Source: Sulfurimonas sp. (GTDB taxonomy: Bacteria > Campylobacterota > Campylobacteria > Campylobacterales > Sulfurimonadaceae). From it: a stretch of 64,000 nt of DNA. Numbering within the stretch: position 1 is the first letter of the stretch; the number at the start of each line of letters is the position of its first letter. The position numbers were made by a program, and so were the translations under genes. The stretch is from positions 20,263 to 84,262 of the forward strand of contig JBFHKA010000002.1 of the NCBI GenBank assembly GCA_041595535.1. The letters run 5' to 3'. A model generated the notes under the pieces. That model saw only the letters and a list, made by a program, of their open reading frames with translations, did no database searches and was not told where the DNA came from. Below are positions 1 to 64,000 of this stretch, piece after piece.

Positions 1-19
1 TAAACGTATTGAACTTGGC

Positions 20-409
20 ATGGAAGAGGCCGCACATACGCACTCACGTGGTCTTACAAAAGAAGAATGTGTAGCCTTAGTAGCTCAAAGCGAACTAGAT
101 GGAGATGAACTCTCAGCACTTATAGAAGCACGTGAACTTGGAATGGTAAACTTTACCATAGTTGATGTTCGTGAGCATATGGAGTGGCAAATGGGTCATA
201 TAAAAGGTGCAGATAAATTAGTGCCAACAAGTAGCTTTTTTCAAGCTTGGGATGAAGCAAAACTTGCTAAAGATGAAAATATTATTCTTTATTGTCACGT
301 AGGAAGCCGTTCAGCTCATGTTGCACGAATACTTATTGATATGGGATATAGCAAGATTGGAAACCTTACTCATGGTATAGTTTCTTACGGTGGAGAAAAA
401 ATAAGATAA
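20..409 (+). CDS. Rhodanese-like domain protein (probably 5'-truncated by the window edge)
   Basis: IVDVRE...GHIKGA and active-site loop YCHVGSRS. The frame is open back to position 2 (KRIELG-M) and there is no RBS before ATG20. Confidence 0.8.
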   Translation: MEEAAHTHSRGLTKEECVALVAQSELDGDELSALIEARELGMVNFTIVDVREHMEWQMGHIKGADKLVPTSSFFQAWDEAKLAKDENIILYCHVGSRSAHVARILIDMGYSKIGNLTHGIVSYGGEKIR

Positions 410-855
410 TGAAAGTACTTTTAATTAAAGATGTAAAAACCTTAGGTAAAGCGGGTGAAGTTAAAGAGGTCAAAGATGGTTATGGCAAAAATTTTCTTAT
501 AGGCAAAGGTTTTGCAAAACATGCCACAGAAGAAATTTTAGCACAACATAAAGCAGAGGAAGCTCAAAAAGCAGCTGATTTGGCTACAGAAATAGCTTCT
601 CTTACTGAAATGGCTAAAAAACTTGATAAATGTGAAATTATACTCACTAAAAAACTTGGTCAGAATGGTCATCTCTTTGGTTCAATTACAAAAGATGAAG
701 TAGCACAAGCACTTTTAGAACAACACACTATAGAGATAGATAAAAAACATATTGCTGATAAAGTCTCAATTAAAACTGTTGGTGAACATGAGCTAGATTT
801 AAAACTTGGACATGGTTTACACGCAACACTTCATGTTGATGTGCAGGGGGAGTAA
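409..855 (+). CDS. rplI: 50S ribosomal protein L9
   Basis: MKVLLIKDVKTLGKAGEVKEVKDGYGKNFL N-terminus and LFGSIT motif; TAATG coupling to the upstream gene. Confidence 0.98.
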   Translation: MKVLLIKDVKTLGKAGEVKEVKDGYGKNFLIGKGFAKHATEEILAQHKAEEAQKAADLATEIASLTEMAKKLDKCEIILTKKLGQNGHLFGSITKDEVAQALLEQHTIEIDKKHIADKVSIKTVGEHELDLKLGHGLHATLHVDVQGE

Positions 856-861
856 AAATTA

Positions 862-1392
862 ATGTTTGATGCCACTACCATTCTTGCCTACAAAGGTCAA
901 AATAAAGCGGTCATCGGTGGTGATGGTCAAGTTACCTTTGGAGACAGTGTTCTCAAAGGTAATGCGACAAAAATACGTACATTACATCACGGTAACATAT
1001 TAGCAGGCTTTGCTGGAAGTACAGCTGACGCATTTAATCTTTTTGATATGTTTGAAGAGTTCTTAGAAAATAAAAAAGGGGATTTACTTAAATCCGTTGT
1101 CGAATTTTCTAAAGCTTGGAGAAAAGATAAAGTGCTTCGTCGCTTAGAAGCTATGATGATAGTCCTCAACAAAGAACACATATTTATACTCACAGGTAAT
1201 GGCGATGTTGTTGAACCAGAAGATGGTGAACTCGCTTCCATTGGCAGTGGTGGGAACTATGCTATTTCGGCTGCTCGTGCTCTTAAGAAACACGCCAACC
1301 TTGATGAAGAAACTCTTGTCAAAGAGAGTTTAGCTATAGCTGCTGATTTATGCATATACACAAACCACAACATTAAAACTCTAACACTATAG
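862..1392 (+). CDS. hslV: ATP-dependent protease subunit HslV
   Basis: ATTIL (N-terminal Thr nucleophile), [28 protein letters not shown]. Confidence 0.98.
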
Positions 1393-1402
1393 GATTGAGG
1401 GA

Positions 1403-2731
1403 ATGAACTTAACTCCAAAAGAGATAGTAGAATACCTAGATAATTATGTAATAGGTCAAAATAGTGCTAAAAAAACAATAGCACTTGCTCTTCGTACTCG
1501 CTATAGAAGAATGCACCTAGAGAATGAACTTCAAGATGAAATCATGCCAAAAAATATTTTGATGATTGGTTCAACTGGAGTTGGAAAAACAGAAATTTCT
1601 CGTCGTTTAGCTCGTATGATGAAAGTACCTTTTATAAAAGTCGAAGCATCTAAATATACGGAAGTAGGATTTGTAGGTCGCGATGTAGAATCAATGATAC
1701 GTGACTTAGTTGTAAATGCCATAAGTATTGTCAAAGCTGAACACGAAGAAGCTAATCGAGAAAAAATAGAAAATTATGCTCTCAATAAAATTGTCGAGAA
1801 ACTTCTTCCTCCACTTCCTACAGGAGCAAGTGAATCCAAAAAAGACGATTATCAAAGACTTTTAGAAGCAATGGAAAAGCGTGTTTTAAATGGAGAGATG
1901 GATGATAGAATCATCGAACTTGAACTTGAAAAAATAAATATTGAGTTTAATGATACAAATTTACCTCCTGAGATGGCAAAGGTACAAGAGAGTTTTTCAA
2001 AAGTTTTTGCCACAATTAATAAAGAAGACAATAAAAGAGAAGTGACCGTAAAAGATGCGAAAGTCCTTTTACATCAAGAGGCTTCATCTAAACTACTTAA
2101 CATGAACAGTGTAACAACAGAAGCACTTAAACGTGCAGAAGATGGTGGAATTATTTTTCTTGATGAAATAGATAAAATTGCTCTTAGTGAAAAAAGTCAA
2201 GGAAGAAATGATCCGAGTAAAGAGGGAGTACAACGTGACTTACTTCCAATTGTTGAGGGGAGTAGTGTTTCAACTAAATATGGGACAATAAATACTGACC
2301 ATATTCTTTTCATCGCTGCAGGAGCTTTTCATGTAAGTAAACCAAGTGATCTCATACCAGAACTTCAAGGAAGATTTCCGTTACGTGTAGAATTAGAATC
2401 ACTAACGGAAGAGTCACTTTACAAAATTCTTACACAAACAAACAACTCTTTACTTAAGCAATATGAAGCACTCTTATCTGTAGAAGGTATGAAACTTACT
2501 TTTGAAGATGAAGCGATACATGCAATTTCAAAACTCTCGCATAGAGCAAATGAACTTACAGAAGATATTGGGGCGAGGCGATTACATACAGTACTTGAAA
2601 AAGTACTTGAAGATATTAGCTTCAACGCTGATATGCACAGTGGTGAAGAAGTTATTATTACAGCATCACTGGTTCATGAAAAACTTGATGAAATTGTTGA
2701 AGATAACGATTTATCAAGATATATTTTATAA
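1403..2731 (+). CDS. hslU: ATP-dependent protease ATPase subunit HslU
   Basis: PKNILMIGSTGVGKTEISRRLA, EASKYTEVGFVGRDVESM, DEIDKI, ELQGRFPLRVEL, GARRL; adjacent to hslV. Confidence 0.98.
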   Translation: MNLTPKEIVEYLDNYVIGQNSAKKTIALALRTRYRRMHLENELQDEIMPKNILMIGSTGVGKTEISRRLARMMKVPFIKVEASKYTEVGFVGRDVESMIRDLVVNAISIVKAEHEEANREKIENYALNKIVEKLLPPLPTGASESKKDDYQRLLEAMEKRVLNGEMDDRIIELELEKINIEFNDTNLPPEMAKVQESFSKVFATINKEDNKREVTVKDAKVLLHQEASSKLLNMNSVTTEALKRAEDGGIIFLDEIDKIALSEKSQGRNDPSKEGVQRDLLPIVEGSSVSTKYGTINTDHILFIAAGAFHVSKPSDLIPELQGRFPLRVELESLTEESLYKILTQTNNSLLKQYEALLSVEGMKLTFEDEAIHAISKLSHRANELTEDIGARRLHTVLEKVLEDISFNADMHSGEEVIITASLVHEKLDEIVEDNDLSRYIL

Positions 2732-2751
2732 ACATAAACACAAGGAATAGT

Positions 2752-3636
2752 ATGACAAAAGCAGGTTTCGTTTCTCTGATAGGACGTCCTAACGCAGGTA
2801 AAAGTACACTAATGAATTCACTTCTTGGTGAAAAAATAGCCATGGTAAGCCAAAAGGCAAACGCAACACGCAGAAGATCAAATGCTATTGTTATGCATAA
2901 TAAAGCGCAAATCATATTCATTGATACTCCAGGACTGCATGAAAGAGAAAAAATTCTCAATCAATTTATGCTAGAAGAAGCGCTTAAGGCTATGGGAGAT
3001 TGTGATTTAATTGTTTATTTAGCCCCTGTTACAGACAATGTTGAACATTATGAACGTTTTTTAGAACTCAATAAAAATAAAATTAAGCATATTATTGTTC
3101 TAAGTAAAATTGATCAAGTGAATCAAGATAAACTTTTTAAAAGAATTGCTTCTTATAATAAATATGCGGATAAATTTGAAGCACTTATACCTGTAGCAAT
3201 TCCTAAAAAAGTTGGTCATACAGACTTACTAGACACCATTACTAGACACCTTCCAGATTCCCCTTACCTTTTTGATCCTGAAGACTTAACAAGTGAGCTT
3301 GTTCGTGATATTTATGCTGGTTTTATACGTGAGAGTATCTTTGAAAATGTGAGTGATGAAGTTCCTTACGAATCTGATGTAATTATAGAAGGCATAGAAG
3401 AAGAAAAAGGTTTAGATAGTATTTACGCAATGATTATCATAGAAAAAGAGTCACAAAAAGGCATTATAATTGGCAAAGGTGGAGAAACAATTAAACGCAT
3501 AGGAAAAGCTGCTCGAGAAAAGATAGAGAGGCTTAGTGGTAAAAAAACATTCTTGAAACTACAAGTTAATGTCAAAAAAGGCTGGACAAAGGATGTGAAC
3601 TTTTTAAAAGAGATAGGATATAACAATGCAAAATAA
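2752..3636 (+). CDS. era: GTPase Era
   Basis: GRPNAGKSTL, DTPGLH, SKID (G4), EVPY and KH-domain SQKGIIIGKGG. Confidence 0.97.
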   Translation: MTKAGFVSLIGRPNAGKSTLMNSLLGEKIAMVSQKANATRRRSNAIVMHNKAQIIFIDTPGLHEREKILNQFMLEEALKAMGDCDLIVYLAPVTDNVEHYERFLELNKNKIKHIIVLSKIDQVNQDKLFKRIASYNKYADKFEALIPVAIPKKVGHTDLLDTITRHLPDSPYLFDPEDLTSELVRDIYAGFIRESIFENVSDEVPYESDVIIEGIEEEKGLDSIYAMIIIEKESQKGIIIGKGGETIKRIGKAAREKIERLSGKKTFLKLQVNVKKGWTKDVNFLKEIGYNNAK

Positions 3637-4597
3637 TTTTTATACTATAGTGCTACTTATGCTCTTTTCAACTTCAATATTTGCTCAAGATATACTAACA
3701 GAATATAGGAACAATGGAGTTGAAGGCATTGAGCAAACAATGGATAAAGAGCTAACAAGCCAAAAATATTGGCAAGAGTATCTTCAAAATACAGACACAA
3801 CATTTGGTTATATAGAGTCTTATCCTGACATATTAGTATGTGATAAATCAAAATCGAGTTTAACACTTTATAGAAAAGACCTAAATAATACTTATAAATT
3901 GGATAAAAAGTATAGTGCTTTCACAGGAAAAATTGAGGGAGATAAATATAAGGAAGGAGATCTTCGAACTCCAATTGGAATCTACAATCTTACAGAAAAA
4001 ATATCTAATGTTGACTCTTTTTATGGTCCAATGGCATTTGTAACATCTTACCCAAATATTTATGATAAATATAAAGGAAAAAATGGATCAGGGATTTGGA
4101 TTCATGGACTTCCAATTGAACAAGAGAGAGATGAATTTACTAAAGGTTGTATTGCCATAGACAACCAAAGTATAGAGTGTCTCAACAAAAACATTGACAT
4201 AACAAAGACACTTCTTGTCATAAGTGCTGCCCAAATCAATCAGAACATTTCTAAGAAAACTCTTAGTATTATACTCTCAGAACTCTTTAGTTGGAGATAT
4301 GCTTGGATTTATAATGATTTGGAGAAATATTTAAATTTTTACTCTTCAGAATTTATTCGATATGATGGGATGAAATTTGAAAAATTTCAATCTTATAAAA
4401 AAAGGATTTTTGCAAAACAAGAAGAAAAAACAATTATTTTAAATAATATAAATGTAATACCCTATCCAAATGCAGAAAATACATTTCAAATCTCTTTTAA
4501 CGAACTGTATAAATCAACTAGTTTTTCATTTACTGGAAATAAAATATTAATTTTAAAGTTAATAGATAATAAAATGAAAATTATTACAGAAAAATAA
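3626..4597 (+). CDS. L,D-transpeptidase (YkuD) family peptidoglycan L,D-carboxypeptidase, Csd6/Pgp2-like
   Basis: Signal peptide; GDLRTPIGIY, YGPMAFVTSYPN, GIWIHG...TKGCIA (His/Cys catalytic motif); NTF2-like C-terminus (WRYAW...YLNFYS). Confidence 0.88.
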   Translation: MQNNFYTIVLLMLFSTSIFAQDILTEYRNNGVEGIEQTMDKELTSQKYWQEYLQNTDTTFGYIESYPDILVCDKSKSSLTLYRKDLNNTYKLDKKYSAFTGKIEGDKYKEGDLRTPIGIYNLTEKISNVDSFYGPMAFVTSYPNIYDKYKGKNGSGIWIHGLPIEQERDEFTKGCIAIDNQSIECLNKNIDITKTLLVISAAQINQNISKKTLSIILSELFSWRYAWIYNDLEKYLNFYSSEFIRYDGMKFEKFQSYKKRIFAKQEEKTIILNNINVIPYPNAENTFQISFNELYKSTSFSFTGNKILILKLIDNKMKIITEK

Positions 4598-5887
4598 ATG
4601 TATTTTTTTTCAATATTGCTTTTCATTTTTTTATCTGTTTCTTTACCTGCAAATGTGCAACTCATAAAAAAAGAAAATATTGATTCAAATACTACACTTC
4701 TTGTTATTGGGGGAATACATGGAGATGAACCAGGTGGTTATTTTTCTGCATCTTTGCTAGCCACGCATTACACAATCAATTCTAAAAACTTATGGATTAT
4801 CCCAAATCTTAACAGAGAGAGTATTATTGAAGACAACCGTGGAATTCATGGAGACATGAATAGAAAATTTGCCTCTATTAAGAAGATGGACAAAGATAGA
4901 GCAATTGTTGAAGAGGTAAAAAAGATAATTCTCGAAAAAAAAGTCTCTTTAGTTCTTAATTTACACGATGGGCATGGCTTTTATCGTCAAAAAGACAATG
5001 GAAGTATTTTCAACCCAACTGCTTGGGGGCAAACTTGTGTTATTGATCAATGTAATTTAAAACAAGACCAACCTTTTGGTAATTTAAACAATATAGCTCT
5101 TACTGTTAAAAATAATGTTAATAAAAGACTTCTAAAAGAGCATCATAGTTTTAATGTAAAAAATACAAAAACAAAATATGATGATGAAGCTATGCAACTC
5201 TCGCTAACATATTTTGCTGTAACAAATAACAAACCAGCTTTTGCGATTGAAACAAGTAAAAACCTATCTACACTAGCACAAAAAGTTTTTTATCAACTTC
5301 TTGCAATAGAAGAGTATATGAAAATTATGGATATAAAGTACAAAAGAGATTTTGAACTTAATGTAAAAAATCTCTCAACTATACTTAAAGACTATGGAAC
5401 TTTAAAGATAAATAACACAATTCTATTAAATTTGTGTGATATCAAAAATACTTTAAGCTTTATTCCGATAAAATCGGAGAGTAATATGTTTAATTTCTCC
5501 CATCCTTTAGGAGTAGTTAAAAAATATAAGGGTAAATTTATAGTCTTTGTTGGAAACAAAAAGATTACAGAATTAAAACCTCAATACTTTAAATTGTCGC
5601 AAACTTGTTCTGAAGATTTTACTCTTGAGGTTGATGGAAAATCACTGAAGGTTAAAAAAGCTACAGAATTTTATGTAAATGACGATTTTACGGTGAGAAC
5701 TAGTAAGGACTATCGTGTAAATATTATTGGCTTCTCCGCAAAGGGATATCTTGATGAAAGTGGGTTAGAAATCTCTATGAAAGGTTTAAACCGAAAATTT
5801 TCTCTTGATAAAGAAAGTAAAGTTTACAGGATAGAAATATATAAAAATGACGAATTCTGTTCCATGTTAATGGTTCATTTTAAATAG
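4598..5887 (+). CDS. M99 family D,L-carboxypeptidase, Csd4/Pgp1-like
   Basis: GGIHGDEPGG, GDMNRKF, LNLHDGHGFY, WGQTCVIDQ, AIETSK. Confidence 0.9.
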   Translation: MYFFSILLFIFLSVSLPANVQLIKKENIDSNTTLLVIGGIHGDEPGGYFSASLLATHYTINSKNLWIIPNLNRESIIEDNRGIHGDMNRKFASIKKMDKDRAIVEEVKKIILEKKVSLVLNLHDGHGFYRQKDNGSIFNPTAWGQTCVIDQCNLKQDQPFGNLNNIALTVKNNVNKRLLKEHHSFNVKNTKTKYDDEAMQLSLTYFAVTNNKPAFAIETSKNLSTLAQKVFYQLLAIEEYMKIMDIKYKRDFELNVKNLSTILKDYGTLKINNTILLNLCDIKNTLSFIPIKSESNMFNFSHPLGVVKKYKGKFIVFVGNKKITELKPQYFKLSQTCSEDFTLEVDGKSLKVKKATEFYVNDDFTVRTSKDYRVNIIGFSAKGYLDESGLEISMKGLNRKFSLDKESKVYRIEIYKNDEFCSMLMVHFK

Positions 5888-5898
5888 GATTATAGTTA

Positions 5899-7437
5899 AT
5901 GAGCACACCTACACAGCACTCTTTTTCCAGTGTACTATCGGTTAATCCATATAAAGGAACATACTTTAGTGGAGTATCTAGTTTTTTAAGTGAATCTACT
6001 TCACCTGAGTTTTCTAAACACCAGTTTGTACTTTCTTACTTAAATACAAAAGAGTTTATTAATGCACAAATAGAAGTTAGCAAAAATATTCCTGAAGAAG
6101 ATCTCTATGATGCAATTAACTCAAAAGCATATGATGACTTAGCATTAGATCAAGCAGTTGAATACCAGATACAGTACATAGAGACGTTTAGTAATTTAGA
6201 TGAAGAAAATAGATATTTTCATGTTTTTATTGTTGATCCTTTAACTGTTACAAGCACTTTTGCACCTGTTATTGAAAAAATAAAATATATTGATGTTATC
6301 ATCCCAGCCCCACTTCTTCTAAAGTCACTTTACTCTAAAGAAATTATTGATAATAATGGTGTTCACTGCTTTATCTATTTTCAAGAAAATGATGCTTTTA
6401 TCACTATCTATAGAGATAAAGAATTTGTTTACACAAAATCAATAAAGTACTCATTCTATGATATGCACGAAAGATTTTGTGAACTTTATGGAGAGAGAGT
6501 TGAGTATAGTAGCTTTTTAGATTTCTTTACATATCACTCCTTAAAAGAAACAACTAGTGATTACAAAGAATTCTTTATTAAACTCTATAAAGAACTCTTT
6601 GCAAATATTAATGATATTTTAACGTATGCAAAACGTGCCTTTGAAATTGACAAGTTTGAACATGTATATATAGGTTCACAACAACAAACAGTTACAAAAC
6701 TAGATGAGATGCTTGAGGTTGAATTAAATATTAAGTCTAGTGATTTTGAATTCAACTATGGTTTTGAGTCTGCAGAAAATTTGTATGTAGATCAACTTCA
6801 TGCACTTATGAACATCTATACAACACTACCAGAGGATGAAAAATATAAATGTAACTTTACAGTTTATAAGAGACCTCCTGCATTTATTCAAAGAGAGAGT
6901 GGAAAGCTTATTATGTTAGTTGCTGCTTCTTTTGCCTTAGCATTTGCATACCCAATTACATACTGGATTTTGACATATGCTCAAACATTACAAAAAGATT
7001 TATTGAAACAAGAATATGATGAAGTTCATAATATAAAAATAACTCGTGAAGCTACAATAAAAAATAAGATTGCCGACAAAGAAAAAGCAACTATTTTACT
7101 TACTCAAGAGCAAAATGAATACACAGATAAAAAGAATACTCTTGTAAAAATTCATGAAGTTAAAGTAGATTATCCTATGAAAGCTAAACTTCTTGCAACT
7201 TTTATAAAAGATTTGAACAAGTTTAGTGTTAGAGTAGACGCTATTAATTATTCTGAAAAAGAAAATAATAAATCTTTTAATTTGAATCTAGTCTCATCTA
7301 AAGACAGAAGAGTCACTCAACTTGTAGAACATCTGACAAAAATATATGAAAATAAATTTAAGTTTGAACTTGAGGATATTTCCTACGATAGTGATGTCAA
7401 ACAATATTTTAGTGAATTAAAGGTGAAAATATTATGA
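5899..7437 (+). CDS. Pilus/T2SS inner-membrane alignment protein (PilM/PilN- or GspL/MshI-like)
   Basis: About 330-aa soluble N-terminus, one TM (LIMLVAASFALAFAYPITYWIL), then coiled coil and a PilN-like C-terminus; first gene of the secretin operon. Confidence 0.55.
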   Translation: MSTPTQHSFSSVLSVNPYKGTYFSGVSSFLSESTSPEFSKHQFVLSYLNTKEFINAQIEVSKNIPEEDLYDAINSKAYDDLALDQAVEYQIQYIETFSNLDEENRYFHVFIVDPLTVTSTFAPVIEKIKYIDVIIPAPLLLKSLYSKEIIDNNGVHCFIYFQENDAFITIYRDKEFVYTKSIKYSFYDMHERFCELYGERVEYSSFLDFFTYHSLKETTSDYKEFFIKLYKELFANINDILTYAKRAFEIDKFEHVYIGSQQQTVTKLDEMLEVELNIKSSDFEFNYGFESAENLYVDQLHALMNIYTTLPEDEKYKCNFTVYKRPPAFIQRESGKLIMLVAASFALAFAYPITYWILTYAQTLQKDLLKQEYDEVHNIKITREATIKNKIADKEKATILLTQEQNEYTDKKNTLVKIHEVKVDYPMKAKLLATFIKDLNKFSVRVDAINYSEKENNKSFNLNLVSSKDRRVTQLVEHLTKIYENKFKFELEDISYDSDVKQYFSELKVKIL

Positions 7438-8066
7438 AAATAAATATTGAAGACTATTTACATAGAATTGACGCTGCTTTTAAAGGCAAAGAGCAAAAAG
7501 AAATTTACATGACTTATATTATGGTGGCAGCTGGAATTTTTGCTTTTGCATATTTATTATTCTGGGATAGCTCATTTGATAGTTTTGCAGAAACACATGC
7601 AAATGTTGAAAAACTGGATACTCAAATTAATAATGACAAAAATTATATTCGAGCTAATCCTGAAAACAAGATAACTCAATTAGATAAAGAAATACAAAGT
7701 ATTAATGATAAAATGATTGCTATAAAAGATAATAATGCATATATAAAAAGTAAAATTGAAACTATTTCCTCTTTAATCTATGACGAACGAACATGGGGTG
7801 AGTATCTTGATTCTATCTCTAAAAATGCTCAAAAATACAATGTGAAAATTATCAACTTTACAAATAAATATGCAAAAAACTCTGATTCTTTTGGTCATGT
7901 TTTAGATATTACTGTAAAGTCTGAAGCTAACTATATCAATACACTTAAATTCATCAACTCTATTGAACAAAGTAATTTAGTTGTTGATATACATGATTTA
8001 AATATTAGCGCGGGTAAAAACTTAACTTCAGATTTAAATATTTCAGTTTGGGGGATAACATACTAA
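7434..8066 (+). CDS. PilO/MshJ-like protein
   Basis: N-terminal TM, coiled coil, ferredoxin-like C-terminus (ANYINTLKFINSIEQSNLVVDIHDLNI); ATGA overlap. Confidence 0.7.
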   Translation: MKINIEDYLHRIDAAFKGKEQKEIYMTYIMVAAGIFAFAYLLFWDSSFDSFAETHANVEKLDTQINNDKNYIRANPENKITQLDKEIQSINDKMIAIKDNNAYIKSKIETISSLIYDERTWGEYLDSISKNAQKYNVKIINFTNKYAKNSDSFGHVLDITVKSEANYINTLKFINSIEQSNLVVDIHDLNISAGKNLTSDLNISVWGITY

Positions 8067-8512
8067 TGAAAACTTTATTATTAATGCTAATATTATTCAC
8101 AAGTTATGCTTTTTGTTCTGATGAACTCTCATGGGTAGATGAACAAGTTGAAGCAATTAAGCCATCAAGAATTGGGATGGATTATAGCACTTTAACTAAG
8201 CTAAGTAATCCATTTATATTTTTGGATAGAAGTGACAAAAAAGAGCAAAAATCATCCGTTCAAAGACTATTGACTACAAATTCAGCTCCAAAAAGCATAG
8301 AACTAAAAGTGCAAAAACAAGTTTTGTCTCTTTTTGCAATTTTAAATAGTTCGGCTATGATAAATCAAAAATGGTACAAAAAAGGTGATGAGGTAAATGG
8401 TTATACAATACAAGAAATTTATCCAAAATCAGTTTTACTAAGTAAAGACAAAAAACAACTGCTTCTCTCAACAAGAAGTATAAGCAAAAATCTAAAATTT
8501 CACAATAAATAG
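8066..8512 (+). CDS. MshK/PilP-like exported protein
   Basis: Start moved to ATG8066 (TAATG coupling, GGGGA RBS). Signal peptide; C-terminal LFAILNSSAMINQKWYKKGDEVNGYTIQEI beta domain; directly upstream of the secretin. Confidence 0.55.
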   Translation: MKTLLLMLILFTSYAFCSDELSWVDEQVEAIKPSRIGMDYSTLTKLSNPFIFLDRSDKKEQKSSVQRLLTTNSAPKSIELKVQKQVLSLFAILNSSAMINQKWYKKGDEVNGYTIQEIYPKSVLLSKDKKQLLLSTRSISKNLKFHNK

Positions 8513-8521
8513 GATTATAAC

Positions 8522-10156
8522 ATGACATTTATCAAAACATCGGTATACTCGACAATTCTAGCTGTTTTACTTTCAGTCAATAGTTTTGCAGATTGTTCTT
8601 ATGAACTCTTCAGTATCAGTTCAGCAAAAGATACAAAAATCATTGAGTTTATTAATCAACTCAGTGATGAATGTGGGTTTAGTATTATAGTTACAGATCC
8701 AAATGCTGAGAAGTTTCTAGAGAACAAGCTCAATAAAACAAACTTGAAAAACTTAACAATCGATGAAGTACTTGATATTATCTTAACAGAAAATAATTTA
8801 TCGTATACGCTAGATAATAATCTACTAAAAATTTCGTATCTTACAACTAGAGTTTTTGCGATTGACTATATCCTTTCTCAAAGAAAAAGCAAAGGAAATA
8901 CGGATGTGACGTTGAGTTCATCAGCAGCAAGTGGTCAAAATGGTATTTCAACAGGTAATAGTAGTAACTCTTCTGGTAACTCTGATTCATCGTCAAAAAG
9001 TTCTGATTCTCAAACTGGTATTAAAATAGAAAGCACAGATGAAGTCAAATTTTGGGAAGCTTTAGATTTAGAATTTCAAAGAGTTTTAAACCGTCCGCAT
9101 GACTCGTATGCATGTGAAGCTCCTATTATTAATAAAAATGCAGGTTTAGTAACGGTTACTGCAACATCTAAACAAATTAAACGCTTTGAAAAATATTTGG
9201 CACAACTTCAAAGTAAAGTACAATTACAAGTTTTAATTGATGTTCAACTTCTTTCTGTTACTATGAGTGAAGGCAAATCTACTGGTATTGATTGGAAACA
9301 ACTTTACGCACTCCAAAATGTTAAAGTGGCAGTAGATAGTAGAAATGTAGAAAATGTTACTAAGTTTGAAGACACATCTATTACTGAAGGTATATATGGT
9401 AATGCAAAAGCTCTCGTCCAAATGGTTACAATTCAAGCAAATGGCGAATTAAATGAAGTAGTGAAATTTCTACAAACGCAAGGAGATGTTAATTCTATAT
9501 CAAATCCTAAAGTTTTAACACTAAATAACCAGCCGGCTTTAATTACAGCTGGAACAGAATACTTTTACAAAATAACAAGTACAGAAACCTTGGCAGGTGG
9601 TTCTGGTGCTGGTGCACAGAGTCAAAATGAAAATATTCAGTCTGTTTTTGCAGGTGTGTTGCTAACAATTACACCAGAAATTTCTGATGATAAGACAATA
9701 ACTCTGAAAATAAATCCATCTCTTTCTGAAACAACTACAGACATTTCAGCAACAGATAACTCAAGTCGAAAAATGCCTCCTGATCTCTCTCGTCGTCAAC
9801 TCTCTTCTGTTGTTACCGTCAAAGATGGTAATCGAATCATTTTAGGCGGTTTAATCAATACAACCAACAGAAACGAGGCAAGTAAAGTACCTATTTTAGG
9901 TGATATTCCTGTTATAAATTATCTCTTTAAGTATGAAGAGAAAGTAAAGCAAGTGCAAGAATTAGTTATCATTATAGAGCCACATATTATTCATAAAGAG
10001 ATAAATTCTGTCTCTTTAGCTGAGTTAGGTTATGAGGGCTTAGATGAGAGTATTTTAACGGCTGAATCGGCTTCTCGATCTAAAAAAGCAGATAATCTTA
10101 GTCAGAAAAATGCTCCAAAAGTTGGTTTGAAAAATTCATCCGAAACAAACAAATAA
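8522..10156 (+). CDS. mshL: Secretin (MshL/GspD/CtsD-like)
   Basis: Ser/Gly-rich N2 insert, ISNPKVLTLNNQPALITAG, GVLLTITPEI, VTVKDGNRIILGGLI, KVPILGDIPVINYLF, ELVIIIEPHII. Confidence 0.92.
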   Translation: MTFIKTSVYSTILAVLLSVNSFADCSYELFSISSAKDTKIIEFINQLSDECGFSIIVTDPNAEKFLENKLNKTNLKNLTIDEVLDIILTENNLSYTLDNNLLKISYLTTRVFAIDYILSQRKSKGNTDVTLSSSAASGQNGISTGNSSNSSGNSDSSSKSSDSQTGIKIESTDEVKFWEALDLEFQRVLNRPHDSYACEAPIINKNAGLVTVTATSKQIKRFEKYLAQLQSKVQLQVLIDVQLLSVTMSEGKSTGIDWKQLYALQNVKVAVDSRNVENVTKFEDTSITEGIYGNAKALVQMVTIQANGELNEVVKFLQTQGDVNSISNPKVLTLNNQPALITAGTEYFYKITSTETLAGGSGAGAQSQNENIQSVFAGVLLTITPEISDDKTITLKINPSLSETTTDISATDNSSRKMPPDLSRRQLSSVVTVKDGNRIILGGLINTTNRNEASKVPILGDIPVINYLFKYEEKVKQVQELVIIIEPHIIHKEINSVSLAELGYEGLDESILTAESASRSKKADNLSQKNAPKVGLKNSSETNK

Positions 10157-10168
10157 GGTACATTATAT

Positions 10169-10981
10169 ATGAACAGCAGTATCTATATAAGTTCCAAAGA
10201 TGTTTTTTTAGATACTGTGAATGCAAAAGATTATATACAGTTAGACCGTGTATCTACAATATATCAAGCACTCAAAGATTCTATAAAAAAACCTCTTAAA
10301 ATGATTCTTCTCTATGGTCGACCTGGAACAGGGAAAAGCATGTTTCTTAATAAGCTTTATAAGGATTTATCATCATCTCAGGATGTTTATCTTTATAAAA
10401 CTCCAATTTTAGACGAAAGTGAATTTTATAAACTACTTGCACAAGATATTTTTGGCACTAAATACAATGGTGAACTTAACTTCACTCAATTTATGAAAAT
10501 AGTAGACTCAAAACAATTTGATCAAATTCCTGTTGTTTTATTAGATGAAGCACAGCTGTATTCTGATGTTTTAATGGAAAAAATACGATTACTCTCTGAT
10601 ACAAGAAGCTTGAAATTTGTAATCACTCTGCATAAAACAGAAAAAGAAGACATTATTGCGAAAGAACATTTTCAAACAAGAATATGGGAAACAATAGAGC
10701 TTGAAAATGCTTCAAGTGGTGAATTGAAAATTTATATTCAAAAGAAACTTATGAAAGCAAACTGTTTTGACACTGCAAATATGTTTACAACAAAATCAGT
10801 AAATAGAATTCACAAAATTACAAATGGAAATTACAGAGATACAAATAAACTTCTCTATACTCTTTTTGATATATATACAGTATATGAAGAGAACTATAAA
10901 CACAAATCACTTAAAACACATCAAGTGCCTATCAAGCTTATTGAAATGTCTGCTATTCAAACAGGTTTAATACATGCTTAA
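10169..10981 (+). CDS. ExeA/MshM/CtsP-like AAA ATPase
   Basis: Walker A LYGRPGTGKS, Walker B VVLLDEAQ, TNGNYRDTNKL; downstream of the secretin. Confidence 0.85.
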   Translation: MNSSIYISSKDVFLDTVNAKDYIQLDRVSTIYQALKDSIKKPLKMILLYGRPGTGKSMFLNKLYKDLSSSQDVYLYKTPILDESEFYKLLAQDIFGTKYNGELNFTQFMKIVDSKQFDQIPVVLLDEAQLYSDVLMEKIRLLSDTRSLKFVITLHKTEKEDIIAKEHFQTRIWETIELENASSGELKIYIQKKLMKANCFDTANMFTTKSVNRIHKITNGNYRDTNKLLYTLFDIYTVYEENYKHKSLKTHQVPIKLIEMSAIQTGLIHA

Positions 10982-11801
10982 TATCCCAGAATTAGAAAAA
11001 AAATGGTTACGCTATAAAATCAAATCTTTTATTCCTCATGTAATTATTCTTTTGAGCTTTTTTGTTATTCTAATCTTATTTTTGACATTTATAAGTGAAG
11101 ATACAATGAATGCAGTAAAACATGAGCCAACAATAACTGTATCTTCCGTGGAGCAGGATTCAAATAGTTATTTAATGTCAAAAAAACATAAAATAGAGCC
11201 AGTGTATATAAAGCAAAAAAATGAAGTTATGAGTAATTCACAATTGCCACCAAGTTCTAGCAAACTAGAACTCAAGCCATCTTTTACTTTTATGCAAGAG
11301 ATGCAAGATTCTATGCAACCATACTACGAAAGTGAAAAACAGGAGAATTCTTCTTTATCTAAAGTAGAACAAAAAACTCCTTCATCAGTCGTAACAACTA
11401 CGGATGTAACAGAAGTAAAAGAAGAAGGTATGCAAAAAGAAACTCCTCAGGATGAAGTTTTTGAAGAGCCTATCAAAATAAATATTCAAAGAAAAAATAC
11501 TAAAAATGATATTCAAGAAATTATTAGACGATTTAAAAAAAACAACAATCCTGCACTCAGTCTTTTTGTCGCAAAAAAATATTATGAGTTAGGAGACTAC
11601 TCACAATCATATAACTATGCACTTATTACAAATCAGTTAAACAGAGATATTGAAGCAAGTTGGATTATTTTTTCAAAATCACTGGTCAAATTAGGAAAAC
11701 AAGATATGGCTATTAAAACATTAAAAGAGTATATTCAATACTCTCATTCTGAAAGGGCGATGTTACTCTTAAATGAAATCACATCGGGGAAATTTAAATG
11801 A
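10974..11801 (+). CDS. Membrane-anchored TPR protein (MshN/CtsX-like, CDC27 family)
   Basis: N-terminal TM, low-complexity S/E/Q/T linker, C-terminal TPR (AKKYYELGDYSQSYNYAL...SWIIFSKSLVKLG). Confidence 0.7.
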   Translation: MLNIPELEKKWLRYKIKSFIPHVIILLSFFVILILFLTFISEDTMNAVKHEPTITVSSVEQDSNSYLMSKKHKIEPVYIKQKNEVMSNSQLPPSSSKLELKPSFTFMQEMQDSMQPYYESEKQENSSLSKVEQKTPSSVVTTTDVTEVKEEGMQKETPQDEVFEEPIKINIQRKNTKNDIQEIIRRFKKNNNPALSLFVAKKYYELGDYSQSYNYALITNQLNRDIEASWIIFSKSLVKLGKQDMAIKTLKEYIQYSHSERAMLLLNEITSGKFK

Positions 11802-12340
11802 AAATCATTTTAGCTCTTTTTTTAACTATATCTCTCTATGCAGACATTAAAAGAGATATGTTTGATTTATATCAAAATAAAAAATTTGAAGATGTATGTA
11901 CAATGGGATTTGACAATTTTAATCAAAATAGAAAAGATGAAGAGTTTGTCTCTCTCTATGCTTTTGCTTGTTTAAATTCAGATTATATAGATAGATTGAC
12001 AGTCCCAATAGCAACGCTTAAACAATCAAAAGAATCACGTGCAAATGCCGCATATTTTTCGATAATACTTATGCAAAAAAAGTTACTTTATCATTCTCTA
12101 GTTGATAACTATAATCTTTCATCTTTTGAATTTCCAACAACAGATTATATTCTCTCTAAAGTTTTTGATCTTTACTCTCAATTAGGAGAGCATAAACCTA
12201 GGTCTTTTTATCTTTTTGAAGACCCTAAAGATCCAAAAATAACATACAAACTCTATTTATCTAAAAACTATAAACTAACTCAAATGATTATTGAAGAGTT
12301 TTATGATACAATAGCTGTTAAACGCCATGTTTACTGGTAG
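11798..12340 (+). CDS. Conserved exported hypothetical protein in the pilus operon
   Basis: Signal peptide MKIILALFLTISLYA; ATGA overlap; helical protein. Confidence 0.75.
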   Translation: MKIILALFLTISLYADIKRDMFDLYQNKKFEDVCTMGFDNFNQNRKDEEFVSLYAFACLNSDYIDRLTVPIATLKQSKESRANAAYFSIILMQKKLLYHSLVDNYNLSSFEFPTTDYILSKVFDLYSQLGEHKPRSFYLFEDPKDPKITYKLYLSKNYKLTQMIIEEFYDTIAVKRHVYW

Positions 12341-12349
12341 GAGTGACTT

Positions 12350-14086
12350 TTGGATAGAATAACGACAGACTTACTAAACAACGGCTCAATCATGAAAGGG
12401 CAAGTTGATAGACTTCTAGCAAAAGGTATTAGTGAAAACCTCATTTTAAGAGATATAACCCTTTCTGGTTTTATGACTATGGATAGGCTTATTCGTCATA
12501 TTGTACAGATGGTGAGAGATGGTGTATATAAACTCTCTATTATCGACAATTATGATTATATTCACGAAAAAGCTGTTCTAGAAAAACTAGCTCAAGAACT
12601 TAACTTACTCTTTGTAGATTTAGATTCTATTGATATGGACTATAATCTTACAAATAAAGTTCCATTAGCACAACTACAAAAACACAATGTAATTCCAATA
12701 TCACAAGATGATATGAGTGTTATTGTGGCTTTTAACGATCCCTTAGATATTGATGCCCAAGAAGCGATTCAAAGACTTTTTCCAAGAAAAGTTCTTAAAA
12801 TTGCACTTAGTACAAAAAAGCAGATAGGCTCTTACTTATATAAAATAGCTCTTAAAGACAGTGTTAAAGATTTAGTTAAAAAAATAAAAGATGAATTAAA
12901 TTCTATTAACTCTCTTGAAGAACAACAAGAAGCATCTTCCATTTTACTTCTCATTGATGTAATACTAAAAACTTGTATTAATGGTCGCGCAAGTGATATT
13001 CATATAGAACCTACAGAAAAAAACTGTGTAGTTCGTGGGCGAATAGATGGTAAACTCACTGAAATGTTTATTTTTGAAAAGGGTATCTACCCTCCTCTAG
13101 CATCACGTCTAAAACTCTTAGCTAATCTCGATATTGCAGAAAAAAGAAAGCCACAAGATGGGCGTTTTTCAACTTTAGTTGGAGCTAGGGAATATGATTT
13201 TCGTATATCTACCCTTCCTATACTCTATGGTGAGTCTATAGTTATGCGTGTACTTGATAAAGAAAAGGCACTTGTAAAACTGGAAGAGGCAGGGATGGAT
13301 ACAGCTAGTTATCATAAGTTATTAAAAGGCTTGCAAGCTCCATATGGCATTATACTAGTTACTGGTCCTACAGGTTCAGGTAAAACAACAACACTTTATG
13401 GAGCGCTCAATGAACTTAGAAATGTTGAGGACAAAGTTATTACTGTTGAAGATCCTGTTGAGTATAGAATGAACCTTATTCAACAAGTACAAGTAAACCC
13501 AAAAGTGGGGTTAAGTTTTGCTGATGCACTGCGTTCAATACTCCGTCAAGATCCAGATAAAATCATGATTGGTGAGATTCGTGATCAGGAAACACTTGAG
13601 ATTGCTATAAAAGCAGCCTTAACAGGTCACTTGGTGATTTCAACTTTGCATACAAATGATTCTATTTCTGCAATTCCTCGTATGGCAGATATGGGTATTG
13701 AGCACTACCTAATAAGTGGTGCTTTGGTTGCAATACAAGCACAACGACTTGTAAGAAAAATATGTAACTATTGTAAAACAGAAGAAACACTTTCAGCCTC
13801 TATTTTGGAGGAAATTCATGCGCATGTTCCTGAGGGAACCAAGTTTTATAAAGGAAGTGGATGCAAAGAGTGTGGAGGTAGTGGCTATATGGGGAGAGAA
13901 ATGATATGTGAAGTACTACCTATTTCAGAAGCTCTCTCTTCTTTAATAGCGAACGGTGCTTCCAAAGATGAACTATTAAGAGTTGCTCTCAAAGAGGGAT
14001 TTGTACCTATTTTTCAAAATGGAATAGAAAAAGCAGTAGAGGGAATTACTAGTATTGAAGAAATCTTAAAGGTGGCAAAAGGATGA
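12350..14086 (+). CDS. GspE/PilB/MshE (CtsE-like) assembly ATPase
   Basis: TTG start with AGGAG RBS; ASDIHIEP, PQDGR, GPTGSGKTTTLY, EDPVEY, LRQDPDKIMIGEIRD, TGHLVISTLHTN, CxxC...CxxC. Confidence 0.95.
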   Translation: MDRITTDLLNNGSIMKGQVDRLLAKGISENLILRDITLSGFMTMDRLIRHIVQMVRDGVYKLSIIDNYDYIHEKAVLEKLAQELNLLFVDLDSIDMDYNLTNKVPLAQLQKHNVIPISQDDMSVIVAFNDPLDIDAQEAIQRLFPRKVLKIALSTKKQIGSYLYKIALKDSVKDLVKKIKDELNSINSLEEQQEASSILLLIDVILKTCINGRASDIHIEPTEKNCVVRGRIDGKLTEMFIFEKGIYPPLASRLKLLANLDIAEKRKPQDGRFSTLVGAREYDFRISTLPILYGESIVMRVLDKEKALVKLEEAGMDTASYHKLLKGLQAPYGIILVTGPTGSGKTTTLYGALNELRNVEDKVITVEDPVEYRMNLIQQVQVNPKVGLSFADALRSILRQDPDKIMIGEIRDQETLEIAIKAALTGHLVISTLHTNDSISAIPRMADMGIEHYLISGALVAIQAQRLVRKICNYCKTEETLSASILEEIHAHVPEGTKFYKGSGCKECGGSGYMGREMICEVLPISEALSSLIANGASKDELLRVALKEGFVPIFQNGIEKAVEGITSIEEILKVAKG

Positions 14087-15327
14087 AATATTTTATAGCA
14101 ACTGTGTTTACAAAAGGGAAAAAAGAAGAAATACCATTCTATGCTGAAGATAAAAAAGAAGCAATGGGATATGCAAAACTTAAGTTTTCTGGCATCATTA
14201 TTAAAGTTACTGAGGCGCAAGAACCTTTAGAAGCACAATTTAAAAAGTTTAAAGCAAACTTTATGCAAAATATCCGAAAGAAAAAAATTAAGCCTGATGC
14301 ACTTATAGCCTCTATTAGACAATTAGCTGTTATGACAAACGCAGGGATTTCAATTCATGATTCTTTGAATAATATTGCTGATGCAACAACGGATGAAGCA
14401 TTAAAAATTGTATTTTCAAAACTTGCGGATGATATAAATTCAGGGCGTTCACTTTCGGCTTCAATGGATAATTTTCGTTATGAACTAGGTAATTTAACAC
14501 TTGCGATGGTTCAACTTGGAGAAAAAACAGGTAATCTTGATGAAGCGCTCTATGCACTTGCTGATATGCTAGAGGAGATCCGCGCTAACTTTATAAAATT
14601 TAAAAAAGCGATGGCATATCCTCGAAATGTTATGATTGCTATGGCTGTCGCTTTTACAATCCTTATTTCTATGGTTGTACCAAAATTTAAAGATATGTTT
14701 GAAAAGCTCCATGTTGACCTTCCTCTTCCAACAAAAATATTACTTACGCTTGAAAATCTTTTTAATAATTATGGACTTTATGTTTTAGCTGTTCTCTTCA
14801 TTTCTTTTATGACATTTAAATATCTTATAAATAACTATACTCATATTAGATATGGATGGCACAAAGTTTTACTACGAACCTATCTTATCAAAAATATTAT
14901 TATGTATTCTACTTTAAGTAGGTTTACACTCGTTTTTTCTGAGCTTATTCGAGCAGGTATTCCAATAGCCGAAGCACTTGATACTTCTATCTCCATGATA
15001 GACAATTTACCACTAAAGTCTAAGTTACTCTCTGTTAGACAAACTGTTGAACAAGGGGGAACGTTAAACAAAGGTTTACAAGATACAAAACTTTTTGAAA
15101 ATATGATTATTCAGATGATTAGTGCTGGTGAAGATAGTGGTACTCTTGATACAATGATTAAAAAAGTTGCAGAGTATTATAAAATGCGTTTTGATGCAAT
15201 TATTGATGGACTAAGTGAATCTATTGAACCAATTATGCTTTTCATTATTGCTGGTATGGTTATCTTACTTGCTCTTGGTATTTTCTTGCCTATGTGGAGT
15301 CTTGGAAGCGCTGTAGGTGGTCACTAA
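14083..15327 (+). CDS. GspF/PilC/MshG (CtsF-like) platform protein
   Basis: RQLAVMTNAGISI, GEKTGNLD, AGEDSGTLD, IEPIML...ALGIFLPMW. Confidence 0.95.
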   Translation: MKYFIATVFTKGKKEEIPFYAEDKKEAMGYAKLKFSGIIIKVTEAQEPLEAQFKKFKANFMQNIRKKKIKPDALIASIRQLAVMTNAGISIHDSLNNIADATTDEALKIVFSKLADDINSGRSLSASMDNFRYELGNLTLAMVQLGEKTGNLDEALYALADMLEEIRANFIKFKKAMAYPRNVMIAMAVAFTILISMVVPKFKDMFEKLHVDLPLPTKILLTLENLFNNYGLYVLAVLFISFMTFKYLINNYTHIRYGWHKVLLRTYLIKNIIMYSTLSRFTLVFSELIRAGIPIAEALDTSISMIDNLPLKSKLLSVRQTVEQGGTLNKGLQDTKLFENMIIQMISAGEDSGTLDTMIKKVAEYYKMRFDAIIDGLSESIEPIMLFIIAGMVILLALGIFLPMWSLGSAVGGH

Positions 15328-15335
15328 CAACCTAT

Positions 15336-15364
15336 AAAAAGAGCTTATTTATGAAGCTCTTTTA
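15336..15364. terminator. Bidirectional intrinsic terminator between convergent genes
   Basis: Perfect 11-bp inverted repeat AAAAAGAGCTT-ATTTATG-AAGCTCTTTTT with a T-tract on each strand; overlaps the yigZ stop codon. Confidence 0.85.
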
Positions 15365-15923
15365 CGACTCTTTTTACTTTTTCTAAGAATTTTTTCATAC
15401 TATTTTCATCTGATTTTAGTATGTAAACTATTTTGGCATCAAACTTTTTTTCAATAATATCTATAGATAACTCTTCACACTCGTACTCTACAAGCCTTAC
15501 ATCACTATATTCTATTTCAATAGTTTGAATACTCTCTTTTTTATACTCATAAAAAACTGCAGAATCAAAAACTAAATTCACTGCATCACTATAAGCACGA
15601 ACAAGTCCTCCTGTCCCGAGTTTTGTACCTCCAAAATATCTGACTATAATAACTGCAGAGTTAATTAATTCTTTGCCCTGAAGAACCATTAAAGATGGCT
15701 TTCCTGATGTTCCTTTTGGTTCTCCATCATCACTTGAATGTTCAACAATCTGCTCATATTCATTTAAGTATCTAAATGCAGATACAAAATGTCTTGCTTT
15801 TGGATGTTCTGCTTTAAGCTTTTGAAGTATCTCTTCATATCTGTCATAGGGGGTGAGGTGAGCAATAAACTTCGATTGCTTCACCTCAAGTGTAGTGTAG
15901 GAGTGTTCTTTTATATACAACAT
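15345..15923 (-). CDS. YigZ/IMPACT family protein
   Basis: KQSKFIA, HPKARH, DDGEPKGTSG, VRYFGGTKLGTGGLVRAY. Confidence 0.95.
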   Translation of the reverse strand: MLYIKEHSYTTLEVKQSKFIAHLTPYDRYEEILQKLKAEHPKARHFVSAFRYLNEYEQIVEHSSDDGEPKGTSGKPSLMVLQGKELINSAVIIVRYFGGTKLGTGGLVRAYSDAVNLVFDSAVFYEYKKESIQTIEIEYSDVRLVEYECEELSIDIIEKKFDAKIVYILKSDENSMKKFLEKVKRVVKELHK

Positions 15924-15926
15924 CGA

Positions 15927-16637
15927 TTATGCTAAATTTGTATATATTTTATGAACATCCTCATCATCTTCAAGTTTCTCTAATATTTTGTCTATATCTA
16001 CTTGTTGTTCTTCACTAATTTCAATAGGAGTATTTGCTATACGCTCTAAAGTTGCTTTTGTAATTTCTATACCCATACTTTCAAGCGCCTCATTTAAAGT
16101 ACCAAAACTTGTATAGTCAGCTGTTACTAAGCATAAACCATCTTCTTCCTCTATCTCTTCTAACCCAGCATCAATTAGTTCTAACTCTAACTCTTCAACG
16201 TCCATTCCTTCTTTTAAAGCAAATTCAAAAATAGCCTTACGTGCAAACATAAATTCTAATGAACCATTTGTAAGCATCTCTCCACCATTTTTGTTTAACG
16301 TGCTTTTTACATTTGCAACTGTACGTGTATTGTTGTCTGTTGCACACTCTATAAAGATTAAAACACCATGAGGGGCTTTTCCTTCAAAGTTCACTTCTGC
16401 CATATCTTTTAAATCTTTTGCAGTTGCTCGTTTAATAGCAGCATCAATATTATCTTTAGGCATGTTTTCAGCTTTAGCATTTAAAATAGCTGTACGAAGT
16501 TTAGGGTTCATATCTGGATCACCTCCCCCCTCTTTTGCTGCCATTGTAATCACTTTACCAAGTTTAGGAAACAGTTTTGACATTGCTCCCCATCTTTTTA
16601 GTTTTGATGCTTTTCTATATTCAAAGGCTCTACCCAT
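15927..16637 (-). CDS. YebC/PmpR family protein
   Basis: [54 protein letters not shown]. Confidence 0.96.
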
Positions 16638-16666
16638 AAATTTAATCCTAAATAATTATTTTTGAA

Positions 16667-16690
16667 ATTATATCATTTTAGATGTATAAT
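16667..16690. promoter_or_regulatory. Divergent sigma70 -10 boxes
   Basis: TATAAT on the minus strand at 16667-16672 (yebC) and on the plus strand at 16685-16690 (16709 gene). Confidence 0.6.
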
Positions 16691-16708
16691 ACGAAATAAG
16701 GAATATAT

Positions 16709-17188
16709 ATGCGACCTGGTTTTACACTCAAACACCGCTTTTTTAGTGCTTTTCGTGAAATATTTGTTCATCATCATGGTTCTCTGGAGTTTCGTGCAAA
16801 GATTTTTGCCATTCTTATCGCAGCGAATGATACACCAGCTGCTGAAAATTATGCAGTTATAAAAGACATTGGTATGCATATTTATGATGGAAATAGCGAT
16901 AGAGCCAATCTTCTCATGTTATCAACAAAAGAGCTTGTACAAAAGATTAAAGTCACGCATGAATTAGATATTGATAAATTAATACATAATATTCAACAAG
17001 AACTCAAAATCGTCCCTAGATATGCAAAAAAAATAGATATTAAAGCACTAAAACCCCTTTTATCTTTTACACATAATGCAGATACACTTTCATATCAAGA
17101 GAATATTTTAGAATTTTTAGAAAATTTAAGAAATGAAACACTTCAGACAAAAAAACATCAAATTGATGAAGATGAAAAATTAAAATAA
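16709..17188 (+). CDS. Conserved hypothetical protein
   Basis: AAGGA RBS; 159-aa helical ORF (SLEFRAKIF motif) upstream of metY. Confidence 0.75.
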   Translation: MRPGFTLKHRFFSAFREIFVHHHGSLEFRAKIFAILIAANDTPAAENYAVIKDIGMHIYDGNSDRANLLMLSTKELVQKIKVTHELDIDKLIHNIQQELKIVPRYAKKIDIKALKPLLSFTHNADTLSYQENILEFLENLRNETLQTKKHQIDEDEKLK

Positions 17189-17196
17189 ATAGGATA

Positions 17197-18468
17197 ATGC
17201 AAATGGATATACAAACAATAGCTCTACATTCAGGATATGAAAAAGATTCACAAGGGACAATGGCTGTACCAATTTACATGTCAACTGCATATGAGTTTCG
17301 TGATGTTGAACATGCAGCAAATCTCTTTGCACTCAAAGAACTTGGCAATATTTATACTCGTCTCAACAACCCTACAACAGATGTTTTTGAAAAACGTTTT
17401 GCAGAACTTGAGGGTGGTGAAGCTGCACTGGCCACTTCTAGTGGTATGAGTGCTATTTTCTTCGCAATAGCAAATGCAGCAGAAGCTGGAGACAATATCA
17501 TCTGCGCAAAACAACTCTATGGTGGTAGCCTAACATTAAATGCACATACACTTAAAAGATTTGGCATTGAAGCTCGTTTTTTTGATGTACAAAATCCTTC
17601 TGAAATTGAAGCTCTTATAGATGAAAAAACAAAAGTTATTTTTTTTGAATCTTTGACAAATCCAAGTATTGATGTAGCAGATATAGAAGCAATTACAGCC
17701 ATTGCAAATAAACACGGTATTTTGAGTGTTGTTGACAATACAGTAGCAACTCCAATTTTGTGCCGTCCTTTTGATTTTGGTGTCGATGTAACAGTGCATA
17801 GTGCCTCAAAATACACAACTGGTCAAGGCCTTGCAATTGGTGGTATCTTAGTTGAGAGAAAAGGCTTAGTAGAAAAGCTCAAAGGAAACAGTCGCTATGC
17901 ACATTTTAATACGCCAGATGGCTCTTATCATGGACTTGTATATGTAGATGTACCTCTTCCACCTTTTACGTTACGTGCAAGGTTGTCACTACTTCGAGAT
18001 ATAGGTGCTGTAAGTTCTCCATTTAACTCTTGGCTTTTTATACAAGGGATGGAAACACTTTCATTACGCATGAAGGAGCATTCAAATAATGCACTTGAAC
18101 TTGCAAAATTTTTAGAAGCACATCCGAAAGTAAAAAAAGTAAACTACCCTGGATTACAGAGTAATTCTAACTATAAAAATGCACAAAAGTATTTTAAAGA
18201 TGGACTCTCAAGTGGACTTCTAAGTTTTGAAGTAGCATCGCTTGAAGAAGCAACTAAGATTGTAAACAAAACTGAACTTTACTCACTTGTTGTAAATATT
18301 GGTGATTCAAAATCTATTATTACACATCCAGCTTCCACAACACACCAACAACTTTCAGAAGAGGAACTTGTTGCATGTGGAGTACCTGCTGGACTCATTA
18401 GAATCTCTTGTGGACTCGAATCTATTACAGATTTAATAGCCGATATAAAACAAGCTTTAGAAGATTAA
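17197..18468 (+). CDS. metY: O-acetylhomoserine aminocarboxypropyltransferase (sulfhydrylase)
   Basis: GNIYTRLNNPT, ALATSSGMSA, VDNTVAT, HSASKY (PLP Lys), NIGDSKSIITHPASTTHQQL. Confidence 0.93.
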   Translation: MQMDIQTIALHSGYEKDSQGTMAVPIYMSTAYEFRDVEHAANLFALKELGNIYTRLNNPTTDVFEKRFAELEGGEAALATSSGMSAIFFAIANAAEAGDNIICAKQLYGGSLTLNAHTLKRFGIEARFFDVQNPSEIEALIDEKTKVIFFESLTNPSIDVADIEAITAIANKHGILSVVDNTVATPILCRPFDFGVDVTVHSASKYTTGQGLAIGGILVERKGLVEKLKGNSRYAHFNTPDGSYHGLVYVDVPLPPFTLRARLSLLRDIGAVSSPFNSWLFIQGMETLSLRMKEHSNNALELAKFLEAHPKVKKVNYPGLQSNSNYKNAQKYFKDGLSSGLLSFEVASLEEATKIVNKTELYSLVVNIGDSKSIITHPASTTHQQLSEEELVACGVPAGLIRISCGLESITDLIADIKQALED

Positions 18469-18490
18469 GGTTAGCCTTAGAGCTACCCTT
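18467..18490 (+). terminator. Imperfect hairpin after metY
   Basis: AAGGTTAGC-CTTAGA-GCTACCCTT (8 of 9 bp pair); weak downstream T-run. Confidence 0.35.
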
Positions 18491-18500
18491 AAGTCATTTT

Positions 18501-18509
18501 TGCTAAAAT
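18501..18509 (+). promoter_or_regulatory. Extended -10 for metX
   Basis: TGCTAAAAT about 30 nt upstream of the TTG start. Confidence 0.4.
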
Positions 18510-18539
18510 AACATACTTATTTTTTGGAGACCTGAAGCC

Positions 18540-19646
18540 TTGTCCTTAAATCTACAAACACATACAGAGCATTTTACAAACCCTCTCTATTTAGAGAGTG
18601 GACGTATTTTAGAACCCTATGACATTACTTATGAAACATATGGGGTGCTCAATGAAGATAAAAGTAATGTTATTGTAGTTTGTCATGCACTGACAGGTAG
18701 TCATCATGCAGCAGGTCTCTATGAGGGCGACAACAAAGCTGGTTGGTGGGATGGCTTTATCGGTTCAGGTAAAGCCATAGATACAGATAAGTATTTTGTC
18801 ATCTGCTCCAATGTTATAGGAAGTTGTTTTGGTTCAACTGGACCAATGAGCTTACAGCATCCTCATCATGAACCCTATCGTTACAAGTTTCCCGTTGTAA
18901 GCATTAAAGATATGGTAAAAGCCCAACGTATACTTTTTGATAGACTCGATATTCATAGAGTTCACGCCATTGTAGGTGGTTCTATGGGTGGAATGCAAGC
19001 ACTTCAATTTGCTATTTTGTATCCTAACTTTGCAAATAAAATTATCTCACTTGCAGCTACACATGCAACACAACCTTGGGCGATTGCTTTTAATAAAATA
19101 GCACAAGAGGCAATCTTAAAAGATCCAGAGTTTAAACAGGGTTATTATGACCCAGAAGTTATTAGGGAACAGGGTCTAACTGGTATGGCTATTGGCCGTA
19201 TGGCAGGACATATTAGTTTTTTAGCTCATGAATCTATGGGTGAAAAATTTGGTCGCGAGTATAAACTCACTGATGGACTCTACGAGTTATTTGGTAAATT
19301 TCAAGTTGAATCTTATTTAGAATATAATGGTTATAATTTTTCAAAATGGTTTGATCCACTTACATATCTTTATATTATCAAAGCTATCAATATTTATGAT
19401 TTAGCGCGTGGTTTTGATTCTCTTGAAGAAGCACTTAGTAAGATAACAGCAGAACTGTATCTTATTAGTTTTAAAAATGATGTTTTATTTAAAAATTTTG
19501 AGATGAAAGAGATAAGCGATGAACTAACAAGCATTGGCAATACAAATCATCACTATCTTGATATAGATAGCGATTATGGGCATGATGCTTTTCTTGTTGA
19601 ACTAGATAAATTTGATACTTATATAAAGGATGCACTCAATGGCTAA
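18540..19646 (+). CDS. metX: Homoserine O-acetyltransferase
   Basis: TTG start with GGAGA RBS; VCHALTG, GWWD, SNVIGSCFGSTGP, GGSMGGMQA nucleophile elbow, DSDYGHDAFL. Confidence 0.95.
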   Translation: MSLNLQTHTEHFTNPLYLESGRILEPYDITYETYGVLNEDKSNVIVVCHALTGSHHAAGLYEGDNKAGWWDGFIGSGKAIDTDKYFVICSNVIGSCFGSTGPMSLQHPHHEPYRYKFPVVSIKDMVKAQRILFDRLDIHRVHAIVGGSMGGMQALQFAILYPNFANKIISLAATHATQPWAIAFNKIAQEAILKDPEFKQGYYDPEVIREQGLTGMAIGRMAGHISFLAHESMGEKFGREYKLTDGLYELFGKFQVESYLEYNGYNFSKWFDPLTYLYIIKAINIYDLARGFDSLEEALSKITAELYLISFKNDVLFKNFEMKEISDELTSIGNTNHHYLDIDSDYGHDAFLVELDKFDTYIKDALNG

Positions 19647-19833
19647 AGAGACTGTAGGTTTTGAAGAGAAACTAGAAAACTCTAAAAAAATACTAGAAAC
19701 CCTTATGAATCCAGAAATAACACTTGCAGAGAGTGTAAAAGCGTATGAAACAGGTATGAAAGAGCTCACTGAAGCACAAAAAATGCTAGAAGATGCACAG
19801 ATTAAAATTCAAGAGATAAAAGCAACGCGATGA
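19639..19833 (+). CDS. xseB: Exodeoxyribonuclease VII small subunit
   Basis: FEEKLE...ITLAESVKAYETGMKEL; start ATG19639 with AAGGA RBS. Confidence 0.88.
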   Translation: MAKETVGFEEKLENSKKILETLMNPEITLAESVKAYETGMKELTEAQKMLEDAQIKIQEIKATR

Positions 19834-20627
19834 AAGCCGCAGTCTTGCAACTCAATTCTCAAGGGATGAGTTCTACAAAACTCTATAATCATATTCGCAT
19901 TGCAAATAAAAAAGGTGTACAAGTTCTACTCTTAGGTGAATATGTACTCAATCCTTTTTTTAAAGAACTTGAAAACATGAGTGTTAGCATGATAAAAGAG
20001 CAAGCGCAACATCAAATTAAAGTTCTCAAAGAACTTTCTATCACATACAATATGACAATTGTGGCACCACTTATTGTTGTAAAAAAACAAGAGGTCTACA
20101 AAACCATTGCTAAGTTCTCTCCTACTTCTACTTCCTACTACCAACAGCAATTTCTTATAAATTATACACATTGGAATGAAGAGAAGTTTTATGCAAATAA
20201 AATATCTAAAATAAAAACACCTATGATATTTAAACTTCATGGTTTTAAATTTGCTGTTATGAGTGGTTTTGAACTCCATTTCGATACATTATTTGAAAAA
20301 CTTTCTTCTAAAAATATTGACTGTATTTTAATCCCAAGCGTCTCTACTTTTGACTCTTTTGAGAGATGGAAAGCAGTTATATGCACACGTGCTTTTACTC
20401 ATAATTGCTATGTGTTACGTGCGAATAGAATTGGTGAATATCAAGATAAAGATTTTACATGGAAATTTTATGGTGACTCTGTTCTAGCCTCACCAGATGG
20501 AGAGATCCTTACACATTTAGGTAATAAAGAAGAACTTATGATAGTAGATATAAGTCACGCAGAGGTACTAAGTGCACGGCGTTCTTGGGGCTTTAAAGAA
20601 GCACTTAACAAAAGGATTAAATCATGA
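19830..20627 (+). CDS. Carbon-nitrogen hydrolase (nitrilase superfamily) protein with degenerate triad
   Basis: AAVLQL, LLGEY, RAFTHNCYVLRANRIG, FYGDSVLASPDG. The catalytic Lys and Cys positions read YQQQFL and SGFELHF. Confidence 0.88.
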   Translation: MKAAVLQLNSQGMSSTKLYNHIRIANKKGVQVLLLGEYVLNPFFKELENMSVSMIKEQAQHQIKVLKELSITYNMTIVAPLIVVKKQEVYKTIAKFSPTSTSYYQQQFLINYTHWNEEKFYANKISKIKTPMIFKLHGFKFAVMSGFELHFDTLFEKLSSKNIDCILIPSVSTFDSFERWKAVICTRAFTHNCYVLRANRIGEYQDKDFTWKFYGDSVLASPDGEILTHLGNKEELMIVDISHAEVLSARRSWGFKEALNKRIKS

Positions 20628-21298
20628 TGCAATATTTTCATAGGCAAGTTCAACTTTGGGGGGAAGAAACACAAACCCTACTTCAAAGAAAAAAAATTGC
20701 TATTATTGGTTCTGGAGGACTCGGTTCATCTCTTGCATTTGCCTTGGGAGCGAGTGGAATTGGTGAAATTCACATGGTTGATTTTGATGAAGTAAGTCTA
20801 CATAATATTCATAGGCAAATTGCATTCAAAGTTGGAGATGAAGGAAAAAACAAAGCTCGTATTAATGCACAAATTATAGAACAAAGATGCCCATATACAA
20901 AAGCAATAGCACATGAATGCAATTTTAAAGAGTGGAGCGAAAAAAATATTTCTGTAGATTTAATCATTGATGCAACAGACAATCTGCCTACTCGCGGAGA
21001 TATCAATAGTTATGCAAAAAAAATCAATGTTCCTTGGCTTTATGGAAGTGTTGAAGCTTTTCATGGTCAAGTCTGTTTTATAGAAGATTCATCATTCACT
21101 GATGCTTTTAAAATTATAAAAAAGACTCCTGCAGGTATTGCAGCCCCTATTGTTATGCATATTGCTTCGCTTCAAGCTAATTTAGCTTTGCGTTTTTTAG
21201 CAGGTCTTAGTGTAAAGAAAGATGTTCTTTACTATCTCTTCTTCAATCAAGAGGGAGAACTCATTACACAAAAATTTGCTCTTCCAAAGGCAGAATAA
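20624..21298 (+). CDS. HesA/MoeB/ThiF family adenylyltransferase
   Basis: RQVQLWG, IIGSGGLGS, DFDEVSLHNIHRQ, DATDN; no CxxC motifs. Confidence 0.9.
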   Translation: MMQYFHRQVQLWGEETQTLLQRKKIAIIGSGGLGSSLAFALGASGIGEIHMVDFDEVSLHNIHRQIAFKVGDEGKNKARINAQIIEQRCPYTKAIAHECNFKEWSEKNISVDLIIDATDNLPTRGDINSYAKKINVPWLYGSVEAFHGQVCFIEDSSFTDAFKIIKKTPAGIAAPIVMHIASLQANLALRFLAGLSVKKDVLYYLFFNQEGELITQKFALPKAE

Positions 21299-21302
21299 CT
21301 CT

Positions 21303-22124
21303 ATGCAGCCAGATGATAAACTTCTTAGAATTATCTCTAATGAGACTAAAAGTGCAATTGAAAGCCTCTCTATAGTCACTCCTACTATATTTTCCTCTGT
21401 ATTTTCACAACTAGTACAGGCACATCATGCAAACATAGAAAATGAAGAGGAGCTCGCTCTGGATTTAATAGCACAAGAGTGTACTAATCTTAGAGAGATG
21501 CAAACACAGGCTTCTAAAAGTGCACAAATGTTAAGTAACAATACCTCTAAAGCACTTAATGCAATGAAAGAAAAAGATGAAACACTCCTCAATGAAGTCT
21601 TAGTTGAAACAGAAAAGCTTCGTCAAGAAGTTGAACAATTAAAGGAGTCTCTCTATAAAGATGAACTCACAAATAGTTACAACCGAAAATGGCTTCATGA
21701 TAATTATGTAGATGAAGAAACGCAAGAACTTACTCTCAACGGTACATTAGTTATGATAGATCTGAATTATTTTAAAATTGTTAACGATACCTATGGACAT
21801 ATTATAGGTGACAAAGTTTTACTACATCTCGCGAATAATTTCAGAAAAACGTCTCATCCTGTCATTCGATATGGTGGTGATGAATTTTTAGTTCTTATGC
21901 CACATATGACCTCAGAATCTGCTGCTATAAAAATAATGAACACACTACGAGAAAAGATTATTGCAAAGAAACTAAAAACTCATGAATCAATTTTTAGAGT
22001 AAGCTTCTCATTTGGTGCTACAAGCTTCAAAAAAGGGGATAATTTAGCAGATATTATTGAAGAAACTGATAAAAAAATGTATAAAGACAAAATCGCTATC
22101 AAAGAACGAATAACAGGTATCTAA
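21303..22124 (+). CDS. Diguanylate cyclase (GGDEF) with N-terminal coiled coil
   Basis: Start moved to ATG21303; DELTNSYNR, DLNYFKIVNDTYGHIIGD, RYGGDEF intact. Confidence 0.92.
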   Translation: MQPDDKLLRIISNETKSAIESLSIVTPTIFSSVFSQLVQAHHANIENEEELALDLIAQECTNLREMQTQASKSAQMLSNNTSKALNAMKEKDETLLNEVLVETEKLRQEVEQLKESLYKDELTNSYNRKWLHDNYVDEETQELTLNGTLVMIDLNYFKIVNDTYGHIIGDKVLLHLANNFRKTSHPVIRYGGDEFLVLMPHMTSESAAIKIMNTLREKIIAKKLKTHESIFRVSFSFGATSFKKGDNLADIIEETDKKMYKDKIAIKERITGI

Positions 22125-22147
22125 GCAAACCCTCACCACTTTTTAGA

Positions 22148-22153
22148 TATAAT
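22148..22153 (+). promoter_or_regulatory. sigma70 -10 box for valS
   Basis: TATAAT about 37 nt upstream of the ATG. Confidence 0.55.
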
Positions 22154-22189
22154 CGCGAAATTTTAAATAGATAATTTCAAGGCGATTCC

Positions 22190-24814
22190 ATGTCAGAAAA
22201 CAAGTACAATCCACAAGAGACTGAAAATAAATACTACAAAATTTGGGAAGATAGAAAATACTTCGAGATAGATGGCAACAAAGCCATTCAAGAAGAGGGA
22301 AAAAACTTCTCTATCATGATGCCACCTCCAAATGTAACAGGTCGTCTACACATCGGTCACGCACTTACGTTTACACTTCAAGACATCATCACTCGTTACA
22401 AACGTATGGATGGTTATAAAACACTTTGGCAACCAGGGACAGATCACGCAGGTATCGCTACACAAAATGTTGTAGAGAAGCAACTTCTTGCTGAGGGTAC
22501 AACAAAAGAAGAGATTGGACGTGAAGCATTTTTAGAGCGTGCTTGGAAATGGAAAGCGGAATCTGCCGGTATTATGACAGAGCAACTTCGTAAAATGGGA
22601 GTTTCACCTGCTTGGGAGAGAGAGCGTTTTACAATGGATGAGGGTCTACAAAAATCTGTAAAAGAGGCCTTTGTTCATCTTTACAATGAAGGTTTAATCG
22701 TTCGTGGAAACTATATGGTTAACTGGTGTACACATGATGGTGCACTCTCTGACATTGAAGTAGAACATGAAGATCATGATGGAAAATTTTACTATATGAC
22801 CTACCCTTTTGCTGATGGAAGTGGTAGCGTTGAAGTAGCTACTACACGTCCTGAAACATACTTTGGCGATACAGCAGTTATGGTTCACCCAGATGATGAG
22901 CGTTACAAGCATTTAATTGGTAAAAAGATAAAACTTCCTCTTTTAGAACGTGAAGTATCCATCATCGCTGATTCTCATGTTGATATGGACTTTGGAACAG
23001 GTGTGGTTAAAGTTACACCTGCGCATGACCAAAATGACTACGAAGTTGGAAAACGTCATGACTTAGAGTTCATTACAGTTTTTGATGAAAAAGGTATATT
23101 AAATGAGTATGCTGGGGAGTTTAAAGGTTTAGAGCGCCTAGAAGCTCGAAATATTATTGTAAAACGTCTCGAAGAAGAGGGATTTATTGTAAAAATCGAA
23201 GAGCATAAACATCAAGTTGGGCATTGTTACAGATGTAAAAATATTGTTGAACCATACATTTCAAAACAGTGGTTTGTTCGCAAAGAAGTAGCTGAAAAGT
23301 CAATTGAGAAAACAAATGCAGGCGAAGCACAATTCTTCCCACCACATTGGATAAACTCTTACAACTCTTGGATGGGTGATTTACGTGATTGGTGTATCTC
23401 TCGTCAACTTTGGTGGGGACATCAAATTCCGGTATTTTACTGTGACGAGTGTGAGCATGAATTTGTTTCTCAAGAAGATGAACCTTCTGCATGTCCAAAA
23501 TGTGGTTGTAAACATGTTACTCAAGATCCAGATGTTTTAGATACTTGGTTCTCATCTGCGCTATGGCCTTTCTCAACTTTAGGTTGGGGAAATGGTGATG
23601 TTGAGATGGACAAACTTTTTCAGTCAAACGATATGAAAGATTTCTATCCAAATACACTTTTAATCACAGGTTTTGACATCCTTTTCTTTTGGGTTGCAAG
23701 AATGATGATGATGGGTGAGCATTTTAATGGACAACTTCCATTTAACCACATCTATCTTCATGCACTCGTACGTGATGAGCATGGTCAAAAAATGTCAAAA
23801 TCAAAAGGTAATGTAATTGACCCTCTTGATATGGTAAACAAATACTCTGCCGATGTTTTACGTTTCACACTTGCTATTTCAGCAGCACAAGGTCGTGATA
23901 TTCGTATGAGTCAAGAGAAACTTGAACTCAATCGTAACTTTACAAACAAGCTCTACAATGCAAGTAAATACCTTCAAATGAATGTGGATGTTTTTCCTGA
24001 TATGGCAGGTTTTTGTGTTGAGACTGATTTAGGTCGTTACATGATGAGTCGCCTAAACTTCGCAACAAAAGAAGTACGTGCAAATCTTGATGAGTACAAG
24101 TTTAACGATGCTGCACTTGTTATGTACAAATTCTTGTGGAATGAGTTCTGTGACTGGGGAATCGAGCTTAGTAAGGCTGATAAAGGTTCTATTGTAGAGC
24201 TTGGTGCTATTTTTAAAGAGGCTATGAAACTGCTTCACCCATTTATGCCGTTTATTACAGAGCATCTTTATCATGAACTCAGTGGAACTTCACTTGAAGC
24301 TGGTGAGTCAATTATGATTGCAAAGTATCCTTTTAAAACTAAACAACGTAAAGAAGAAGAGACTTTTGAGATTATCATGGATGCTATTATCTCTATAAGA
24401 CGTGCAAAAGTTCTTGTAGATTTAGCAAACCAAAAAATTGAAAAAGCCTTTGTTAAAATTGATGGTATATCAGATGCTGACAAAACAATGATGATTCCAT
24501 TTATTCAAAGACTTGCGAAAGTTGAAGTTGTTGCGTTTACTGAGACAAAAGTAGAAAATGCTGTAAGTGACATTGCAGATAAATGTGAGACATTTATACC
24601 GACTGATTCTATCGACTTAACACCAATCATCAACAAACTAGAAAAACAAGATGAGAAGTTACAAAAAGAGATAGCTAAACTAAGCGGAATGTTAAATAAT
24701 GAAAAATTTGTAGCAAACGCACCTGAAGATATACTTGTGAAAAATCGTGAAGCTTTAGCAGATGCTGAGGCAAAAAGTGCCAAAGTTCAAGAGCAACTAA
24801 GCTCATTAAAATAA
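22190..24814 (+). CDS. valS: Valine--tRNA ligase
   Basis: PPPNVTGRLHIGH, DWCISRQLWWGH, DVLDTWFSS, KMSKS, C-terminal coiled coil. Confidence 0.99.
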   Translation: MSENKYNPQETENKYYKIWEDRKYFEIDGNKAIQEEGKNFSIMMPPPNVTGRLHIGHALTFTLQDIITRYKRMDGYKTLWQPGTDHAGIATQNVVEKQLLAEGTTKEEIGREAFLERAWKWKAESAGIMTEQLRKMGVSPAWERERFTMDEGLQKSVKEAFVHLYNEGLIVRGNYMVNWCTHDGALSDIEVEHEDHDGKFYYMTYPFADGSGSVEVATTRPETYFGDTAVMVHPDDERYKHLIGKKIKLPLLEREVSIIADSHVDMDFGTGVVKVTPAHDQNDYEVGKRHDLEFITVFDEKGILNEYAGEFKGLERLEARNIIVKRLEEEGFIVKIEEHKHQVGHCYRCKNIVEPYISKQWFVRKEVAEKSIEKTNAGEAQFFPPHWINSYNSWMGDLRDWCISRQLWWGHQIPVFYCDECEHEFVSQEDEPSACPKCGCKHVTQDPDVLDTWFSSALWPFSTLGWGNGDVEMDKLFQSNDMKDFYPNTLLITGFDILFFWVARMMMMGEHFNGQLPFNHIYLHALVRDEHGQKMSKSKGNVIDPLDMVNKYSADVLRFTLAISAAQGRDIRMSQEKLELNRNFTNKLYNASKYLQMNVDVFPDMAGFCVETDLGRYMMSRLNFATKEVRANLDEYKFNDAALVMYKFLWNEFCDWGIELSKADKGSIVELGAIFKEAMKLLHPFMPFITEHLYHELSGTSLEAGESIMIAKYPFKTKQRKEEETFEIIMDAIISIRRAKVLVDLANQKIEKAFVKIDGISDADKTMMIPFIQRLAKVEVVAFTETKVENAVSDIADKCETFIPTDSIDLTPIINKLEKQDEKLQKEIAKLSGMLNNEKFVANAPEDILVKNREALADAEAKSAKVQEQLSSLK

Positions 24815-24845
24815 TCAGTAGTATTTCAATTAAAGGTTTATCTCA

Positions 24846-26384
24846 TTGTTTGATCTAAAAAAATATACATCAGCAAATATCAAAAACGATATTTTGTCTG
24901 GTTTAGTCGTTGCTGTAGCCCTAGTTCCTGAGGCTATTGCATTCAGTTTTATTGCAGGTGTAAGTCCAATTGTTGGACTTTACACTGCATTTCTTCTAGG
25001 TCTTATAACATCTTTAATTGGTGGTAAACAAGGAATGATTTCTGGTGCGACAGGAGCCATTGCTATAGTTTTGGTTGATCTAACACTTGAAGCAAATACT
25101 TTCCTTGGTGCACAGGGTTTAAGTGGCGAAGCAGTTGCTATGGGAGTTTTGCACTATATTCTTTTAGCAACAGTTATTGCTGGACTCATTCAGATTACTA
25201 TTGGTGCTTTAAAACTTGGTAAGTTTATCCGTCTTGTACCTACCCCTGCTATTCACGGTTTTGTAAATGGTCTTGCTATAGTCATTGCAACAGCTCAGTT
25301 TAAATTTTTTGAAGGTCAAAACTATATGATGTATATCTTAGTAGCTATAACTATGACTATTATGTATTTTCTTCCAAAAGTTACCAAAGCTGTTCCTGCT
25401 GGTTTAGTTGCTATCATTGTTTTAACTCTTAGTGTCTATTTTATACATATAGACACACTTCTTTTAAGTGGCTTAGATGATATGAGTAAATATGCTGGAG
25501 AACTCCCAACTTTTGGTATACCTGAGTATCTCTTTAGTTTAGATGCTATTATTTTTGTACTTCCTTATGCTGTTATAGTCGCACTTGTAGGAATTATAGA
25601 ATCACTCCTTACACTCTCAGTTTTAGATGAGCTTAGTAACACGCGTGGAAGCGCAAACAAAGAGTGTATTGCACAAGGAACTGGAAACGTTACGTGCGGA
25701 TTTTTTGGTGGTATGGCTGGCTGTGCGATGATTGGTCAAAGTATTATTAACTACACTTCTGGTGGTATTGGTCGTCTCTCCTCTTTTGTTGCGGCAGTTG
25801 GATTAATTGTTCTTGTTGTATCCATGAGTAGCGTTTTAAATGCCATTCCTGTGGCTGTTTTAGTAGGAATTATGTTTATGGTGAGTATCGGAACTTTTGA
25901 GTGGTCGAGCTTCTCGAGACTCAATAAAATGCCTCGTACGGATGCTTTTGTTATGGTAGCAGTTACTGTTATCACTGTATCTGAAGATTTAGCTAAAGCT
26001 GTAATTGCAGGTGTTATTATCTCTGCTCTTGCATTTGCGTGGAAGCATGCTCGTATCTGGGCTAAATCGCACATGGAAGCCGATGGTACAAAAGTATATG
26101 AGCTTGATGGGCCACTCTTTTTTGGAAGTGCAACTACATTTGCTGATAATTTTGATGTTTTAAATGACCCTCCAAAAGTGGTCATTGATTTTAAAAATGC
26201 TAGAGTTATGGATAGTAGTGGCGTTGAAGCAGTAGATGCTATTACAAAAAAATATGAAGATGCAGGGAAAAATCTTCTCTTACGTCACCTAAGTGCAGAT
26301 TGTAAAGCTATTCTCAAAAAAGCTGGACCTTACTGTGCCTACTCTGAAGATGATCCTACATATAAGGTGGCATTTAATTACTAA
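24846..26384 (+). CDS. SulP family inorganic anion transporter with STAS domain
   Basis: VALVPEAIAF, ISGATGA, ESLLT, GGMAGCAMIGQS; STAS GPLFFGS...VVIDF...DSSGVEA. Confidence 0.95.
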   Translation: MFDLKKYTSANIKNDILSGLVVAVALVPEAIAFSFIAGVSPIVGLYTAFLLGLITSLIGGKQGMISGATGAIAIVLVDLTLEANTFLGAQGLSGEAVAMGVLHYILLATVIAGLIQITIGALKLGKFIRLVPTPAIHGFVNGLAIVIATAQFKFFEGQNYMMYILVAITMTIMYFLPKVTKAVPAGLVAIIVLTLSVYFIHIDTLLLSGLDDMSKYAGELPTFGIPEYLFSLDAIIFVLPYAVIVALVGIIESLLTLSVLDELSNTRGSANKECIAQGTGNVTCGFFGGMAGCAMIGQSIINYTSGGIGRLSSFVAAVGLIVLVVSMSSVLNAIPVAVLVGIMFMVSIGTFEWSSFSRLNKMPRTDAFVMVAVTVITVSEDLAKAVIAGVIISALAFAWKHARIWAKSHMEADGTKVYELDGPLFFGSATTFADNFDVLNDPPKVVIDFKNARVMDSSGVEAVDAITKKYEDAGKNLLLRHLSADCKAILKKAGPYCAYSEDDPTYKVAFNY

Positions 26385-26392
26385 ATGCTCCT

Positions 26393-27634
26393 TTATTCTT
26401 TAGAAGCAAAAGGAATTTTAATTCTAAAACAAGCACCATTCTTGGTATTATGAACTAATAACTGCCCATCCATTCTACTTTCAATAATCTTTTTAGCAAT
26501 ATACAATCCAATACCAGTTCCATTGACTTTTCCTTTTGTAGTAAAGTATGGCTCAAATATGGAACCTATAATTTCTTCAGCTATTCCACCTCCATTATCG
26601 TTAACATCTATGTTAATACACTCTTTATCACACGACACAAAAATTTTAATACGACCCTCTTTAATTTTACCCAATTTATGTTGCGTAGTTATGGCATAAA
26701 TAGCATTGCTAAATAAAATAAACAACACCTGCTTAAACTCATTCTCGTCCCCAATCGCAAAAGAGGAACAATCAATCTCTAGACTATCGATAATATGATG
26801 AAAACGAAACTGTGCTTTTAATATAGTTAAAACACTCTGTATAGATGTTCCCACAGAGAAAGCAACAGTCTCTTTATTAAGACTCAAAAAATTTCTAAAA
26901 GTATCAATAGTATCTGACATATACTCTATGTTAGAGGAAACAATTGCCATTTTTTCTGCAAAATCTTCTTTTGTTAATGTTCCAAATGTGTACTGTGTTT
27001 CTAAATTAGCAGTGGCGAGTCCTATGACATTTAAAGGTTGTCGCCACTGATGCGCAATAGATTCTATTAACTCTCCCATTGCTGCCTGCCTTGACTGATG
27101 GAGCATAAGAGTCTCTTGATTTTGCTGTTTTTCCACCTCTTCTTGTACACGTTTTTCTAGCTCAGCATTAAATTTTTTAAGTTCTTTTTTTTGCGCAGCG
27201 ACAATATCAAGACTCTTTTTGAGTTCTATCTCTATTTTTTTTAGTTCTGTAATATCTCTTCCTGCTCCAACTGTTCCTATAATATTTCCATCCTGATCAT
27301 AGAAAGGAGCCTTATAAACTTCTAGATAGAGCATTTTCCCCTGTATATTTCCATACTCTTCAAACTTCATTGCTTTTTTGTTATCTAAGACTATCTGGTC
27401 TGAATTAAAACAGAGCTCACCAAAAGTATGCCAATCAGAGATATCTTTATGTTTTTCCCTCTCTCGTAAAGCAAAAAATATATCATTCTTTCCAATAGGT
27501 TCTTGTGTATTTTCTGCCATTAATAGACCATCACACATACTCTGATTTACATACATATAATTTCCATATAAATCTTTTATCCAAAGCATATCTGGAAGAT
27601 TTTCTGTTAAAAGTTCTATCAGTTCCTTATTCAT
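26393..27634 (-). CDS. PAS domain sensor histidine kinase (soluble)
   Basis: PAS (LWIKDLYG...VYKAPFYDQDGNIIGTVGAGRDIT), H-box IAHQWRQPLN, DNGGGI, FEPYFTTK, GTGIGL. Confidence 0.93.
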   Translation of the reverse strand: MNKELIELLTENLPDMLWIKDLYGNYMYVNQSMCDGLLMAENTQEPIGKNDIFFALREREKHKDISDWHTFGELCFNSDQIVLDNKKAMKFEEYGNIQGKMLYLEVYKAPFYDQDGNIIGTVGAGRDITELKKIEIELKKSLDIVAAQKKELKKFNAELEKRVQEEVEKQQNQETLMLHQSRQAAMGELIESIAHQWRQPLNVIGLATANLETQYTFGTLTKEDFAEKMAIVSSNIEYMSDTIDTFRNFLSLNKETVAFSVGTSIQSVLTILKAQFRFHHIIDSLEIDCSSFAIGDENEFKQVLFILFSNAIYAITTQHKLGKIKEGRIKIFVSCDKECINIDVNDNGGGIAEEIIGSIFEPYFTTKGKVNGTGIGLYIAKKIIESRMDGQLLVHNTKNGACFRIKIPFASKE

Positions 27635-28853
27635 ACATATGCCTTAGCTCAGAACTAGGGACACCAAAATAATATCCTTGAGAATAATCTATACCAAGTG
27701 CTTTTACTTTATTTTGCACCTCTTCATTATGAGTATACTCTGCAATTACCTTTATATTACTTGCTTTACACATAGAAAGAATTGCATCAACAATTACTTG
27801 ACTCTTTTTATCAGTTACAATATTTTTTATAAAAGCACCATCTATTTTCAAATAATCCGGTTGAATTTCTAATAATCTTGAAAGGTTTGAATTCTCAGCT
27901 CCAAAATCATCTATTGCAACTTTAAATCCCTTCTCACGTAAAGAGTGAAGTTGTTGCAAAGTCGTACCATCTCCTAGAGTTGTGATGTCTTCTAAAACTT
28001 CTAAGACAACTCTTGCTGGGTCAATATTATATTTTTTTACATTTTTAAGTAAAAGAGATTCTAAAAATCCTCGTGATAGATCTTCTTCTGTAATATTTAT
28101 AGAAAATTCATAGTCTGTTGTACTAAATTTTTTAAAACTTTGGGCAATGACTGATTTTGTTATATATGAGAGACTCCCTGTTAATTTAGCAGCTTCTAAA
28201 AATGCAAAAGGAGAAATAATTTCATCATCATCTTTAATTCTTGCTAAACACTCATACTTTTCTATCTTTGCTGTATGATTATTGACTATTGGCTGAAAGT
28301 ATGCAACAATTTCTTCGTTGATAACGGCACTTTTTATTTTATGAATCCAATAAATATTTTGCTCTTGAGAATAAACATACACGGAATGAGGGTCAAATAC
28401 TTTGTAGCAATTACGCTTGTCTAAGCGCAACTCATCTATAGCAATTTCTGCTTGTGTTATATTTATTTTTCCAGCACCTGTAGAAATTCCTATACTAAGT
28501 GAAAGTTTAAATTCAATATCATCTTCTATAATAATTTCAGATTCTGAAAAAAAAGAGAGAATAGATTCTGCTGTCTTTTTCTGTTCTTCTATAGAAACAC
28601 CACTCCTATCAAGTAGGACAAACTTATCTGCATAAAACCTATAAAGTTCTGCTGTTTGAGGTTTAGTAATGTTTAAGTAATTGGCTGCCTCTTGTAAGAC
28701 AATATCTCCTATATCATATCCATACGCATTATTAATATTTGAAAAATTATCTATATTAATTAAAAAAAAAGAGACCTTCTCTAAAGAAGAGAGCTCTCGG
28801 GTAAGCATATCTCCATTTAAAACATTAGTTAACACATCATAATTCACACTCAT
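27627..28853 (-). CDS. Degenerate-GGDEF / EAL domain protein (c-di-GMP phosphodiesterase candidate)
   Basis: GGDEF site reads YADKF; EAL domain FQPI, YECLAR, SINI, EVLE, AIDDFG, LKIDG, IAEY, SQGYYF. Confidence 0.9.
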   Translation of the reverse strand: MSVNYDVLTNVLNGDMLTRELSSLEKVSFFLINIDNFSNINNAYGYDIGDIVLQEAANYLNITKPQTAELYRFYADKFVLLDRSGVSIEEQKKTAESILSFFSESEIIIEDDIEFKLSLSIGISTGAGKINITQAEIAIDELRLDKRNCYKVFDPHSVYVYSQEQNIYWIHKIKSAVINEEIVAYFQPIVNNHTAKIEKYECLARIKDDDEIISPFAFLEAAKLTGSLSYITKSVIAQSFKKFSTTDYEFSINITEEDLSRGFLESLLLKNVKKYNIDPARVVLEVLEDITTLGDGTTLQQLHSLREKGFKVAIDDFGAENSNLSRLLEIQPDYLKIDGAFIKNIVTDKKSQVIVDAILSMCKASNIKVIAEYTHNEEVQNKVKALGIDYSQGYYFGVPSSELRHMYE

Positions 28854-28859
28854 TCCAAC

Positions 28860-30311
28860 TCACTTTTCTACAATTATAAAACTATCTGGCATAGTAGATT
28901 TATATTTTGGCATACTTTGCCCAATATTTGCATTAATGTAAGTAGGATCTGCTATAACGAACCTTCTATTCCCACCTTTAAGACTATCACCTTGTATTGG
29001 TATATAAAGCCCTGTAGCCATATGATCTTTATATTTTATACCGATAACACCTATACCAAACAATCTTTTTACAAGATAAGAGAAAAGTATCGCTCTATCT
29101 TCACAATCTGATTTATTATAAGAAAGTGTCTCCTCTGCAAACATAACCTTTTCACGTCCAAATTGAGTATCATCTCTCTCATACATAAAAGCGCTTTGTA
29201 CAAAATGAAGTACAAAATTAATGGCAACACTTGCTTGCTTTGCATTTACATACTTTTTTATTTCACTTGCTATATCATTATATGTACTCTCTTGCATAGG
29301 TGCATTAAAGTATGTTTCATAATCTGCTTGTGGGTATGTAGCCATAAAATCAATAATATTCTTGTTATACCTATAAGAGATGCTATATTCTTTTTCATAT
29401 TCCCTAAATGTAACTGTTTTTTTCTGGAAATTTTGTACAAAGTTAGGAAGCTTTTTAAGCTCTAAATTGAGTGGATTCTCTGCTTGAGGATAACTCTGTG
29501 TATAGGTATAAACTCTGCTAGTGTTCCCCTTTGCGTAGTTTGCAATCACATAATACTTCTTTGTAGCAAAAGTGAAACTTGGTGTTGCATAAATTGTCTT
29601 TTTACTATAATGCATTAGAACTACATGTTTATTTGAAAGTCCCACTTTTACGTCATAACCAAGTTTATTTAAAACAAACCAAGTAAAAAGTTTACTTGCA
29701 TCTTGACTATCATAGATAGCTTGAGAAAGTTTTAGTGTTAAAAGATAAATTCCCCAATCATTAAGCTCTAATGTCTGACTCTTCTTTTTGATTACTCTTA
29801 CTATATCTTCATAATCACTTGATGCAAGGACACTAAAGAAATTTGAAATTCCCGCTTGAGAATAAGGATAAAATTTTGCAGCCTTTATCTTTGCTTGTAC
29901 ATCAAAACCTAAAGATTCACCAAAAAATTCAAACTCTGCATCATGTTTTACAAGAGATACTGGAGTTACTTCAATTGAATTGTTGTCTTCTACATTCTTT
30001 TGAATTTTAATAATTACTTGTGGCCCTACACTTTGCATCTCTTTTGGTAGAGTTGATTCTATATATTTTGGTTTTTCTTTTTCATAATGAGGTTTTCCCA
30101 TTTGGGCTGTATACTCATCCCATTGAGCTTTTAAGTAGTTGTTAAATGCAGCATCTCTATCATCTTTATATTTCGTAAATGCGCTCTCTTCTGAACGCTT
30201 AAACTCTTCAAAACTTTGTGAAAAAAGTGTTGTAGATAGAAAAAGAAATACTAGATTAAAAAGGCCAAACAGCCTGTATAAGTTTTGTTCCCCAACCTTG
30301 TTTTGTTGCAC
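28860..30311 (-). CDS. Exported protein with C-terminal transglutaminase-like Cys-His-Asp motif
   Basis: Signal-like stretch YRLFGLFNLVFLFLSTTLFS; SDCEDRAILF, DHMATG, ADPTY. Start uncertain (GTG30311 or ATG30353), overlapping the 3' end of flgH. Confidence 0.7.
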   Translation of the reverse strand: MQQNKVGEQNLYRLFGLFNLVFLFLSTTLFSQSFEEFKRSEESAFTKYKDDRDAAFNNYLKAQWDEYTAQMGKPHYEKEKPKYIESTLPKEMQSVGPQVIIKIQKNVEDNNSIEVTPVSLVKHDAEFEFFGESLGFDVQAKIKAAKFYPYSQAGISNFFSVLASSDYEDIVRVIKKKSQTLELNDWGIYLLTLKLSQAIYDSQDASKLFTWFVLNKLGYDVKVGLSNKHVVLMHYSKKTIYATPSFTFATKKYYVIANYAKGNTSRVYTYTQSYPQAENPLNLELKKLPNFVQNFQKKTVTFREYEKEYSISYRYNKNIIDFMATYPQADYETYFNAPMQESTYNDIASEIKKYVNAKQASVAINFVLHFVQSAFMYERDDTQFGREKVMFAEETLSYNKSDCEDRAILFSYLVKRLFGIGVIGIKYKDHMATGLYIPIQGDSLKGGNRRFVIADPTYINANIGQSMPKYKSTMPDSFIIVEK

Positions 30312-30981
30312 GATCCACATCTCCCTCAGTTCTATAAAGAATTTTTGCATCACTCATTTGAGCAGAATTTATTTTGTTATATTGGTCTATATCATAAGGG
30401 CGAATAACACCACTAATTTGCACTAGTTGCTTTTGATCATCTATGAGTATCTCTCTACTTCCTGCAATGTAGTAATTTCCATTCTGAAGAACCTTGATAA
30501 CTCTTGCAGAAACAGTAGTTGTGAAACTAGCATCTTTAGTTGCACTTGCTTTGCCTGAAAAAGTGCCTGTAGATGTTGTATTATACCCAATATCTGTATA
30601 ACCATTCACAGCTGATATAGCATTATTTACAGTAGAATTTCCAGCTCCAGCAGATGAGAACAATCCTCCACCTAAACTACTTTCATCACTTTTACTTAAT
30701 GCTCTTGCCCCTGTATTAGAGCTTTGCGCAGTCTCTGAAATCACTACAGTGACTATATCATTGACGTGCATTGCTTTATGGTCTGAAAAAAGAGGGTTGT
30801 CTCCCTGTCCAAAAATACTTCCAGTAGATGCAAAATCTTCTCTTGTTTCTTGAGCTGGCATCTGCTCTACATAAACAGGTGGCTCAAAGTTAATTTCTGG
30901 TTCTGTAAGATTTGCAGTACATCCAGTAAAAACAAGCATAACTAAAAGGAATATAAAAATAGAGAATAAAGTTTTTTTCAT
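30256..30981 (-). CDS. flgH: Flagellar basal body L-ring protein
   Basis: Lipobox VFTGC; LFSDHKAMHVNDIVTVVI, VSARVIKVLQNGNY, ISGVIRPYDI, SAQMSDAKI, QGWG. Confidence 0.96.
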   Translation of the reverse strand: MKKTLFSIFIFLLVMLVFTGCTANLTEPEINFEPPVYVEQMPAQETREDFASTGSIFGQGDNPLFSDHKAMHVNDIVTVVISETAQSSNTGARALSKSDESSLGGGLFSSAGAGNSTVNNAISAVNGYTDIGYNTTSTGTFSGKASATKDASFTTTVSARVIKVLQNGNYYIAGSREILIDDQKQLVQISGVIRPYDIDQYNKINSAQMSDAKILYRTEGDVDRATKQGWGTKLIQAVWPF

Positions 30982-31013
30982 ATGTATCACTTTGATAGTA
31001 GGGTATCTTTAGC

Positions 31014-31019
31014 TATAAT
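31014..31019 (+). promoter_or_regulatory. sigma70 -10 box for the YqeY gene
   Basis: GCTATAAT about 39 nt upstream of ATG31058. Confidence 0.55.
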
Positions 31020-31021
31020 TC

Positions 31022-31039
31022 TAGCAACTTTAGTTCCAA
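31022..31039 (-). promoter_or_regulatory. sigma54 (-24/-12) promoter of flgH
   Basis: Minus strand TTGGAACTAAAGTTGCTA = GG-N10-GC, the Campylobacter-type TGGAAC-N4-TTGC; about 40 nt upstream of flgH, a known sigma54 gene in this phylum. Confidence 0.85.
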
Positions 31040-31057
31040 AGATAAGGATTGATAACT

Positions 31058-31501
31058 ATGTCATTAAGAGAACAAATTAACACTGATGTAAAAGAGGCTA
31101 TGAAAGCTAAAGATACAAAAAAAAGAGATGCTCTGCGTCTACTTACAAGCGCTTTTAAACAGATAGAAGTAGATGAGAGAAAAGAGCTTAATGATGAAGA
31201 CGTCATTAAAATTATTCAAACACAAGTAAAACGTAGAGACGATGCAGCGACTCAATACAGAGATGCAGGTCGTGAAGATTTAATGCAGATAGAACTCGAT
31301 GAGATAGAGTACTATAAAGTATACTTGCCACAACAACTCACGGACGAAGAGCTTACAACTGCTCTACAGGTAATTATTACTCAAGTTGGAGCTACTACAA
31401 TTAAAGATATGGGTAAAATTATGGGTGTGGCTTCAAAAGAACTTGCGGGTAAAGCTGATGGCAAACGCATTAACGAATGTGTAAAAACTATCTTAGGATA
31501 G
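31058..31501 (+). CDS. GatB/YqeY domain protein
   Basis: KEAMKAKD...RDALR, YRDAGREDL, EIEYYKVYLPQQL, KDMGKIMG, GKADGK; AAGGA RBS. Confidence 0.95.
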   Translation: MSLREQINTDVKEAMKAKDTKKRDALRLLTSAFKQIEVDERKELNDEDVIKIIQTQVKRRDDAATQYRDAGREDLMQIELDEIEYYKVYLPQQLTDEELTTALQVIITQVGATTIKDMGKIMGVASKELAGKADGKRINECVKTILG

Positions 31502-31550
31502 TTTTTACCAAGAATCTCAATATTTTTTCTGCATCAAGATTGTTTTAGAA

Positions 31551-31715
31551 TCAATCAGTTTTTTTCTCTATATATGCTGCCCCGTCATTAACCTTGTCTT
31601 TGCTCCACTCTGCATTATCAGTTGTGTCTTTTTTTGCACCTTGCCATGTCTCACTACAACCACTAGCCATGAGTAGTACAAATAGAAGTAGTATAAATGT
31701 TAGACTCTTTTTCAT
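31551..31715 (-). CDS. Small lipoprotein, entericidin EcnA/B-like (54 aa; not in the ORF track)
   Basis: MKKSLTFILLLFVLLMASGCSETWQGAKKDTTDNAEWSKDKVNDGAAYIEKKTD; lipobox MASGC, the TWQGAKKD motif, AAGGAT RBS. Confidence 0.8.
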   Translation of the reverse strand: MKKSLTFILLLFVLLMASGCSETWQGAKKDTTDNAEWSKDKVNDGAAYIEKKTD

Positions 31716-31754
31716 TTTAAATCCTTTTATTTTGTGAAGAGTTTTCTACGACTC

Positions 31755-31901
31755 TTAGATCCGTCTGCCTTGTATAACACGAACCAGAATAGTTATAAGG
31801 GCGATAACTAAGAGAATATGAATTAATCCTCCCATCGTGTATGAACTGACAAGTCCTAGAAGCCAAAGGATGATTAGAATTATTGCAATAGTCTCAAGCA
31901 T
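31755..31901 (-). CDS. lmo0937/DUF5670-like small membrane protein (48 aa; not in the ORF track)
   Basis: MLETIAIILIILWLLGLVSSYTMGGLIHILLVIALITILVRVIQGRRI; LWLLG...GGLIHILLV signature, GGAGA RBS. Confidence 0.85.
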   Translation of the reverse strand: MLETIAIILIILWLLGLVSSYTMGGLIHILLVIALITILVRVIQGRRI

Positions 31902-31922
31902 ATTATTTCTCCATCTTGTTAA

Positions 31923-31958
31923 TAAGGTTTTTTACGGAACATTGTCCCTTAAACCTTA
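31923..31958. repeat. Inverted repeat upstream of the two small genes
   Basis: TAAGGTTT-N20-AAACCTTA. Confidence 0.5.
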
Positions 31959-32131
31959 ATTTTGCAAAGTCTTAATATATTTTTTCAAACCAAAACTGAC
32001 AGTATTAAAAATATAAGAAATCACCACTTTATCTATATATGCACCTGTAGCTGTAATGTTTTAGCATTGCAGATGACACTACTATACAGCAATATTTCTT
32101 TTTTGGGGTCTTTAGATGAAGTTATATGATT

Positions 32132-35100
32132 CTACCAGTCATCTAGCACAAAAGGTTTCGGCTCTTTTTCGGTACTTTTCACCTCAACATTTTTATTAAT
32201 TTCAGGCTCTTTAACAACTTCTACTTTTTGTTTATTCATCTGTTCTTCAAACTGCAACTCTAAACCTTTGCTTGTCATAATAAAACCATTAACTTGTAGT
32301 TTTCCATCATGGATTTGATTATGATGTTCTTTACACAAAGGTACAAGATTATGCTTATTATCTTTATGAAAATGCCCTATAAAACCTGCTTTATCGGCTA
32401 AAGAGCGTTGTGATATATGATGCACGTCCTCGGCCACAGCTCCACAAATAATACACTTAGTTACATAGAGATCTTTGTTATACTTACTTGTTTTTTTCTT
32501 CACTAAGAGTTCAAGTTCATCAAAATCATTTGCCAATCTTTTACGAATCTTGTTGGCAACATCTAAAAACTCACTATCCATATGAAGAGACTTTGCGAAC
32601 TCCAAACCATAGATGCTACTTCCACTTCCTGCCTGTAAAATTCGGTTAAAAACTAAAGAGTCTTTCTCTTCGTCATACTCCACACTTAAATGTAAATCAA
32701 CCACATTTTTAAGCACTCGAATCTCTTGCATTGTAGAGAGTTGATGTAGGTGAGTTGCAAAGAGAAAAAGACAACGTACATCAGAGAGTTTTTTAATTGC
32801 ACTTGCGACTATAGCAACGCCAGAGAGTGTCTCAGTTCCATGACTTATCTCATCACCTAAAACAAGAGAACGTACACTACAACGGTTGAAAATGTTTTTT
32901 AGTTCAAGCATTTCAACCGCAAAAGTCGAAAGCCCTTTTGCTAAATTATCTTTAGAAACTATACGTGTAAAAAGAGAATCAAAAAGAGTAAACTTCATAA
33001 CGGCTGCACTTACAAAAAATCCAGATTGTGCCATCAACGTGGCAATTCCAATACTCTTCATTAGAGAAGATTTTCCACTCGAGTTTATACCGTAGAGTAA
33101 AACACCATTTATATCATGTCCATCATGTACACCTACTTCAAGCATAACACTTTCAGGGTGTGGCAAATCCATATAGTCCCGATTGCCCATAACTATATCA
33201 TTTGGAATATAAATTCCACCGCGTTCCTGTATCTCTATGAGTGGGTGACGCAGTTGCATTATTTGCATAAAATTCTCATCATTTTTTGCTTCAACTATCA
33301 TAGGACGAGAGTGTTTATAGAGTAGTGCAATTTTAGAAGAGCTTACGCCTACATCAAGATCTGAGACATACGCTATAACTCTATCAAAAAGTAGCGAGTA
33401 GCGTCTCTCAAAAACTCCCTGCAACTGCATATATCTCTCTTTTACAAGCGTTACTATTTTTCTGCGATTTTTCATGATTTTATCGGAGAGGTCATCTGTA
33501 AAAGTAGAAGTGATTTTGACATTGTTCGTCAATTTTTTTACACTGTACTTACTGAACTCTTCATCACTTTTAAAGAGTGTCTCTATAAGTGAAAAACGAT
33601 TTTTACTGAGTGATATATAATACCCCTCTTTCTCTAAAAGTCCTAATGTCACAAGTTTACTTGAGCTTCCTGCATTTACGCTCTCTAGTAGTACTTCTAT
33701 CTTTTTTGTAATATCTTCAAAAGCGATAAGCATAATGTCATTCTCTTTGACAAGTGTATCTATAGATTCATCAACACCACTCATCAAAAAGTTCTCATCT
33801 ACAGTTGCATTTGTAAAGCGACGTGAAACATCTAAATCTATGCTTTTATGAATGTCACGTAAGAACTCATCTAGTTCACTCTCATGAAAGGGAGTTTTTT
33901 GAATTTTATGTTTTTTTACATACAGCATCAACTCTTTGACACTTGTTATTGACTCGTAAACATGATTCATTTCAAATGGATGAAGCCTACCAAGACTTAA
34001 CCTACGTGAGAGTCTCTCTAAGTCATAAACACCACGCATCATCTCATCCAAATAGCGGACATGAGAAGAGACTCTCTCTATAAGATTGTATCTGCGTTCA
34101 AGTTCCTCTTTTTCCATTATTGGATTGAGAAGTCTCTCTTTTAGTAAGCGTCTTCCTATAGCTGTAGCACTTCTATCTAACATCTTTAGAAGTGTGAACT
34201 CTCTTTTATCTTTTGAGATAATTCCCATCTGCTCTAGGGCATTGTTTCCAAGGTACATAAAACGACGATTATCTATAAGGCGTGGCATTGCCATCTTTTG
34301 CACAATGTGATAATCATGCTCTATGACGAAATGAATTAAAATCGCTAAAGCTTCCGTAATCATAGGAGAGCGTTCTAAATCTAAATGTTCTATAGGAGAG
34401 AGAAGAGATTGTATCTGATAAACTTCGGCAAATAGTTTGTTTTGAAACTCTATCTTTGGTCTTTCATTGTTTACAGAGTAGTGATAGTGGTCTAGAATCT
34501 CAAGATAACTCATTACATGACGTTGATCACTGATGCCATCAAGAAAGGTTATCACTACCTCACTTGTTTTATGTACATTTAAAAGATTAAAGACTTCATC
34601 AAGTGCATATGCTGGGTCTTCACTAGTTCCATGTGTCTCATAGAGCCATGTTTTACCCGTTGTTACATCTATTGCAGAGTATCCAACTGTATAAATATCT
34701 CTATACTTATCTATTAAAAGAGAGACGATGTAATTATCATCGTTATCTACTATGTGGTCAAAATTTGTTCCTGGAGAGACAATTTGTGCTATATAACGGC
34801 TGATTTTTGGGGGATTGCCTTTTTGTTTTACAACAATCACTGTATACTTTTGCTCACTTATTAATCTGTTAAGATAACGTTCAAATGAAACAGCAGGAAC
34901 ACCCGCTAAAAGTGGATTTTTATCGGAGTTTTCTATGATATTTTTATTTTTTTTCGTCAGTTGGATATTTAGAAGTTCTGCTATCTCTTTAGCTTTTCCT
35001 ATCTGTTCTTCGTCATTATTGACCTCATAAACTTCAAAGAATGTTCCTATTTCCATAAAAACAACCGTATCGTTTCCATATTTTGCTTCAAAATGTCTTT

Positions 35101-35173
35101 GAAGGTCAAAATATGTCTGAGTCAACAGTTTATCTTTTTGATTTAAAATTTTATTGATATTAAATGAGAGCAT
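32132..35173 (-). CDS. mutS: MutS family protein with C-terminal HNH endonuclease (MutS7-like)
   Basis: Mismatch-binding [11 protein letters not shown]; Walker A GINSSGKS; STFAVEM; GDEISHGTE; FATHLH; C-terminal CIIC...EDVHHI...[16 protein letters not shown]. Confidence 0.92.
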
Positions 35174-35203
35174 TAAGTTTCCACTTGTTAAATAGTTAAT
35201 GTG

Positions 35204-35212
35204 ATTATAGCA
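35204..35212 (-). promoter_or_regulatory. Extended -10 for mutS
   Basis: TGCTATAAT 30 nt upstream of the ATG. Confidence 0.7.
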
Positions 35213-35271
35213 TAACCTAATTAGTAAAATTTTATGTAGCTATAGCACACTTTCTAAGTAAAAAAAACTTA

Positions 35272-35778
35272 TTATGCGTTGTTTGATAACTCTTTTTTCT
35301 TTAACTTTACAACAGGTTTTTGAAGTAAAAGATTATTAGGGTAGAAGATTGTATTTCCCTCCCCATCACTCATTTCAATTTGAAAAAGCGATATTTCTTT
35401 AATAATTCCCTCTACACTATTATCACCATCAATAATTTTAATGTTATCCCCAATCTTAGCTGGGAAGTTGAAAAATATAATGATACTAGCCGTAATATTA
35501 CTCAAAATTGACCACTGTGCAAAAAGGGCTACACCTACTATAGCAAAGAAAGAAGAAGCAAAAAGAGCTACACTTTTTATATCTACACTCCAGACAAAAA
35601 AGAGTAAGATTATTGATACAAAAACAAACAAAATTTCAAACACTTTTGATATGTAAAAAATTCTTTTTTGTGGTACTTCTTTAATACGTGCGAATTTATT
35701 TAGTATACTTTTAAAAACTCTAAAACTAATGTACATAGCCACTATAACAGCAATAGTAAGTAATATATCTTTCCCCAT
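35272..35778 (-). CDS. Short MscS-family mechanosensitive channel
   Basis: Start moved to ATG35778 (GGAGA RBS); three TMs, ILSNITASIIIFFNFPAKIGDNI, EGIIKEISLF, IFYPNNLL. Confidence 0.85.
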   Translation of the reverse strand: MGKDILLTIAVIVAMYISFRVFKSILNKFARIKEVPQKRIFYISKVFEILFVFVSIILLFFVWSVDIKSVALFASSFFAIVGVALFAQWSILSNITASIIIFFNFPAKIGDNIKIIDGDNSVEGIIKEISLFQIEMSDGEGNTIFYPNNLLLQKPVVKLKKKELSNNA

Positions 35779-35802
35779 ATTTTCTCCAAATTGTTTTAGC
35801 AA

Positions 35803-35832
35803 TTATACAAAGAAAAAGCCCTCTTTGTATAA
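35803..35832. terminator. 11-bp perfect inverted repeat at the end of the uptake operon, overlapping the mscS -10
   Basis: TTATACAAAGA-AAAAGCCC-TCTTTGTATAA; minus-strand TATAAT at 35802-35807. Confidence 0.5.
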
Positions 35833-35854
35833 AGTATGGAAGATATACACTTTT

Positions 35855-36688
35855 TTAGAGAGTAGTTCCTTGAAGCTTACACTTAAGTGGTAAGCCTTTT
35901 TGAGAATTCCAAGCTATGAATGCCCAAGTAAAAGGTTTTGGATAAGCATTTTTATTTTCTATAAATAGTTCATGATACTCTCTTGCCTTTTGCTGTTGTT
36001 CTTCATTAAGTTCACCTAGACTCCAAATGAGAGACGTTACGAATTCATCTGCACTAGTACTTTTTATGCTTCCTTTTTGTGTAGCTATATAGTCTAGTTG
36101 TGGAAGATAGCCATTTTTATAGAGTAAGATAGGAATATACCAGAAGTCAGGTTTTGCAATAATCTTCTTCCCAATATAGTCTAAGATTTCCATATCAACA
36201 AAACTTCCCCCAGCTTTGTATGTAATATAACACGCTCTTTGAACACGTTCATTCATTTTAGCGAGAGCTTTGTTTATATCTTGTACTTCTACACTACGAG
36301 ATGCTACTGCAATATCTACAAGAGGTAATTCGCTCCAATCATCATCCCAACCTATATGATAGGTTTGTATATTTGTCACACCCTCTTTCGCAGCATAAAT
36401 CTCAAGCTCTTTTAACATTTGTAATGAAAAGTCTATAGCTATAACTTGTTTTACTCTTTTTGCAAGAGGTATTGCAAGTGTTCCAGGTCCACAACCTATA
36501 TCTAAGACAACTTCATCACCTGCAATATCCATACGTGAAATAAACTCTTCAACATAAGAGGAATTTTGCATTGAGACTGCCATCTCTTTAGATTTATCAT
36601 CCCAGTCACTACTACTTTTACCTTTAAAAATTGTGCTTTGTTTATGCTCTTTATACATTTGAGCAAAGTCTATTGGTTCTAAAAACAT
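35855..36688 (-). CDS. Class I SAM-dependent methyltransferase (HI1273/Yc73-like)
   Basis: VLDIGCGPGTLAIPLAKR, IAIDFSLQML, DIAVASRS. Confidence 0.88.
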   Translation of the reverse strand: MFLEPIDFAQMYKEHKQSTIFKGKSSSDWDDKSKEMAVSMQNSSYVEEFISRMDIAGDEVVLDIGCGPGTLAIPLAKRVKQVIAIDFSLQMLKELEIYAAKEGVTNIQTYHIGWDDDWSELPLVDIAVASRSVEVQDINKALAKMNERVQRACYITYKAGGSFVDMEILDYIGKKIIAKPDFWYIPILLYKNGYLPQLDYIATQKGSIKSTSADEFVTSLIWSLGELNEEQQQKAREYHELFIENKNAYPKPFTWAFIAWNSQKGLPLKCKLQGTTL

Positions 36689-36703
36689 TTTTTTCCTTTA
36701 TAG

Positions 36704-37183
36704 TTAATTACGCTCTAACTGCGTTCTTATATGATATTCAATAACTATTGCAATAATCTTCAAAGCATCCGAAGCATTTTGCTCTGAAATTTTTTGGAAA
36801 TTATCTTCAATATTTTGAACATCTATCTTTTGATCTTTTAAAAATAGTACTACACTCTCTGTTTCAAAGTTAAAATTATTACATAGCTCTACTAAACTCC
36901 TATATTTTAAAGTTTTAATTAGCTTATAGTTTCTAGCACTATAATCTAGTTCTTGAAAAAACATAAAACCATACAACTCTAAAAACATTTTTTTAAGCTT
37001 TTCTTTTCTGAGATAGATATGCATAGGCAAAATAATCAGAAAAATTACTCCAACACTTTTATGCAAAAAAAGCATACCCTGATTAGATGTTCCACTGATA
37101 AAGTAGGCACTGCCTCCCAATGCAAAAATAAATAGAATCATAAAAAAAATGATTACAAGCCTTAAAAAAACATCATTTTGCAT
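36704..37183 (-). CDS. DUF4405-like two-TM protein with paired His
   Basis: Start moved to ATG37183 (TAATG coupling); LHKSVGVIFLIILPMHIYL. Confidence 0.65.
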   Translation of the reverse strand: MQNDVFLRLVIIFFMILFIFALGGSAYFISGTSNQGMLFLHKSVGVIFLIILPMHIYLRKEKLKKMFLELYGFMFFQELDYSARNYKLIKTLKYRSLVELCNNFNFETESVVLFLKDQKIDVQNIEDNFQKISEQNASDALKIIAIVIEYHIRTQLERN

Positions 37184-37398
37184 TACACAGATGCTCCCAT
37201 ACACACAAAACTATCGGCAGTCCATCGACGGTAGAGACAGTTATAACAAGAATCTTGTTCGGTAGATGTAACAAGCTCATCTTCATCATTATCAAGTTTA
37301 AACTGCATACATCTTCTTGTAGCTATTATTGCCCTTATATAATCTATTTTTCCATATTTAAATAAAGATGTACCACTTTTATTTTCAAACAATTTCAT
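37183..37398 (-). CDS. Small 4-Cys hypothetical protein (71 aa)
   Basis: C30, C51-x2-C54, C66; embedded in the operon with a 3-nt gap upstream and TAATG coupling downstream. Confidence 0.7.
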   Translation of the reverse strand: MKLFENKSGTSLFKYGKIDYIRAIIATRRCMQFKLDNDEDELVTSTEQDSCYNCLYRRWTADSFVCMGASV

Positions 37399-37401
37399 AT
37401 T

Positions 37402-38133
37402 TTAATACTCTAATAAATATTCTTTGAGCAGAGGTACATAAAAACCTTCATACTCTTCAACAAGTAAGACAGATTTATGATTTAAGTAAACACCTTTTAA
37501 GTATTTATTCATAACTATCAAATAATTATCGCTTGCCATGTCTCCACCATTTACACGTACTTCATCAAATAAACCTAAACTTAAAAGTTCTGCAATAGAT
37601 ATCGTTTGTTGATGAAGTATAACTTTACCTTTTATACGTCCATCACTTCCGTGCATTCGTAGTGCAAGGCCAGCTAATGCTCCCACAACACCTGAACCTT
37701 CATTTCTTAACTCAGTTAAAAAAAGATTTTGCTCTTTTGCCATTAAGTAAGCACTCTCTTTAGTTAAGACTTTTTGTTTTGCATCCAGTCCATATTCAAT
37801 TAACTTCTCTTTGTCACATACATCCTCTTCAAACCCAATACAGATGCCTGGAGCGGATGAAGAAGCACTCCTCATCATCACATAGTCCATAACATACATT
37901 TTTATATCTTCAAGCTCATCTCGACTAAGCTCTGTTGTAAAACACATCGAACTATTGTGAGAGGTGTAGGGAATATCTTCGTGAAGAAGAAGTTGATGTC
38001 TCGTTATTGGTGTTGTTGGAGCATAATGCAATACTATATGCTCCCTAATCTCTTCACATATCTCACCCGTTGATGTGTAATAGCCTATCTCATCGGTATC
38101 ATCTATGGCTATATATGCCTTAAACTTTTGCAT
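37402..38133 (-). CDS. Stand-alone TiaS-like (DDTD motif) protein
   Basis: YIAIDDTD, TRHQLL...IPYTSHNSSMC, GSGVVGALAG; resembles the N-terminal modules of agmatidine synthetase TiaS without its OB and Zn-ribbon domains. Confidence 0.7.
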   Translation of the reverse strand: MQKFKAYIAIDDTDEIGYYTSTGEICEEIREHIVLHYAPTTPITRHQLLLHEDIPYTSHNSSMCFTTELSRDELEDIKMYVMDYVMMRSASSSAPGICIGFEEDVCDKEKLIEYGLDAKQKVLTKESAYLMAKEQNLFLTELRNEGSGVVGALAGLALRMHGSDGRIKGKVILHQQTISIAELLSLGLFDEVRVNGGDMASDNYLIVMNKYLKGVYLNHKSVLLVEEYEGFYVPLLKEYLLEY

Positions 38134-38136
38134 TGT

Positions 38137-40107
38137 CTAAAATTTATACTCTAAAGAGGCAAAGAACTCTCTTCCTGCCATTGGATAAGCCATATCGTAG
38201 CGAACAAGCTCATCTGTAAGATTTTTTACACCTACTTCTGCAGTAAGCTCTTTCATTGGTTGGTAAATTGCTTTTACATCAAAAGTTGTAAAATCTGGAT
38301 TTGTTACATAGGTTCCATCTAACTTCTGTTCATAAGCACCGCTACGAAATTTCATATTTGCATAGAGAGAGAAACCTGCTCCAATCGCCTCTTTTGCAAA
38401 TACAAAGAGTTGCTGTTTTGGTACGTCTACAAGTTTGATGCTACTATCTTGCGTATTTTTGATAGATATATAAGCATAGTTTCCTCCTGCAGTTAAATTC
38501 TCACCTCTATAGTTAAGCTCTAACTCCCCTCCAATATGCTCAAAACTTCCAACATTTTGGTTTTGTTTGTAAGCTGGGTCTGGAGCATAAACAACACTCT
38601 GTATTGCATCATCAACTACTGTATAGTAAGCATTTAACCCGCCAGAAAATGCATTGTATTGTTTTTGATAACTTAACTCGTAGTGTGTTGCAATCTCATT
38701 TTCTAAGTCAACATTTGGAACAGATGAGTTGAGTTTACGAGAGTATCTATCTTTCATAGAAGGCATATATGTCTTTCTTGAGATACTCGCTCTTACTTTA
38801 GAACTATTGTCTGGCGAAAATATAAGGGCAGCTTGTGGAGAGAGTGAGCTCTCTGTAGCAAGACTCAACATATCTAAGTAGGCTGTATTTGTATCATAAA
38901 TTTTATCTGCTGTTCTTTGGTCATAACTTGCACCAACTAAAAGCTCAAACTGAGATGAGATTGTGTAACTATCTTCCAAACCTACAGAGATTGTATGGTC
39001 TTCATACTGTTCCGTCATAGTTTCTGCATCGCTCGTTTTACTTATATCATATCCTCTGTGAACATCTTTTTTATAATTTAAACTAGCTTTTAAGAAGTTA
39101 TCACCTAAGCCTAAGCCATACTCAAGACGAGTACCATAGCTGTAGTCATCATATCTACTCTTAAATGCCCAATTCTTACTTATAGTTGTAAACGTGTTGT
39201 TATCGTAAGAGTAGAGTGAATTTTTGCTTACGTCATAATACGCTAATGCTTTTATATAACTATTTTCAAAGTTCTTTTGACCTACGAGTGAGATAGTCTC
39301 TTTATCCCAATAAGGCCAATCCCAATTTTTATCTTTTGCATAGCTTGTATCAGTAACTGGAGGCTGCTGTTTTACAGCTTTTTGATTAAGGTAAGAGATT
39401 GCTATTTCACTCTTATCATTAGCCACATATCCAGCTTTAAAGCTTACTTTTTTATCTTCAGATTTAGAACGAAGTCTTTCTCCTTTTGGTTGAGTTGGTG
39501 TAGCTTCATATTTATCGCTCATTGTAAAATGGTCTTGTTTGCTATAAACAGCGCCAAGTTGTGCATAGAAATTTTTTTGGCGTGTACCAGCATTTATATT
39601 TTCTCTATGACTAGCCATTTTTCCATCTGAATCAAAAATAATTTGGGCTTTAATATTTCCCTCGAGCTCTTTAGTAGGTTTTTTAGAAACTATATTGACA
39701 ACACCGCCCATTGTATTACCTCCATATACAACAGATGAGTACCCTTTTGAGACATCTATCTCAGCTGTATCTGCTGTTAAAAAACGCCCATAGTCAAAGT
39801 TTCCATCATACGGAACATAGACAGGAATACCATCCATAAAAACACCAATTCTTTTTGAGTCAAATCCACGAATATAAATAGTTGACTCTCCACGTCCACC
39901 TTGTACGTCTTGATTTACACCGCTTACATTGTCTAATGCTTGCGCTACAGTCTCTGATGTATGAAGTGAAATCGCTTCTGCAGTTACATCCTCTTCAAAT
40001 ACTTTTATCTCTTGTGTTTGTGCTTGAACATTTACTTCCCCAAGTTCAAAAGAATCTGCTAAAAGCATACTCGTTGCAAGTGATAATAAAATAAATTTTT
40101 TGTTCAT
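38137..40107 (-). CDS. TonB-dependent receptor (PrrA-like)
   Basis: TonB box ELGEVNVQA; plug IRGFDSKRIGVFMDGIPVYVPYDG; GGNTMGGVVNIVSK; KNLTDE; C-terminal LEYKF. Confidence 0.95.
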   Translation of the reverse strand: MNKKFILLSLATSMLLADSFELGEVNVQAQTQEIKVFEEDVTAEAISLHTSETVAQALDNVSGVNQDVQGGRGESTIYIRGFDSKRIGVFMDGIPVYVPYDGNFDYGRFLTADTAEIDVSKGYSSVVYGGNTMGGVVNIVSKKPTKELEGNIKAQIIFDSDGKMASHRENINAGTRQKNFYAQLGAVYSKQDHFTMSDKYEATPTQPKGERLRSKSEDKKVSFKAGYVANDKSEIAISYLNQKAVKQQPPVTDTSYAKDKNWDWPYWDKETISLVGQKNFENSYIKALAYYDVSKNSLYSYDNNTFTTISKNWAFKSRYDDYSYGTRLEYGLGLGDNFLKASLNYKKDVHRGYDISKTSDAETMTEQYEDHTISVGLEDSYTISSQFELLVGASYDQRTADKIYDTNTAYLDMLSLATESSLSPQAALIFSPDNSSKVRASISRKTYMPSMKDRYSRKLNSSVPNVDLENEIATHYELSYQKQYNAFSGGLNAYYTVVDDAIQSVVYAPDPAYKQNQNVGSFEHIGGELELNYRGENLTAGGNYAYISIKNTQDSSIKLVDVPKQQLFVFAKEAIGAGFSLYANMKFRSGAYEQKLDGTYVTNPDFTTFDVKAIYQPMKELTAEVGVKNLTDELVRYDMAYPMAGREFFASLEYKF

Positions 40108-40116
40108 TTTTTTCCT

Positions 40117-41085
40117 TTAAATTTTTGGTCTAATATCTTCGCTAAATATTTTTAGCATTTTTCTTGTCACTCTTGGATCTGTAGATGCAGGTTTGAGTAT
40201 GAGATGTAAATTTTTGATTCTCTTTTCCATCTCTAGAATTTTATCTATTGACTCTTCTACAGTTCCCAAAAGTGCTGCATTCATAAACTTCTTCGCATCA
40301 AAAAACTCATATCTCTGATTGAGCAAGAGTGTGTAATTCTCCTGATTAAATTCAGGTTGCGTTCCACCTGAGTTGAGTGAACGCATAGACTTCACAAAAT
40401 GGTCTGTAGCTATTACAGCAGCGTTATAAGCTTTTTCATAACTCTGAGCTACATAAAAGACTCGCATTAATACTATTTCTGGATCAAATCCTGCAATATT
40501 TTTATAAACCCTGCAAGCATTCTCACATTCCTCAATTGTTGCCCCCTGCGAAAACATAAGCCCAAACCCATTGTTTGCGGCAAACTCAATAGTCTCTTGT
40601 GTGGAGAATGTAGCCATATATATAGGTATCGTATTTTGTAATGGTTTTGGATGGAGTGCTTTATTATGAGAGAGTGCTCTATTTATAATGTGTACATTCT
40701 CAAAGAGTTCACTACGAAGTTCCTGTGGAGTTTTAGAAAAATACTCCATATCAAGAGTAAAACCACCTTTTGCAAAACCTGCATTTATCCTCCCGTTTGA
40801 GAGATTATCGAGTGTAGCTATCTCTTCAGCTAGACGTGTAGGATGATAAAAAGGTGCTAAAAAAGCAGCACTCCCAATGCGGATTTTACTTGTTTTTGCA
40901 GCAGTGTATGCCATCATTAAAGAAGGGTTTGGAATAACACTGAAAGAGTTAAAATGGTGCTCTGCGAACCAAACTTCATCAAACCCAAGTTCCTCTGCAT
41001 AACATGCCAAATCTATATCATTTAAAATCGTTACGTGCGAATTTGCATGAAAATTTTCTGTAAGTAAAAAAATACCTGTTTTCAT
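40117..41085 (-). CDS. LLM class (luciferase-like) flavin-dependent oxidoreductase
   Basis: AEELGFDEVWFAEHHF, AAKTSKIRIGS, HPTRLAEEIATLDNLSNGRINAGF. Confidence 0.92.
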   Translation of the reverse strand: MKTGIFLLTENFHANSHVTILNDIDLACYAEELGFDEVWFAEHHFNSFSVIPNPSLMMAYTAAKTSKIRIGSAAFLAPFYHPTRLAEEIATLDNLSNGRINAGFAKGGFTLDMEYFSKTPQELRSELFENVHIINRALSHNKALHPKPLQNTIPIYMATFSTQETIEFAANNGFGLMFSQGATIEECENACRVYKNIAGFDPEIVLMRVFYVAQSYEKAYNAAVIATDHFVKSMRSLNSGGTQPEFNQENYTLLLNQRYEFFDAKKFMNAALLGTVEESIDKILEMEKRIKNLHLILKPASTDPRVTRKMLKIFSEDIRPKI

Positions 41086-41684
41086 TAACTTTTATCTCTT
41101 AATAACTCTTTTTTTACTTCACTCCATGGATAACGTTTTATGGCATCCATATTTGTACGACGATTTATCATGCGTATTGAAAGTGGCTCTATCCAATTCC
41201 AAAACTCTTCAAGATGCTCATGAGGAAAATTTATGTCTTTGAGTGTTTTTTTATATATAGCTATCCAAATATCTCTGTCATTTTCATCTATTGGAACTTT
41301 GAAATGACGCATTCTTAGATGAGGTTCACCATGTTGTGAAGTAAAAATTTCCTCACCTCCAAGTGCCTCAACAAAAAAGTCTGCACTTTTATCAACAGCC
41401 ATTTTAAATGCCTCTTCATTAGCAGGGAAAAGTTTTCCTACCTTTGTTTTTTTAAGTAGTTCATGTTGATGCCAAACCATCTCACGAATTTTTTCTTCAC
41501 CGAGGGCTTTAAATATTTTGTTTGACGGAAATGGGACAGGTGGATAGATAATATCTATCATAGAGTCTACCGTTCTAATCTCATCCGCGCCAAAGCGAGG
41601 TCTATTTGGTTGCGCTTGCATACTACCTAGTTGTGTAAACGAAGTTATTTTGCCATTGTGGCAACTATTTTGATTTGTATCCAT
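41085..41684 (-). CDS. Truncated hemoglobin (group II-like) with N-terminal extension
   Basis: Start moved to ATG41684 (AAAGGA RBS); LGGEEIF...HGEPHLRMRH (F8 His), DRDIW (G8 Trp). Confidence 0.88.
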   Translation of the reverse strand: MDTNQNSCHNGKITSFTQLGSMQAQPNRPRFGADEIRTVDSMIDIIYPPVPFPSNKIFKALGEEKIREMVWHQHELLKKTKVGKLFPANEEAFKMAVDKSADFFVEALGGEEIFTSQHGEPHLRMRHFKVPIDENDRDIWIAIYKKTLKDINFPHEHLEEFWNWIEPLSIRMINRRTNMDAIKRYPWSEVKKELLRDKS

Positions 41685-41697
41685 AGTATTATTTCCT

Positions 41698-42345
41698 TTA
41701 TTTTGTAATGTAAACCCAAAATCCACTTTCATCATCAATAATAGTAAACTCACTTGGTCGAAGAGAATTAAAAATTATAGGTAAGGCTTCTCTTTCTGGT
41801 TTGATTCTATCTTTAAATGATTTTCTCCACTCTGGATTATTCTCTCTCATAGTTTGAACAATTTTTTCACGTAACTCTGCATTACCAAACCCTCCACCGA
41901 TGTATGCTTTACCACCGACTTTTAATACTCTGAGTATCTCACGGTATGCTTGATGCCAATCATCCCAGAACGGGGAAGAACCACGACTAATAACTAAGTC
42001 GATGGTGTCATTTTCAATCTCTATGTTATGAATATCTCCTTGCACGAAACCACTACGATGATATATGTGATCTTCTTTTGCATACTCTCTTGCAAATTCA
42101 AGCATCTCATCAGATTGATCAAAAAATGTCATATGCAAATCTGTAATTTTTGCCAATGATCTTCCTAAGGCTCCAGTACCACATCCAGCATCAAGGCATC
42201 TTCCACTTGTAATTTTTGTTTTTTCTATGATTTGTTCTGCTATCACAGGATAAATAGGAGCAAAAATCTCACGAACAATTTTGTCAAACCCTTGTGGGTT
42301 TGATCCGCCTCTATAGTGTTTTTTTATTTCCATATCTCTACTCAT
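41698..42345 (-). CDS. Class I SAM-dependent methyltransferase
   Basis: IFAPIYPVIAEQI, CLDAGCGTG, FDQSDEML, GDIHNI, DLVISRGS, RVLKVGG; start at 42345 gives proper RBS spacing. Confidence 0.9.
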   Translation of the reverse strand: MSRDMEIKKHYRGGSNPQGFDKIVREIFAPIYPVIAEQIIEKTKITSGRCLDAGCGTGALGRSLAKITDLHMTFFDQSDEMLEFAREYAKEDHIYHRSGFVQGDIHNIEIENDTIDLVISRGSSPFWDDWHQAYREILRVLKVGGKAYIGGGFGNAELREKIVQTMRENNPEWRKSFKDRIKPEREALPIIFNSLRPSEFTIIDDESGFWVYITK

Positions 42346-42359
42346 TGTTATCATCTCCT

Positions 42360-43403
42360 TTATAAGTTTACGTTAACACTCTCTAGTATCTCATCAAGAT
42401 TTTCTTGTGTTAAATCTACATTTAAAAAAAGTTTATAGAAACTTTTTGTCTCTTTTTGAATATCAATCTTGTACACTTCTGGGTAAAGGTTGTGCATGAC
42501 CCACTTTAGTCCTAAAATACGCATAAATGAAGGGGGTCTATCAAACCAATTAAATGGAGCTTTTGGAATTAAAAAAACTTTTTTATTTTTTACTGCTTTT
42601 ATTTCTTTCCATAATTTCATATCATAGATTTTGTCGTAAAACATCTTCTCTTGAACAAATATAACATCTGGATTGTATTGGAGTATAGTCTCCATAGATA
42701 ACTTTTCAAAACCTTTATGGCTTGAAGTATGGCATCTATGAATATCTACATCACCTGCTAATTTAAGAAGCTCGACATGAATGGAATCATCACACTCTGT
42801 ACTTAGTCCATCTGTTCCCTCAGCATAATACACAGTAGGCCTCTTCTCTTGTGGTACTTTTGCAACGGCATTTTTTACTTCATCAAAAGTATTTTTTGTA
42901 TACTCAGAGAGTCTATCACCACGCTCTTGTTTATTTAAAGCAACTCCTAAGAATTTAAAAATACCAACATAATCTAGAATGGATTCATCACAAGCATATA
43001 CAAATGGCGTACTGAGTATGTGTAATCTCTCTTGCTCTTTTTGTGTAAACTCATTGATGTGTGACCACATAAGAATTAAATCAGGGCGTTTTGAAAGCAA
43101 AACCTCAAGGTTTGCTGATTGTCCAGCTCCAAAAACTCTTCCTATAACAGGGAGTGTCTGCATTCTTTTGTCCAAAAAAGGATAATACTTACTGTCAATG
43201 TTAAATATCCACCCAACAAGAACAGAAGGATCCATGGCATAAAGAGCATAAGAACCATACGGTGAGGGAGCATAAACTTTTTTTGGTTGTTCTGGCACAA
43301 CTACCTTGCGTCCTAACATATCTACAATTTCTCTGGCTTGGAGAGAAGCTAAGAATAAAGAGCTAAGTAACAAGGTAAAAATAAATTTTTGAAGCTGTTT
43401 CAT
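42360..43403 (-). CDS. ABC transporter periplasmic binding protein (FhuD/BtuF-like class III)
   Basis: IVDMLGRKVVVP, NLEVLLSKRPDLI, ETILQYNPDVI, AVKNKKVF, FDRPPS. Confidence 0.92.
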   Translation of the reverse strand: MKQLQKFIFTLLLSSLFLASLQAREIVDMLGRKVVVPEQPKKVYAPSPYGSYALYAMDPSVLVGWIFNIDSKYYPFLDKRMQTLPVIGRVFGAGQSANLEVLLSKRPDLILMWSHINEFTQKEQERLHILSTPFVYACDESILDYVGIFKFLGVALNKQERGDRLSEYTKNTFDEVKNAVAKVPQEKRPTVYYAEGTDGLSTECDDSIHVELLKLAGDVDIHRCHTSSHKGFEKLSMETILQYNPDVIFVQEKMFYDKIYDMKLWKEIKAVKNKKVFLIPKAPFNWFDRPPSFMRILGLKWVMHNLYPEVYKIDIQKETKSFYKLFLNVDLTQENLDEILESVNVNL

Positions 43404-43412
43404 ACTATTTTC

Positions 43413-45467
43413 CTAAAAATTCATACTAATTTCGACACCAAGTGTTCTTCCACGGTCGTAGTAGTATCCAGTTGTATATCTTGTCGCATATTTATCATTT
43501 GTTAAGTTTCTTCCATAAATTTTCCCAGTAATGATGTTGCTTTTCCATTTAAAATCTTTTGCTGCATTTGCATCAATTCTTGTATAATTTCCAAGGGTAA
43601 CACCCGATGATGTTCCCATGGCACTTGAAGAACTAGAGTAAGCATCAACTCTTTTTGCAGAGGCATTAAAACGGTAATCTTCCCAAGTGTGACTTATGAG
43701 TGCGGAGTAGCTATTTTCAGGTGTGGATACACCTACACTATCAGAAGATGTAGTACTATTAGATGTCTCATTAAGAAGCATACGTGTCCATGAAAACTTA
43801 TAAGTTGTGCTTCTTTTAATAGTTCCATTGATACTTAACTCAACACCTTGTCTATGCGAATTTTGTTCTGTATAGTAGTAGTACTCATTTCCTTGGTCAT
43901 CTGTATATGTTTTATCATCAATGGCAGTTTTTTCATTCTCTATATCAACATCAAAGTAAGTTATCATAGGCACAAAAACTTTGTCAAAGTCTGCTTTTAA
44001 ACCTACTTCCCAACGATTTTGCTTTTCAGCATGAAGTGTTTCATTGTTTTCTGTCATCAGGTCAAAATCACCTGATACTCCTTCATCTCCATAGTAATAA
44101 CGTGCACTTAAACTATATGTATTTGTCATATTCCATAGTGCACCAACTGCAATAACATTAGCGGGAGACAAATCTATATTATTGTTTGCATTTGGTTTTG
44201 ATAATGCCTCATTTTTTGCTTTTGTTGAATCTTTTATATGTTTATAATCAAGTCTATACCCTGCATCAAGAACAAGCGATTCATCAAAAAGAGATTGCTC
44301 TAATGAAATTGCATACCCCATCACAGAAGTGTCATATTTGTTATATCCTTTTGAGAGATTTGGTCCAAAACCTTTACTGTGTGTCATCTGTCCACCAAGG
44401 TTAATAAGTGTATTTCCAAAACGTGCTTTATGTCGTAAACTATATGTCTGTGTTGATTCTGTATACTCTTTTTGTGCATGAGAAGTGTTTGCAAAGTTAT
44501 CATTAATCTCTGTTTGTTCATACATTATTGAAGATGCTGAGAAGAGTGTAACTTGATTTTCACTCCAAATAATATTTCCATCCATAGAGAGTACAGTAGT
44601 TATAATAGGGTCATAAAACCACTTTGCATTATCAACAGTTCCGTCTGTTTTTACTCCCCTTTGCATCTCAAATCTACCTCTATCTTTATAAGCCATAGTA
44701 TTGATTGTTATAGGACCATAGTTCAAACCTGCGTTTATCATTCCAGCTTGGGCACTACTTCCATCAAACCAATCTTCTCTACTTGGTCGGTTATAACGTG
44801 AGACCATCCCTCCAACATATCCATTGAGAGAATTAGCACTTCCAAATGTTGCTCCCATATAGAGATCTTCTCCATCAGCTCCTGGTTGTGCATCTGCTTG
44901 CTCATAATAGGCTCTTAGCATCCCTCCAGTTTTTTTAGGATGTTTTGTTCTAATGATGATATAACCTATTGATGTTCCGCCACCACTATTAGATGCTCCA
45001 ATATCTATAGCAGGTGCTATCGTTATTGCTGTAGATGTACGAACAATCTGTATCTCCTCAATAGCTACAAGAGGAAGTGTTGTAAGAATACGATCGCTAG
45101 TTGAAGGTAAAATAGCTCCATCTAAAATATAAGTAATACTTCCTCCTCCTCGCATATTGATAAAATAAGGGTGTTTACGTCCTTGATATGTTACGTCCAT
45201 TCCTATTGCTTTATTCATCAAGTCAAAAAAGTCTTTTGCTTGGTATGCTTCTATCTCTTTTTCATCCATAACCTCAGTTCCAAACTGTGCACTCTTTTCT
45301 ATCTGATAAAGATTTGTAGGACTTGATAGTTCAAGATCTTCCCTTGGTGCGACTGTTGTTTCATTTACGTTAATCTCTTCTAAATTTTTTGTCTCCTCTG
45401 CTGACAAATTAGAAGCTACTGACACTATTAGCAAAAGTGCTAAATATCCTAAAACCTTTTTTTTCAT
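43413..45467 (-). CDS. TonB-dependent receptor
   Basis: Signal peptide, LEEINV box, plug NMRGGGSITYILDG, GRNLTNDKY, C-terminal EISMNF. Confidence 0.92.
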   Translation of the reverse strand: MKKKVLGYLALLLIVSVASNLSAEETKNLEEINVNETTVAPREDLELSSPTNLYQIEKSAQFGTEVMDEKEIEAYQAKDFFDLMNKAIGMDVTYQGRKHPYFINMRGGGSITYILDGAILPSTSDRILTTLPLVAIEEIQIVRTSTAITIAPAIDIGASNSGGGTSIGYIIIRTKHPKKTGGMLRAYYEQADAQPGADGEDLYMGATFGSANSLNGYVGGMVSRYNRPSREDWFDGSSAQAGMINAGLNYGPITINTMAYKDRGRFEMQRGVKTDGTVDNAKWFYDPIITTVLSMDGNIIWSENQVTLFSASSIMYEQTEINDNFANTSHAQKEYTESTQTYSLRHKARFGNTLINLGGQMTHSKGFGPNLSKGYNKYDTSVMGYAISLEQSLFDESLVLDAGYRLDYKHIKDSTKAKNEALSKPNANNNIDLSPANVIAVGALWNMTNTYSLSARYYYGDEGVSGDFDLMTENNETLHAEKQNRWEVGLKADFDKVFVPMITYFDVDIENEKTAIDDKTYTDDQGNEYYYYTEQNSHRQGVELSINGTIKRSTTYKFSWTRMLLNETSNSTTSSDSVGVSTPENSYSALISHTWEDYRFNASAKRVDAYSSSSSAMGTSSGVTLGNYTRIDANAAKDFKWKSNIITGKIYGRNLTNDKYATRYTTGYYYDRGRTLGVEISMNF

Positions 45468-45485
45468 CTCTCTTCCTTGTATTTT

Positions 45486-45496
45486 TTATGACATAA
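45486..45496. promoter_or_regulatory. Palindromic operator candidate TTATG-A-CATAA
   Basis: Perfect 5-1-5 palindrome between a minus-strand TATAGT -10 (45513-45518) and the RBS of the receptor gene; related sites at 52484-52494 and 52528-52546. Confidence 0.55.
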
Positions 45497-45546
45497 CGAT
45501 TACTTAATTAGTACTATACTCTTTCTAACACATTTGCTCACTCCCC

Positions 45547-46521
45547 TTATTGCTCTAAATAATTAAAGAAAATCTTCTCAAAGTTTTGTAACTCTTTCTT
45601 AGAAGATAGTGGCAACAACTCAGGGTAAAACGTATGAATCAGCCAACGTATTCCCATTAAACGCATAAAAGATGGTGGTCTTGTTATGTAATTAAATGGA
45701 ACGGATGGAACCAAATAAACTTGTTTACTCTTCACCGCACGTAACCCAGTAAACTTTGGATTTTCATAAATTCCATCATAAAAACTCTTCTCCATTACAA
45801 CAAGAACATCAGGATCACTTAAAACAATGTTTTCAAATGAAATTTTTTCCATTCCATAGTTTGAACTCATTTTACAATCCAGTGCATTTTTAGCACCGCT
45901 ATATGTAAAAGGTTCTAAATGAAAAGAGCCACTACATTCACTACTCATTCCATCTACACCCTCCGCAAAATAGTAACGTACTGGTTGCATCTTAGAGAGT
46001 TTACTTTGTAGAGAATCTATAAGTGTAAGTGTCTCTTGCGTGTATGCTATAAGCTCTTTAGCTCGCGTTGTATCACCTGTAAGTTTTGCATAGAGTTCAA
46101 ACTGTGTAATCAAATCACTTATTGAATCATTTCTGATTAATAACACAGGAATGTTTAACATCTCAAATTTTTTGAGCACTTTTTCATACCCATTCATGCG
46201 TCCCCACATCAAGATAACATCTGGTTTTGAAGCTGCTAAAAGTTCAAAGTTTGGAGTTTTGCCTTGTCCAAAAAAACCACCAGCAACAGGCTTCTCGTAT
46301 GCAACTCCAGCATAGGGCTTTTGTTCGGGAGTAAATGGTGTATTTAGAGCACTGAGTAGTGCTGGATTAAATGCCAATACACTCATACTTATAGGGGGTG
46401 AAGCCGCATAAATTTTTGTAACTTTATCTGGAACTTCAACACTTCTTCCATAATCATCTACAATGACTTTTGCCTGCGTTTGCGTTAAAAAGAAAAATAA
46501 TACCAACAGAAATATTTTCAT
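45547..46521 (-). CDS. ABC transporter periplasmic binding protein (class III)
   Basis: IVDDYGRSVEVP, PNFELLAASKPDVI, SFENIVLSDPDVL, AVKSKQVY, ITRPPS. Confidence 0.92.
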   Translation of the reverse strand: MKIFLLVLFFFLTQTQAKVIVDDYGRSVEVPDKVTKIYAASPPISMSVLAFNPALLSALNTPFTPEQKPYAGVAYEKPVAGGFFGQGKTPNFELLAASKPDVILMWGRMNGYEKVLKKFEMLNIPVLLIRNDSISDLITQFELYAKLTGDTTRAKELIAYTQETLTLIDSLQSKLSKMQPVRYYFAEGVDGMSSECSGSFHLEPFTYSGAKNALDCKMSSNYGMEKISFENIVLSDPDVLVVMEKSFYDGIYENPKFTGLRAVKSKQVYLVPSVPFNYITRPPSFMRLMGIRWLIHTFYPELLPLSSKKELQNFEKIFFNYLEQ

Positions 46522-47306
46522 TAGACTCTACCTTTTAGTACTGGAATACACCACTGCTTAGAGTTGTGCTCAATAATATTTGCATTGATGCCATAAATAC
46601 CTTGCATCATATCTGACGTTATAACTTCATCACTTGTTCCATTTGCGATGATTGTTCCCTCATCCATTACCACAACACGACTAGAAACTAAAATAGCATG
46701 GTCTGGATAATGCGTAGTCTTTAAAAAGGTGTAACCCTTTGCACTCAATTCATTAATCATCTCTAAAAGACGTATTTGATTGCCATAATCAAGACCTGAG
46801 ACTGGCTCATCCATAATAAAAGTATTTGTCTCCTGTGTGAGTGCACGTGCAAGTAAAACCATCTGCTTTTGTCCACCACTAAGTTCTCCAAAAGCTCTCT
46901 TTGCAAGCGACTCTATACCAATAGTCTTAAGTGCTTCATAAGCAAGTTCAAAATCCTTTTTGGAAGGAGAAGAAAAGAGACCAAGCTTAAATACACGCCC
47001 CATTACAACCATATCTAAAACACTATAGTTAAAAGGGACATTATGATATTGTGGAATATATGCAATATGTGCAGCTATCTCTTTTTGGGAGTAATCTTTT
47101 AAGTTTTTATCTCCAAGTTTTATCTCCCCTTCTCCTTTTAAAAGACCTAATATAATACGAATCATTGTACTTTTTCCACAGCCATTTGCACCGAGTAAAC
47201 TTACTACTTCACCCTTGTGCAAATCAAAATCAACTCCACGGAGTACATCTCTTTTTGGGTAAGAAAAATGAAGATTTTTTACCGAGATAATTGGTTTTAA
47301 TTCCAT
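46521..47306 (-). CDS. ABC transporter ATP-binding protein (FepC/FecE-like)
   Basis: True start ATG47306 (MELKPII); GANGCGKS, LSGGQKQ, IMDEP, TTHYPDH. Confidence 0.93.
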   Translation of the reverse strand: MELKPIISVKNLHFSYPKRDVLRGVDFDLHKGEVVSLLGANGCGKSTMIRIILGLLKGEGEIKLGDKNLKDYSQKEIAAHIAYIPQYHNVPFNYSVLDMVVMGRVFKLGLFSSPSKKDFELAYEALKTIGIESLAKRAFGELSGGQKQMVLLARALTQETNTFIMDEPVSGLDYGNQIRLLEMINELSAKGYTFLKTTHYPDHAILVSSRVVVMDEGTIIANGTSDEVITSDMMQGIYGINANIIEHNSKQWCIPVLKGRV

Positions 47307-48325
47307 GCTGCCCTCGCATTTTTGAGTACAATTATAAAAATTGGAATCCCTATTATAGATGTGAGTATTCCTATTGGTATCTCGACACTCAAAGCAAGTC
47401 TTGACACAGAATCTGCTAGAAGTAAAAAAAGTGCACCTAAAATTGCAGAAAGCGGTATCAAAGTACGGTGTGAGGGTCCTATTGCCATACGTATAATGTG
47501 CGGTATAATAAGACCAATCCAACCAATAATACCTGCCATAACAACAGAGAGTGAACTTGCAATAGTCGCTAGAAGAATTGCTATAATTCTTACTGCTTTT
47601 ACATTGATACCAAGTGCTTTTGCCTCTTCATCTCCAAGACTTAAAATATCAAAATATTTGCTCATTAAAATCATAGTAGCAATACTTAGAATCATAGGTA
47701 TACTAATAAGTAAAACGCCATTTAACTCAGCCATAGAGAGACTTCCCATCAACCAGTAAACAATTGCAGGAAGTGTGCTGTATGGATCTGCCACATATTT
47801 TATAATAGATAAAAAAGATGTAAAAAGCGAACCACTAATAACGCCACCAAGGACAAGCATCACACTCGAACGAGAGTTTGTAACCATAGAACCGATAGCA
47901 ACAGAGAGTGCAACTGCAATAAAACCAAAACTAAAAGCTAAGATTTGTACTACAAACCACTGCTCACTTATAAGCATTCCAAGTGCAGCTCCAAAAGAAG
48001 CCCCAGCCAAAACACCTAAAATACCCGGAGATACAAGTGGATTTACAAACATTGCTTGAAATACAGCTCCAGAAGTAGCCAAAGAAGCTCCAATTAATAT
48101 CGCCAACAAAACTCTAGGAAGACGAATCTCTAAGATGATATTGTCTAAGAGATCAAACTGAGATACATCTCCAGCTGTACTCCCTAAAATCTTATACTCT
48201 ATATAATTCATAAATGTACTAAAGTCTATGGGGTATTGCCCCCATAAAAGCGATAGAGTTGCAAAAATGAGTAAGATGAGAAAGGAAATACCTATCCATC
48301 TGCTACTACTACTTATATATTGCAT
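47297..48325 (-). CDS. FecCD/BtuC family ABC permease
   Basis: IRLPRVLLA, QAMFVNPLVSPGILGVLAGA, LSLGDEEAKALG, IGWIGLIIPHI, EIPIGILTS. Confidence 0.96.
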   Translation of the reverse strand: MQYISSSSRWIGISFLILLIFATLSLLWGQYPIDFSTFMNYIEYKILGSTAGDVSQFDLLDNIILEIRLPRVLLAILIGASLATSGAVFQAMFVNPLVSPGILGVLAGASFGAALGMLISEQWFVVQILAFSFGFIAVALSVAIGSMVTNSRSSVMLVLGGVISGSLFTSFLSIIKYVADPYSTLPAIVYWLMGSLSMAELNGVLLISIPMILSIATMILMSKYFDILSLGDEEAKALGINVKAVRIIAILLATIASSLSVVMAGIIGWIGLIIPHIIRMAIGPSHRTLIPLSAILGALFLLLADSVSRLALSVEIPIGILTSIIGIPIFIIVLKNARAAWN

Positions 48326-48333
48326 CTTTTACC

Positions 48334-50568
48334 TTAGTACTTTAAATTTAGACTTGCATATACACCAAATGGGGCACCTGTTTGGTACGTACTTGAAGTT
48401 CCATTTGCTGCGAGTGCATTATCTGCTGAGATAATAGTTGCTATGTATTTTTCGTTTGTTAAGTTTGTAGCTGTCACCCTAAAGAGTGAATCTTTTGAAC
48501 CAAAAAACGTTTTTAATTTATACGAGACGTCTAAATCTACTAAAGTATATGCATCTATTTTCTGTGTATTTGCAACATCCCCATATCTACTTGAGCTATA
48601 TCTAGTACTCGGCGTAAATGTCCATCTATCTACATAGTATGAGAGTGCCCCTTTTGCCATAAACTCTGGTGCATCAGGAAGCTGATTTCCTTTTATGGAT
48701 GTAGAGCTTGTTGGTGAAGACTTAAAGTCTTGTGTAAAACTATACTTGTTGTAAGAGAGTCCTAAAAGAAATTCTAAACTTTCAGTTATAGCTCCATTTG
48801 CTGCAAACTCTGCTCCATATCCTAAAGCTTCTCCAACATTCGCTGGATAATTCACACCATACGTTGGGTCATAAATATTTGCTTGTTTATTATTTACAAA
48901 TGATACAAAGAAACTTGGATTGAGTGTAATCGCACCTACATCTGTTTTAAATCCTAAATCAATATTATCGGATGTTTCAAGCTCTAATTCATCCCATAAA
49001 GTTTGAAGCTTAACACCTTTAGCTACAAAGGCTGCTCTGTTTGAAGCATACGTTGGAAAGAGATTTACATCAAATCCATACGTACGAGAGTAATCTAAGT
49101 AGATAGAAGAACTTGTATCTAAATCATACGCTAAGTACAAAGAAGGTAAAAAAGTATTAAAAGTTCTTGCGTCTACACTTGCCCAGCTGTCTAGTGTTGA
49201 AGTTGCTATTGCAACATCATGATCTTGACTTGTTGCAGCAGTTGTACCTATGTAGCTTTTAATAGATCCAATAGTAAAGGTTTGGTACTGTAATCCTGCA
49301 GCATAGTGAAAACTGCTCATATCACCACTAAGTTCCACAAAAGGAGCCTGCAATACATGATAATCTGTATCTGCTAAAATTCCATATCCTGCGTATTGTA
49401 AATTTCCACTTGCATTTACTTTGTATTTTTTTTGATCATTTGGAGGTCCAGGAGGGAGTTGTTTATGGTACCAGTACCCGATTTTACTTTTTAACTCTTG
49501 TGAAAATGTATGTTCATACGCTGCCACACCACCATATAAATCATGTTCCATATGCCAATTTATGACAACATTTTTTGCAGTATTAGAGAACCAATAATCC
49601 CCTTCATCTTTTTTATAGTAAGGCTTTAACGTGACTGTATCGTTTGAAGTAGGTTTAAAGGCTATGTCAGCCATAAACGCTGTAGTGTCAAAATTTTGTT
49701 TGTTCCAATCATAGTAGTTTGTGTCATTTGCACTTGTAGGTTTTGTTGATGCATAATCTTTATCAAAATATCTTCCAAGGTCTGTAGCTTCTGCATAACT
49801 CAAACTTGCATAGTTATGGTGCTTGTCTTTATTTCTTACTGCATAGATGTCTGCTTTAAAACTATTGTTAGGTTCATAAGAGAGTCCAACCATTCCATTT
49901 GCTCTTTTAAGATCTCCCTCGCCTTTTGTTTTATCACTCTGAATGTATGAGAGAGAACCAAAAGCACTAAAATCACTAACTTTTCCACTATCAACACGTA
50001 CAAATGTTTTTCTAAATGCATCACTACCAACAGACTGAGAGATATTTATGCCAAGTTTTTTCTTTGGTTTTAAAACATTCATATCGATTTTTCCAATTAA
50101 ACTTGAAAAACCTAAGTTTTTATCGACACCTATGTACCCTTTATGTAAATCAATAGAAGCGACATTTTCCATATCAAGCATCTGTTTTCCACCACCAGGA
50201 TTACTTGATATTGGCATACCATTTATCATGTACACTCCACCAGGACCAGACTGACTTTTTCCACGAATACGTATTGGGTCATGGTACGAAGGTTCATTAG
50301 AACCAGCCTGATCGACTGGAGTAAAATTCACCGATGGTGAAAACTGAATAACCGTATACGGGTTCATATTTGCCTGTGTACTTAGTGTAGCTATACTCTT
50401 TTGTGTATAACTTTGGCTATTTTGTTTTGCGGATGTGTTGCTATCACTTACTAGCATCTGTCCATCATCTTGCATAGTTGAATTGACTACGATTTTTTCT
50501 ACACTCAGTGGTGTAGCCATCAGTGCAGTTGCTGCGACTAAAGATAACATTGTAAACGTAACTCTCAT
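48334..50568 (-). CDS. TonB-dependent receptor
   Basis: VEKIVV box; plug IRIRG...YMINGMPIS; GNQLPDAP; ATNLTNEKY; C-terminal SLNLKY. Confidence 0.93.
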   Translation of the reverse strand: MRVTFTMLSLVAATALMATPLSVEKIVVNSTMQDDGQMLVSDSNTSAKQNSQSYTQKSIATLSTQANMNPYTVIQFSPSVNFTPVDQAGSNEPSYHDPIRIRGKSQSGPGGVYMINGMPISSNPGGGKQMLDMENVASIDLHKGYIGVDKNLGFSSLIGKIDMNVLKPKKKLGINISQSVGSDAFRKTFVRVDSGKVSDFSAFGSLSYIQSDKTKGEGDLKRANGMVGLSYEPNNSFKADIYAVRNKDKHHNYASLSYAEATDLGRYFDKDYASTKPTSANDTNYYDWNKQNFDTTAFMADIAFKPTSNDTVTLKPYYKKDEGDYWFSNTAKNVVINWHMEHDLYGGVAAYEHTFSQELKSKIGYWYHKQLPPGPPNDQKKYKVNASGNLQYAGYGILADTDYHVLQAPFVELSGDMSSFHYAAGLQYQTFTIGSIKSYIGTTAATSQDHDVAIATSTLDSWASVDARTFNTFLPSLYLAYDLDTSSSIYLDYSRTYGFDVNLFPTYASNRAAFVAKGVKLQTLWDELELETSDNIDLGFKTDVGAITLNPSFFVSFVNNKQANIYDPTYGVNYPANVGEALGYGAEFAANGAITESLEFLLGLSYNKYSFTQDFKSSPTSSTSIKGNQLPDAPEFMAKGALSYYVDRWTFTPSTRYSSSRYGDVANTQKIDAYTLVDLDVSYKLKTFFGSKDSLFRVTATNLTNEKYIATIISADNALAANGTSSTYQTGAPFGVYASLNLKY

Positions 50569-51587
50569 TACTCATCTCCTAAAATTGTTTTAACTTGCTT
50601 GTCTGTTATTTTTACATTAAAAAAGAGTGCATAAAACTCTTTTATCTGTTTGTTCAGGTCTATTTTGTACTCATTTGGATGAAAGATATTTGCTAACCAT
50701 TGAATCCCAATAATTCTCATAAAAGATGGTGGTCTATCAATCCAGTTAAAGGGTGCATTGGGTACAAGATATACTTTTTTGTTTTTTACTGCACGTAGAT
50801 GGGCAAAAAGGTCATCATAAAGAATCTGATTGTATGTAAAACTATTTTGAGCAATGATGACATCTGGGTCATACGTCAAAAGCGTTTCAAAGTTAATCTT
50901 CTCTAAACCTAGAAGCTGACTCTGTTGGCACTTATGTACGTTCTCGCCACCTGCAAAATTGAGTGCTTCGATGTGAAAAGATTGGTCACACTCTGTAGAT
51001 AAACCATCAACGCCTTCTGCGTAGTAGTAACGTACAGGCTTTGTTTTTGCGAGAGATATTTGTATCTCTTCTATGATATTTTTAGCATAAGAAGACAAAA
51101 GTAAACCTCTTCCATGCTCATTCATAGCATTTGCCGCAACACTAATTGCTTTTGGCATATCTTCTATTTTTCTAAAAGGAATGGAAAGTGTTGGCAAGTG
51201 TGTTTTTTGTATAGATTTATTTACAGTAGCCATCATCATGTCATCTTCCCAAACAAAAATTAAGTCTGGTTTTTTTGCCATAAGGATTTCAAGATTTATA
51301 TTTTTTCCTCCCCCATGAAAAGAGCCAATAACGGGAAGTGAAAGAAATCGTTTATCCAAAAACTCTGGGGTTGCAAAATTATTACTATTTTTTGCACTAA
51401 AGTTTAAACCAATAAGTTTATCTGGATTGATTGCATATATAAGATACGTCATTGGTGGGGAAGAACCAAAGACAGTCTCAACTTTATCAGGCACAGTGAC
51501 CTCATCTGCATAAAAATTCTGGATGCTTCTTGCATCAAGATTGCTTAGGAGGACGAATATGACAAGTAAATGAAGTAAAAAATTCAT
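50568..51587 (-). CDS. ABC transporter periplasmic binding protein (class III)
   Basis: INLEILMAKKPDLI, NFETLLTYDPDVI, AVKNKKVY, IDRPPS. Confidence 0.92.
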   Translation of the reverse strand: MNFLLHLLVIFVLLSNLDARSIQNFYADEVTVPDKVETVFGSSPPMTYLIYAINPDKLIGLNFSAKNSNNFATPEFLDKRFLSLPVIGSFHGGGKNINLEILMAKKPDLIFVWEDDMMMATVNKSIQKTHLPTLSIPFRKIEDMPKAISVAANAMNEHGRGLLLSSYAKNIIEEIQISLAKTKPVRYYYAEGVDGLSTECDQSFHIEALNFAGGENVHKCQQSQLLGLEKINFETLLTYDPDVIIAQNSFTYNQILYDDLFAHLRAVKNKKVYLVPNAPFNWIDRPPSFMRIIGIQWLANIFHPNEYKIDLNKQIKEFYALFFNVKITDKQVKTILGDE

Positions 51588-51598
51588 TTTAAATTTCC

Positions 51599-52366
51599 TT
51601 AGGATTGTTGTAGTGAAAAAGAGATGGGAATCTTCAAATCAACTTTTTTACTCAATTGTGGGTACTCTCCATCTAGCAATGAAACTGTCTGAAGAGCTCT
51701 TTTATCTAGTGCAGAACTACCGCTACTCTCAAGTATACATACGCTCTCTACATGTCCATCTGCAGAGAGCGAGAATGAAATAAGTACAACACCCTCTAAT
51801 TTTAGTTTTCTAGCAATTGCTGGATAACGTAGTGAGTTTTGTATTAAGGTTCTTATGCGTGCTAATTCTTCATTACTTACCTCTGTGGTCCGTGTATGCG
51901 TCTGAGGTAAGTTAGAATCAGCCAAAGGAGAATTAACGCTAGGAGCTTCTGGTTGTGCAATTTCTTGTTGCGTAACGGGCTCTGCTTTTTGTATAGGAGG
52001 CGTAAACGCCTCAGAAGGAACAACAGGTTCTGGTTGCACTTTCTCAGGAGTCTTTTCTTTTGGTACTTCTTTTACTACTTTTTTTTGAGGTTTAACTACT
52101 TTTTTTGTTTTCTTTACTTTTTTTACAGGTTTTGGAGTAGGTTTGGTAGGCTCTTTGAGCGCTTGCATTGTAGGTGCATAACTCGCTAAAGAGACAACTA
52201 TAGTTTTACTCTCTTGTGGCATATGAACAAACTCATTACTTGCATAATGAATGAGCGTTGCAAAAAGAGCAGCGTGAATAAAAAGAGAGGCAAAAAATGC
52301 CTTTGTTTTCAAAAAAGAGTCACTGTGTATCTTTTTAGATACAACGATACTACCTAAAGAATTCAT
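51599..52366 (-). CDS. tonB: Energy transducer TonB
   Basis: TM SLFIHAAL (SxxxH), Lys/Pro-rich linker, YPAIARKLKLEGVVLISF, SSGSSALDKRAL; start ATG52366 6 nt after GAGGGG. Confidence 0.92.
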   Translation of the reverse strand: MNSLGSIVVSKKIHSDSFLKTKAFFASLFIHAALFATLIHYASNEFVHMPQESKTIVVSLASYAPTMQALKEPTKPTPKPVKKVKKTKKVVKPQKKVVKEVPKEKTPEKVQPEPVVPSEAFTPPIQKAEPVTQQEIAQPEAPSVNSPLADSNLPQTHTRTTEVSNEELARIRTLIQNSLRYPAIARKLKLEGVVLISFSLSADGHVESVCILESSGSSALDKRALQTVSLLDGEYPQLSKKVDLKIPISFSLQQS

Positions 52367-52402
52367 CTTCACCCCTCAAAATTTCTACTTTTAAGCAAAA
52401 GT

Positions 52403-52600
52403 TTCATTATATCTTTTAAAACATAATGAATTTCACTTTGATGTGCAATATCTATTCTTAGCCATATAGATAAATATAGACATTTATGTCATACATTTAT
52501 GCTACTTACACTTACAAATTTGTAGCATTATGTTTTAAAAACATAACGAATAGTAGGGAAATTATACTTAAATCTCTATTTAAAGAGACGATTACTTAAT
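52403..52600. promoter_or_regulatory. Promoter region of the tonB operon with several palindromes
   Basis: Minus-strand TATAAT at 52561-52566 and 52406-52411; TTCATTAT-N12-ATAATGAA (52403-52430); TTATG-T-CATAC (52484-52494); ATGCTAC-N16-GTAGCAT (52499-52528); TTATGTTTT-A-AAAACATAA (52528-52546). Confidence 0.6.
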
Positions 52601-55091
52601 GAATACTAAAATCTTTTACATAGACAAAACCAACGCCCTGCCCTGTTTCATGTGTGTCTACATCAAAGCGAACAGATTTGCTTATACTATATTGAAGTAC
52701 TACGCTTGAGGTTGTGTCACTCTTATAAACTACTCGCATATTTTTATTGAAACGAGCACCTACTTCATAGCCTAGAGTTCCATCTTGATTGTTCAATATA
52801 TTGAGTGTGTCAATATTAACACCTGAAGTATCGCTAAACATTTGACTGAGTCCAGTTCCTAGTAAGAGTGCATTTACTGACGTTTTATTACTACTCCCAT
52901 CAAAAACAGAGTTGGCTCTCTCTCCAAAGAGTATGTAAGACATGATGTCATTTTGACTCATTGCTGGATTAGAAGAGAAGATGACGATTGGCTCGGTAAG
53001 TGTATGTGTTATAAATATCTCTATATCTATATAATCAAGTGTATAATAGTGCAGATGTATGTTGAGCTTTGGATTTAGCTCCTCTGCTCCATCAAAAATA
53101 ACATAACTTTTATCGACTTTAAACTCTTTACCAGCGCTGCTGAGTGTTCCTTCTAAGATAGTAACATCTCCAAAAATTCGCAAGCTCTCTCCCGGTTTTT
53201 CTACAACTCTTAAATCTGGGACAAACTCTATATCTGCCTCTTTTGTTTTGTAGTGGATTGGTTTTTTAGCTTTTATTTTTATATCTACAAAGCGTTTAGA
53301 ATTCTCTTTTTTCTTTTTATCTTGAAGTATAATGATGTCTTTATCGCTGATTTTATAATCGTTACGTGCGCTATACGATGTCACTCCATTTAAGAGCAGT
53401 ATCTCTCCTTGTATGTTTTGTGTAGCGTTTGCATCTACAAGAAGATGTAAATCAGCTTTTACGCTTATATTTATATCTTCCGCTACATAATCAAACTTCT
53501 CACTTTGCAGAGTCACATCTACACTTTTGTCTGCCGTTTTCACCTTACCTTTTACGAGTAGGTTGTCATATATCCAAAACTCATCGAAGATTATGGAGTT
53601 GTTTTCATCAAGTGAGAGTAAAGATTCCCTCTCTGAGTAGATTTTTTGCTCCATATATTCTGCACTATATCTTTTTACTTTGATTTTTTTATCTGTGTAC
53701 ACGACACTCATAGAAATATCTTTTATTACTTCTGTATTTTGCGAATCTGTTTTTATAGATACCCAAGGAACTGAAATACTATTTTCAATCTCCTCTGCAC
53801 TCTCAAAAAGAAGCGTTGTGTTTATATCTACACGCTCATATTTAAACTCTTTTAGCAGTTTTTTGCCTGGGCTTATGTGTGTTTGTAGAGCGAGCTTTTT
53901 ATCATCTATTTTATAAGCTGTTTTGAGTGTTACATGCGTATTATCTACAAGGAGTTTTCCCTCCACATTTAAGGCATTAGAGGTATCAAGTGTTGCGCTT
54001 GCATTGAGAGAGAGATTTTGTTCTTGTATCTCTTTTGGAAGCTCTTTTAAAAATGAAAGATTCATATCTTTACCTCTCAGATTGAGCGCGTATTTTTTAT
54101 AATCTTTTGTTGTTACGTGCAAGTTTATTTTGCCCGCATCTACATCTGTGACGAGACTTTTAGTATCTCCTGTAGTTGTTACGTGCATAGTATGAAATGG
54201 CAAAGGTATCGGAGTTTGTGCAAGTGTTGCATTAAGCTCTGATGTAAAGTTTTCATCATTTTTATAGTGAAGTTTTTGTGCAATCTTTACTTTATAATCT
54301 GGATATATAAAGTCGCACGTAACATAACTATTTAACTCTTTTTGCGCAATAGCATACTCCAGCTCTAGGGCTATATCTTTAAATTTCGCATTGGATGCTA
54401 CACGCAAATTTTCTACATCTATTTTTGCGAGAACTTTTTGCTCTGTAGCATCTAGGTAGAGTTTAAAGTTTAAAGGAGAATCAGCTAAAAATCCAAGATA
54501 TTTCTCTTGTATACTTTGGCTTGGTTTGAGGCTTACCTCGCCCATTATTTTGTTAGAGAGGACTTTTGCATTGAGTGTTACGTGCGCATAAGAAGTGTTT
54601 AAATCTAAGAGCAGTTTTTCAATATCTACTTGCTTGTCATAGTGAAGATTTTTGGCTTTAAAATCAAAAGAGACTTCCTCTTTATCAAAAATGATTTTTG
54701 TGTTTTTAAGCTCTATATTTTTTATTATAAAAGCGATGGCGGATGAGGAGCTACTATTTGTATCTGAGCTAGGTAATTTGTTGAGATTTAGCTCTAGTGC
54801 ATCTACTGTAATCTTAGAAATTTTTGGTGTTGTTTGCAACAGATAGAGAAAGTTATAATTGACACGTAAGGATTTTAGTTTTACAAATTCTCCATACTTT
54901 ACATCTTCTATAGTTATGTGATTGAATATACTTCCCTCTACGTGACTATACTCTACTCCAAACTCTTTGAGATATTTTTCTGCAAAATAGGGAACAAAGT
55001 AACTGTTTGTGAGTATCAAAAAAGCAAGAACTACAAGAGCAATAGCACCTACTACAGTTGAGTGAAAAAATAGGTAGAGTCTCTTTATCAA
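52596..55091 (-). CDS. tamB: Translocation and assembly module TamB-like protein
   Basis: N-terminal anchor, beta-rich body, C-terminal FSSNPAMSQNDIMSYILFG; ATGA overlap with tamA. Confidence 0.8.
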   Translation of the reverse strand: MIKRLYLFFHSTVVGAIALVVLAFLILTNSYFVPYFAEKYLKEFGVEYSHVEGSIFNHITIEDVKYGEFVKLKSLRVNYNFLYLLQTTPKISKITVDALELNLNKLPSSDTNSSSSSAIAFIIKNIELKNTKIIFDKEEVSFDFKAKNLHYDKQVDIEKLLLDLNTSYAHVTLNAKVLSNKIMGEVSLKPSQSIQEKYLGFLADSPLNFKLYLDATEQKVLAKIDVENLRVASNAKFKDIALELEYAIAQKELNSYVTCDFIYPDYKVKIAQKLHYKNDENFTSELNATLAQTPIPLPFHTMHVTTTGDTKSLVTDVDAGKINLHVTTKDYKKYALNLRGKDMNLSFLKELPKEIQEQNLSLNASATLDTSNALNVEGKLLVDNTHVTLKTAYKIDDKKLALQTHISPGKKLLKEFKYERVDINTTLLFESAEEIENSISVPWVSIKTDSQNTEVIKDISMSVVYTDKKIKVKRYSAEYMEQKIYSERESLLSLDENNSIIFDEFWIYDNLLVKGKVKTADKSVDVTLQSEKFDYVAEDINISVKADLHLLVDANATQNIQGEILLLNGVTSYSARNDYKISDKDIIILQDKKKKENSKRFVDIKIKAKKPIHYKTKEADIEFVPDLRVVEKPGESLRIFGDVTILEGTLSSAGKEFKVDKSYVIFDGAEELNPKLNIHLHYYTLDYIDIEIFITHTLTEPIVIFSSNPAMSQNDIMSYILFGERANSVFDGSSNKTSVNALLLGTGLSQMFSDTSGVNIDTLNILNNQDGTLGYEVGARFNKNMRVVYKSDTTSSVVLQYSISKSVRFDVDTHETGQGVGFVYVKDFSIH

Positions 55092-56785
55092 AACAGCTCT
55101 CCTATATGAAAGTTGAGTGCATACTGTTTAGTAGGATTTGCCAAATCAAATCCAATATCTAAAGATATAGGTCCAATGGGCGTAGTATAACGCAGACCAA
55201 AACCTACACTGTAGTAGAAATTGTCTGTATCTGGAAGATAGCTCTCTCCTATGGCAGTGTTGTCACTAAAGAGGACACCTCTTACTTTGGAATATATAGG
55301 AAAACGATACTCCAGAGTCACTTCAAGTAAGGCATCAAAACCAGTAGGATTTCCCTTCGTGTCTTTTGGACCTAAGTCTCTGTATGTATAGGCACGATTG
55401 CTATAGGTTCCTCCTGCAAAGAAACGATACGAGGGTGGAACTTTTCCATCATAAAGGTTTAAACTTCCCAAACTTGCCTTTGTTGCAAGAAAGTGTGTTC
55501 CTATAAGAGGCAAGATGTACCCACCTGAGAGTGTAAACTTTGAGTACGAGGCATCCGAGATGTCACTTAAGAGAGAACCCATAATATCTGCATTTATAAA
55601 GTATCCATTTGTTGGGTTTAGAATATCGTTACGTGTGTCATATCCCCAAGCAAGTTTAGGCGAGAGAATAAAGAGATTTCCCTCTGGAAATAGAGTCACA
55701 TCTTCACTCTCATACGTGTAAGTATTATCAAAAATAAGACTCTCTTTAAAGCTATGAGGTATAGCTCTTTGCGCTAAAAAAAGAGTTCCTGAGGTACTAA
55801 GCTCTTTAAAACCGACATAGTTCTCATTTTTTAGTGCTACTTCAGCGCCAAAAGTTTCTCTACCTTTAAGTGGCATAGAGTAGTTTACTTTTAGAATTTG
55901 ATAAATCTCTGTGAGCTTTGTACTCATACCTAGAGTTTTTAGATTGCCAAAGAAGTTTCTATCTTCAACCCCAAGAGAACCTATAATCCCTTGATCAGTA
56001 CTATAACCAAGACCTGTCTCAAAACGTATTGGGTTTTCATTTTCACTTATAGTTACATTAACATCTATCTTTGCACTACCATTTATCTCGGTGTTTATAA
56101 GTGCAGAGGAGATGCCAGGGTGTTCATAGATGTATTTGTAACTCTTACTTATGTTTTGAGAGGAATAAGGCTCATTCTCTTTTATATATAGAAAAGACCT
56201 TATGATATCTGCATCAATGGTTTTTGATGGAGTTATATCTATAGTTCCAAAGTAACAGACTTCATTTGGAACTATTTTATAGCGTAGCGTTGCACGATTT
56301 AGCTCTATATCAACATAGGCTTTTGCGTCAACTTTTACGTTACAGTAACTATGTTGTACATAAAAAAACTTGATGTCTTGTTTGCTTTGTGTAAATAGCT
56401 CAGCATCAAAAAGTGCACCTTTTTCAAAGGGCAACGCATCTTCTAAAGGCAACAAAGAATCTATCTCTATCGCAGTGATGACAACAGGAGCATTTTCTTT
56501 TATGTGAAGGGTAAATTTTTCCTCTTCATACGATGCGTTGACCTCTGCATGGTAAAAACCTTTGTATCTGTAGTAGTTTGTAATTGTTTGTTCTACAAGA
56601 GGAAGAATTTTTTTATTTACTGCAGGAGCTTTTTTGTTGAGTTCGTAAAAAGATGCTTCTGAAAGATTTAGAGCGCTATAAAGCTCTTTTGTACTAAGGG
56701 CATCATTCCCTTCAAATACAAGAGGAATATCTTCTGCCTGCAATAACAATGATAAAAAAGCAAACATTACTAAGACTATTTTCAT
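55088..56785 (-). CDS. tamA: Omp85 family outer membrane protein TamA
   Basis: POTRA repeats (YYRYKGFY), RFFAGGTYSNRAY, GFGLRYTTPIGPISLDIG, C-terminal IGELF. Confidence 0.88.
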   Translation of the reverse strand: MKIVLVMFAFLSLLLQAEDIPLVFEGNDALSTKELYSALNLSEASFYELNKKAPAVNKKILPLVEQTITNYYRYKGFYHAEVNASYEEEKFTLHIKENAPVVITAIEIDSLLPLEDALPFEKGALFDAELFTQSKQDIKFFYVQHSYCNVKVDAKAYVDIELNRATLRYKIVPNEVCYFGTIDITPSKTIDADIIRSFLYIKENEPYSSQNISKSYKYIYEHPGISSALINTEINGSAKIDVNVTISENENPIRFETGLGYSTDQGIIGSLGVEDRNFFGNLKTLGMSTKLTEIYQILKVNYSMPLKGRETFGAEVALKNENYVGFKELSTSGTLFLAQRAIPHSFKESLIFDNTYTYESEDVTLFPEGNLFILSPKLAWGYDTRNDILNPTNGYFINADIMGSLLSDISDASYSKFTLSGGYILPLIGTHFLATKASLGSLNLYDGKVPPSYRFFAGGTYSNRAYTYRDLGPKDTKGNPTGFDALLEVTLEYRFPIYSKVRGVLFSDNTAIGESYLPDTDNFYYSVGFGLRYTTPIGPISLDIGFDLANPTKQYALNFHIGELF

Positions 56786-56840
56786 ATATTTTTGTACTCT
56801 TTATTAAGCTGTATAAGTATAGTATAGATAGGGTTAAGAA

Positions 56841-56895
56841 ATGTTTGAAAGATTTTTAGTGAAGTCTTCAGTGGTGGACGAGGATGGGGTTCGAA
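56841..56895 (-). repeat. Degenerate direct repeat of the tRNA-Ser 3' end and its downstream flank (att-like)
   Basis: TCTTCAGTGGTGGACGAGGA(T)GGGGTTCGAA at 56865-56895 matches 57657-57686 with one inserted base; ATGTTTGAAAG lies 24 nt upstream of both copies (56841, 57633). Confidence 0.9.
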
Positions 56896-56926
56896 AAACC
56901 CCACGCTTGAATAGTATGTATTAGAG

Positions 56927-57484
56927 TTAGTTATATACTACACTAACATACCCTGTTTCAGGAGTGATAGTTAAAATAGCTGACTCCGCACCACTTGAGA
57001 CAGTAATTGTACAATCAGCACTTAGTAATTCTCCTGCTGTTCCTGCTGCAGTATATGGAGAAGTTGTAGCCGCTAAACTTCCAATCATAGGTCGTCCTAA
57101 ATGATCAAAGCTAATGATAGTTTGTCCATTACATCCACCTCCAAAAGCTAATGAAACATTTCCTTTAAGCTCAACATTATTTATATTTGTTCTATCTTGA
57201 GGATCTTTTGCAAAAGTAGTTCCATTGTCACTTTGAATAGTATAAAACCGATTATTAACACCACTAAATACTATCTGCCATCTATTTATAAACCATGTAT
57301 TATCTGCTGCATTATACTTATCGTCAATCATTGCTAAGTGTTGTGTGTATCTAATCTGTGAGGCTAAATCAACTGTAGCTTCTTGAACTGGATTTGTTCT
57401 AGTACTTGGGACTATGATGGCAAGAAGAACCCCTATAACTACAATAACAAATATAAGTTCTAACATAGTAAAGGCTTTTTTCAT
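56927..57484 (-). CDS. Type IV pilin / pseudopilin (prepilin N-terminal cleavage and methylation domain)
   Basis: MKKA|FTMLELIFVIVVIGVLLAII class III signal (F+1, E+5); AGGAAG RBS; two Cys in the C-terminal region. The longer ORF-track start runs through the tRNA. Confidence 0.92.
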   Translation of the reverse strand: MKKAFTMLELIFVIVVIGVLLAIIVPSTRTNPVQEATVDLASQIRYTQHLAMIDDKYNAADNTWFINRWQIVFSGVNNRFYTIQSDNGTTFAKDPQDRTNINNVELKGNVSLAFGGGCNGQTIISFDHLGRPMIGSLAATTSPYTAAGTAGELLSADCTITVSSGAESAILTITPETGYVSVVYN

Positions 57485-57547
57485 TTTTACTCTTCCTTTT
57501 CTATAATCTTTGACTGCATTAAAAAACAGCCTAATTTCATTGGTTTG

Positions 57548-57556
57548 ATTATAGCA
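57548..57556 (-). promoter_or_regulatory. Extended -10 for the pilin gene
   Basis: TGCTATAAT about 64 nt upstream of the ATG. Confidence 0.7.
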
Positions 57557-57663
57557 CAGTTTAATTTTAATATACGACTTTTTGAATTTGAAAAATAACT
57601 TACAAGGTAAAAGAATTTTTGATTTTAAAAATATGTTTGAAAGTACATAAAGTAGCTCTTCAG

Positions 57664-57753
57664 TGGTGGACGAGGAGGGGTTCGAACCCTCGGTACAGTT
57701 ACCCATACGCATCCTTAGCAGGGATGTGGTTTCAGCCGCTCACCCACTCGTCC
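57664..57753 (-). tRNA. tRNA-Ser(GCT)
   Basis: GGACGAG/CTCGTCC acceptor stem, CATCC-CT GCT AA-GGATG anticodon arm, long variable arm, GAGGG-TTCGAAC-CCCTC T-arm, encoded CCA; 90 nt. Confidence 0.97.
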
Positions 57754-57767
57754 ATTTGAAGAGTGAG

Positions 57768-57800
57768 ATTATAGTCACAGTTTGATAACATTTAGCTTAA
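57768..57800 (-). promoter_or_regulatory. sigma70 promoter of tRNA-Ser
   Basis: TTAAGC-N21-TATAAT, the Campylobacterales housekeeping pattern. Confidence 0.65.
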
Positions 57801-57813
57801 ATAGGCTAAATGC

Positions 57814-58497
57814 CTAGATTTGCTCTAGTATTTTTCTTACAATTTCTGCTGGATTTTCTGCTTTATAGATAGGACGACCAACTACTATAAAGTCAACCAA
57901 TGCACTTTTTGCGTACTTCACATCAGCAACACGTTGCTGATCTCCAGCATCTTCACCAAATGGACGTATACCAGGTGTAAGTGTCATAAAATCTTTTGAC
58001 GTACTATTTTTGATTGATTCACTCTCAAATGCTGAACAAACTACACCGTCAAGTCCACTCTCCATAGCATCTTTTGCGAACTGGTCAGCCTTATTTGCAA
58101 TTCCTTTTTCATATACTGCCGAAAACTCATCCTCATTAAACGAAGTAAGAGCCGTTACAGCCAAAACAATAGGTCGTTTCTCGTATGAACTAAGTCTATT
58201 CATAACTTCACTCATAGCACGCTTACCAGCGCTTGCATGAACATTAAACATATCTACACCAAGCCCCATAATCGACTCAGCAGCATCAGCCATAGTGTTT
58301 GGAATGTCATAGAGTTTGAGGTCTAAAAATATTTTAAAATCAGGATTTATTTTTTTAATTGCTTTTAAAAAATTTTTTCCATCACGTATATACGTTCGAA
58401 GTCCAACTTTGAGCCAGACATTATACTCTTTTATATTTTCAATGAGTGCGAGGTTCTCTTCTTTTGTGGGTAAATCTAGGGCTACACATAATTCCAT
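57814..58497 (-). CDS. pyrF: Orotidine-5'-phosphate decarboxylase
   Basis: [50 protein letters not shown]. Confidence 0.98.
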
Positions 58498-58598
58498 ATT
58501 GTCTCTTTTAATTTTATTACGAAATTATATCATTTTGTTCTCCGCAAAATCAGAAAAAAGATGTATGATTTCAAAATTATATCTTGTGGAGGTACATT

Positions 58599-59249
58599 AT
58601 GCCTTACAAACACTACACTAGGCTATTTAAAGAACTTAAAAACTCTAAGTTACTTAAATTGCAAATCACAGTTTTACTTTTTAGCACCTACAATGACTGG
58701 GTACTCATGCCATATATAGCAAAACTAGAGGGTCTCTATCTACCAGTATTAATGATAAGCTTTTATATGCTAATAGGAGCTACTGATGGTTTAATACAGC
58801 CACTTTTTAAGAAAATAAAAATTTACAAAATTTATCTTTTTGTTATTATTCTTGATATTATTCAAATCAGTAGCTACTATTTAGAAACTATTAGTATCTT
58901 AGTATTTACGTATGTCATACTCACTATTTTCACTTTTCAAGCTATCACTTTTGAAATTTCAAGAATTCATACCATAGACTTTATGAAAGAGGAAATAGAA
59001 CTCAAAGAGTATTTGATGTTACGTTCTTTTATTGTCTCTGCGGCTATTATTGGTGGAGCTGTAAGTGCTATGATTCTTGACTATTTCAATGTAGAGCTAA
59101 AACGTGTTTTATTGATTCTTGCAATACTAGGGATATATGCGATTTTTATAGAGTATAAACTTTATGCAAAATTTAAAAAGATAGTTCAAAATGAGGAAAC
59201 TATCATTGAGAGACAAAAAAGTCTACTCAATGAAAAGATAAATATTTAA
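58599..59249 (+). CDS. Hypothetical membrane protein with about 6 TM segments (half-MFS-like)
   Basis: GGAGG RBS before ATG58599; six hydrophobic segments. Confidence 0.7.
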   Translation: MPYKHYTRLFKELKNSKLLKLQITVLLFSTYNDWVLMPYIAKLEGLYLPVLMISFYMLIGATDGLIQPLFKKIKIYKIYLFVIILDIIQISSYYLETISILVFTYVILTIFTFQAITFEISRIHTIDFMKEEIELKEYLMLRSFIVSAAIIGGAVSAMILDYFNVELKRVLLILAILGIYAIFIEYKLYAKFKKIVQNEETIIERQKSLLNEKINI

Positions 59250-59264
59250 AAAGGAAGGTTTAAT

Positions 59265-61220
59265 CTACAGAGCACAAGAGTTTACGATAGATTCGATTTT
59301 ACCAACTACACTTGGATCTTCAAGAGTTGAAATATCTTGAGTAATTGCTTCACCTTTTGCAATGGAGCGAAGAATACGTCTCATTATCTTTCCTGAACGT
59401 GTTTTTGGAAGTCCTGGAGCAAAAACCATATCATCACAAAGTGCAATATTTCCTATCTCTTTTTTGATGACATTATTAATCGCTTTTACCTCTTCTACTT
59501 CATCTGCAATACTATTATCAGATTTGAGTACAATATAAGCAAAAATACCTTCACCTTTGAGTTCATGTGGTTTACCAACAACTGCAACTTCTGCTACATT
59601 TGGATGTTTTTTGATAGCTGCTTCAACTTCAGCAGTTCCCATTCTGTGTCCAGATACATTAATAACATCATCCGTACGACCTGTAATTGTAATATATCCA
59701 TCTTCATCATAACGAGCACCATCACCTGTAAAGTAAACAGGTTTGCCATCTTTTTTTGCATCGCCAAAGTATGATTTCACATAACGTTCTTCATCTCCCC
59801 AAACACCACGAATTTGTGATGGCCAAGGACGAGTAATACACATAAGACCTGTTTCACCTACTTCAGTTTTAACACCATCTACGTCTAAAATCTCAGCCAT
59901 AATTCCTGGTAATGGGAATGTTGCACAAGCAGGTTTTATCGGTGTAGCACCTGGAAGTGGAGAAACAATATGCCCACCAGTCTCAGTTTGCCAATAAGTA
60001 TCTACGATAGCGCAATTTGAATTTCCTACTTCTTCATAGTACCATTTCCATGCCGGAGGATCGATTGGCTCGCCAACTGTTCCAAGTACTTTTAAAGATG
60101 ATAAGTCATATTTAGCTGGTTCATCTTTTCCTTCTTTGTGTAAAACACGAATAGCAGTTGGTGCCGTATAGAATTGATTAATTCTATGATTTTCTACCAT
60201 TGACCAAGGACGACCAGCATCCGGAAAGGTAATAACGCCCTCAAACATAACTGTAGTAGCACCCATTGCAAGTGGACCATAAACGATGTACGTATGTCCT
60301 GTAATCCAACCAACATCGGCAGTACACCAGTAAGTATCGTTCTCTTTTACATCAAATACCCACTCCATAGTCATTTGTGCCCAAAGAATATAACCTGCCG
60401 AGTTATGCTGTACACCTTTTGGTTTACCAGTTGAGCCTGAAGTGTAAAGCAAGAAGAGTGGATCTTCAGCATCCATTATCTCTGGTTCACATACAGCAGA
60501 TTTTGATTTTATTAGCTCATTGTATGAGTAATCACGACCAGCTACCCAAGTAACATCTTCGTTATTTCTCTCAACTACAAGAACTTTTTCAACTGGAGAA
60601 TTAGCATCAATCGCAGCATCTACAACAGGTTTAAGCATATATGGTTTTTCTTTTCTAAATGCACCATCAGCAGTGATTACCACTTTTGCCTCAGCATCTT
60701 CTATTCTATCTTTTAGTGCTTCTGCAGAAAAACCACCAAATACAATACTATGAATTGCACCAATACGAGCACATGCTAGCATTGCATAAGCAGCTTCAGG
60801 AATCATTGGCATATAAATAACAACTCTATCGCCTTTTTTAACACCAAAATCTTCTTTTAAAAGATTCGCAAGTCTATTTACATTTTTGTAAAGATCTAAA
60901 TAAGTAATAGTCTGAACATCGCCTTTATCACCTTCAAAAATAATAGCCGCTTTGTTCTTACGTGAGGACAAATGTCTGTCTATACATTGAGCAGAAACAT
61001 TCAATTTTCCACCATCAAACCATTTTACAAAAGGAGCTTTACTCTCGTCCAAAACATTTGTAAATGGTTCAATCCAATCTATTTTCTCTGTAGCGAATCT
61101 ACCCCAAAATCCCTCATAGTCTTCAATTGCTTCCTCTTGAAGCGTTTGATACTCACACATATTTTTTATTCTAGCAGTTTTTGCAAACTCTTTATTTGGG
61201 TTAAATATCGGTTTCGACAT
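59265..61220 (-). CDS. acs: Acetate--CoA ligase (AMP-forming)
   Basis: [65 protein letters not shown]. Confidence 0.98.
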
Positions 61221-61837
61221 TATTTTTTCTCCTGTGTTAATTTTAAATAAATCATTGCTGTCATAATTGCATCATTGACAGCATTATGGACTCCCATGCT
61301 GGGAATATTACATTGATTTAAGATTGTATCAAATCGTAAATCAATATTTCCTTGTGGAATCACTCCAATCGCTTTATCGAAGTAAATTTCCGAAACTTCT
61401 ACACTCTTATTTGGCAAAGTGATGCCAAATAAAGGTTTTGTGTATTTGTTTATCATACTGACATCAAATTCTAAAAAATACCCGATAAGCGGCCGCGAAC
61501 CTATAAAATGCAAAAATTTCTTTATAGCGACTTCACTTTCATAAGCATCTTTTAAATCACAATGACGTATACCGTGTATCTCAATGCTCTTAGTATTTAT
61601 CTCTTTCGTATTTTTGATGAATATCTCAAAAGTTTCAGAAGTGAGTATTTTATTATTTTTTATCTTTACAGCTCCTATAGAGAGTATTTCATCTACTTTA
61701 GGATTTAAACCTGTTGTCTCTGTATCAAAAACAACATACTCACCACTTTCATCTTCCTCGAACAAAAAATCAAATTCTTGTGTATTTAACTTTGAACGAT
61801 TTCTATTTTTATGAAATTTTGAAATAAAGGAGAACAT
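61220..61837 (-). CDS. DEDDh 3'-5' exonuclease (DnaQ-like)
   Basis: [10 protein letters not shown] (ExoI), GYFLEFD (ExoII), HNAVNDA (ExoIII). Confidence 0.92.
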
Positions 61838-61839
61838 TT

Positions 61840-63654
61840 TTACATAACCATATTTAAATGAAAATGAAAACTCATAAATTTCTTGAATTTATTGATGATT
61901 TTGAAACTATCTTTGAGTAAATCTCTCTGAATTTTAGAAAATTTCTGAGGATTTATGTAATTGCTCTCATCAATCTCTTTTGCTTCTAACATTGCTTGAA
62001 GACGAATTGCACTTAAAGTATCAAAACTTTCTATCAACTCTGTTGCAAAATTTTTATCTATTATACCCCTGTTGTTTAGCTCTTTTATTCTTTCTACTGT
62101 GTTTGTTGCATGAATGTCAAATTTTAAGGCAAGAGTACGAACTCCATGCACAATCGCAAAAACACCACCTTTTTTCAAGTCAAGCTTATTTTTATGATTT
62201 TTTTCAAGCACAAAACCAGAAAAAAGTGAAAGAGGTGTGTCAAAATTTAACACAGCTTTTGCAATGTGTGCCAAAACATCATCTCGTGCATAAAAACTAT
62301 TGTAAAGATAGACTTTTACTTCATCTAATAATTCGCTCTCTCCCGCTACACACTTTGCATCAAGAAAGATACTTATATTTTGTACACTTGCATCAGACAT
62401 GCTACTTACCCACTCATCTATAACTGTTTTAAAACCTTTAACATCTCTTCTCCAGTACTCGTTACTTACCATCACATTTCCACGACATTTTGGGAAACCT
62501 AACTCTAAAAGGTAAGCATTTAATTGTATCATTGGTGCTGTATAGAGCTCAATATCAACTCCATTTCTTACTATGAGGGCATTGTCTTGATCTGTTTTGA
62601 TTGTCTGCTCTTCTCGACCTTCACTCCCCATCACAATCAAAGCACAATTCTCTCTTAATTCACTAGAAAGAGACATTGTAAAGACTTTTTTATATATTTT
62701 AGTGTTGAGAGTTGCAACTAGTTTTGTAATGTATCGTACTTTTACACCTTTTGCACGCAGTGTAATTATGAGGTTTTTTAAATCACTCTGCAACTCTTTA
62801 AGCTCTTCTATATTTTCAGCTCTTTCAATTTGTACAGCAATAAGATGCGAATGATTTGCAAAATAACTAAGCAAGTCTAATTGCTCCAATACACCAACAA
62901 TTCTATCTTCATCCATAACTACAACTCTTTTAATTCCACTATGTGTCATCACTAAAAGTGCATTAAATAAAAAATCATTTATGTCAATGGTTATGATTTT
63001 TTTTGTTGCAATTGTTGCTATTGCATCATTTACACTGATACTACCTAAAAGTACCCCATATCTTAAGTCACTATTCGTAACTATTCTTTGCTCATTTGAA
63101 TCATCTACAATAATGACATTTGCTTTGAGTTTTTCTTGTTTTTTGAGGGCTTCAAGGATGGTTTCGTCTGATTTTACAACACAAGCTGCATGCAGATATA
63201 TTTCTGAGACTTTAGACATTAAAAATGGAGATAAATCACTTGCACTATCTTGGTTTTTAAGTTGTTTATGCCGTGATATAAAATCTTCTAGAAAATAACC
63301 TTGAATCTTTTTATTTTGCATTAATTCAAGAAAATCTTCTTTTTTTATCTCATAACAAATAAGCTCTTCATCTACAACAAATTTTCCCTCTGTTGTCCCA
63401 TATATTAATGCATCTGCATCAAAATAATCACCACTAGAGTAGACATTATGTACTTCATCCTCTTTAAACTCAACAACGGAACCTTTAATGATAATGTAAA
63501 ATGCAATAGAAGGAATACTTTTAGAGATAAGAAGAGTGTCTTTTGTGTAGTATGCTATATCTATTTTTTGCATTAAGTTATCGAGTTCATTTGAACTCAA
63601 TAACTCAAAAGGATGTATAGACTCAATTAATTTGCGTTGGTCTAATATACTCAT
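61840..63654 (-). CDS. cNMP-binding + CBS pair + DUF294 nucleotidyltransferase protein
   Basis: N-terminal cNMP fold (HPFELL...FYIIIKGSV), two CBS domains, Pol-beta NTase MGSEGREEQTIKTDQDNAL, DUF294_C LDLKKGG...GVRTLAL. Confidence 0.92.
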   Translation of the reverse strand: MSILDQRKLIESIHPFELLSSNELDNLMQKIDIAYYTKDTLLISKSIPSIAFYIIIKGSVVEFKEDEVHNVYSSGDYFDADALIYGTTEGKFVVDEELICYEIKKEDFLELMQNKKIQGYFLEDFISRHKQLKNQDSASDLSPFLMSKVSEIYLHAACVVKSDETILEALKKQEKLKANVIIVDDSNEQRIVTNSDLRYGVLLGSISVNDAIATIATKKIITIDINDFLFNALLVMTHSGIKRVVVMDEDRIVGVLEQLDLLSYFANHSHLIAVQIERAENIEELKELQSDLKNLIITLRAKGVKVRYITKLVATLNTKIYKKVFTMSLSSELRENCALIVMGSEGREEQTIKTDQDNALIVRNGVDIELYTAPMIQLNAYLLELGFPKCRGNVMVSNEYWRRDVKGFKTVIDEWVSSMSDASVQNISIFLDAKCVAGESELLDEVKVYLYNSFYARDDVLAHIAKAVLNFDTPLSLFSGFVLEKNHKNKLDLKKGGVFAIVHGVRTLALKFDIHATNTVERIKELNNRGIIDKNFATELIESFDTLSAIRLQAMLEAKEIDESNYINPQKFSKIQRDLLKDSFKIINKFKKFMSFHFHLNMVM

Positions 63655-63656
63655 AC

Positions 63657-64000
63657 TTAATGCTCTGACGCGCCTTCAGCACCAATACCAGTTTGTGAAC
63701 GAACATATTGTGCTTCAAATGCCTCTGCTTCATCTTTTGCATTTTGTGAGTTATCAGTTATGGAGAAGAACCAAATACCTATAAATGCAGCTGTTACAGA
63801 AAAAAGTGCTGGATATTTATAAGGGAAAATTGCTTCTGCATTTCCCAAAATTTGCACCCATACAATTGGACCTAAGATAACAAGTATTACAGCCGAAGCC
63901 AGACCTATAGAACCACCGATTACTGCTCCACGAGTTGTTAATTTTTTCCAATACATTGAAAGGAATAAAATTGGAAAGTTAGCAGACGCTGCAATTGCAA
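63657..64000 (-). CDS. actP: Cation/acetate symporter ActP (SSS family), 3' end only
   Basis: Frame open to the window edge: [24 protein letters not shown]...[10 protein letters not shown]...[15 protein letters not shown]; adjacent to the acs cluster. Confidence 0.88.

Follow-up and report, generated by a model that had tools for sequence, protein, structure and literature searches.

The 64,000-nucleotide stretch of Sulfurimonas sp. DNA that we analyzed (the window) encodes an ordinary member of the already described MutS7 family, in an intact gene at 32132..35173 on the minus strand (1013 codons plus stop, from the list of open reading frames and its translation). In the reading that we prefer, to which we give a probability of roughly 60%, this is a protein like MutS1 in which a tethered zinc-finger HNH nuclease takes the place of the C-terminal region for tetramerisation and clamp binding, and which would cut mismatched DNA without partner proteins. 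Papers of 2009-2011 described the MutS7 family in Epsilonproteobacteria, giant viruses and octocoral mitochondria (Ogata et al. 2011; Bilewitch & Degnan 2011, PMC3166940), and self-contained repair is already the published hypothesis for the family (PMC3166940), so that both the gene and the hypothesis are part of the literature. The observations made here are the presence of connector and clamp domains, purifying selection, a scarcity of poly-G/C tracts and a tail ending in LDDW in the Sulfurimonadaceae. No experiment on any MutS7, biochemical or genetic, was found in the literature that we searched, in line with a preliminary description of this DNA that had called the bacterial function undemonstrated, and a 2021 octocoral study termed the function unknown.

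Domain architecture and structural model

The start codon is the ATG at 35173, which is the first in the open frame and has the same position in orthologues; those from Sulfurimonas are 86-97% identical to the window protein. The AF2 model of the whole chain has a pLDDT of 77 and matches E. coli and Taq MutS with an E value of 1e-41 over ~890 columns. An hhalign comparison with a MutS1 alignment gave a probability of 100 and an E value of 9e-73 over 762 columns, pairing residues 38-896 of the window protein with residues 25-805 of E. coli MutS. The protein thus resembles the MutS1 of E. coli and Thermus aquaticus (PDB 1e3m and 1ewq) in its five-domain fold, F36/E38-type motif, ABC ATPase and helix-turn-helix dimer interface, although identity is only ~24% and a linker and HNH domain stand where MutS1 has its tetramerisation/beta-clamp region. 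The features described below all lie, like the gene, on the minus strand.

Domain I, for mismatch recognition, comprises residues 1-135 (34769..35173) and is identified by Pfam MutS_I (residues 33-139, E 1.7e-12) and by hhalign to MutS1. Within it, GTFFEVY (residues 43-49; 35027..35047) corresponds in the alignment to GDFYE in E. coli MutS, and hhalign places F45 and E47 of its Phe45-x-Glu47 mismatch-binding motif opposite F36 and E38 of that protein. Both residues are invariant in alignments of 12 Campylobacterales and 3 giant-virus homologues. At the other end of the MutS-like part, the ABC ATPase domain V with its dimerising helix-turn-helix (residues 621-882; 32528..33313) is matched by Pfam MutS_V (residues 692-880, E 2.2e-43) and by MutS structures in the PDB (E 1e-44). 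Its Walker A motif, GINSSGKSS (residues 695-703; 33065..33091), aligns with GPNMGGKST of MutS1, and this motif, the Walker B pair Asp774-Glu775 (32849..32854), STF (residues 749-751) and T807-H808 are all invariant in the alignments. The preliminary description, which had read the mismatch motif as intact and noted the ATPase motifs, was correct on both. Across the range from Sulfurimonas to giant viruses, where identity is 30-35%, F45, E47, K701, D774, E775 and H808 do not vary.

Domains II and IV have been stated to be absent from MutS7 (PMC3166940), and a 2021 octocoral preprint found domain IV in 12 octocoral proteins. Both occur in the window protein: the profile alignment runs without a break across E. 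coli domains II and IV, and AF2 models each of them as folded. The connector, or domain II-like region (residues 136-265; 34379..34768), has a weak Pfam MutS_II match (E 0.005), an alpha/beta fold in the model and a continuous hhalign alignment to MutS1 domain II. It is followed by the core/lever domain III (residues 266-620; 33314..34378; Pfam MutS_III at residues 313-611, E 2.9e-22), modeled as long helices, with the domain IV-like clamp inserted at residues 500-556 (33506..33676). AF2 predicts beta-strands at residues 509-555 of this insert, in which EGYYISLSK lines up with HGYYIQISR in domain IV of the E. coli protein. The reported absence of the two domains from MutS7 therefore seems to reflect the limited sensitivity of Pfam rather than a real trait of the family.

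A flexible linker (residues 883-903; 32465..32527; pLDDT below 50 for residues 886-903) leads to a zinc-finger HNH nuclease with a conserved beta-hairpin (residues 904-978; 32240..32464). The motif reads C907-x2-C910...H918-H919...N942...C947-x2-H950-H951-x3-H955 and occupies 32309-32455, nearly the same interval (about 32310-32455) at which a C-terminal Zn-ribbon/HNH had been noticed in the preliminary description. C907, C910, H918, H919, N942, C947, H951 and H955 do not vary among the bacterial and viral homologues, whereas H950 is replaced by Cys in the viral ones, so that the second zinc pair is C-x2-H in the window protein and C-x2-C in viruses. On the C-terminus of the window protein Pfam HNH, HNH_2, HNHc_6 and DUF968 all score under their cut-offs (for HNH_2, E 9e-4 and 19.5 bits against 21), and there is no Pfam GIY-YIG match in the protein. 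Foldseek searches with the isolated domain gave E values of 0.08-0.2, below threshold, with HNH nucleases as all of the top six matches; the best for the ββα fold of the domain were McrA, TagI, type I-E HNH Cascade and Cap5. We assign the domain to HNH because of the invariant motif residues and the consistency of the top structural matches, the library matches being sub-threshold. Across 67 Sulfurimonas orthologues each domain has a dN/dS of 0.05-0.08 (0.066 for the HNH domain), and all of them are under strong purifying selection; the value for the linker is 0.37. The linker peptide DELELLV was considered as a beta-clamp-binding sequence and rejected, as it is not conserved outside the family, and a search by eye for peptides of the QL[SD]LF type recognised none in the window protein.

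The chain ends in a disordered, Lys/Glu-rich tail terminating in FVLDDW (residues 979-1013; 32135..32239; pLDDT below 50). These extra ~35 residues set the Sulfurimonadaceae apart from other MutS7 proteins: a terminal [FIV][VIL]LDDW(D/E) or DDF motif occurs in ~70 of 75 orthologues from this family, and the tail is absent in other families. Separately, the SSB of the same genome ends in ...IDIDEDEIPF, a likeness to the LDDW tail in acidic and aromatic character only; mimicry of the SSB tail is speculation.

Family assignment and comparison with known systems

Against the NCBIfam MutS1 equivalogs the window protein scores well under the cut-offs (TIGR01070, 305 bits versus 641.7; NF003810, 379 versus 480), as it does against the MutS2 model TIGR01069 (119 bits versus 400); domain I is present and Smr is not. 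An IQ-TREE quick tree recovered MutS1, represented by 8 rows of plasmid- or chromid-borne mutS genes, as monophyletic with support of 100. Apart from it stands a MutS-HNH clade of 45 rows (SH-aLRT 94), made up of Campylobacterales sequences, giant-virus contigs from IMG/VR and metagenome representatives, which includes the window protein. Within this clade the protein falls inside a Campylobacterales group that joins the giant-virus homologues, and the gene tree follows family groups. Scores and tree agree with the preliminary view of the protein as MutS7-like rather than MutS1. Among the metagenome representatives nearest the Campylobacterales clade, one cluster carries a name, Candidatus Magasanikbacteria.

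The window protein shares with viral and epsilonproteobacterial MutS7 the domain order I, III, V and C-terminal HNH, the F-x-E and Walker A/B motifs and the HH...N...H signature; giant-virus homologues align over its full length with 32-35% identity, and its host belongs to the classic bacterial group. Its connector and clamp differ from the published family description. MutS2 likewise joins a MutS ATPase to a C-terminal nuclease, but lacks domain I and F-x-E and has Smr in place of HNH; it works on recombination intermediates and stalled ribosomes. EndoMS/NucS resembles MutS7 as a single protein that recognises and cuts mismatched DNA independently of MutS1 and MutL, but its fold is unrelated. 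A convergent case is plant MSH1, also a mismatch sensor and nuclease in a single chain, which uses GIY-YIG rather than HNH and belongs to a separate MutS lineage; its activity has been demonstrated, whereas that of MutS7 is predicted. MSH1 cuts at mismatches without partners, an activity that depends on its F-x-E motif, its ATPase and its nuclease site, and makes staggered double-strand breaks (bioRxiv 10.64898/2026.06.11.731605).

Repair partners and distribution in the Campylobacterales

The genome that contains the window is 99.99% complete. A profile search for MutL found no match to PF01119 and only ~20-bit GHKL matches to TIGR00585, MutH (PF02976) had no match, and NucS was absent from the genome searched. 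Besides MutS7 the genome has no MutS1, its sole other MutS being a MutS2 encoded by a separate gene on contig C6, with an Smr domain and a TIGR01069 score of 563 bits. RecJ and three UvrD-family helicases are encoded. Because the protein is a MutS7 and because MutS1, MutL, MutH and NucS are all absent, the suggestion made in the preliminary description that MutS7 may recognise and cut mismatches independently of MutL is supported at the level of sequence; that the cut would be a nick is an assumption.

The pattern extends across the order. Among 301 Campylobacterales genomes, none has a MutS that reaches the MutS1 equivalog cut-off and one has MutL. Full-length MutS7 orthologues occur in 72 of the 301, spread over 29 of 57 genera, and in 27 of these 29 most of the sampled genomes carry the gene. 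Since the orthologues are spread so broadly and the gene tree follows family groups, MutS7 is a housekeeping gene passed on vertically in free-living Campylobacterales and no mobile element. The sister genus has a truncated paralogue as well, which might pair with full-length MutS7 in a heterodimer of the MSH2/MSH6 kind.

Poly-G/C tracts

In raw counts, the median number of G9/C9 windows per genome is 1 in the 72 genomes with MutS7 versus 40 in the 229 without it, and at genus level the medians, also raw, are 0.5 versus 54 (p 2.5e-8). The three families that hold both states show a smaller difference (raw means of 1.1 with MutS7 and 4.0 without; p 0.001). The genome studied here has one G/C run of at least 8. 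Genomes without MutS7 come mainly from three families, and one large genus without it has a median of just 6. The scarcity of tracts in genomes with MutS7 is consistent with active correction of slippage, and is confounded by phylogeny and lifestyle. It suggests that, over the order as a whole, genomes with MutS7 tend to lack hypermutable G/C tracts and genomes without it tend to have them; were the link causal, the evolution of phase variation in Helicobacter and Campylobacter would be connected with loss of MutS7.

A model for partner-free mismatch cutting, and alternatives

In our preferred model, a MutS7 homodimer would scan duplex DNA and recognise mispairs and small loops via Phe45-x-Glu47 as MutS1 does, an activity that we infer from the observed motif and fold. 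Binding of ATP to the ABC ATPase would put the dimer into a clamp state and bring DNA towards the ATPase end, at which linkers of ~20 residues tether the HNH domains; this step is modeled on MutS1 structures and on the ATPase requirement of plant MSH1. The HNH domain would then cut near the mismatch without MutL or MutH, neither of which the genome encodes. The product could be a single-strand nick, to be processed by UvrD-type helicases and RecJ, or the two HNH domains of the dimer could make a staggered double-strand break leading to recombination with the sister chromosome, as proposed for plant MSH1. No strand-discrimination device was identified in the protein or its genome (we recognised no clamp-binding motif, and MutH is absent).

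The same machinery could instead serve heteroduplex rejection, with MutS7 cutting mismatched intermediates of recombination or transformation and so acting mainly as a barrier against homeologous recombination and the uptake of foreign DNA. A domain I equipped with F-x-E would detect mismatches whatever the source of the heteroduplex, plant MSH1 was for a long time taken for a recombination-surveillance factor, no strand-discrimination device was found, and the tethered nuclease could destroy D-loops. However, the genome already has the usual anti-recombination MutS, a MutS2 with an Smr domain, and the scarce slippage-prone tracts of genomes with MutS7 fit control of replication errors better, so we consider rejection unlikely as the main role; the two roles are compatible, as MutS1 performs both. 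A rather more improbable alternative is that MutS7 mainly recognises damaged or deaminated bases (U:G, oxidised) and starts their removal. Its hosts are sulfur-oxidising or microaerophilic and exposed to reactive species, plant MSH1 also cuts at U:G, and a link to base excision repair has been made for yeast MSH1. Yet no sequence feature separates such a role from the recognition of mismatches, the residues conserved in the protein are the ones found in mismatch-binding MutS1, and no glycosylase or AP-endonuclease gene was found nearby.

That the protein is a selfish or defensive nuclease, a homing-endonuclease-like or anti-phage HNH for which the MutS part acts as a DNA-sensing ATPase with no role in repair, seems to us very improbable. 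HNH domains are a usual feature of homing and restriction enzymes, McrA, TagI and Cap5 are among the best structural matches, and the family is patchily spread over bacteria, viruses and one organelle (PMC3166940); against this, the gene is single-copy and without mobile-element neighbours, has been inherited vertically over 29 genera and shows strong purifying selection on every domain. We also rejected a defence-system assignment, as PADLOC produced nothing above noise, its only match being to AbiLi (13.7 bits, on the P-loop). Finally, full-length similarity to MutS1 over all five domains would suit a canonical, still MutL-dependent MutS1 with HNH as an inert appendage, but this is for practical purposes refuted by the lack of MutL and MutH in an essentially complete genome, the near-absence of MutL from the order, scores under the MutS1 equivalog cut-offs, and HNH catalytic and zinc residues that are invariant and under selection.

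Partner-free mismatch cutting can be extended into a broader and tentative reading, rather doubtful as a whole, in which MutS7 is the sole, self-contained mismatch correction of free-living Campylobacterales, acts through MSH1-like staggered breaks and explains the scarcity of tracts. The HNH pair would break both strands beside the mismatch and recombination would repair the break, so that strand discrimination would be unneeded. Loss of MutS7 in Helicobacter- and Campylobacter-type lineages would have made phase-variable contingency loci possible, and the conserved LDDW tail of the Sulfurimonadaceae might recruit a partner, as an acidic/aromatic peptide resembling an SSB tail, or auto-inhibit the nuclease. 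MutS7 is among few candidate one-protein mismatch-repair systems, and culturable, non-pathogenic Campylobacterales without MutS1, MutL, MutH and NucS (Sulfurimonas, Sulfurospirillum) should allow a clean answer from a knockout or from purified protein.

Upstream region and gene neighborhood

An extended -10-like site, TGCTATAAT, was read in the sequence 31 nt 5′ of the ATG (35204..35212, minus strand), and the preliminary description had credited the gene with its own promoter. That claim found no statistical support, as TGNTATAAT occurs 7 times in the window versus 6.3 expected by chance, and a sigma-70 scan of the sequence did not list the TGCTATAAT site. Because TGNTATAAT is no commoner than chance, a promoter at TGCTATAAT is plausible only from its position. 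We looked for an operon partner of MutS7 and rejected the neighboring genes, among which there is no repair-related gene, mobile element, glycosylase or AP-endonuclease; they encode FlgH, a YqeY-like protein, small membrane ORFs, an MscS-like protein, a methyltransferase and a TonB receptor.

A MutS7 family member without canonical partners

The single open reading frame at 32132-35173 of the window (reverse strand) encodes a 1013-residue protein, and translation bears out the MutS-HNH fusion reported in the preliminary description. Its ATG at 35173 is the earliest possible start in the frame, and orthologues share that start position. The closest homologues are from Sulfurimonas (86-97% identity; S. 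aquatica, 88%), and NCBI names the orthologues "DNA mismatch repair protein", "MutS-related protein" or "HNH endonuclease". MutS7 was defined as a family in 2009-2011, and the assignment to it rather than to MutS1 holds: the protein falls below the cut-offs of two NCBIfam MutS1 equivalogs (379 bits versus 480; 305 versus 641.7), and in a 54-row maximum-likelihood tree (IQ-TREE quick search, LG+C20 PMSF) eight MutS1 proteins form one clade (support 100), with all MutS-HNH proteins in the other (SH-aLRT 94). The latter comprises Campylobacterales proteins, those from four IMG/VR giant-virus contigs (32-35% identical to ours) and metagenome representatives; the window protein lies deep within the Campylobacterales clade (100), whose sub-clades follow genome families. 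An exhaustive search of representatives returned 3524 proteins at E < 1e-30; the best 150 are nearly all 900-1100 residues long, and, setting aside the nearest, fragmentary match, 129 of 149 carry the pattern CxxC..HH..N..Cxx[CH]H..H. The gene is thus a regular MutS7 member, and its host belongs to the bacterial group that featured in the family's original description. One metagenome representative (P0122, of P0122 / P0271; 47% identity) groups in the tree with the Campylobacterales clade (97), and its cluster includes a member that NCBI names "Candidatus Magasanikbacteria bacterium"; MutS7 therefore appears to occur also in CPR/Patescibacteria.

The upstream neighbour is an MscS-like gene, those on the downstream side are small membrane ORFs and a YqeY-like gene, and no neighbour in the window is repair-related; the gene is probably monocistronic. 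The sequence TGCTATAAT, proposed as its own promoter, is present at 35204-35212 (reverse strand), but the extended -10 pattern is not enriched in the window (7 occurrences versus 6.3 in shuffles). The two small ORFs just downstream (31551-31901, same strand) encode a very hydrophobic 48-residue two-helix peptide and a 54-residue lipoprotein-like peptide with an LMASGC lipobox.

The host assembly (2.62 Mb, 78 contigs, 99.99% complete) contains exactly two MutS_V genes, MutS7 and a bona fide MutS2 (TIGR01069, 563 bits versus a cut-off of 400). Searches of this genome for MutL returned nothing with PF01119 and only ~20-bit GHKL matches with TIGR00585, and neither MutH nor NucS/EndoMS was found in it; RecJ and three UvrD-family helicases are encoded. 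In a survey of 301 high-quality genomes from the order, representing 57 genera and 14 families, MutS1 above cut-off occurs in none, a MutL domain in one and full-length MutS7 in 72, spread over 29 genera. The pairing of a canonical MutS1 with mutL, which the preliminary description said would refute its reading, was not encountered. The lone MutL-domain match (G230:C138:73939-74211, in a 365-residue open frame) comes from a genus lacking MutS7, in an assembly of 170 contigs that is also without MutS1 above cut-off, and may reflect contamination or a rare acquisition.

Domain architecture and fold

Pfam detects MutS_I (residues 33-139), MutS_III (313-611) and MutS_V (692-880), all three at E-values between 1.7e-12 and 2.2e-43, and MutS_II weakly; a PDB sequence search finds E. 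coli and Thermus MutS at ~1e-44. MutS7 has been stated to lack domains II and IV (PMC3166940). However, when profiles of 12 Campylobacterales MutS7 orthologues and 8 MutS1 proteins from six phyla were compared (probability 100, E 9e-73, 24% identity), the alignment was unbroken over residues 38-896 (E. coli 25-805) and so extends through the connector and clamp domains too, with "EGYYISLSK" in the MutS7 clamp region pairing with "HGYYIQISR" in MutS1. Both domains are also folded in the AlphaFold model (pLDDT 77), which aligns with MutS crystal structures over ~890 columns (E 1e-41). The reported lack thus reflects Pfam sensitivity rather than structure, at least for this protein.

The C-terminal tail of MutS1 serves in tetramerisation and clamp binding. 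In MutS7, the helix-turn-helix at the end of domain V leads instead into a flexible linker of 20 residues, followed by the HNH domain with its conserved beta-hairpin and by a disordered tail. The last 110 residues contain C907-x2-C910 ... D-V-H918-H919-I ... N942 ... C947-x2-H950-H951-x3-H955, which maps exactly to 32310-32455, where the HNH/Zn module had been placed. Pfam HNH_2 (19.5 bits versus 21) and Foldseek with the isolated domain model (pLDDT 72; E 0.08-0.2) both score below threshold; the top six Foldseek matches are all HNH nucleases, including EcoKMcrA, a type I-E HNH Cascade subunit, TagI and Cap5. All motif residues are invariant in 12/12 Campylobacterales homologues, and when three giant-virus homologues are added only H950 changes, to Cys in the viruses, the swap expected of a zinc ligand.

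Selection and homopolymer tracts

Homologues aligned at identities as low as 30% share every residue required for mismatch binding, ATP hydrolysis or HNH catalysis. All domains, HNH (0.066) included, have a dN/dS of 0.05-0.08 across 67 Sulfurimonas orthologues, and the ratio reaches 0.37 only in the tail linker; these values are rough because dS is near saturation.

We tallied G9/C9 windows for the 301 genomes surveyed above, with GC content uncontrolled: the median is 1 per genome (0.4 per Mb) with MutS7 and 40 (23 per Mb) without, roughly 40-fold apart, the MutS7-less set being dominated by three families. Per-genus medians are 0.5 (27 genera) and 54 (30 genera), respectively (Mann-Whitney p 2.5e-8), and within the three families showing both states the means are 1.1 (29 genomes with MutS7) and 4.0 (9 without; stratified permutation p 0.001). 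The median is as low as 6 in one large MutS7-less genus. The host genome has one G/C run of at least 8 and no A/T run of at least 10; its A/T runs stop abruptly (664 of length 8, 56 of length 9). Low tract counts would match the output of a working slippage-correcting system, and would also be expected of free-living organisms that have no contingency loci. That G:C tracts are lacking in Arcobacter butzleri, Sulfurimonas denitrificans and Wolinella was noted earlier by Miller et al. (2007; PMC2147049), who guessed at functional mismatch repair but credited MutS2 and DnaQ-like exonucleases.

A proposed model for MutL-independent incision

Domain architecture, conserved residues, selection and the missing partners are observed; beyond these, we infer that a MutS7 homodimer would recognise a mispair through Phe45/Glu47 and that ATP binding would convert it into a clamp state. 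In MutS1, the clamp state moves DNA toward the ATPase end; the same movement in MutS7 would bring DNA to its two tethered HNH domains, which could then cut one or both strands. A UvrD-type helicase together with RecJ could extend a nick, whereas a staggered break could be repaired by recombination and would thus need no strand discrimination; either product could result. Plant MSH1, a convergent protein in which MutS is fused to GIY-YIG, cuts beside mismatches in vitro without partners; it makes staggered double-strand breaks and depends on its ATPase, its nuclease site and the F-x-E motif (bioRxiv 10.64898/2026.06.11.731605).

We put the probability that mismatch-directed, MutL-independent incision is the main role of MutS7 at about 60%. 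Heteroduplex rejection, which is compatible with that model, is a less likely main function, and a role as damage sensor is unlikely. Still more improbable is a selfish or defence nuclease, and operation as a MutL-dependent MutS1 can be practically dismissed.

Both the gene and the idea of self-contained repair were already known, the latter from Bilewitch and Degnan (2011; PMC3166940). A 2021 study still calls MutS7 function unknown, and the literature searched yielded no experimental test of any MutS7, in line with the preliminary description, whose observation is confirmed and whose interpretation is supported. Our additions are modest: we find domains II and IV to be present, put numbers on the tract association, and describe a tail specific to Sulfurimonadaceae and a truncated paralogue from a sister genus.

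Tail and variant MutS7 proteins

The disordered Lys/Glu-rich tail of Sulfurimonadaceae MutS7 (residues 979-1013; 32135-32239, reverse strand) evolves fast and often contains "EPEIN", and its extreme C-terminal motif, [FIV][VIL]LDDW(D/E) or ...DDF, is strongly conserved (~70/75 orthologues). MutS7 proteins of other Campylobacterales families and of viruses end right after the HNH hairpin. From its sequence, the tail looks like a candidate short linear interaction motif; the C-terminus of the host's SSB (...IDIDEDEIPF) is likewise acidic plus aromatic.

In one family, f5 (G005, G007, G043, G045, G106, G296; loci L120, L122), MutS7 is consistently ~60 residues shorter than elsewhere (918-927 versus ~985-1013), retains the HNH end and gives the highest MutS1-model scores of all (up to 341 bits). 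Three genomes of a sister genus within Sulfurimonadaceae carry, beside the full-length gene, a 674-residue paralogue adjoining a DapE-like gene (L133:1737-3761 and L134:1770-3794, both forward strand; G231:C9:102066-103040). It lacks domain I, retains MutS_III and MutS_V (Walker A/B intact) and has a degenerate HNH (His-His strand lost, ~20 residues deleted); the pairing is reminiscent of MSH2-MSH6 heterodimers, in which labour is divided between a sensing and a non-sensing subunit.

Follow-up and report, generated by a model that had tools for sequence, protein, structure and literature searches.

The locus described here, in a 64,000-nucleotide stretch of a Sulfurimonas sp. contig (the window), raises the question of what a bacterium takes up through three TonB-dependent receptors and three periplasmic binding proteins encoded with one ABC importer, and what the accompanying enzymes do with it. 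A sequence-only reading had proposed an undescribed uptake system, with Fe, Mo, W, Ni, Co and B12 as candidates. Operators, riboswitches and gene neighbours narrow these candidates to Mo and W, and our sequence comparisons make it somewhat probable that the locus acquires Mo or W in a TonB-dependent, Mo/W-responsive manner, with a MolBC-A-type (type II) ABC importer at its centre.

Locus organization and importer

Searches against Pfam and NCBIfam verified 16 minus-strand genes with the functions given below, arranged as originally described in two tightly packed units. Neighbouring genes within each unit are spaced by -22 to +15 nt, and the only real intergenic gap (45468-45546) separates unit 1 from unit 2.

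51599-52366, minus strand: TonB (unit 1; PF03544, E = 4e-17; TIGR01352)
50568-51587, minus strand: binding protein 1, periplasmic, class III, assigned to the MolA/4PAG clade (unit 1; PF01497)
48334-50568, minus strand: TonB-dependent receptor 1 (unit 1; PF00593, E = 1e-32)
47297-48325, minus strand: MolB-type FecCD permease (unit 1; PF01032, E = 8e-81)
46521-47306, minus strand: MolC-type ABC ATPase (unit 1; PF00005)
45547-46521, minus strand: binding protein 2, periplasmic, assigned to the MolA/4PAG clade (unit 1)
43413-45467, minus strand: TonB-dependent receptor 2 (unit 2; Plug domain, E = 2e-7; TIGR01783, E = 1e-19)
42360-43403, minus strand: binding protein 3, periplasmic, assigned to the MolA/4PAG clade (unit 2)
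41698-42354, minus strand: class I SAM methyltransferase 1 (unit 2; PF13649, E = 9e-20)
41085-41684, minus strand: truncated globin with N-terminal extension (unit 2; PF01152, E = 8e-14)
40117-41085, minus strand: luciferase-like flavin monooxygenase, LLM (unit 2; PF00296, E = 1e-44)
38137-40107, minus strand: TonB-dependent receptor 3, PrrA-like (unit 2; Plug and barrel domains)
37402-38133, minus strand: TiaS-like stand-alone kinase-domain (TCKD) protein (unit 2)
37183-37398, minus strand: Cys4 miniprotein, 71 aa (unit 2)
36704-37204, minus strand: 2-TM membrane protein with cytoplasmic tail (unit 2; PF01292, E = 3e-3)
35855-36688, minus strand: class I SAM methyltransferase 2, Yc73-like (unit 2; PF13649)

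The LLM start overlaps the globin stop. The ATPase starts at the ATG at 47306, which lies behind a GAGGG ribosome-binding site; a longer TTG reading frame from 47522 was rejected as its start. The three receptors are as dissimilar as first proposed, with no mutual match at E < 1e-10, and the three binding proteins are indeed paralogues (36-43% identical).

The permease has H. influenzae HI1471 (MolB) as its best PDB match (E = 7e-60), with FhuB, the next, ten orders of magnitude behind (6e-50). Binding proteins 1, 2 and 3 match the uncharacterized PDB entry 4PAG at E = 7e-79, 6e-54 and 2e-73, and MolA (HI_1472) at 4e-15, 6e-7 and 3e-15, respectively. For all three, 4PAG and MolA rank above the haem, B12, nickel and siderophore binders among the matches listed, which by sequence places them in a MolA/4PAG clade, much closer to 4PAG than to MolA. 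Molybdate is the substrate of MolBC-A and also represses molB, through a factor that was not identified (PMC4031551). The core importer belongs to a described family, so the system is not wholly undescribed, in contrast to what had been suggested; most likely, the locus is kin to the Haemophilus MolBC-A importer, with outer-membrane receptors and a TiaS-like/Cys4 pair added. With MolBC-A (HI1470/HI1471/HI1472) it shares its closest solved permease, class III MolA-related binding proteins, predicted metal-repressed transcription, coexistence with ModABC and, in relatives, linkage to modD. It departs from MolBC-A in serving one permease with three binding proteins, in having three TonB-dependent receptors and a dedicated TonB, and in encoding the TiaS-like/Cys4 pair together with a monooxygenase, a globin and two methyltransferases.

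A second relative is the prrA-modD-yc73-fepC cluster of E. coli O157 Sakai (ECs_1693-1699), and the likeness of two genes to its members, proposed in the sequence-only reading, proved correct: receptor 3 shares 28% identity with ECs_1693 (PrrA; E = 3e-61), and methyltransferase 2 shares 30% with ECs_1696 (Yc73; E = 5e-41). The ATPase is 38% identical to ECs_1697, and identities for the permease and binding proteins are 42% and 24-26%. The E. coli cluster has only one receptor and one binding protein, lacks the TiaS-like, Cys4, monooxygenase and globin genes, and carries modD, which in this genome lies with modABC on another contig.

Operators, riboswitches and gene neighbours

The genome encodes a full-length ModE (TIGR00637, 103.6 bits against a cut-off of 98.5, at C34:945-1208, followed by Mop domains) and a modA-mop-modD-modB-modC operon, with ModD at C13:56652-57494 and none within the window. 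Three ModE-type sites lie at the promoters of unit 1 (P1) and unit 2 (P2).

52526..52548: distal ModE-like palindrome at P1, CATTATGTTTTAAAAACATAACG, a 23-nt spacing variant that differs at one position from the pattern in its 23-nt form
52405..52428: proximal ModE-type operator at P1, CATTATATC-N6-AACATAATG, overlapping the TATAAT -10 box upstream of tonB
45475..45498: ModE-type operator at P2, overlapping the receptor 2 ribosome-binding site

The 9-6-9 palindrome of the modA promoter occurs at only four other places in the 2.6-Mb genome: at P1, at P2, before a paralogous receptor, binding-protein and LLM cluster, and before another receptor operon. In two related loci (L006 and L012) the P2 box likewise precedes the receptor 2 orthologue, at a distance of 21-23 nt. 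A genome scan with CGTTATRT-N8-AYATAACG, a pattern partly derived from the window's own sites, returned only five sites with two or fewer mismatches, including the proximal P1 and the P2 operators, a count not above chance (shuffles gave 2-10); the operator argument thus rests on where the sites lie. The E. coli ModE consensus is CGnTATATA-N6-TATATAnCG, with 16 specified positions (PMC545781). The P1 and P2 operators deviate from it at 5 of these positions and were not picked up with that consensus alone at four or fewer mismatches. ModE is predicted to bind both.

Homologous loci point in the same direction. In E. coli O157 a ModE box without mismatches lies 25 nt before the first gene of the cluster, and Glaesserella has three boxes with three or fewer mismatches in the matching promoters. 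Among loci from other phyla, Moco/Tuco riboswitches (RF01055) were found by Rfam in 5 of 14 and by our own model in 23 of 80 (29 hits, 28 on the operon strand, E <= 2e-10). In the five loci that were confirmed by Rfam and mapped to genes, the riboswitch lies immediately before the transporter operon. The P3 stem is missing from the single riboswitch that was aligned to the Rfam model, and the other 28 hits are equally short (115-121 nt); the class without P3 has been tied to the tungsten cofactor (PMC2408646).

At least one Mo/W marker lies within 10 kb in 40 of 80 loci, with tupAB, wtpA, modD, mop and moeA as frequent neighbours. MoeA, TupA, TupB and WtpA adjoin the Arcobacteraceae loci; in Sulfuricurvum, ModD, Mop, ModB and ModC directly follow methyltransferase 2. 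The Mo/W link thus draws on three independent lines, namely ModE-type operators, Moco/Tuco riboswitches and tup, wtp, mod, moeA and mop neighbours. ModABC, TupABC and WtpABC share this regulon and are often encoded alongside; they differ from the present locus in being type I importers whose binding proteins are of class II, and in lacking an outer-membrane receptor and cytoplasmic partners.

The TiaS-like/Cys4 pair and accessory proteins

Across 84 loci with a TiaS-like gene (80 for riboswitch, Mo/W-marker and 2-TM counts), the enzyme genes co-occur with the transporters, as the sequence-only reading anticipated, and its view of the locus as a coherent system for uptake is upheld. Conservation does not extend to all 16 genes as one unit: the importer, the TiaS-like protein and Cys4 alone are near-universal, joined in Gram-negatives by the PrrA-like receptor (receptor 3, in 40 of 84 loci) and the Yc73-like methyltransferase 2 (18 of 84). 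The TiaS-like/Cys4 pair accompanies the importer in 66-72 of 84 loci and in many bacterial phyla, with the Cys4 gene after the TiaS-like gene in 68, and its two members are the only cytoplasmic components conserved across phyla. A TiaS-like gene is missing from the E. coli cluster and, going by the published locus list (PMC3928620), from that of H. influenzae; MolBC-type transport can thus do without the pair.

The likeness of the 243-aa protein to archaeal TiaS (tRNA-Ile2 agmatidine synthetase) was borne out by profile search (E = 7e-8 against PDB TiaS) and by fold (Foldseek to 3amu/3amt, E = 6e-10; model pLDDT 91.6). It shares the TCKD fold and the DDTD, PY..N and G.GxIGALA motifs, with IDDTD, RHQL, YTSHNS and GALAG invariant in its own family. 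Unlike TiaS, it is bacterial, is encoded in Mo/W transport operons and has no ferredoxin-like (FLD), OB or zinc-ribbon tRNA-binding domain; only about 158 columns align, and the C-terminal 70 aa are modelled as a small beta domain. A tRNA substrate is unlikely. All 2,349 homologues are annotated as hypothetical or misnamed ThiG, and the match to methanogenesis marker protein 11 (TIGR03280) reached 33.7 bits, below the curated cut-off of 255.8. The Cys4 miniprotein has four invariant cysteines (C30, C51, C54 and C66) in a C-x20-CxxC-x11-C pattern, an acidic DxDEDE stretch and an SCYNCxYRRW motif; its structure model (pLDDT 62 only) was not usable.

The monooxygenase, globin, methyltransferase 1 and receptors 1 and 2 each occur in 4-8 of 84 loci, limited to Sulfurimonadaceae relatives and one Arcobacteraceae locus; receptor 1 orthologues were found in five related loci. 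Methyltransferase 1 (only 4 of 84) and the globin (PDB 4NK1, E = 5e-48) are lineage-specific add-ons. In Sulfuricurvum the globin orthologue adjoins mop and is preceded by a ModE-type box in full agreement with the local consensus. LLM lies directly upstream of receptor 3 in loci L008-L012 and L019, and a paralogue belongs to a second ModE-boxed receptor, binding-protein and LLM cluster on contig C1. The 2-TM protein, kept in 14 of 80 loci, is weakly cytochrome b561-like; its suggested DUF4405 likeness stood only as a weak match (E about 2e-3), and in a homologue.

The imported species and its fate

We propose that at low molybdate or tungstate ModE would leave the P1 and P2 operators and both units would be transcribed. 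The three receptors, powered by the locus TonB, would each capture a Mo/W species, every receptor having a MolA-like binding protein of its own beside it, and all three binding proteins would feed the single MolB/MolC-like permease and ATPase. After import, an ATP-dependent cytoplasmic step carried out by the TiaS-like kinase-fold protein and Cys4 may act on the imported species and pass Mo or W to cofactor synthesis, with the Yc73-like methyltransferase, the monooxygenase/globin pair and methyltransferase 1 as accessory processing, the last three lineage-specific. All of these enzymatic steps are predictions, as is the identity of the substrate. Because ModABC is also encoded, the locus is not essential for Mo supply; neither TupA nor an AOR-type tungstoenzyme was found in this genome, which leaves a tungsten role unsupported for this organism.

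We favour Mo or W on an organic or thio ligand as the probable import, rather than a bare oxyanion, followed by cytoplasmic release. Several features suggest this: the TonB-dependent receptors of Gram-negatives and the Big_5 surface proteins of Firmicutes (some with S-layer homology domains or an adjoining sortase gene), the linkage of the monooxygenase to receptor and binding-protein genes, and four loci in which an ECF-type transporter replaces FecCD while the receptor and TiaS-like gene are retained. More tentatively, the TiaS-like protein and Cys4 might constitute an unrecognized, widespread cytoplasmic Mo/W step that uses ATP to free or activate the metal from complexes delivered through receptors or Gram-positive surface proteins, with the monooxygenase and globin destroying the ligand.

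A possible, if rather doubtful, alternative keeps the same regulon and takes the substrate to be a bare oxyanion, whether molybdate, tungstate or a third one (vanadate, for example). On this view the receptors would simply concentrate nanomolar oxyanions, the TiaS-like/Cys4 pair would be a cytoplasmic metal acceptor or regulator, and the monooxygenase, globin and methyltransferases would not act on the substrate but serve as Mo-sparing substitutes or detoxify co-imported oxyanions. MolA binds bare molybdate and tungstate (PMC4031551), so that an organic ligand is not required, and metal regulons commonly hold cofactor-independent substitutes (PMC545781). The scarcity of the add-on enzymes among the 84 loci and the weak ArsM/TehB-like matches of the methyltransferases fit as well. 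Against it stand the persistent association of the pair with the importer, when to our knowledge the oxyanion importers ModABC and TupABC need no cytoplasmic partner, the dedicated Firmicutes surface proteins, the repeated monooxygenase linkage and the ECF substitution, as we know of no ECF transporter for oxyanions.

It is improbable that the locus salvages an organic Mo/W-related cofactor or a precursor, for instance a Moco/Tuco fragment of the pterin type or one released from protein, with the TiaS-like kinase, ModD and methyltransferase as recycling enzymes. In its favour, cofactors such as B12, haem and vitamins are what type II ABC and ECF importers typically transport, TiaS works by activating a pyrimidine ring carbonyl, the controlling riboswitch senses a cofactor, and ModD, of phosphoribosyltransferase fold, shows linkage in Glaesserella, E. 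coli and Sulfuricurvum. However, the documented MolA ligands are oxyanions, no pterin-handling gene is conserved in the loci, Moco is very labile and we know of no bacterial Moco uptake.

Classical iron, haem or siderophore uptake is very improbable. Homologues are annotated as FecCD, 'haem/haemoglobin receptor' or 'ferric enterobactin ATPase', and the E. coli homologue has been described as possible iron uptake (PMC12928451, PMC1890555). The top NCBIfam matches of receptor 3 (haem/haemoglobin receptor family, TIGR01785) and of the ATPase (haem ABC ATPase) nevertheless fall far under the family cut-offs (143.5 versus 316.85 and 191 versus 261 bits). P1 and P2, with their ModE-type operators, have no Fur box (best P1 match 6/19 or 4/15 mismatches, P2 worse), and the distant homologues come with Moco/Tuco riboswitches and Mo/W genes around them, where no iron markers were noticed. 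Nickel, cobalt or corrinoid uptake of the NiuBDE or BtuCDF kind is hardly credible. In its favour, the binding proteins weakly match BtuF and the CeuE/NikZ structures that bind nickel (E = 1e-5 to 1e-7 for the latter), the methyltransferases have CpaM-like matches and the ECF variants a CbiQ-like component; against it, the MolA/4PAG scores are far stronger, P1 and P2 have no NikR box, and Rfam showed no cobalamin riboswitch in the window or the 14 loci scanned.

MolBC-A serves as a textbook structure for type II ABC importers, although its role in physiology has been described only as 'low-affinity molybdate uptake'. Our comparisons show that this family is usually accompanied by a conserved, unstudied enzyme/miniprotein pair and surface receptors, under ModE or Moco/Tuco riboswitch control in Campylobacterota, Gammaproteobacteria, Desulfobacterota-type lineages and Firmicutes. 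This points to a missing part of Mo/W homeostasis, surface capture and the fate of the metal just after import. The prrA-modD-yc73-fepC island of pathogenic E. coli, which has been listed time and again as an iron system, would likewise appear to be part of the molybdenum regulon, and the bacterial TiaS-like family gains a testable context. Should the proposed cytoplasmic release step prove true, this would be the first defined uptake pathway of a 'molybdophore/tungstophore' type.

Locus composition and transporter type

All 16 minus-strand genes that the sequence-only reading had placed between 35855 and 52366 were found, their stated domains were confirmed, and they are as tightly packed as it had described: within each of the two units adjacent genes either overlap or are separated by no more than 15 nt, and the sole real intergenic gap in the locus is 45468-45546. 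Of its gene starts, the TonB ATG at 52366 is most likely right, whereas the ABC ATPase start had to be moved to an ATG at 47306, which is preceded by a GAGGG ribosome-binding site, in place of a long TTG ORF. The three binding proteins share 36-43% mutual identity, and comparison of receptors 1, 2 and 3 with one another gave no match at E<1e-10. The window spans 20263-84262 of contig C2 in a Sulfurimonadaceae-type genome, with Sulfurimonas MAGs as the source of its closest homologues. Outside the locus, window positions 32132-35173 encode a MutS homologue whose C-terminal extension weakly matches DUF968.

The solved structure nearest to the permease is H. influenzae HI1471 (MolB; E 7e-60), with FhuB, HmuU and BtuC well behind. 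For all three binding proteins the top match is 4PAG, a structural-genomics protein (E about 1e-54 to 1e-79), followed by 4OVK and MolA (HI_1472), which rank above haem, B12, nickel and siderophore binders among the matches listed. In the literature, MolBC-A is a molybdate/tungstate importer, and molybdate represses the molB transcript via an unidentified factor (PMC4031551; review PMC4245157). A literature search on 4PAG or 4NK1 found no paper.

Uptake of haem, iron, nickel or B12 was also considered and rejected: the corresponding family scores were all far under their cut-offs, and scans of the promoters of the two units (P1 and P2) found neither Fur nor NikR boxes. A riboswitch search of the window found none.

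The TiaS-like protein and its conserved partners

The 2349 homologues of the 243-aa TiaS-like protein are almost all unnamed. Structure matches to the AlphaFold model of the window protein (pLDDT 91.6) were to TiaS only (E 6e-10 to 1e-5), and the family profile also retrieved TiaS by sequence (E 7e-8), with the IDDTD, PY..N and GxGxIGALA motifs aligned. Unlike TiaS, the window protein is without any of the tRNA-binding domains; judged from sequence and model, it is a TCKD-fold enzyme and not a TiaS. It scored far under the cut-off for methanogenesis marker 11, and its C-terminal beta domain was rejected as a Mop/TOBE molybdate-binding domain (hhalign probability 0.1). A literature search linking TiaS-like proteins to molybdenum found no paper. 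The Cys4 miniprotein encoded beside it has four invariant cysteines in the motif C-x2-F-x2-D-x-[DE]3 ... SCYNCxYRRW ... C, and its AlphaFold model is poor (pLDDT 62).

We compared the window proteins with 80 fetched loci encoding a TiaS-like protein, together with 4 fetched earlier.

Partners encoded within 10 kb of the TiaS-like gene (n=84 loci)
ABC ATPase: 72
MolA-like binding protein: 69
Cys-rich miniprotein, its gene nearly always directly downstream of the TiaS-like gene and overlapping it: 68
FecCD permease: 66
Receptor 3 homologue: 40
Methyltransferase 2: 18
Monooxygenase: 8
2-TM protein: 7
Receptor 1, receptor 2 and TonB: 5 each
Methyltransferase 1 and globin: 4 each

These counts indicate that the near-universal unit consists of the importer, the TiaS-like protein and the Cys4 protein. 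The PrrA-like receptor 3 is an addition of Gram-negative loci, and the Yc73-like methyltransferase 2 is an addition in Campylobacter, Glaesserella, Sulfurimonas and some deltaproteobacteria. Firmicutes loci instead encode Big_5 surface proteins, some of which carry S-layer homology domains or adjoin a sortase gene. An ECF-type transporter replaces the FecCD system in Ferrimonas, Desulfuromonadales and a related deltaproteobacterial MAG, with receptor 3 and the TiaS-like gene kept; in these variants (L045, L075, L077 and L081), which lie beside receptor 3 and the TiaS-like gene, the ATPase is a fused double one, the T component resembles CbiQ and the small membrane protein, of 184-208 aa, is unclassified. 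Clostridium magnum (L064) likewise encodes a CbiQ-like component beside the TiaS-like/Cys4 pair, together with two ABC ATPases.

Apart from small gaps or insertions, Sulfurimonadaceae relatives and one Arcobacteraceae locus share the order monooxygenase, receptor 3, TiaS-like, Cys4, 2-TM and methyltransferase 2. The locus is patchy: among 81 sampled genomes of the family just 3 have the TiaS-like gene, and seven others of the genus lack it; genomes of the same genus were too divergent for an insertion-site comparison, with no synteny downstream of tamB. Four loci also encode an MbnH-family di-haem enzyme (TIGR04039, E 3.5e-80; L008 11452-12899, L011 12069-13052, L023 and L024) that is absent from the window. 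Its gene lies downstream of the 2-TM protein gene in L008 and L011, preceding methyltransferase 2 in the latter, and is accompanied in both by one for a 159-aa partner without a Pfam match; in Campylobacter it is flanked on one side by a second methyltransferase 2-like gene and on the other by the TiaS-like gene.

Gene neighbours, riboswitches and ModE-type operators

The link of the locus to molybdenum or tungsten (Mo/W) rests on three independent lines: gene neighbours, riboswitches and ModE operators. By NCBIfam identification, the system in Arcobacteraceae lies directly behind moeA, tupA, tupB and a gene for an ABC ATPase, in most cases also behind wtpA. In Sulfuricurvum, methyltransferase 2 runs straight on into modD, a mop-like gene, modB and modC; in Glaesserella, modD lies behind the mol genes, and mop is present in several loci. 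In total, one or more Mo/W markers lay within 10 kb in 40 of 80 loci, riboswitch matches included, a large excess over the roughly 5% that we estimate for a random 20-kb stretch of the window's genome.

Rfam identified Moco/Tuco riboswitches (RF01055) in 5 of 14 distant loci, in four cases directly before an operon for a surface protein, FecCD permease, ABC ATPase, binding protein, TiaS-like protein and Cys4 protein, and in the fifth before an ECF/receptor operon. A model built from these five found 29 copies, distributed over 23 of the 80 loci; 28 share the strand of the operon, and some form tandem triplets. The single riboswitch aligned to the Rfam model is missing the P3 stem, and all 29 matches are equally short; the class without P3 has been associated with the tungsten cofactor by Regulski et al. 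(PMC2408646). Three copies lie within ~500 nt upstream of the transporter region in L037 (2274-2806), one on the opposite strand, and three are spread over L046 (5790, 12681 and 17686), of which one precedes the transporter and another a molybdopterin-oxidoreductase gene. These triplets recall a triple arrangement reportedly present in Syntrophomonas wolfei.

The window's genome (2.62 Mb, 78 contigs) encodes ModE and an operon of modA, mop, modD, modB and modC. The site in the modA promoter, CGTTGTGTA-N6-TATATAACG, differs at 2 positions from the E. coli consensus CGnTATATA-N6-TATATAnCG (PMC545781). When at most 2 mismatches are allowed, CGTTATRT-N8-AYATAACG matches five sites genome-wide:

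Promoter of modA
P1, before the TonB unit of the locus (52405-52428), with an additional 23-nt variant of the palindrome (52526-52548)
P2, before the receptor 2 unit of the locus (45475-45498)
Promoter of a paralogous cluster on contig C1
Promoter of a lipoprotein/receptor operon on contig C48

A scan with the E. coli consensus ranked modA as the best site genome-wide, with matches not enriched over a reversed-pattern control. The weight of the box evidence lies in site positions and conservation, because the window's boxes differ from that consensus at 5 of its 16 specified positions and were not retrieved at ≤4 mismatches, and because the local pattern, which derives in part from these boxes, has a genome-wide count within the range of shuffles. 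In relatives, a box is kept in the orthologous promoters before receptor 2, the first binding protein and a globin gene adjoining mop, including one perfect palindrome; the scan gave 18 matches (14 intergenic) against 8 for the reversed control. Glaesserella has three good ModE boxes in matching promoters.

The C1 cluster (70029-74399) encodes a receptor 31% identical to receptor 1, a binding protein and a luciferase-like monooxygenase (34% identical), with the box CATTATATC-N6-GATACAACG 54 nt upstream; having no permease of its own, it presumably relies on that of the window. The C48 operon (227-9537), with the box CGTTATATC-N6-GACATAACA in its divergent promoter, encodes four large proteins resembling lipoproteins, and its receptor shares 27% identity with receptor 3. 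In Sulfuricurvum, the truncated-globin orthologue lies outside the main operon and adjoins mop (L011 17521-18130; L012 about 16044-16684) behind its own ModE-type box, perfect in L011, suggesting that the globin may be a Mo/W-regulated gene in its own right. In two relatives (L008 7301 and L010 7416), the coding sequence of the monooxygenase contains a conserved ModE-like palindrome (CGTTATATCAT..., 2 mismatches) ~560 nt ahead of receptor 3; this site could be an internal operator or chance.

The likeness to PrrA and Yc73 that the sequence-only reading had noted proved well founded, as receptor 3 (E 3e-61) and methyltransferase 2 (E 5e-41) are clear homologues of the E. coli O157 proteins. The prrA-modD-yc73-fepC cluster has been treated as possible iron uptake (PMC1890555, PMC12928451). 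A DNA-level search with the Glaesserella cluster gave no match in E. coli genomes, and the E. coli cluster was located via locus tags. In O157 Sakai (NC_002695, 1688010-1694485, L089; ECs_1699-1693), where the order is binding protein, FecD, ATPase, methyltransferase, ModD and receptor, a zero-mismatch ModE consensus box, CGCTATATATTTACATATATATCG, lies 25 nt upstream of the first gene. On this sequence evidence, the island probably belongs to the molybdenum regulon.

Proposed uptake and processing

We consider it likely that the locus is a Mo/W system. It would mediate ModE-controlled, TonB-dependent acquisition of the MolBC-A type, in which three receptor/binding-protein pairs supply one permease/ATPase.

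We are more tentative on whether the imported species is complexed. Against this, known MolA ligands are bare oxyanions (PMC4031551), and the TiaS-like gene is absent from the homologous cluster of E. coli and, as far as the published locus list goes, from that of H. influenzae (PMC3928620). Searches of the window's genome for TupA and AOR, also counted against it, found neither, so that the locus may or may not be specific for tungsten here. A complexed species is argued for because dedicated surface capture proteins exist in both Gram types, because an ECF type replaces the inner-membrane transporter in some loci and because the monooxygenase is repeatedly linked to receptor and binding-protein genes, including in the ModE-boxed C1 cluster. 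It is further argued for because the cytoplasmic TiaS-like/Cys4 pair is near-obligate; to our knowledge, bare-oxyanion importers need no such pair. It is possible, though somewhat doubtful, that the metal enters as a complex on which the TiaS-like/Cys4 pair acts in the cytoplasm, while the monooxygenase/globin and the methyltransferases serve as accessory ligand-handling enzymes.

Follow-up and report, generated by a model that had tools for sequence, protein, structure and literature searches.

The archaeal enzyme TiaS is the tRNA(Ile2) 2-agmatinylcytidine synthetase. It acts on C34 in an ATP-dependent reaction and occurs in organisms without TilS that need agmatidine for AUA decoding. TiaS phosphorylates the C2 oxygen of cytidine, which provides a leaving group for the nucleophile, and its Thr18 is an autophosphorylated residue. 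In a separate field of biology, anaerobes, among them gut and syntrophic bacteria, use enzymes of tungsten and molybdenum to drive their metabolism of formate, aldehyde, nitrate and sulfur. To our knowledge, neither an ATP-dependent activation of the metal nor a carrier based on thiols figures in the textbook route from imported oxyanion to cofactor.

The importer closest to the one described here is MolBC-A of Haemophilus influenzae (HI1470/HI1471/HI1472), a type II molybdate/tungstate importer. Because its binding protein, MolA, binds molybdate with low affinity (PMC4031551), the true ligand of this class of transporter may be something other than molybdate. How transport by MolBC-A is regulated is described as unexplained, and neither of the two papers on the system mentions a TiaS-like enzyme, a four-cysteine protein, TonB-dependent receptors or methyltransferases (PMC4031551, PMC4245157). 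RF01055 riboswitches that lack P3 have been linked to use of the tungsten cofactor, Tuco (PMC2408646, PMC11725836). In Eubacterium limosum, two operons labelled "Fe ABC-type", fetABC1 and fetABC2, are under the control of such Tuco riboswitches, and fetABC1 is upregulated under tungsten limitation; both are read as iron importers and higher cellular iron is reported (PMC11725836).

Here we analyze an uptake operon in a 64,000-nucleotide stretch of a Sulfurimonas sp. genome, referred to as the window. One of its genes encodes a 243-residue protein that the initial annotation described as a stand-alone TiaS-like catalytic module, possibly phosphorylating or amidinating an imported small molecule. 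A literature search on bacterial TiaS-like proteins and on methanogenesis marker 11 returned nothing relevant.

A TiaS-type kinase domain in a bacterial protein

The 243-residue protein contains all three motifs that had first drawn attention to it, IAIDDTD at residues 8-14, RHQLLLHEDIPYTSHN at 45-60 and GVVGALAG at 148-155. Its gene, for which no strand had been given, is on the minus strand. Aligning 26 homologs drawn from several phyla shows that these motifs are no chance resemblance but the unvarying core of a large, uncharacterised family, hereafter TCKD-like. D11, D12, T13, D14, T22, G23, R45, H46 and Q47 are identical in 26 of 26 sequences, and further invariant positions are Y56-S61, M63, F65, G151, G155 and R159. 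A word-indexed search found 2,349 homologs at E<=1e-3, and an exhaustive profile search gave 1,023 clusters at 50% identity. Some loci carry the gene in tandem, as two or three paralogs.

Residues 1-160 are the TiaS Thr18-Cyt34-kinase domain (TCKD), and on this point profile and fold matches agree with the initial annotation. Pfam returned zero matches for the 243-residue protein alone even at E<=10; PF22641 (TiaS_TCKD) is matched by 17 of the 26 family members, with a best E of 1.9e-7. Searching PDB sequences with the family profile, we recovered TiaS over residues 3-160, at E 2.9e-7 for 3u02 and about 1e-5 (to 2.4e-5) for 3amt, 3au7 and 4rvz. The AlphaFold model of the protein has a pLDDT of 92.4, and the best nine Foldseek matches in the PDB are all TiaS, with 3amt at E 1.2e-9. 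The TiaS structures are those from A. fulgidus (3AMT/3AMU/3AU7/4RVZ/5XOB) and P. furiosus (3U02). A model of a relative in which the domain is naturally fused to a cysteine module, described below, reproduced the result.

The likeness extends to catalytic residues. In the alignment, D11-D12-T13-D14 correspond to D8-D11 of TiaS, and T22, likewise invariant, corresponds to Thr18. Kept from TiaS are the DDTD motif, the Thr18 equivalent, the IPY..T..N..F block and the G-x-G-x-I-G-A-L-A block, whereas R45-H46-Q47, S58-H59, S61-S62-M63-C64, K119, R159, D164 and K213 are invariant residues peculiar to the TCKD-like family. Given the TiaS-like fold and these conserved motifs, the protein probably binds ATP and Mg as TiaS does and acts by activating an oxygen in its substrate.

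Outside this domain the two proteins differ. Superposition on TiaS had been anticipated for both the TCKD and the FLD; it holds for the TCKD, with an rmsd of 2.6 A over about 158 columns, whereas no part of the model can be overlaid on the FLD. Foldseek alignments with low rmsd end at about 155-163 columns, and longer ones have an rmsd of 7-10 A. The missing OB and Zn-ribbon domains, an observation of the initial annotation, are borne out, as Pfam finds no domain and the chain ends at residue 243. The C-terminal 80 residues form a different domain, made mostly of beta strands in the AlphaFold model.

Since the protein has no FLD, OB or Zn-ribbon domain and TilS is encoded in the genome (171.2 bits against a cutoff of 93.6), it is not a tRNA agmatidine synthetase. 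The presence of TilS also makes a non-tRNA substrate, as first proposed, a sensible idea. One could still imagine some other RNA- or tRNA-modifying enzyme, with homology to the TiaS TCKD, intact catalytic motifs and a separate four-cysteine module that loosely parallels, and would replace, the zinc ribbon. However, no PDB entry, not even TiaS, matches that module, and the gene context across phyla is transport and Mo/W, never translation. Together with the missing FLD and OB domains and the TilS gene, this makes an RNA substrate extremely improbable.

The only curated family model touched by the 243-residue protein is TIGR03280, methanogenesis marker protein 11 (E 2e-8), at 33.7 bits against a cutoff of 255.8. 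The match covers profile positions 134-283 of 292, which correspond to the TCKD-like domain, while the N-terminal 133 positions of the marker have no counterpart. We know of no function for marker 11, and as far as we know all methanogens depend on a W/Mo formylmethanofuran dehydrogenase. We treat the resemblance as a lead only.

A cysteine-rich miniprotein partner

The domain is not stand-alone, as had been claimed. Immediately 3' of its gene lies an ORF for a 71-residue cysteine-rich protein, CysMini (Table 1), which the initial annotation missed. Four of its cysteines, C30, C51, C54 and C66, are invariant. CysMini is an obligate partner of the TCKD-like protein: it is encoded directly downstream in 57 of 78 loci and linked in about 71 of 78 when nearby and fused cases are counted, and the domain and the cysteine motif share one chain in 37 of 145 representatives. 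The protein of locus L070 is a natural fusion of this kind. Neither the single sequence nor a profile has a relative in Pfam, NCBIfam or the PDB sequences. In the model of a natural fusion, the four-cysteine (Cys4) module aligns with neither the TiaS Zn ribbon nor any other PDB entry; Foldseek matched the TCKD alone, leaving the C-terminal domain and the cysteine module unaligned.

Two fusion proteins (P0160 and P0194) join the TCKD-Cys unit to a DAO FAD oxidoreductase and a BFD [2Fe-2S] domain. Redox proteins encoded in the same operons as the unit are of the DAO/BFD, Pyr_redox_2/DUF1667, HdrD-like and RACo-like types. At locus L066 the pair follows an aldehyde dehydrogenase gene, away from transporter genes.

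The uptake operon and its relatives

As the initial annotation stated, the gene sits inside an uptake operon, a tightly packed run of transport genes on the minus strand (Table 1). Gaps of 3 nt flank it on both sides. With its listed TTG start the ATPase gene would run into the permease gene, so its true start is probably further downstream. A promoter and terminator consensus scan for operon boundaries in the window gave fewer matches than shuffled sequence. The loci with the 277-residue methyltransferase that were checked are all Gram-negative (Campylobacterota, Glaesserella).

Table 1. Genes of the TCKD-linked operon, by position in the window
Feature	Position	Strand	Length (aa)	Remarks
Class I SAM-dependent methyltransferase	35855..36688	minus	277	17/81 loci
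Membrane protein	36704..37204	minus	166	next to the pair in 14 loci; those checked all Campylobacterota
CysMini	37183..37398	minus	71	C-x2-F-x2-D-x-DEDE...SCYNCxYRRW-x3-SF-x-C
TCKD-like protein	37402..38133	minus	243	residues 1-160 TiaS Thr18-Cyt34-kinase-domain fold; 163-243 beta-rich
TonB-dependent outer-membrane receptor	38137..40107	minus		Plug + beta-barrel; immediately upstream of TCKD-like gene
Luciferase-like flavin-dependent monooxygenase	40117..41085	minus		lineage-specific accessory, 10 loci
Bacterial-globin-like protein	41085..41753	minus		lineage-specific accessory, 4 loci
Second class I SAM methyltransferase	41698..42354	minus	218	6 loci
Peripla_BP_2 binding protein	42360..43403	minus		MolA-like group, by sequence similarity
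Second TonB-dependent receptor	43413..45467	minus		
Second Peripla_BP_2 substrate-binding protein	45547..46521	minus		
ABC transporter ATPase	46521..47522	minus		PF00005, E 2.6e-30
FecCD-family permease (type II ABC importer)	47297..48325	minus		PF01032, E 7.9e-81
Third TonB-dependent receptor	48334..50568	minus		
Third Peripla_BP_2 substrate-binding protein	50568..51587	minus		
TonB energy transducer	51599..52372	minus		first gene of the co-directional run

The importer shares a FecCD permease, an ATPase and a Peripla_BP_2 protein with MolBC-A, and by homology only we call it MolBC-A-like, with molybdate or tungstate as its predicted cargo. In contrast to MolBC-A, the window has three receptors and three binding proteins. 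Similar importers accompany the family widely, as 70 of 81 loci have an ABC ATPase, 68 a Peripla_BP_2 protein and 59 a FecCD permease. In L057-L060, L066-L068 and L081, an ECF-like importer of unrelated type stands in for the FecCD system or accompanies it.

Regulation in the relatives points to a specific cargo. Among 51 loci from outside the Campylobacterota, 23 contain a total of 29 RF01055 riboswitches (33 per Mb), all of which lack P3 and so belong to the tungsten-cofactor class. Thirteen were confirmed at the Rfam gathering score (59-88 bits against 36). Of all 29, 24 lie upstream of a TCKD gene, 23 of these with an uninterrupted co-directional run of genes, and this arrangement upstream of the gene occurs in 20 of the 23 riboswitch-bearing loci. 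The related operons headed by these aptamers are from Firmicutes and Deltaproteobacteria; one such aptamer lies at 5790-5908 of L043. One Eubacteriaceae locus (L064) has the order riboswitch-Big_5-FecCD-ATPase-MolA-like-TCKD-CysMini, the same layout as the published Tuco-controlled ABC operons of E. limosum; the available text on these does not discuss a TCKD-like gene (PMC11725836).

Other neighbors agree. The best solved relative of the TCKD-adjacent binding protein in L043 is MolA (HI_1472; E 1.7e-29), a MOT1 molybdate transporter gene follows CysMini in L074, and ModD adjoins the locus of the Glaesserella relative, as it does in mod/mol clusters. Among Campylobacterota loci, 11 of 30 have MoeA, Mop/TOBE, ModB/TupB-like, ModA/TupA-like or ModD within 9 kb. 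Because of the Tuco-class riboswitches, the MolA-like binding proteins and the Mo/W neighbor genes, the TCKD-like family is tied to tungsten/molybdenum acquisition. The cargo is therefore better specified than the generic small molecule first suggested, and amidination found no support.

The window itself has neither an RF01055 riboswitch, unlike the E. limosum regulon, nor a Mo/W marker gene, and its link to Mo/W therefore rests on homology elsewhere. RF01055 was likewise not found in 29 other Campylobacterota loci. The binding protein at 42360..43403 resembles TCKD-adjacent binding proteins of riboswitch-controlled operons at E 1e-32 to 1e-34, with window binding proteins only 27-28% identical to the riboswitch-controlled ones. 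Its match to HI_1472 (E 3.1e-15) comes third, after 4pag and 4ovk, entries titled just "Periplasmic binding protein". On this similarity, the window operon would carry the same W/Mo cargo as its relatives. The genome also has a conventional mod-like cluster, and the TCKD-linked system is therefore not the sole route. Because no AOR-type tungstoenzyme was found in the genome, the metal here could be molybdenum and not tungsten.

Current annotations of such operons imply instead an accessory enzyme of iron-chelate or heme uptake, for example one that frees iron from a siderophore or tetrapyrrole. The FecCD, Peripla_BP_2 and TonB-dependent receptor families do mostly carry siderophores, heme or B12. 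The receptor's best NCBIfam matches are heme/hemoglobin and siderophore receptor subfamilies, but these fall far below cutoff, and there is no family-level match at any curated cutoff. The globin-like protein in the window operon would suit a heme-related function, as would, for iron, the published reading of the Tuco-controlled FecCD-type operons in E. limosum (PMC11725836). However, what regulation was observed responds to the W/Mo cofactor and not to iron, the solved protein nearest to the L043 binding protein is MolA, and Mo/W genes are recurrent neighbors. We consider an iron or heme function improbable.

A corrinoid or heme cargo was also considered, as FecCD-type and ECF-type importers are both known for B12. 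When the window and 18 loci were scanned with all of Rfam, no cobalamin riboswitch turned up, just RF01055. On this result such a cargo was set aside as the main reading, and the result also weighs against iron-heme uptake.

A possible ATP-using step in tungsten and molybdenum acquisition

TiaS works in translation, whereas the TCKD-like genes are bacterial, lie in a context of W/Mo uptake and come with a Cys4 miniprotein. On balance, we think it somewhat probable that the 243-residue protein and CysMini form a cytoplasmic, ATP-using arm of W/Mo acquisition that processes the metal or hands it on. In such a scheme, the TonB-dependent receptors and the MolBC-A-like type II ABC importer would bring in the cargo, which may be the oxyanion (tungstate or molybdate) or some complex of the metal. 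The TCKD-like enzyme would then use ATP to activate it; both the use of ATP and the chemistry are modeled on TiaS, where a phosphorylated oxygen becomes a leaving group. The thiolates of the Cys4 module would take over the metal and may pass it to cofactor assembly (MoeA/molybdopterin). The window holds more than this scheme calls for, namely three receptors, three binding proteins, two methyltransferases, a monooxygenase and a globin-like protein. Surface capture, TonB-dependent receptors and ECF-type importers are also what one would sooner expect for bulky organic cofactors than for a small oxyanion.

Those same features raise the possibility of salvage, in which a pterin-type compound or a W/Mo-organic chelate is imported and then phosphorylated, pyrophosphorylated or adenylylated. 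The pterin-type compound would be molybdopterin, a Moco/Tuco fragment or a precursor, and the associated redox enzymes would process it. Control by Tuco riboswitches fits salvage of a cofactor as well as uptake of a metal, and TonB-dependent receptors, cell-surface Big_5 capture proteins and ECF importers are typical of vitamin and cofactor uptake. The fusions to DAO and BFD, the redox proteins in the same operons and the weak binding of molybdate by MolA (PMC4031551) are also consistent with it. Among the weaker Foldseek matches after TiaS is HPPK (E ~6e-3). HPPK is a pterin pyrophosphokinase that likewise cleaves ATP to AMP; however, the resemblance is slight and many proteins share the ferredoxin-like fold. 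Pterins of the Moco type are highly unstable once outside a protein, the genome of the window has two MoeA genes, and the oxyanion transport genes MOT1 and ModB/TupB-like are co-located with the family. Moreover, the best solved relative of the L043 binding protein is a demonstrated molybdate/tungstate binder. We therefore regard salvage as rather doubtful.

A regulatory role is another alternative. As a kinase or sensor, the protein would respond to W/Mo in the cytoplasm by phosphorylating itself, CysMini or the transporter, and would thereby gate import and not act chemically on the cargo. The Thr aligned with the TiaS autophosphorylation site is invariant, the Cys4 protein could be a metal sensor, and such a gate would bear on the unexplained regulation of MolBC-A transport (PMC4031551, PMC4245157). 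However, tandem sets of two or three paralogs and fusions to FAD/Fe-S oxidoreductases better fit a metabolic enzyme, and the pair also occurs away from transporter genes, as in L066. A regulator appears quite improbable to us.

Returning to processing and hand-off of the metal, a more specific version is a new ATP-dependent reaction on W/Mo, in which an oxo ligand of imported tungstate or molybdate would be converted to a phospho- or adenylyl-ester and could then be displaced by cysteine thiolates of CysMini and, at a later stage, by the pterin dithiolene. By analogy to TiaS this is conceivable, but in this exact form we hold it to be rather unlikely. If true, it would supply a "tungstate/molybdate kinase plus metallochaperone" step that is missing from current schemes of Moco/Tuco assembly, and it could explain how anaerobes acquire and select tungsten.

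Taken together, a family of more than 1,000 clusters that is locked to a Cys4 partner, to two unrelated types of importer and to tungsten-cofactor riboswitches suggests that an ATP-dependent step in W/Mo acquisition exists in bacteria. If so, many operons annotated as "iron ABC transporter" would have to be re-annotated, including ones like the Tuco-controlled operons of E. limosum, and the weak binding of molybdate by MolA-type proteins may find an explanation. The TCKD-like proteins would also be the first case of the TiaS kinase fold acting on a substrate other than RNA.

Kinase module and cysteine-rich partner

The initial annotation had described a 243-aa protein with three motifs, and the open reading frame is present on the minus strand (P0001; coordinates in the table). 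IAIDDTD lies at residues 8-14, RHQLLLHEDIPYTSHN at 45-60 and GVVGALAG at 148-155. Aligning 26 homologs from Campylobacterota, Firmicutes, Pasteurellaceae and others showed that these motifs belong to an invariant core: D11, D12, T13, D14, T22, G23, R45, H46, Q47, Y56-S61, M63, F65, G151, G155 and R159. Also invariant are G115, K119, G162, D164, G165, G169 and K213. A word-indexed search with P0001 matched 2,349 proteins at E<=1e-3, and an exhaustive profile search, run over 1.84 billion representatives, returned 1,023 clusters (50% identity), of which 727 reached E<=1e-10. Databases name these proteins solely "hypothetical protein" or, wrongly, "ThiG".

P0001 alone matched no Pfam model, and its match to NCBIfam TIGR03280 (methanogenesis marker 11) was weak, at 33.7 bits with a cutoff of 255.8. 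The same model gave a sub-cutoff match in the control genome of Bacteroides thetaiotaomicron; this genetically tractable gut bacterium may therefore have a TCKD-like relative usable experimentally. PF22641, the TiaS kinase module (TCKD), was matched individually by 17 of the 26 relatives. The family profile matched the TiaS structures 3u02 (E 2.9e-7) and 3au7, 3amt and 4rvz (about 1e-5), with family residues 3-160 spanning TiaS 1-153. Utilizing Foldseek, we compared the AlphaFold2 model of P0001 (pLDDT 92.4, pTM 0.89) with the PDB, and the first nine matches were all TiaS entries, the best being 3amt (E 1.2e-9, rmsd 2.6 A, 158 columns). In the HMM alignment DDTD corresponds to TiaS D8-D11, and invariant T22 to T18, the threonine whose autophosphorylation underlies the name "Thr18-Cyt34 kinase domain". 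The TiaS-like catalytic module proposed earlier is thus borne out for the first 160 residues. The low-rmsd superposition stops at about 160 columns, and the model folds the C-terminal 80 residues into a beta-rich domain that has no structural match in the PDB. TiaS and the TCKD-like protein share the TCKD fold and catalytic motifs, but the OB fold and Zn ribbon of TiaS are missing from P0001, as had been said of its tRNA-binding domains. Since the rest of TiaS is absent and the Sulfurimonas genome encodes TilS, well above cutoff, the protein is the TiaS kinase module in build and not a TiaS.

Three nucleotides past the TCKD-like stop codon begins a 71-aa Cys4 miniprotein, CysMini, with the motif C-x2-F-x2-D-x-DEDE ... 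SCYNCxYRRW-x3-SF-x-C. Its invariant positions are C30, C51, C54 and C66, together with F33, D36, E41, R57 and W59. We sampled 80 loci from contigs of one genome per species, 78 of them usable for this count. A motif-bearing small ORF lies immediately 3' of the TCKD-like gene in 57, at most about 2 kb away on that strand in 12 more, and is fused in 2, linking the two in about 71 of 78 overall. Among the best 145 representative clusters, 37 have DDTD and the Cys motif in a single polypeptide. No relative of CysMini was found in Pfam or the PDB. In the model of a natural 295-aa fusion from locus L070 (pLDDT 91.1; Cys module 82-89), the Cys module matched no solved fold by Foldseek. Syntrophomonas species have two or three TCKD-like paralogs in tandem, then one CysMini, which suggests a hetero-oligomer or substrate diversification. 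MAFFT placed the N-terminal segment of CysMini (..F-K-Y-G-K..Y.K-A..A) on the TCKD helix-loop-helix LIEYG..AK...K..AY.MAK; the resemblance could be chance or interface mimicry.

Coordinates of features in the window and in loci (L-numbers) of relatives in other genomes
Feature	Locus	Position	Strand	Remark
TCKD-like protein P0001	window	37402-38133	-	
CysMini	window	37183-37398	-	
CysMini N-terminus resembling P0001 residues 108-134	window	37330-37398		MAFFT alignment
Binding protein	window	42360-43403		
ABC ATPase	window	46521-47522	-	mechanically listed TTG start
FecCD permease	window	47297-48325	-	
SulP/STAS-family anion permease	window	24846-26384	+	11 kb from locus
MutS-family protein, 1,013 aa	window	32132-35173	-	MutS domains I, III, V (Pfam)
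tRNA gene	window	57667-57753	-	RF00005, 55 bits; overlaps 5' end of mechanically called ORF 56927-57712
RF01055 aptamers, two	L025	2787-3101		in tandem
RF01055 aptamers, three, P3-less	L035	2267-2811		within 550 nt
RF01055 aptamers, three	L043	5785-17809		across locus
Two or three TCKD-like paralogs, single CysMini	L038, L043, L048, L054, L061, L062	about 10000-12400		Syntrophomonas and relatives
DAO/BFD protein and Pyr_redox_2/DUF1667 protein	L057	11062-13886		Clostridium magnum; separate genes after pair
HdrD-like CCG/4Fe-4S membrane protein	L083	7595-9664		beside pair; Tuco-riboswitch-controlled operon
RACo-like ATP-dependent reductive activator with 2Fe-2S domain	L064	8280-10214		beside pair; Tuco-riboswitch-controlled operon
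MOT1-family molybdate transporter	L074	11034-12239		directly 3' of CysMini; Tuco-riboswitch-controlled operon

Importer operons

The pair sits toward the 3' end of a densely packed minus-strand run in the window. TonB is 5'-most, followed by a binding protein, TonB-dependent receptor, FecCD permease and ABC ATPase; a binding protein and receptor; a binding protein, methyltransferase, globin-like protein and luciferase-like monooxygenase; and finally a receptor, the TCKD-like protein, CysMini, a 166-aa membrane protein and a second methyltransferase. As listed, the ATPase ORF overlaps the FecCD gene by ~225 nt, and its true start is probably a codon further downstream. Directly downstream of the uptake locus, the MutS-family protein is a MutS-HNH fusion, with a C-terminal HNH-like motif, CIICG...HHISQ...[15 protein letters not shown], read from the sequence.

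All ORFs within 9 kb of the TCKD-like gene were clustered across 81 loci (80 plus the window). ABC ATPases occur in 70, Peripla_BP_2 binding proteins in 68 and FecCD permeases in 59. TonB-dependent receptors accompany them in Gram-negatives (30/81) and Big_5 cell-surface proteins in Firmicutes (36/81), with a sortase alongside in one Bacillus. The 267-aa methyltransferase recurs in 17 loci and the 166-aa membrane protein in 14. An ECF-like importer, comprising CbiQ, a double ATPase and a 189-aa membrane protein, replaces or accompanies the FecCD system in L057-L060, L066-L068 and L081. Because the pair accompanies two unrelated importer architectures, it is tied to the cargo and not to the transport mechanism.

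Tungsten-cofactor riboswitches and molybdenum genes

Scanning all of Rfam, the sole recurrent match near TCKD-like genes was RF01055, the Mo/W-cofactor riboswitch. A covariance model trained on the first five matches found 29 copies in 23 of 51 non-Campylobacterota loci (873,522 bases; 33 per Mb); the whole genome of E. limosum has five (PMC11725836). Copies reaching the Rfam gathering score were 8 of 8 re-tested and 13 in all (59-88 bits, with the threshold at 36). The TCKD gene lies downstream of 24 of the 29 copies, 23 of these with an unbroken co-directional gene run to it. The P3 hairpin is deleted in both Rfam alignments inspected, and all 29 copies, 123-133 nt long, align end-to-end with the P3-less model. 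The P3-less class tracks tungsten-cofactor (Tuco) organisms in 17 of 19 cases (Regulski et al. 2008; PMC2408646), and the same P3 criterion was applied in E. limosum (PMC11725836). Several loci hold multiple aptamers, one in L035 being on the opposite strand and facing a ModA/ModB-like pair; these recall the triple arrangement reported for S. wolfei (PMC2408646). In E. limosum, Tuco riboswitches precede two "Fe ABC-type" operons, and fetABC1 is induced by tungsten limitation (PMC11725836). The gene content of such an operon is illustrated by L064, a Eubacteriaceae locus: riboswitch, Big_5, FecCD, ATPase, MolA-like binding protein, TCKD-like protein, CysMini and RACo-like reductive activator.

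Binding proteins and neighbouring genes, among them the MOT1 gene of L074, independently support a Mo/W cargo. The binding protein beside the TCKD genes of L043 has as its best solved relative MolA (HI_1472; E 1.7e-29), which binds molybdate/tungstate for the type II importer MolBC-A. The window binding protein at 42360-43403 matches MolA at E 3.1e-15 and riboswitch-controlled binding proteins at E 1e-32 to 1e-34. Eleven of 30 Campylobacterota loci, and several others, have genes for MoeA, Mop/TOBE, ModB/TupB-like, ModA/TupA-like or ModD proteins no more than 9 kb away. L043 also has a molybdopterin oxidoreductase and an XdhC-like protein (a label from sequence reading, with no family scan) behind another riboswitch.

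An Rfam scan found no riboswitch in the window, and RF01055 is absent from the 29 other Campylobacterota loci. Mo/W marker genes are likewise missing from the window; this genome has its mod-like cluster, two MoeA genes, Mop and molybdopterin oxidoreductases on other contigs. The Mo/W reading of the window operon therefore rests on whole-module homology to operons elsewhere. The metal may be molybdenum, since the Sulfurimonas genome has no AOR-type tungstoenzyme. Extras beyond this scheme are three receptors, three binding proteins, two methyltransferases, the monooxygenase and the globin-like protein. Outside the operon, 11 kb from the locus, the window additionally encodes a SulP/STAS-family permease; SulP and MOT1 relatives can transport molybdate.

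Redox proteins, proposed mechanism and possible cargo

Redox proteins recur beside the unit, as in L057, L064 and L083 (table), or fused to it. In P0160 (826 aa) and P0194 (922 aa), a DAO-type FAD oxidoreductase and a BFD-like [2Fe-2S] domain are fused to the TCKD-like domain and Cys module, and the window's run has its luciferase-like monooxygenase. This recurrence suggests that thiol/disulfide or ligand redox chemistry goes with the TCKD-CysMini step.

TiaS spends ATP on phosphorylating the C2 carbonyl oxygen of C34, which a nucleophile can then displace. The TCKD-like family retains the catalytic motifs, and its extra invariant His, Cys, Lys and Arg residues are suited to anion binding. By analogy, the enzyme would act on imported tungstate or molybdate by activating an oxo ligand or, if the metal arrives complexed, a donor atom of the complex. 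The Cys4 protein, with its four invariant thiolates on offer, would then take over the metal and pass it on to MoeA and molybdopterin. We consider activation with Cys4 transfer the most economical hypothesis for the mechanism. In the chief alternative, which we rate as less likely, the importer brings in an organic W/Mo chelate or a pterin-type cofactor precursor, and the organic part is what the enzyme modifies. The redox proteins also fit this alternative, and several features lean toward it: the surface capture proteins, the TonB-dependent receptors, the ECF alternatives and MolA's low affinity for molybdate (PMC4031551).

MolBC-A is the closest known importer, the Tuco riboswitch regulon the closest known control and the TiaS TCKD the closest in fold and motifs; none of the three explains a TCKD-like enzyme together with a Cys4 partner. 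Our literature search found no paper describing the bacterial TCKD-like family, and neither this family nor CysMini has a model in curated family libraries. Taken together, the catalytic fold is already known; what is new here is its partner, its context and, probably, its class of substrate.

Follow-up and report, generated by a model that had tools for sequence, protein, structure and literature searches.

The 792-bp unit that lies between tamA and the tRNA-Ser(GCT) gene of this Sulfurimonas genome carries no integrase of its own and is probably a CIME-like remnant, left after an element had integrated site-specifically into the 3' end of the tRNA gene. The unit was found in a stretch of 64,000 nt (the window, i.e. 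the whole stretch of DNA that was analysed), in which tRNA-Ser(GCT) is the sole tRNA according to both ARAGORN and Rfam. CIMEs are elements without integration and transfer genes that keep attL and attR, as it has been described for Streptococcus thermophilus (PMC6323972). Similarly, direct repeats of a tRNA 3' end, of attL and attR type, delimit the islet, which contains no integrase, transfer or replication genes and belongs to an att family whose members are autonomous in relatives. In contrast to CIMEs, the parents of the islet would be filamentous phages or other islands and not ICEs, its size is far smaller (0.8 kb, one gene) and a CIME-type mobilisation by accretion is putative here. 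The islet is a leftover of ordinary mobile-DNA traffic and not a new kind of system. Its features are collected in Table 1.

Table 1. Position of the islet, its att parts and its neighbouring genes in the window
Feature	Position	Strand	Basis or remark
pyrF, on the other side of tRNA-Ser	57814..58497	minus	Pfam OMPdecase, E = 1e-60
tRNA-Ser(GCT) gene	57664..57753	minus	ARAGORN; Rfam RF00005, 55 bits
7-nt trailer CTGAAGA (tRNA strand)	57657..57663	minus	part of the identity block in both copies
Phage-type P arm, matching the integrase-side attP arm: GCTACTTTATGTACTTTCAAACATATTTTTAAAATCAAAAATTC...	57607..57656	minus	local alignment
AT-rich unique leader with putative extended -10 promoter and ribosome-binding site	57485..57606	minus	read from sequence
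Prepilin-type gene P0001, 185 aa, GspH/EpsH-like minor type IV pilin, accessory "short-type" paralog	56927..57484	minus	
P'-like arm on the left of the distal copy, with GCGTGGGGTTTT preceding the core	56896..56913	minus	resembles prophage right ends and attP
Distal core copy, attR-type: displaced tRNA 3' end, 1-nt insertion and CTGAAGA trailer	56865..56895	minus	
tamA-side flank, from the distal core to the tamA start codon, with the 11-nt block CTTTCAAACAT (56841-56851) common to the P arm	56786..56864	minus	
tamA (Omp85/POTRA), chromosomal gene bordering the islet	55088..56785	minus	Pfam

Sequence comparison confirmed that the 3' end of tRNA-Ser(GCT) and its flank are repeated 792 bp away, as an earlier note on this DNA had claimed. 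The repeated block is formed by the final 23 nt of the tRNA gene (57664-57686), which represent the tRNA part of the recombination core on the attL side, and by the 7-nt trailer. Together (plus-strand 57657-57686) they recur at 56865-56895 with one 1-nt indel, where the plus strand reads TCTTCAG followed by TGGTGGACGAGGA, an additional T and GGGGTTCGAA; the identity across the core block is 30/31 nt. A trailer of the form CT(T)GAAGA is also present 3' of tRNA-Ser in many congeners. Next to the core block, the 11-mer ATGTTTGAAAG was found to be exact in 11 of 11 positions (plus-strand 56841-51 and 57633-43). Both the core block and the 11-mer are offset by 792 bp, they are separated by ~13 divergent bases, and the repeat comprises ~55 nt in total. 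No match to the 23-nt core was obtained in 100 dinucleotide shuffles, and the 65-nt distal copy matched only two places of the 2.62-Mb genome, namely itself and the tRNA copy (E = 8e-8). On the basis of these two results, the repeat cannot be attributed to chance.

The interval between both copies contains only one credible ORF, which is the pilin gene. A putative extended -10 element, TGTGCTATAAT, was recognised upstream of it on the minus strand (57558-57548); this site was not listed by a consensus promoter scan. No remnants of an integrase or of other phage genes could be detected inside the interval, where the search for such remnants gave noise only. These searches are in good agreement with the earlier description of the interval as a promoter plus one type IV pilin gene with no integrase, and with the suggestion of a minimal or decayed element. 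Pfam analysis also bore out pyrF and tamA as the flanking genes, the tamA/tamB pair spanning 52596-56785.

In order to place the repeat in context, the same tRNA gene was evaluated in relatives. Each of the 19 congeneric loci whose flanks could be used keeps pyrF linked to tRNA-Ser(GCT), as do several other genera, while the sequence that follows the tRNA is variable and frequently includes tyrosine integrases. A second copy of the tRNA 3' end was located in two complete genomes, 9.7 kb downstream in G017 and 9.9 kb downstream in G008, and the intervals bounded in this way are, as judged from their gene content, integrated filamentous phages. In both, the gene next to the tRNA encodes a tyrosine integrase of 293 aa (PF00589, phrog_1); the further products are a rolling-circle Rep (PF05840/PF23343, phrog_91), an M13 pIV-type secretin (phrog_1012), a 582-aa pIII-like protein and small coat-like proteins. 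A free circular relative was found in IMG/VR, the terminally redundant contig L088 of 10,272 bp, whose integrase shows 77% identity. The attP of this contig has the order P'-core-P and reads, in tRNA orientation, ...GGGGTAAGAATTT, TTCAAATCCCTCCCTATCCACCA and CAAAGCCCTATTTTATGGACTTTCAAAGCC..., after which the integrase gene starts. Larger insertions were observed at the same tRNA. In G055, a type I restriction-modification island of 7.3 kb without integrase lies between cores, and G053 has a composite island of 33.7 kb in which integrases and defence genes are found. Among the 194 genomes surveyed, core duplicates located on one contig span from 0.6 to 34 kb. The tRNA-Ser(GCT) gene is the attB of tyrosine-integrase filamentous phages and of other islands (7-34 kb) in Sulfurimonas.

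Integrase-encoding inoviruses that use tRNA genes as att sites have already been published for Sulfurimonas (PMC11531552). The islet shares with them the attB (tRNA-Ser GCT by pyrF), the core and the P/P' arm family seen in G017, G008 and L088. It differs in having no Rep, morphogenesis or coat proteins, pIV or integrase, and it would be at most a phage scar. The search was extended to the whole genome carrying the islet, and no homolog of the phage integrase, Rep, morphogenesis/coat or other structural genes was found in it. This genome has three tyrosine recombinases, which are unrelated to the phage integrase and are all located on other contigs.

The variability of the site was also analysed with regard to the pilin. 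The pyrF/tRNA-Ser loci examined comprised 19 from the genus and 5 from other genera, and in none of them was a pilin gene or tamA found after the tRNA, which shows that the pilin is not invariant or syntenic at this position (0/19 and 0/5). The idea of a recombination hotspot holds insofar as the content of the site differs among genomes: filamentous prophages, ParE units, a type I restriction-modification island, a 34-kb composite island and gene-less units. The further proposal that strains swap pilin alleles there is not supported, as no other genome has a pilin in the slot.

The DNA bordering the two copies was compared with the att arms of these phages. The 50-60 nt flank after the tRNA copy was found to be similar to the integrase-side arms of G008 (z = 8.4), the L088 attP (z = 7.2) and G017 (z = 4.6), while no similarity was detected to the prophage attR flanks (z = -0.6 and 1.0). 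On the distal side, the left junction, in which GCGTGGGGTTTT meets TTCGAA, has the P' form of every prophage right end and of attP (...GGGTAAG-TTTT), and this arm is homologous to the same 19 nt in the sister contig L099, a groundwater contig described below. Since the tRNA-side flank corresponds to a phage P arm and the distal left side has the P' form, the two copies can be assigned as attL and an attR-type junction. The tRNA-proximal copy is an attL, in which the reconstituted tRNA 3' end is followed by the integrase-side P arm of the phage. The distal copy is an attR-type junction, composed of the P'-like arm, the displaced tRNA 3' end and the tamA-side flank. Thus, the previous reading of the repeats as integration scars at a tRNA 3' end is upheld by the P arm at one copy and the P'-type junction at the other. 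The distal flank displayed a weaker similarity to the P arms (z = 3-4.9). An alignment with the L099 sequence on the tamA side was also obtained, although the 11-mer that the distal flank shares exactly with the P arm is absent from L099. This 11-mer may derive from a second integration or from gene conversion.

The arms also bear on the possibility, raised in the earlier note, of a tandem duplication. According to it, local duplication or replication slippage would have copied the tRNA 3' end together with its native flank, with no mobile element involved, which could account for the similarity running beyond CCA into the flank. This explanation is highly improbable and was rejected because phage P-arm DNA makes up the flank of the tRNA copy and the repeat consists of only ~55 nt of att DNA, at the ends of 792 bp that are otherwise unique. 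Moreover, the distal P'-type left junction is common to prophage right ends and to L099, and an identical architecture bounds real prophages in relatives.

Small units between cores of this family were observed in other genomes and can be read as intermediates of decay, in favour of a remnant. In G016, three cores bound two units of 890 and 867 bp, with ParE/RHH genes plus a gene of unknown type, and 110-171 nt of arm follow each core. The final arm leads to a C-terminal integrase fragment (...KFDRSIEIYV) and then to a mutS-like flank, as after the attR of G017; the mutS-like gene stands directly after the tRNA-Ser elements in both genomes. The unit of G065 is 624 bp long and consists of arm and P'-core without a credible gene, its only ORF (60 aa) being spurious-looking. 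It speaks against a decayed remnant that no recognisable phage pseudogene is present in the islet, unlike in G016.

The closest public TamA (77% identical) is encoded on L099, which is syntenic with the window for tamA-tamB-TonB and the uptake genes that follow. The junction of the window, of the form ...GGGTAGGTTTTT, TTCGAACCTCTCCTCGTCCACCA and CTGAAGAC..., recurs in this contig ~140 nt upstream of its tamA, and the last 52 nt before the tamA ATG are 92% identical between both. The homology breaks ~19 nt left of the core, where a ParE/RHH toxin-antitoxin pair is found in the place of the pilin. The distal copy is older than the species carrying the islet, and the cargo differs between the sister taxa exactly at the att boundary. 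The module formed by ParE/RHH and P'-core is also present at the tRNA-Ser site of G016, G023 and G065, with a DNA identity of 70-73%. In remoter TamA relatives (62-65% identical), tamA occurs in other contexts, and the junction upstream of tamA was not detected in a metagenome scan (0 matches). A single 22-kb island reaching from tRNA-Ser to mutS was also considered and could be ruled out: contig L100 has the native order tamAB-MscS-mutS, and no attR was found before mutS.

The protein encoded in the islet, P0001, begins with MKKAFTMLELIFVIVVIG and has a prepilin N-methylation motif. Its short leader, MKKA, precedes FTMLELIFVIVVIG, which provides Glu at +5 and a hydrophobic N-terminal helix. 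It scored 22.9 against the TIGR02532 prepilin N-terminal domain (cut-off 16.3) and 18.4 against Pfam N_methyl, which is below the cut-off of 21.2. All 29 invariant columns of the family are kept, among them F1 and E5 of the mature protein, the Cys pair C118/C158, the FDxxGR motif and the C-terminal ETGY. The AF2 model (pLDDT 91.8) predicts a helix at residues 7-53 and beta strands across 70-184. The N-terminal features and the predicted fold together place P0001 in the type IV pilin/pseudopilin superfamily. The only meaningful PDB match of the model was EpsH/GspH (2qv8; probability 1.0, E = 1.6e-3, TM 0.62 for the target and 0.44 for the query), and public homologs are named as GspH or FimT family. 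On the other hand, the GspH sequence models were not reached: TIGR01708 gave 30 bits against a cut-off of 80 and covered residues 4-55 only, and there was no Pfam GspH match. Because the predicted fold resembles EpsH/GspH and the sequence models are missed, P0001 is described here as a GspH/FimT-class-like minor pilin and not as a proven member of the GspH/FimT family.

The genome contains five other prepilin genes and a prepilin peptidase gene (PF01478, contig C27). Among the prepilin genes, a long pilin paralog is located downstream of aclA (contig C15), a position that is conserved in the genus, and a 157-aa product encoded on contig C32 looks more major-pilin-like. The window also contains an MSHA-type machinery operon (5899-15327) that encodes a PilO-like protein, a secretin, an MshM-like ATPase, a T2SSE protein with MshEN domain and a T2SSF protein. 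As it had been stated before, this operon has no pilin genes. P0001 does not seem to be its missing major pilin, since the model resembles a GspH/EpsH-type minor pilin instead and a more major-pilin-like gene is present on another contig. The notion that the tRNA site supplies pilin alleles to this operon is not supported.

Homologs of the short type (E <= 1e-35) were detected in 24 of 194 species, in three cases with in-frame stops. The nearest homolog of P0001 among 5.8 billion proteins searched is 66% identical, and an exact look-up of P0001 in public assemblies did not find any match, so that no strain of the same species with an empty site could be recognised there. At the DNA level the closest homolog of the gene is 72% identical, implying that synonymous sites are saturated. 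The usual homes of the family are the position downstream of aclA and the groESL-tRNA-Met/Asn-HisPhos-...-NaPi locus. Other short-type genes occur beside ParAB/DnaB genes or near resolvase and toxin-antitoxin genes; one is located 53 bp from tRNA-Leu, and another one stands at a distance of 4.4 kb from an orphan tRNA-like 3' end, with defence-like genes around. A second tRNA-like 3' end was also seen to be repeated. The 33.7-kb island of G053 carries a short-type pilin that is 50% identical to P0001. No tRNA-derived flanking repeats were found at other solitary pilin loci, and matches on IMG/VR viral contigs were limited to the N-terminal motif, with no true homolog. The short-type pilin is an accessory paralog that is often found in islands or beside tRNAs.

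This distribution is relevant for the question of how the pilin entered the islet. Its position suggests that it arrived as cargo of the integrating element, position being the basis here because the sampled inoviruses and viral contigs have no member of the family. Alternatively, an att-att remnant that was once empty, as in G065, could have received the pilin later, by homologous or illegitimate recombination that inserted it or replaced a former cargo. Gene-less units do exist, the short-type pilin is solitary in many unrelated chromosomal contexts, and the homology of the islet DNA to other pilin loci is limited to the coding sequence +/- ~16 nt. A later insertion is nevertheless improbable, as no repeats or insertion scars were found around the pilin gene within the islet, the gene occupies the same P'-adjacent slot as the cargo of G016 and L099, and the large tRNA-Ser island of G053 has the pilin among its cargo as well.

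For the preferred reading, the decayed remnant, the following course can be proposed. An element of this att family would have integrated at tRNA-Ser, possibly twice. The backbone between the copies would have been deleted, and a single P'-proximal cargo gene with its own promoter would have been kept. The intact pilin is presumably processed by the resident prepilin peptidase and may then be built into type IV pilus or type II secretion-like filaments. Since the cognate integrase is no longer in the genome, the islet would now be fixed; excision or co-mobilisation by accretion would be expected only with a related phage integrase acting in trans.

The recurrence of compact units gives rise to a different explanation, in which the islet is a functional mini-element without integrase: a circle of ~0.8 kb (P'-core-P plus one gene) would be moved in trans by an inovirus integrase. 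The phage might even carry the unit along, as filament length tolerates extra DNA, and arrays of the G016 type might arise in this way. The similar sizes (792 bp here, 890 and 867 bp in G016), the location of cargo within 20-40 nt of P', the conservation of the ParE/RHH plus P'-core module in four taxa and the precise exchange of cargo at the att boundary, as seen on comparing this genome with L099, are consistent with such an element. Against it, the G065 unit has no gene, the integrase pseudogene fragment of G016 is a signature of deletion, and the toxin-antitoxin module is just 70-73% identical between species, with no sign of recent transfer. In addition, the searches did not reveal any free mini-circle or viral contig of this composition, and the genome itself is devoid of the cognate integrase. 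Taken together, a functional mini-element is rather unlikely.

A more elaborate version would regard the 0.6-0.9-kb tRNA-Ser-core units as integrase-less satellites of Sulfurimonas filamentous phages. The candidates are the pilin unit described here, the ParE toxin-antitoxin units of G016, G023, G065 and L099, and the gene-less units. With the phage integrase acting in trans, the units would enter the site, form arrays and be excised again; length-tolerant virions could export them together with the phage, and the minor pilin would remodel the phage-receptor pilus, leading to superinfection exclusion or a shift in host range. The recurrence and the compactness of the units are the only positive evidence for this scheme, which has to be considered a speculative and unlikely one.

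Several known systems share traits with the islet. Filamentous elements of the CTX-phi/RS1/TLC type integrate successively at one site, generating arrays, regenerated junctions and defective units, and they use the host XerCD at dif. In contrast, a phage tyrosine integrase acts at a tRNA in the present case, and the units have no replication or regulatory genes. The succession of promoter plus single-gene or toxin-antitoxin units, head to tail at one site, also recalls integron cassettes. The difference is that neither intI nor attC hairpins are present: the direct repeats derive from a tRNA 3' end plus phage arms, and the three tyrosine recombinases of the genome are located on other contigs. 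In Pseudomonas aeruginosa, group-specific pilins and accessory genes between pilA and tRNA were reported for the pilA region by tRNA-Thr (Kus et al. 2004, as cited in PMC11626772). The likeness consists of a pilin gene directly beside a tRNA gene in a variable interval, whereas the P. aeruginosa gene encodes the major pilin, occupies a fixed locus by pilB and has allelic groups. The islet, on the other hand, has an accessory GspH-like paralog and att repeats, with no pilin alleles at the site in relatives.

The islet exemplifies how the tRNA att site of filamentous phages may gather tiny integrase-less leftovers with a single useful or addictive gene, and it presents the GspH/FimT-like minor pilin family of Sulfurimonas as accessory cargo tied to mobile elements. 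For annotation, the odd repeat of a tRNA fragment is explained, and the pilin should not be taken as the missing major subunit of the MSHA-type system. If the units were mobilisable by a phage integrase, they would offer a simple model for the formation of satellites or cassettes around inoviruses, and for an exchange of pilus components that phages drive in a widespread chemolithoautotroph.

Finally, folding prediction indicated that the distal copy and its left arm form a 9-bp hairpin, located 20 nt past the stop codon of the pilin gene. This T-arm-like hairpin may serve as the 3' end of the pilin transcript.

A ParE/RHH toxin-antitoxin module was found beside the tRNA-Ser(GCT) core, the duplicated tRNA 3' end, in relatives of the window genome (see the table). 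The junction between the phage-type P' arm and the core adjoins every copy of the module, and DNA identity is 70-73% across four Sulfurimonas lineages. The module may be an addiction module holding remnants in place at the tRNA-Ser att site. In G016 (locus L060) the core occurs three times, forming a tRNA-Ser array of two small units. Every core copy is followed by a phage arm of 110-171 nt, and the last arm leads into an integrase C-terminal remnant and then the mutS-like flank.

Larger islands were also observed between tRNA-Ser cores. A composite island of 33.7 kb in G053 carries an identical core at both ends. It contains a short-type pilin, a primase/helicase, integrases in both split and intact form, and a large cluster of defence genes, in which helicase, methyltransferase, restriction-like and ATPase genes occur. 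In G055 two identical cores border a 7.3-kb island that lacks an integrase and encodes HsdM, HsdS and HsdR, which make up a full type I restriction-modification system.

Coordinates of features at tRNA-linked repeats and pilin loci
Feature	Locus	Position	Content
ParE/RHH module	L099	370-983	
ParE/RHH module	L060	1113-1708	
ParE/RHH module	L064		
ParE/RHH module	L102	2846-3347	
tRNA-Ser array	L060 (G016:C1:846294-866293)	794-2900	three cores; units of 890 bp and 867 bp between them (ParE/RHH pair; 134-aa protein gene)
33.7-kb island	L125+L126	G053:C1:1751500-1788500	
7.3-kb island	L103	G055:C1:1350500-1360500	
TonB-dependent uptake locus	window	35855-52372	16 genes
Second tRNA-like 3' end		G012:C1:2540293/2560975/2564510	
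Second tRNA-like 3' end	L104	G041:C1:1980109/1990668/1991678	
tRNA cluster	own C1 end	about 149900-150159	groES, tRNA-Met, two tRNA-Asn
Long pilin paralog	own genome	C15:136-795	219 aa
Short-type pilin, in-frame stop		G181:C6:122888-123430	
Short-type pilin, in-frame stop		G104:C15:16703-17242	
Short-type pilin, in-frame stop		G180:C1:318598-319137	

With regard to gene order, tamA, tamB, MscS and mutS are contiguous in the more distant relative L100. In the window a TonB-dependent uptake locus separates tamB from the MscS-like gene, and because it splits this pair it is an insertion relative to the L100 order, common to the window and the sister-taxon contig L099. In six congeners (L026, L029, L033, L034, L036 and L039) an extra gene, missing from the window, was observed between pyrF and tRNA-Ser. 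Its product, of about 210 aa, is a secreted protein with the motif ...KNR(V/I)xDY...

A second tRNA-like 3' end, TTCGAATC(T/C)CTGAGGGTCCACCA, was detected in many genomes, with 2-3 copies per genome spaced 1-20 kb apart. Neither ARAGORN nor Rfam called a gene at the copies examined. In G041, its copies enclose a 1.0-kb nucleotidyltransferase/HEPN-like pair. In the own genome, groES, tRNA-Met and two identical tRNA-Asn genes close contig C1. C71 opens with the 3' end of tRNA-Asn, and arm-like CCCCTAAACATAGG sequence comes next; the assembly was probably broken here by a further integration hotspot.

A longer pilin paralog lies directly 3' of aclA (ATP-citrate lyase) genus-wide. Homologs stand at contig ends in G002, G009, G011, G014, G020 and G021. 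Since the contig end is often only a few hundred bases off, a repeat, possibly an rRNA operon, follows the gene. In G017, one short and one long paralog occupy this position in tandem. Three short-type homologs are each interrupted by one in-frame stop codon, TAG or TGA, which suggests that this accessory gene is pseudogenised in some species. The locus of P0012 is also polymorphic around the pilin. This pilin protein is identical across different assemblies and its neighbours differ between them (L055 versus L056/L057): the tRNA-Met, AAA_14/DUF4143 and FIST-GGDEF genes are present in one and missing from the others.
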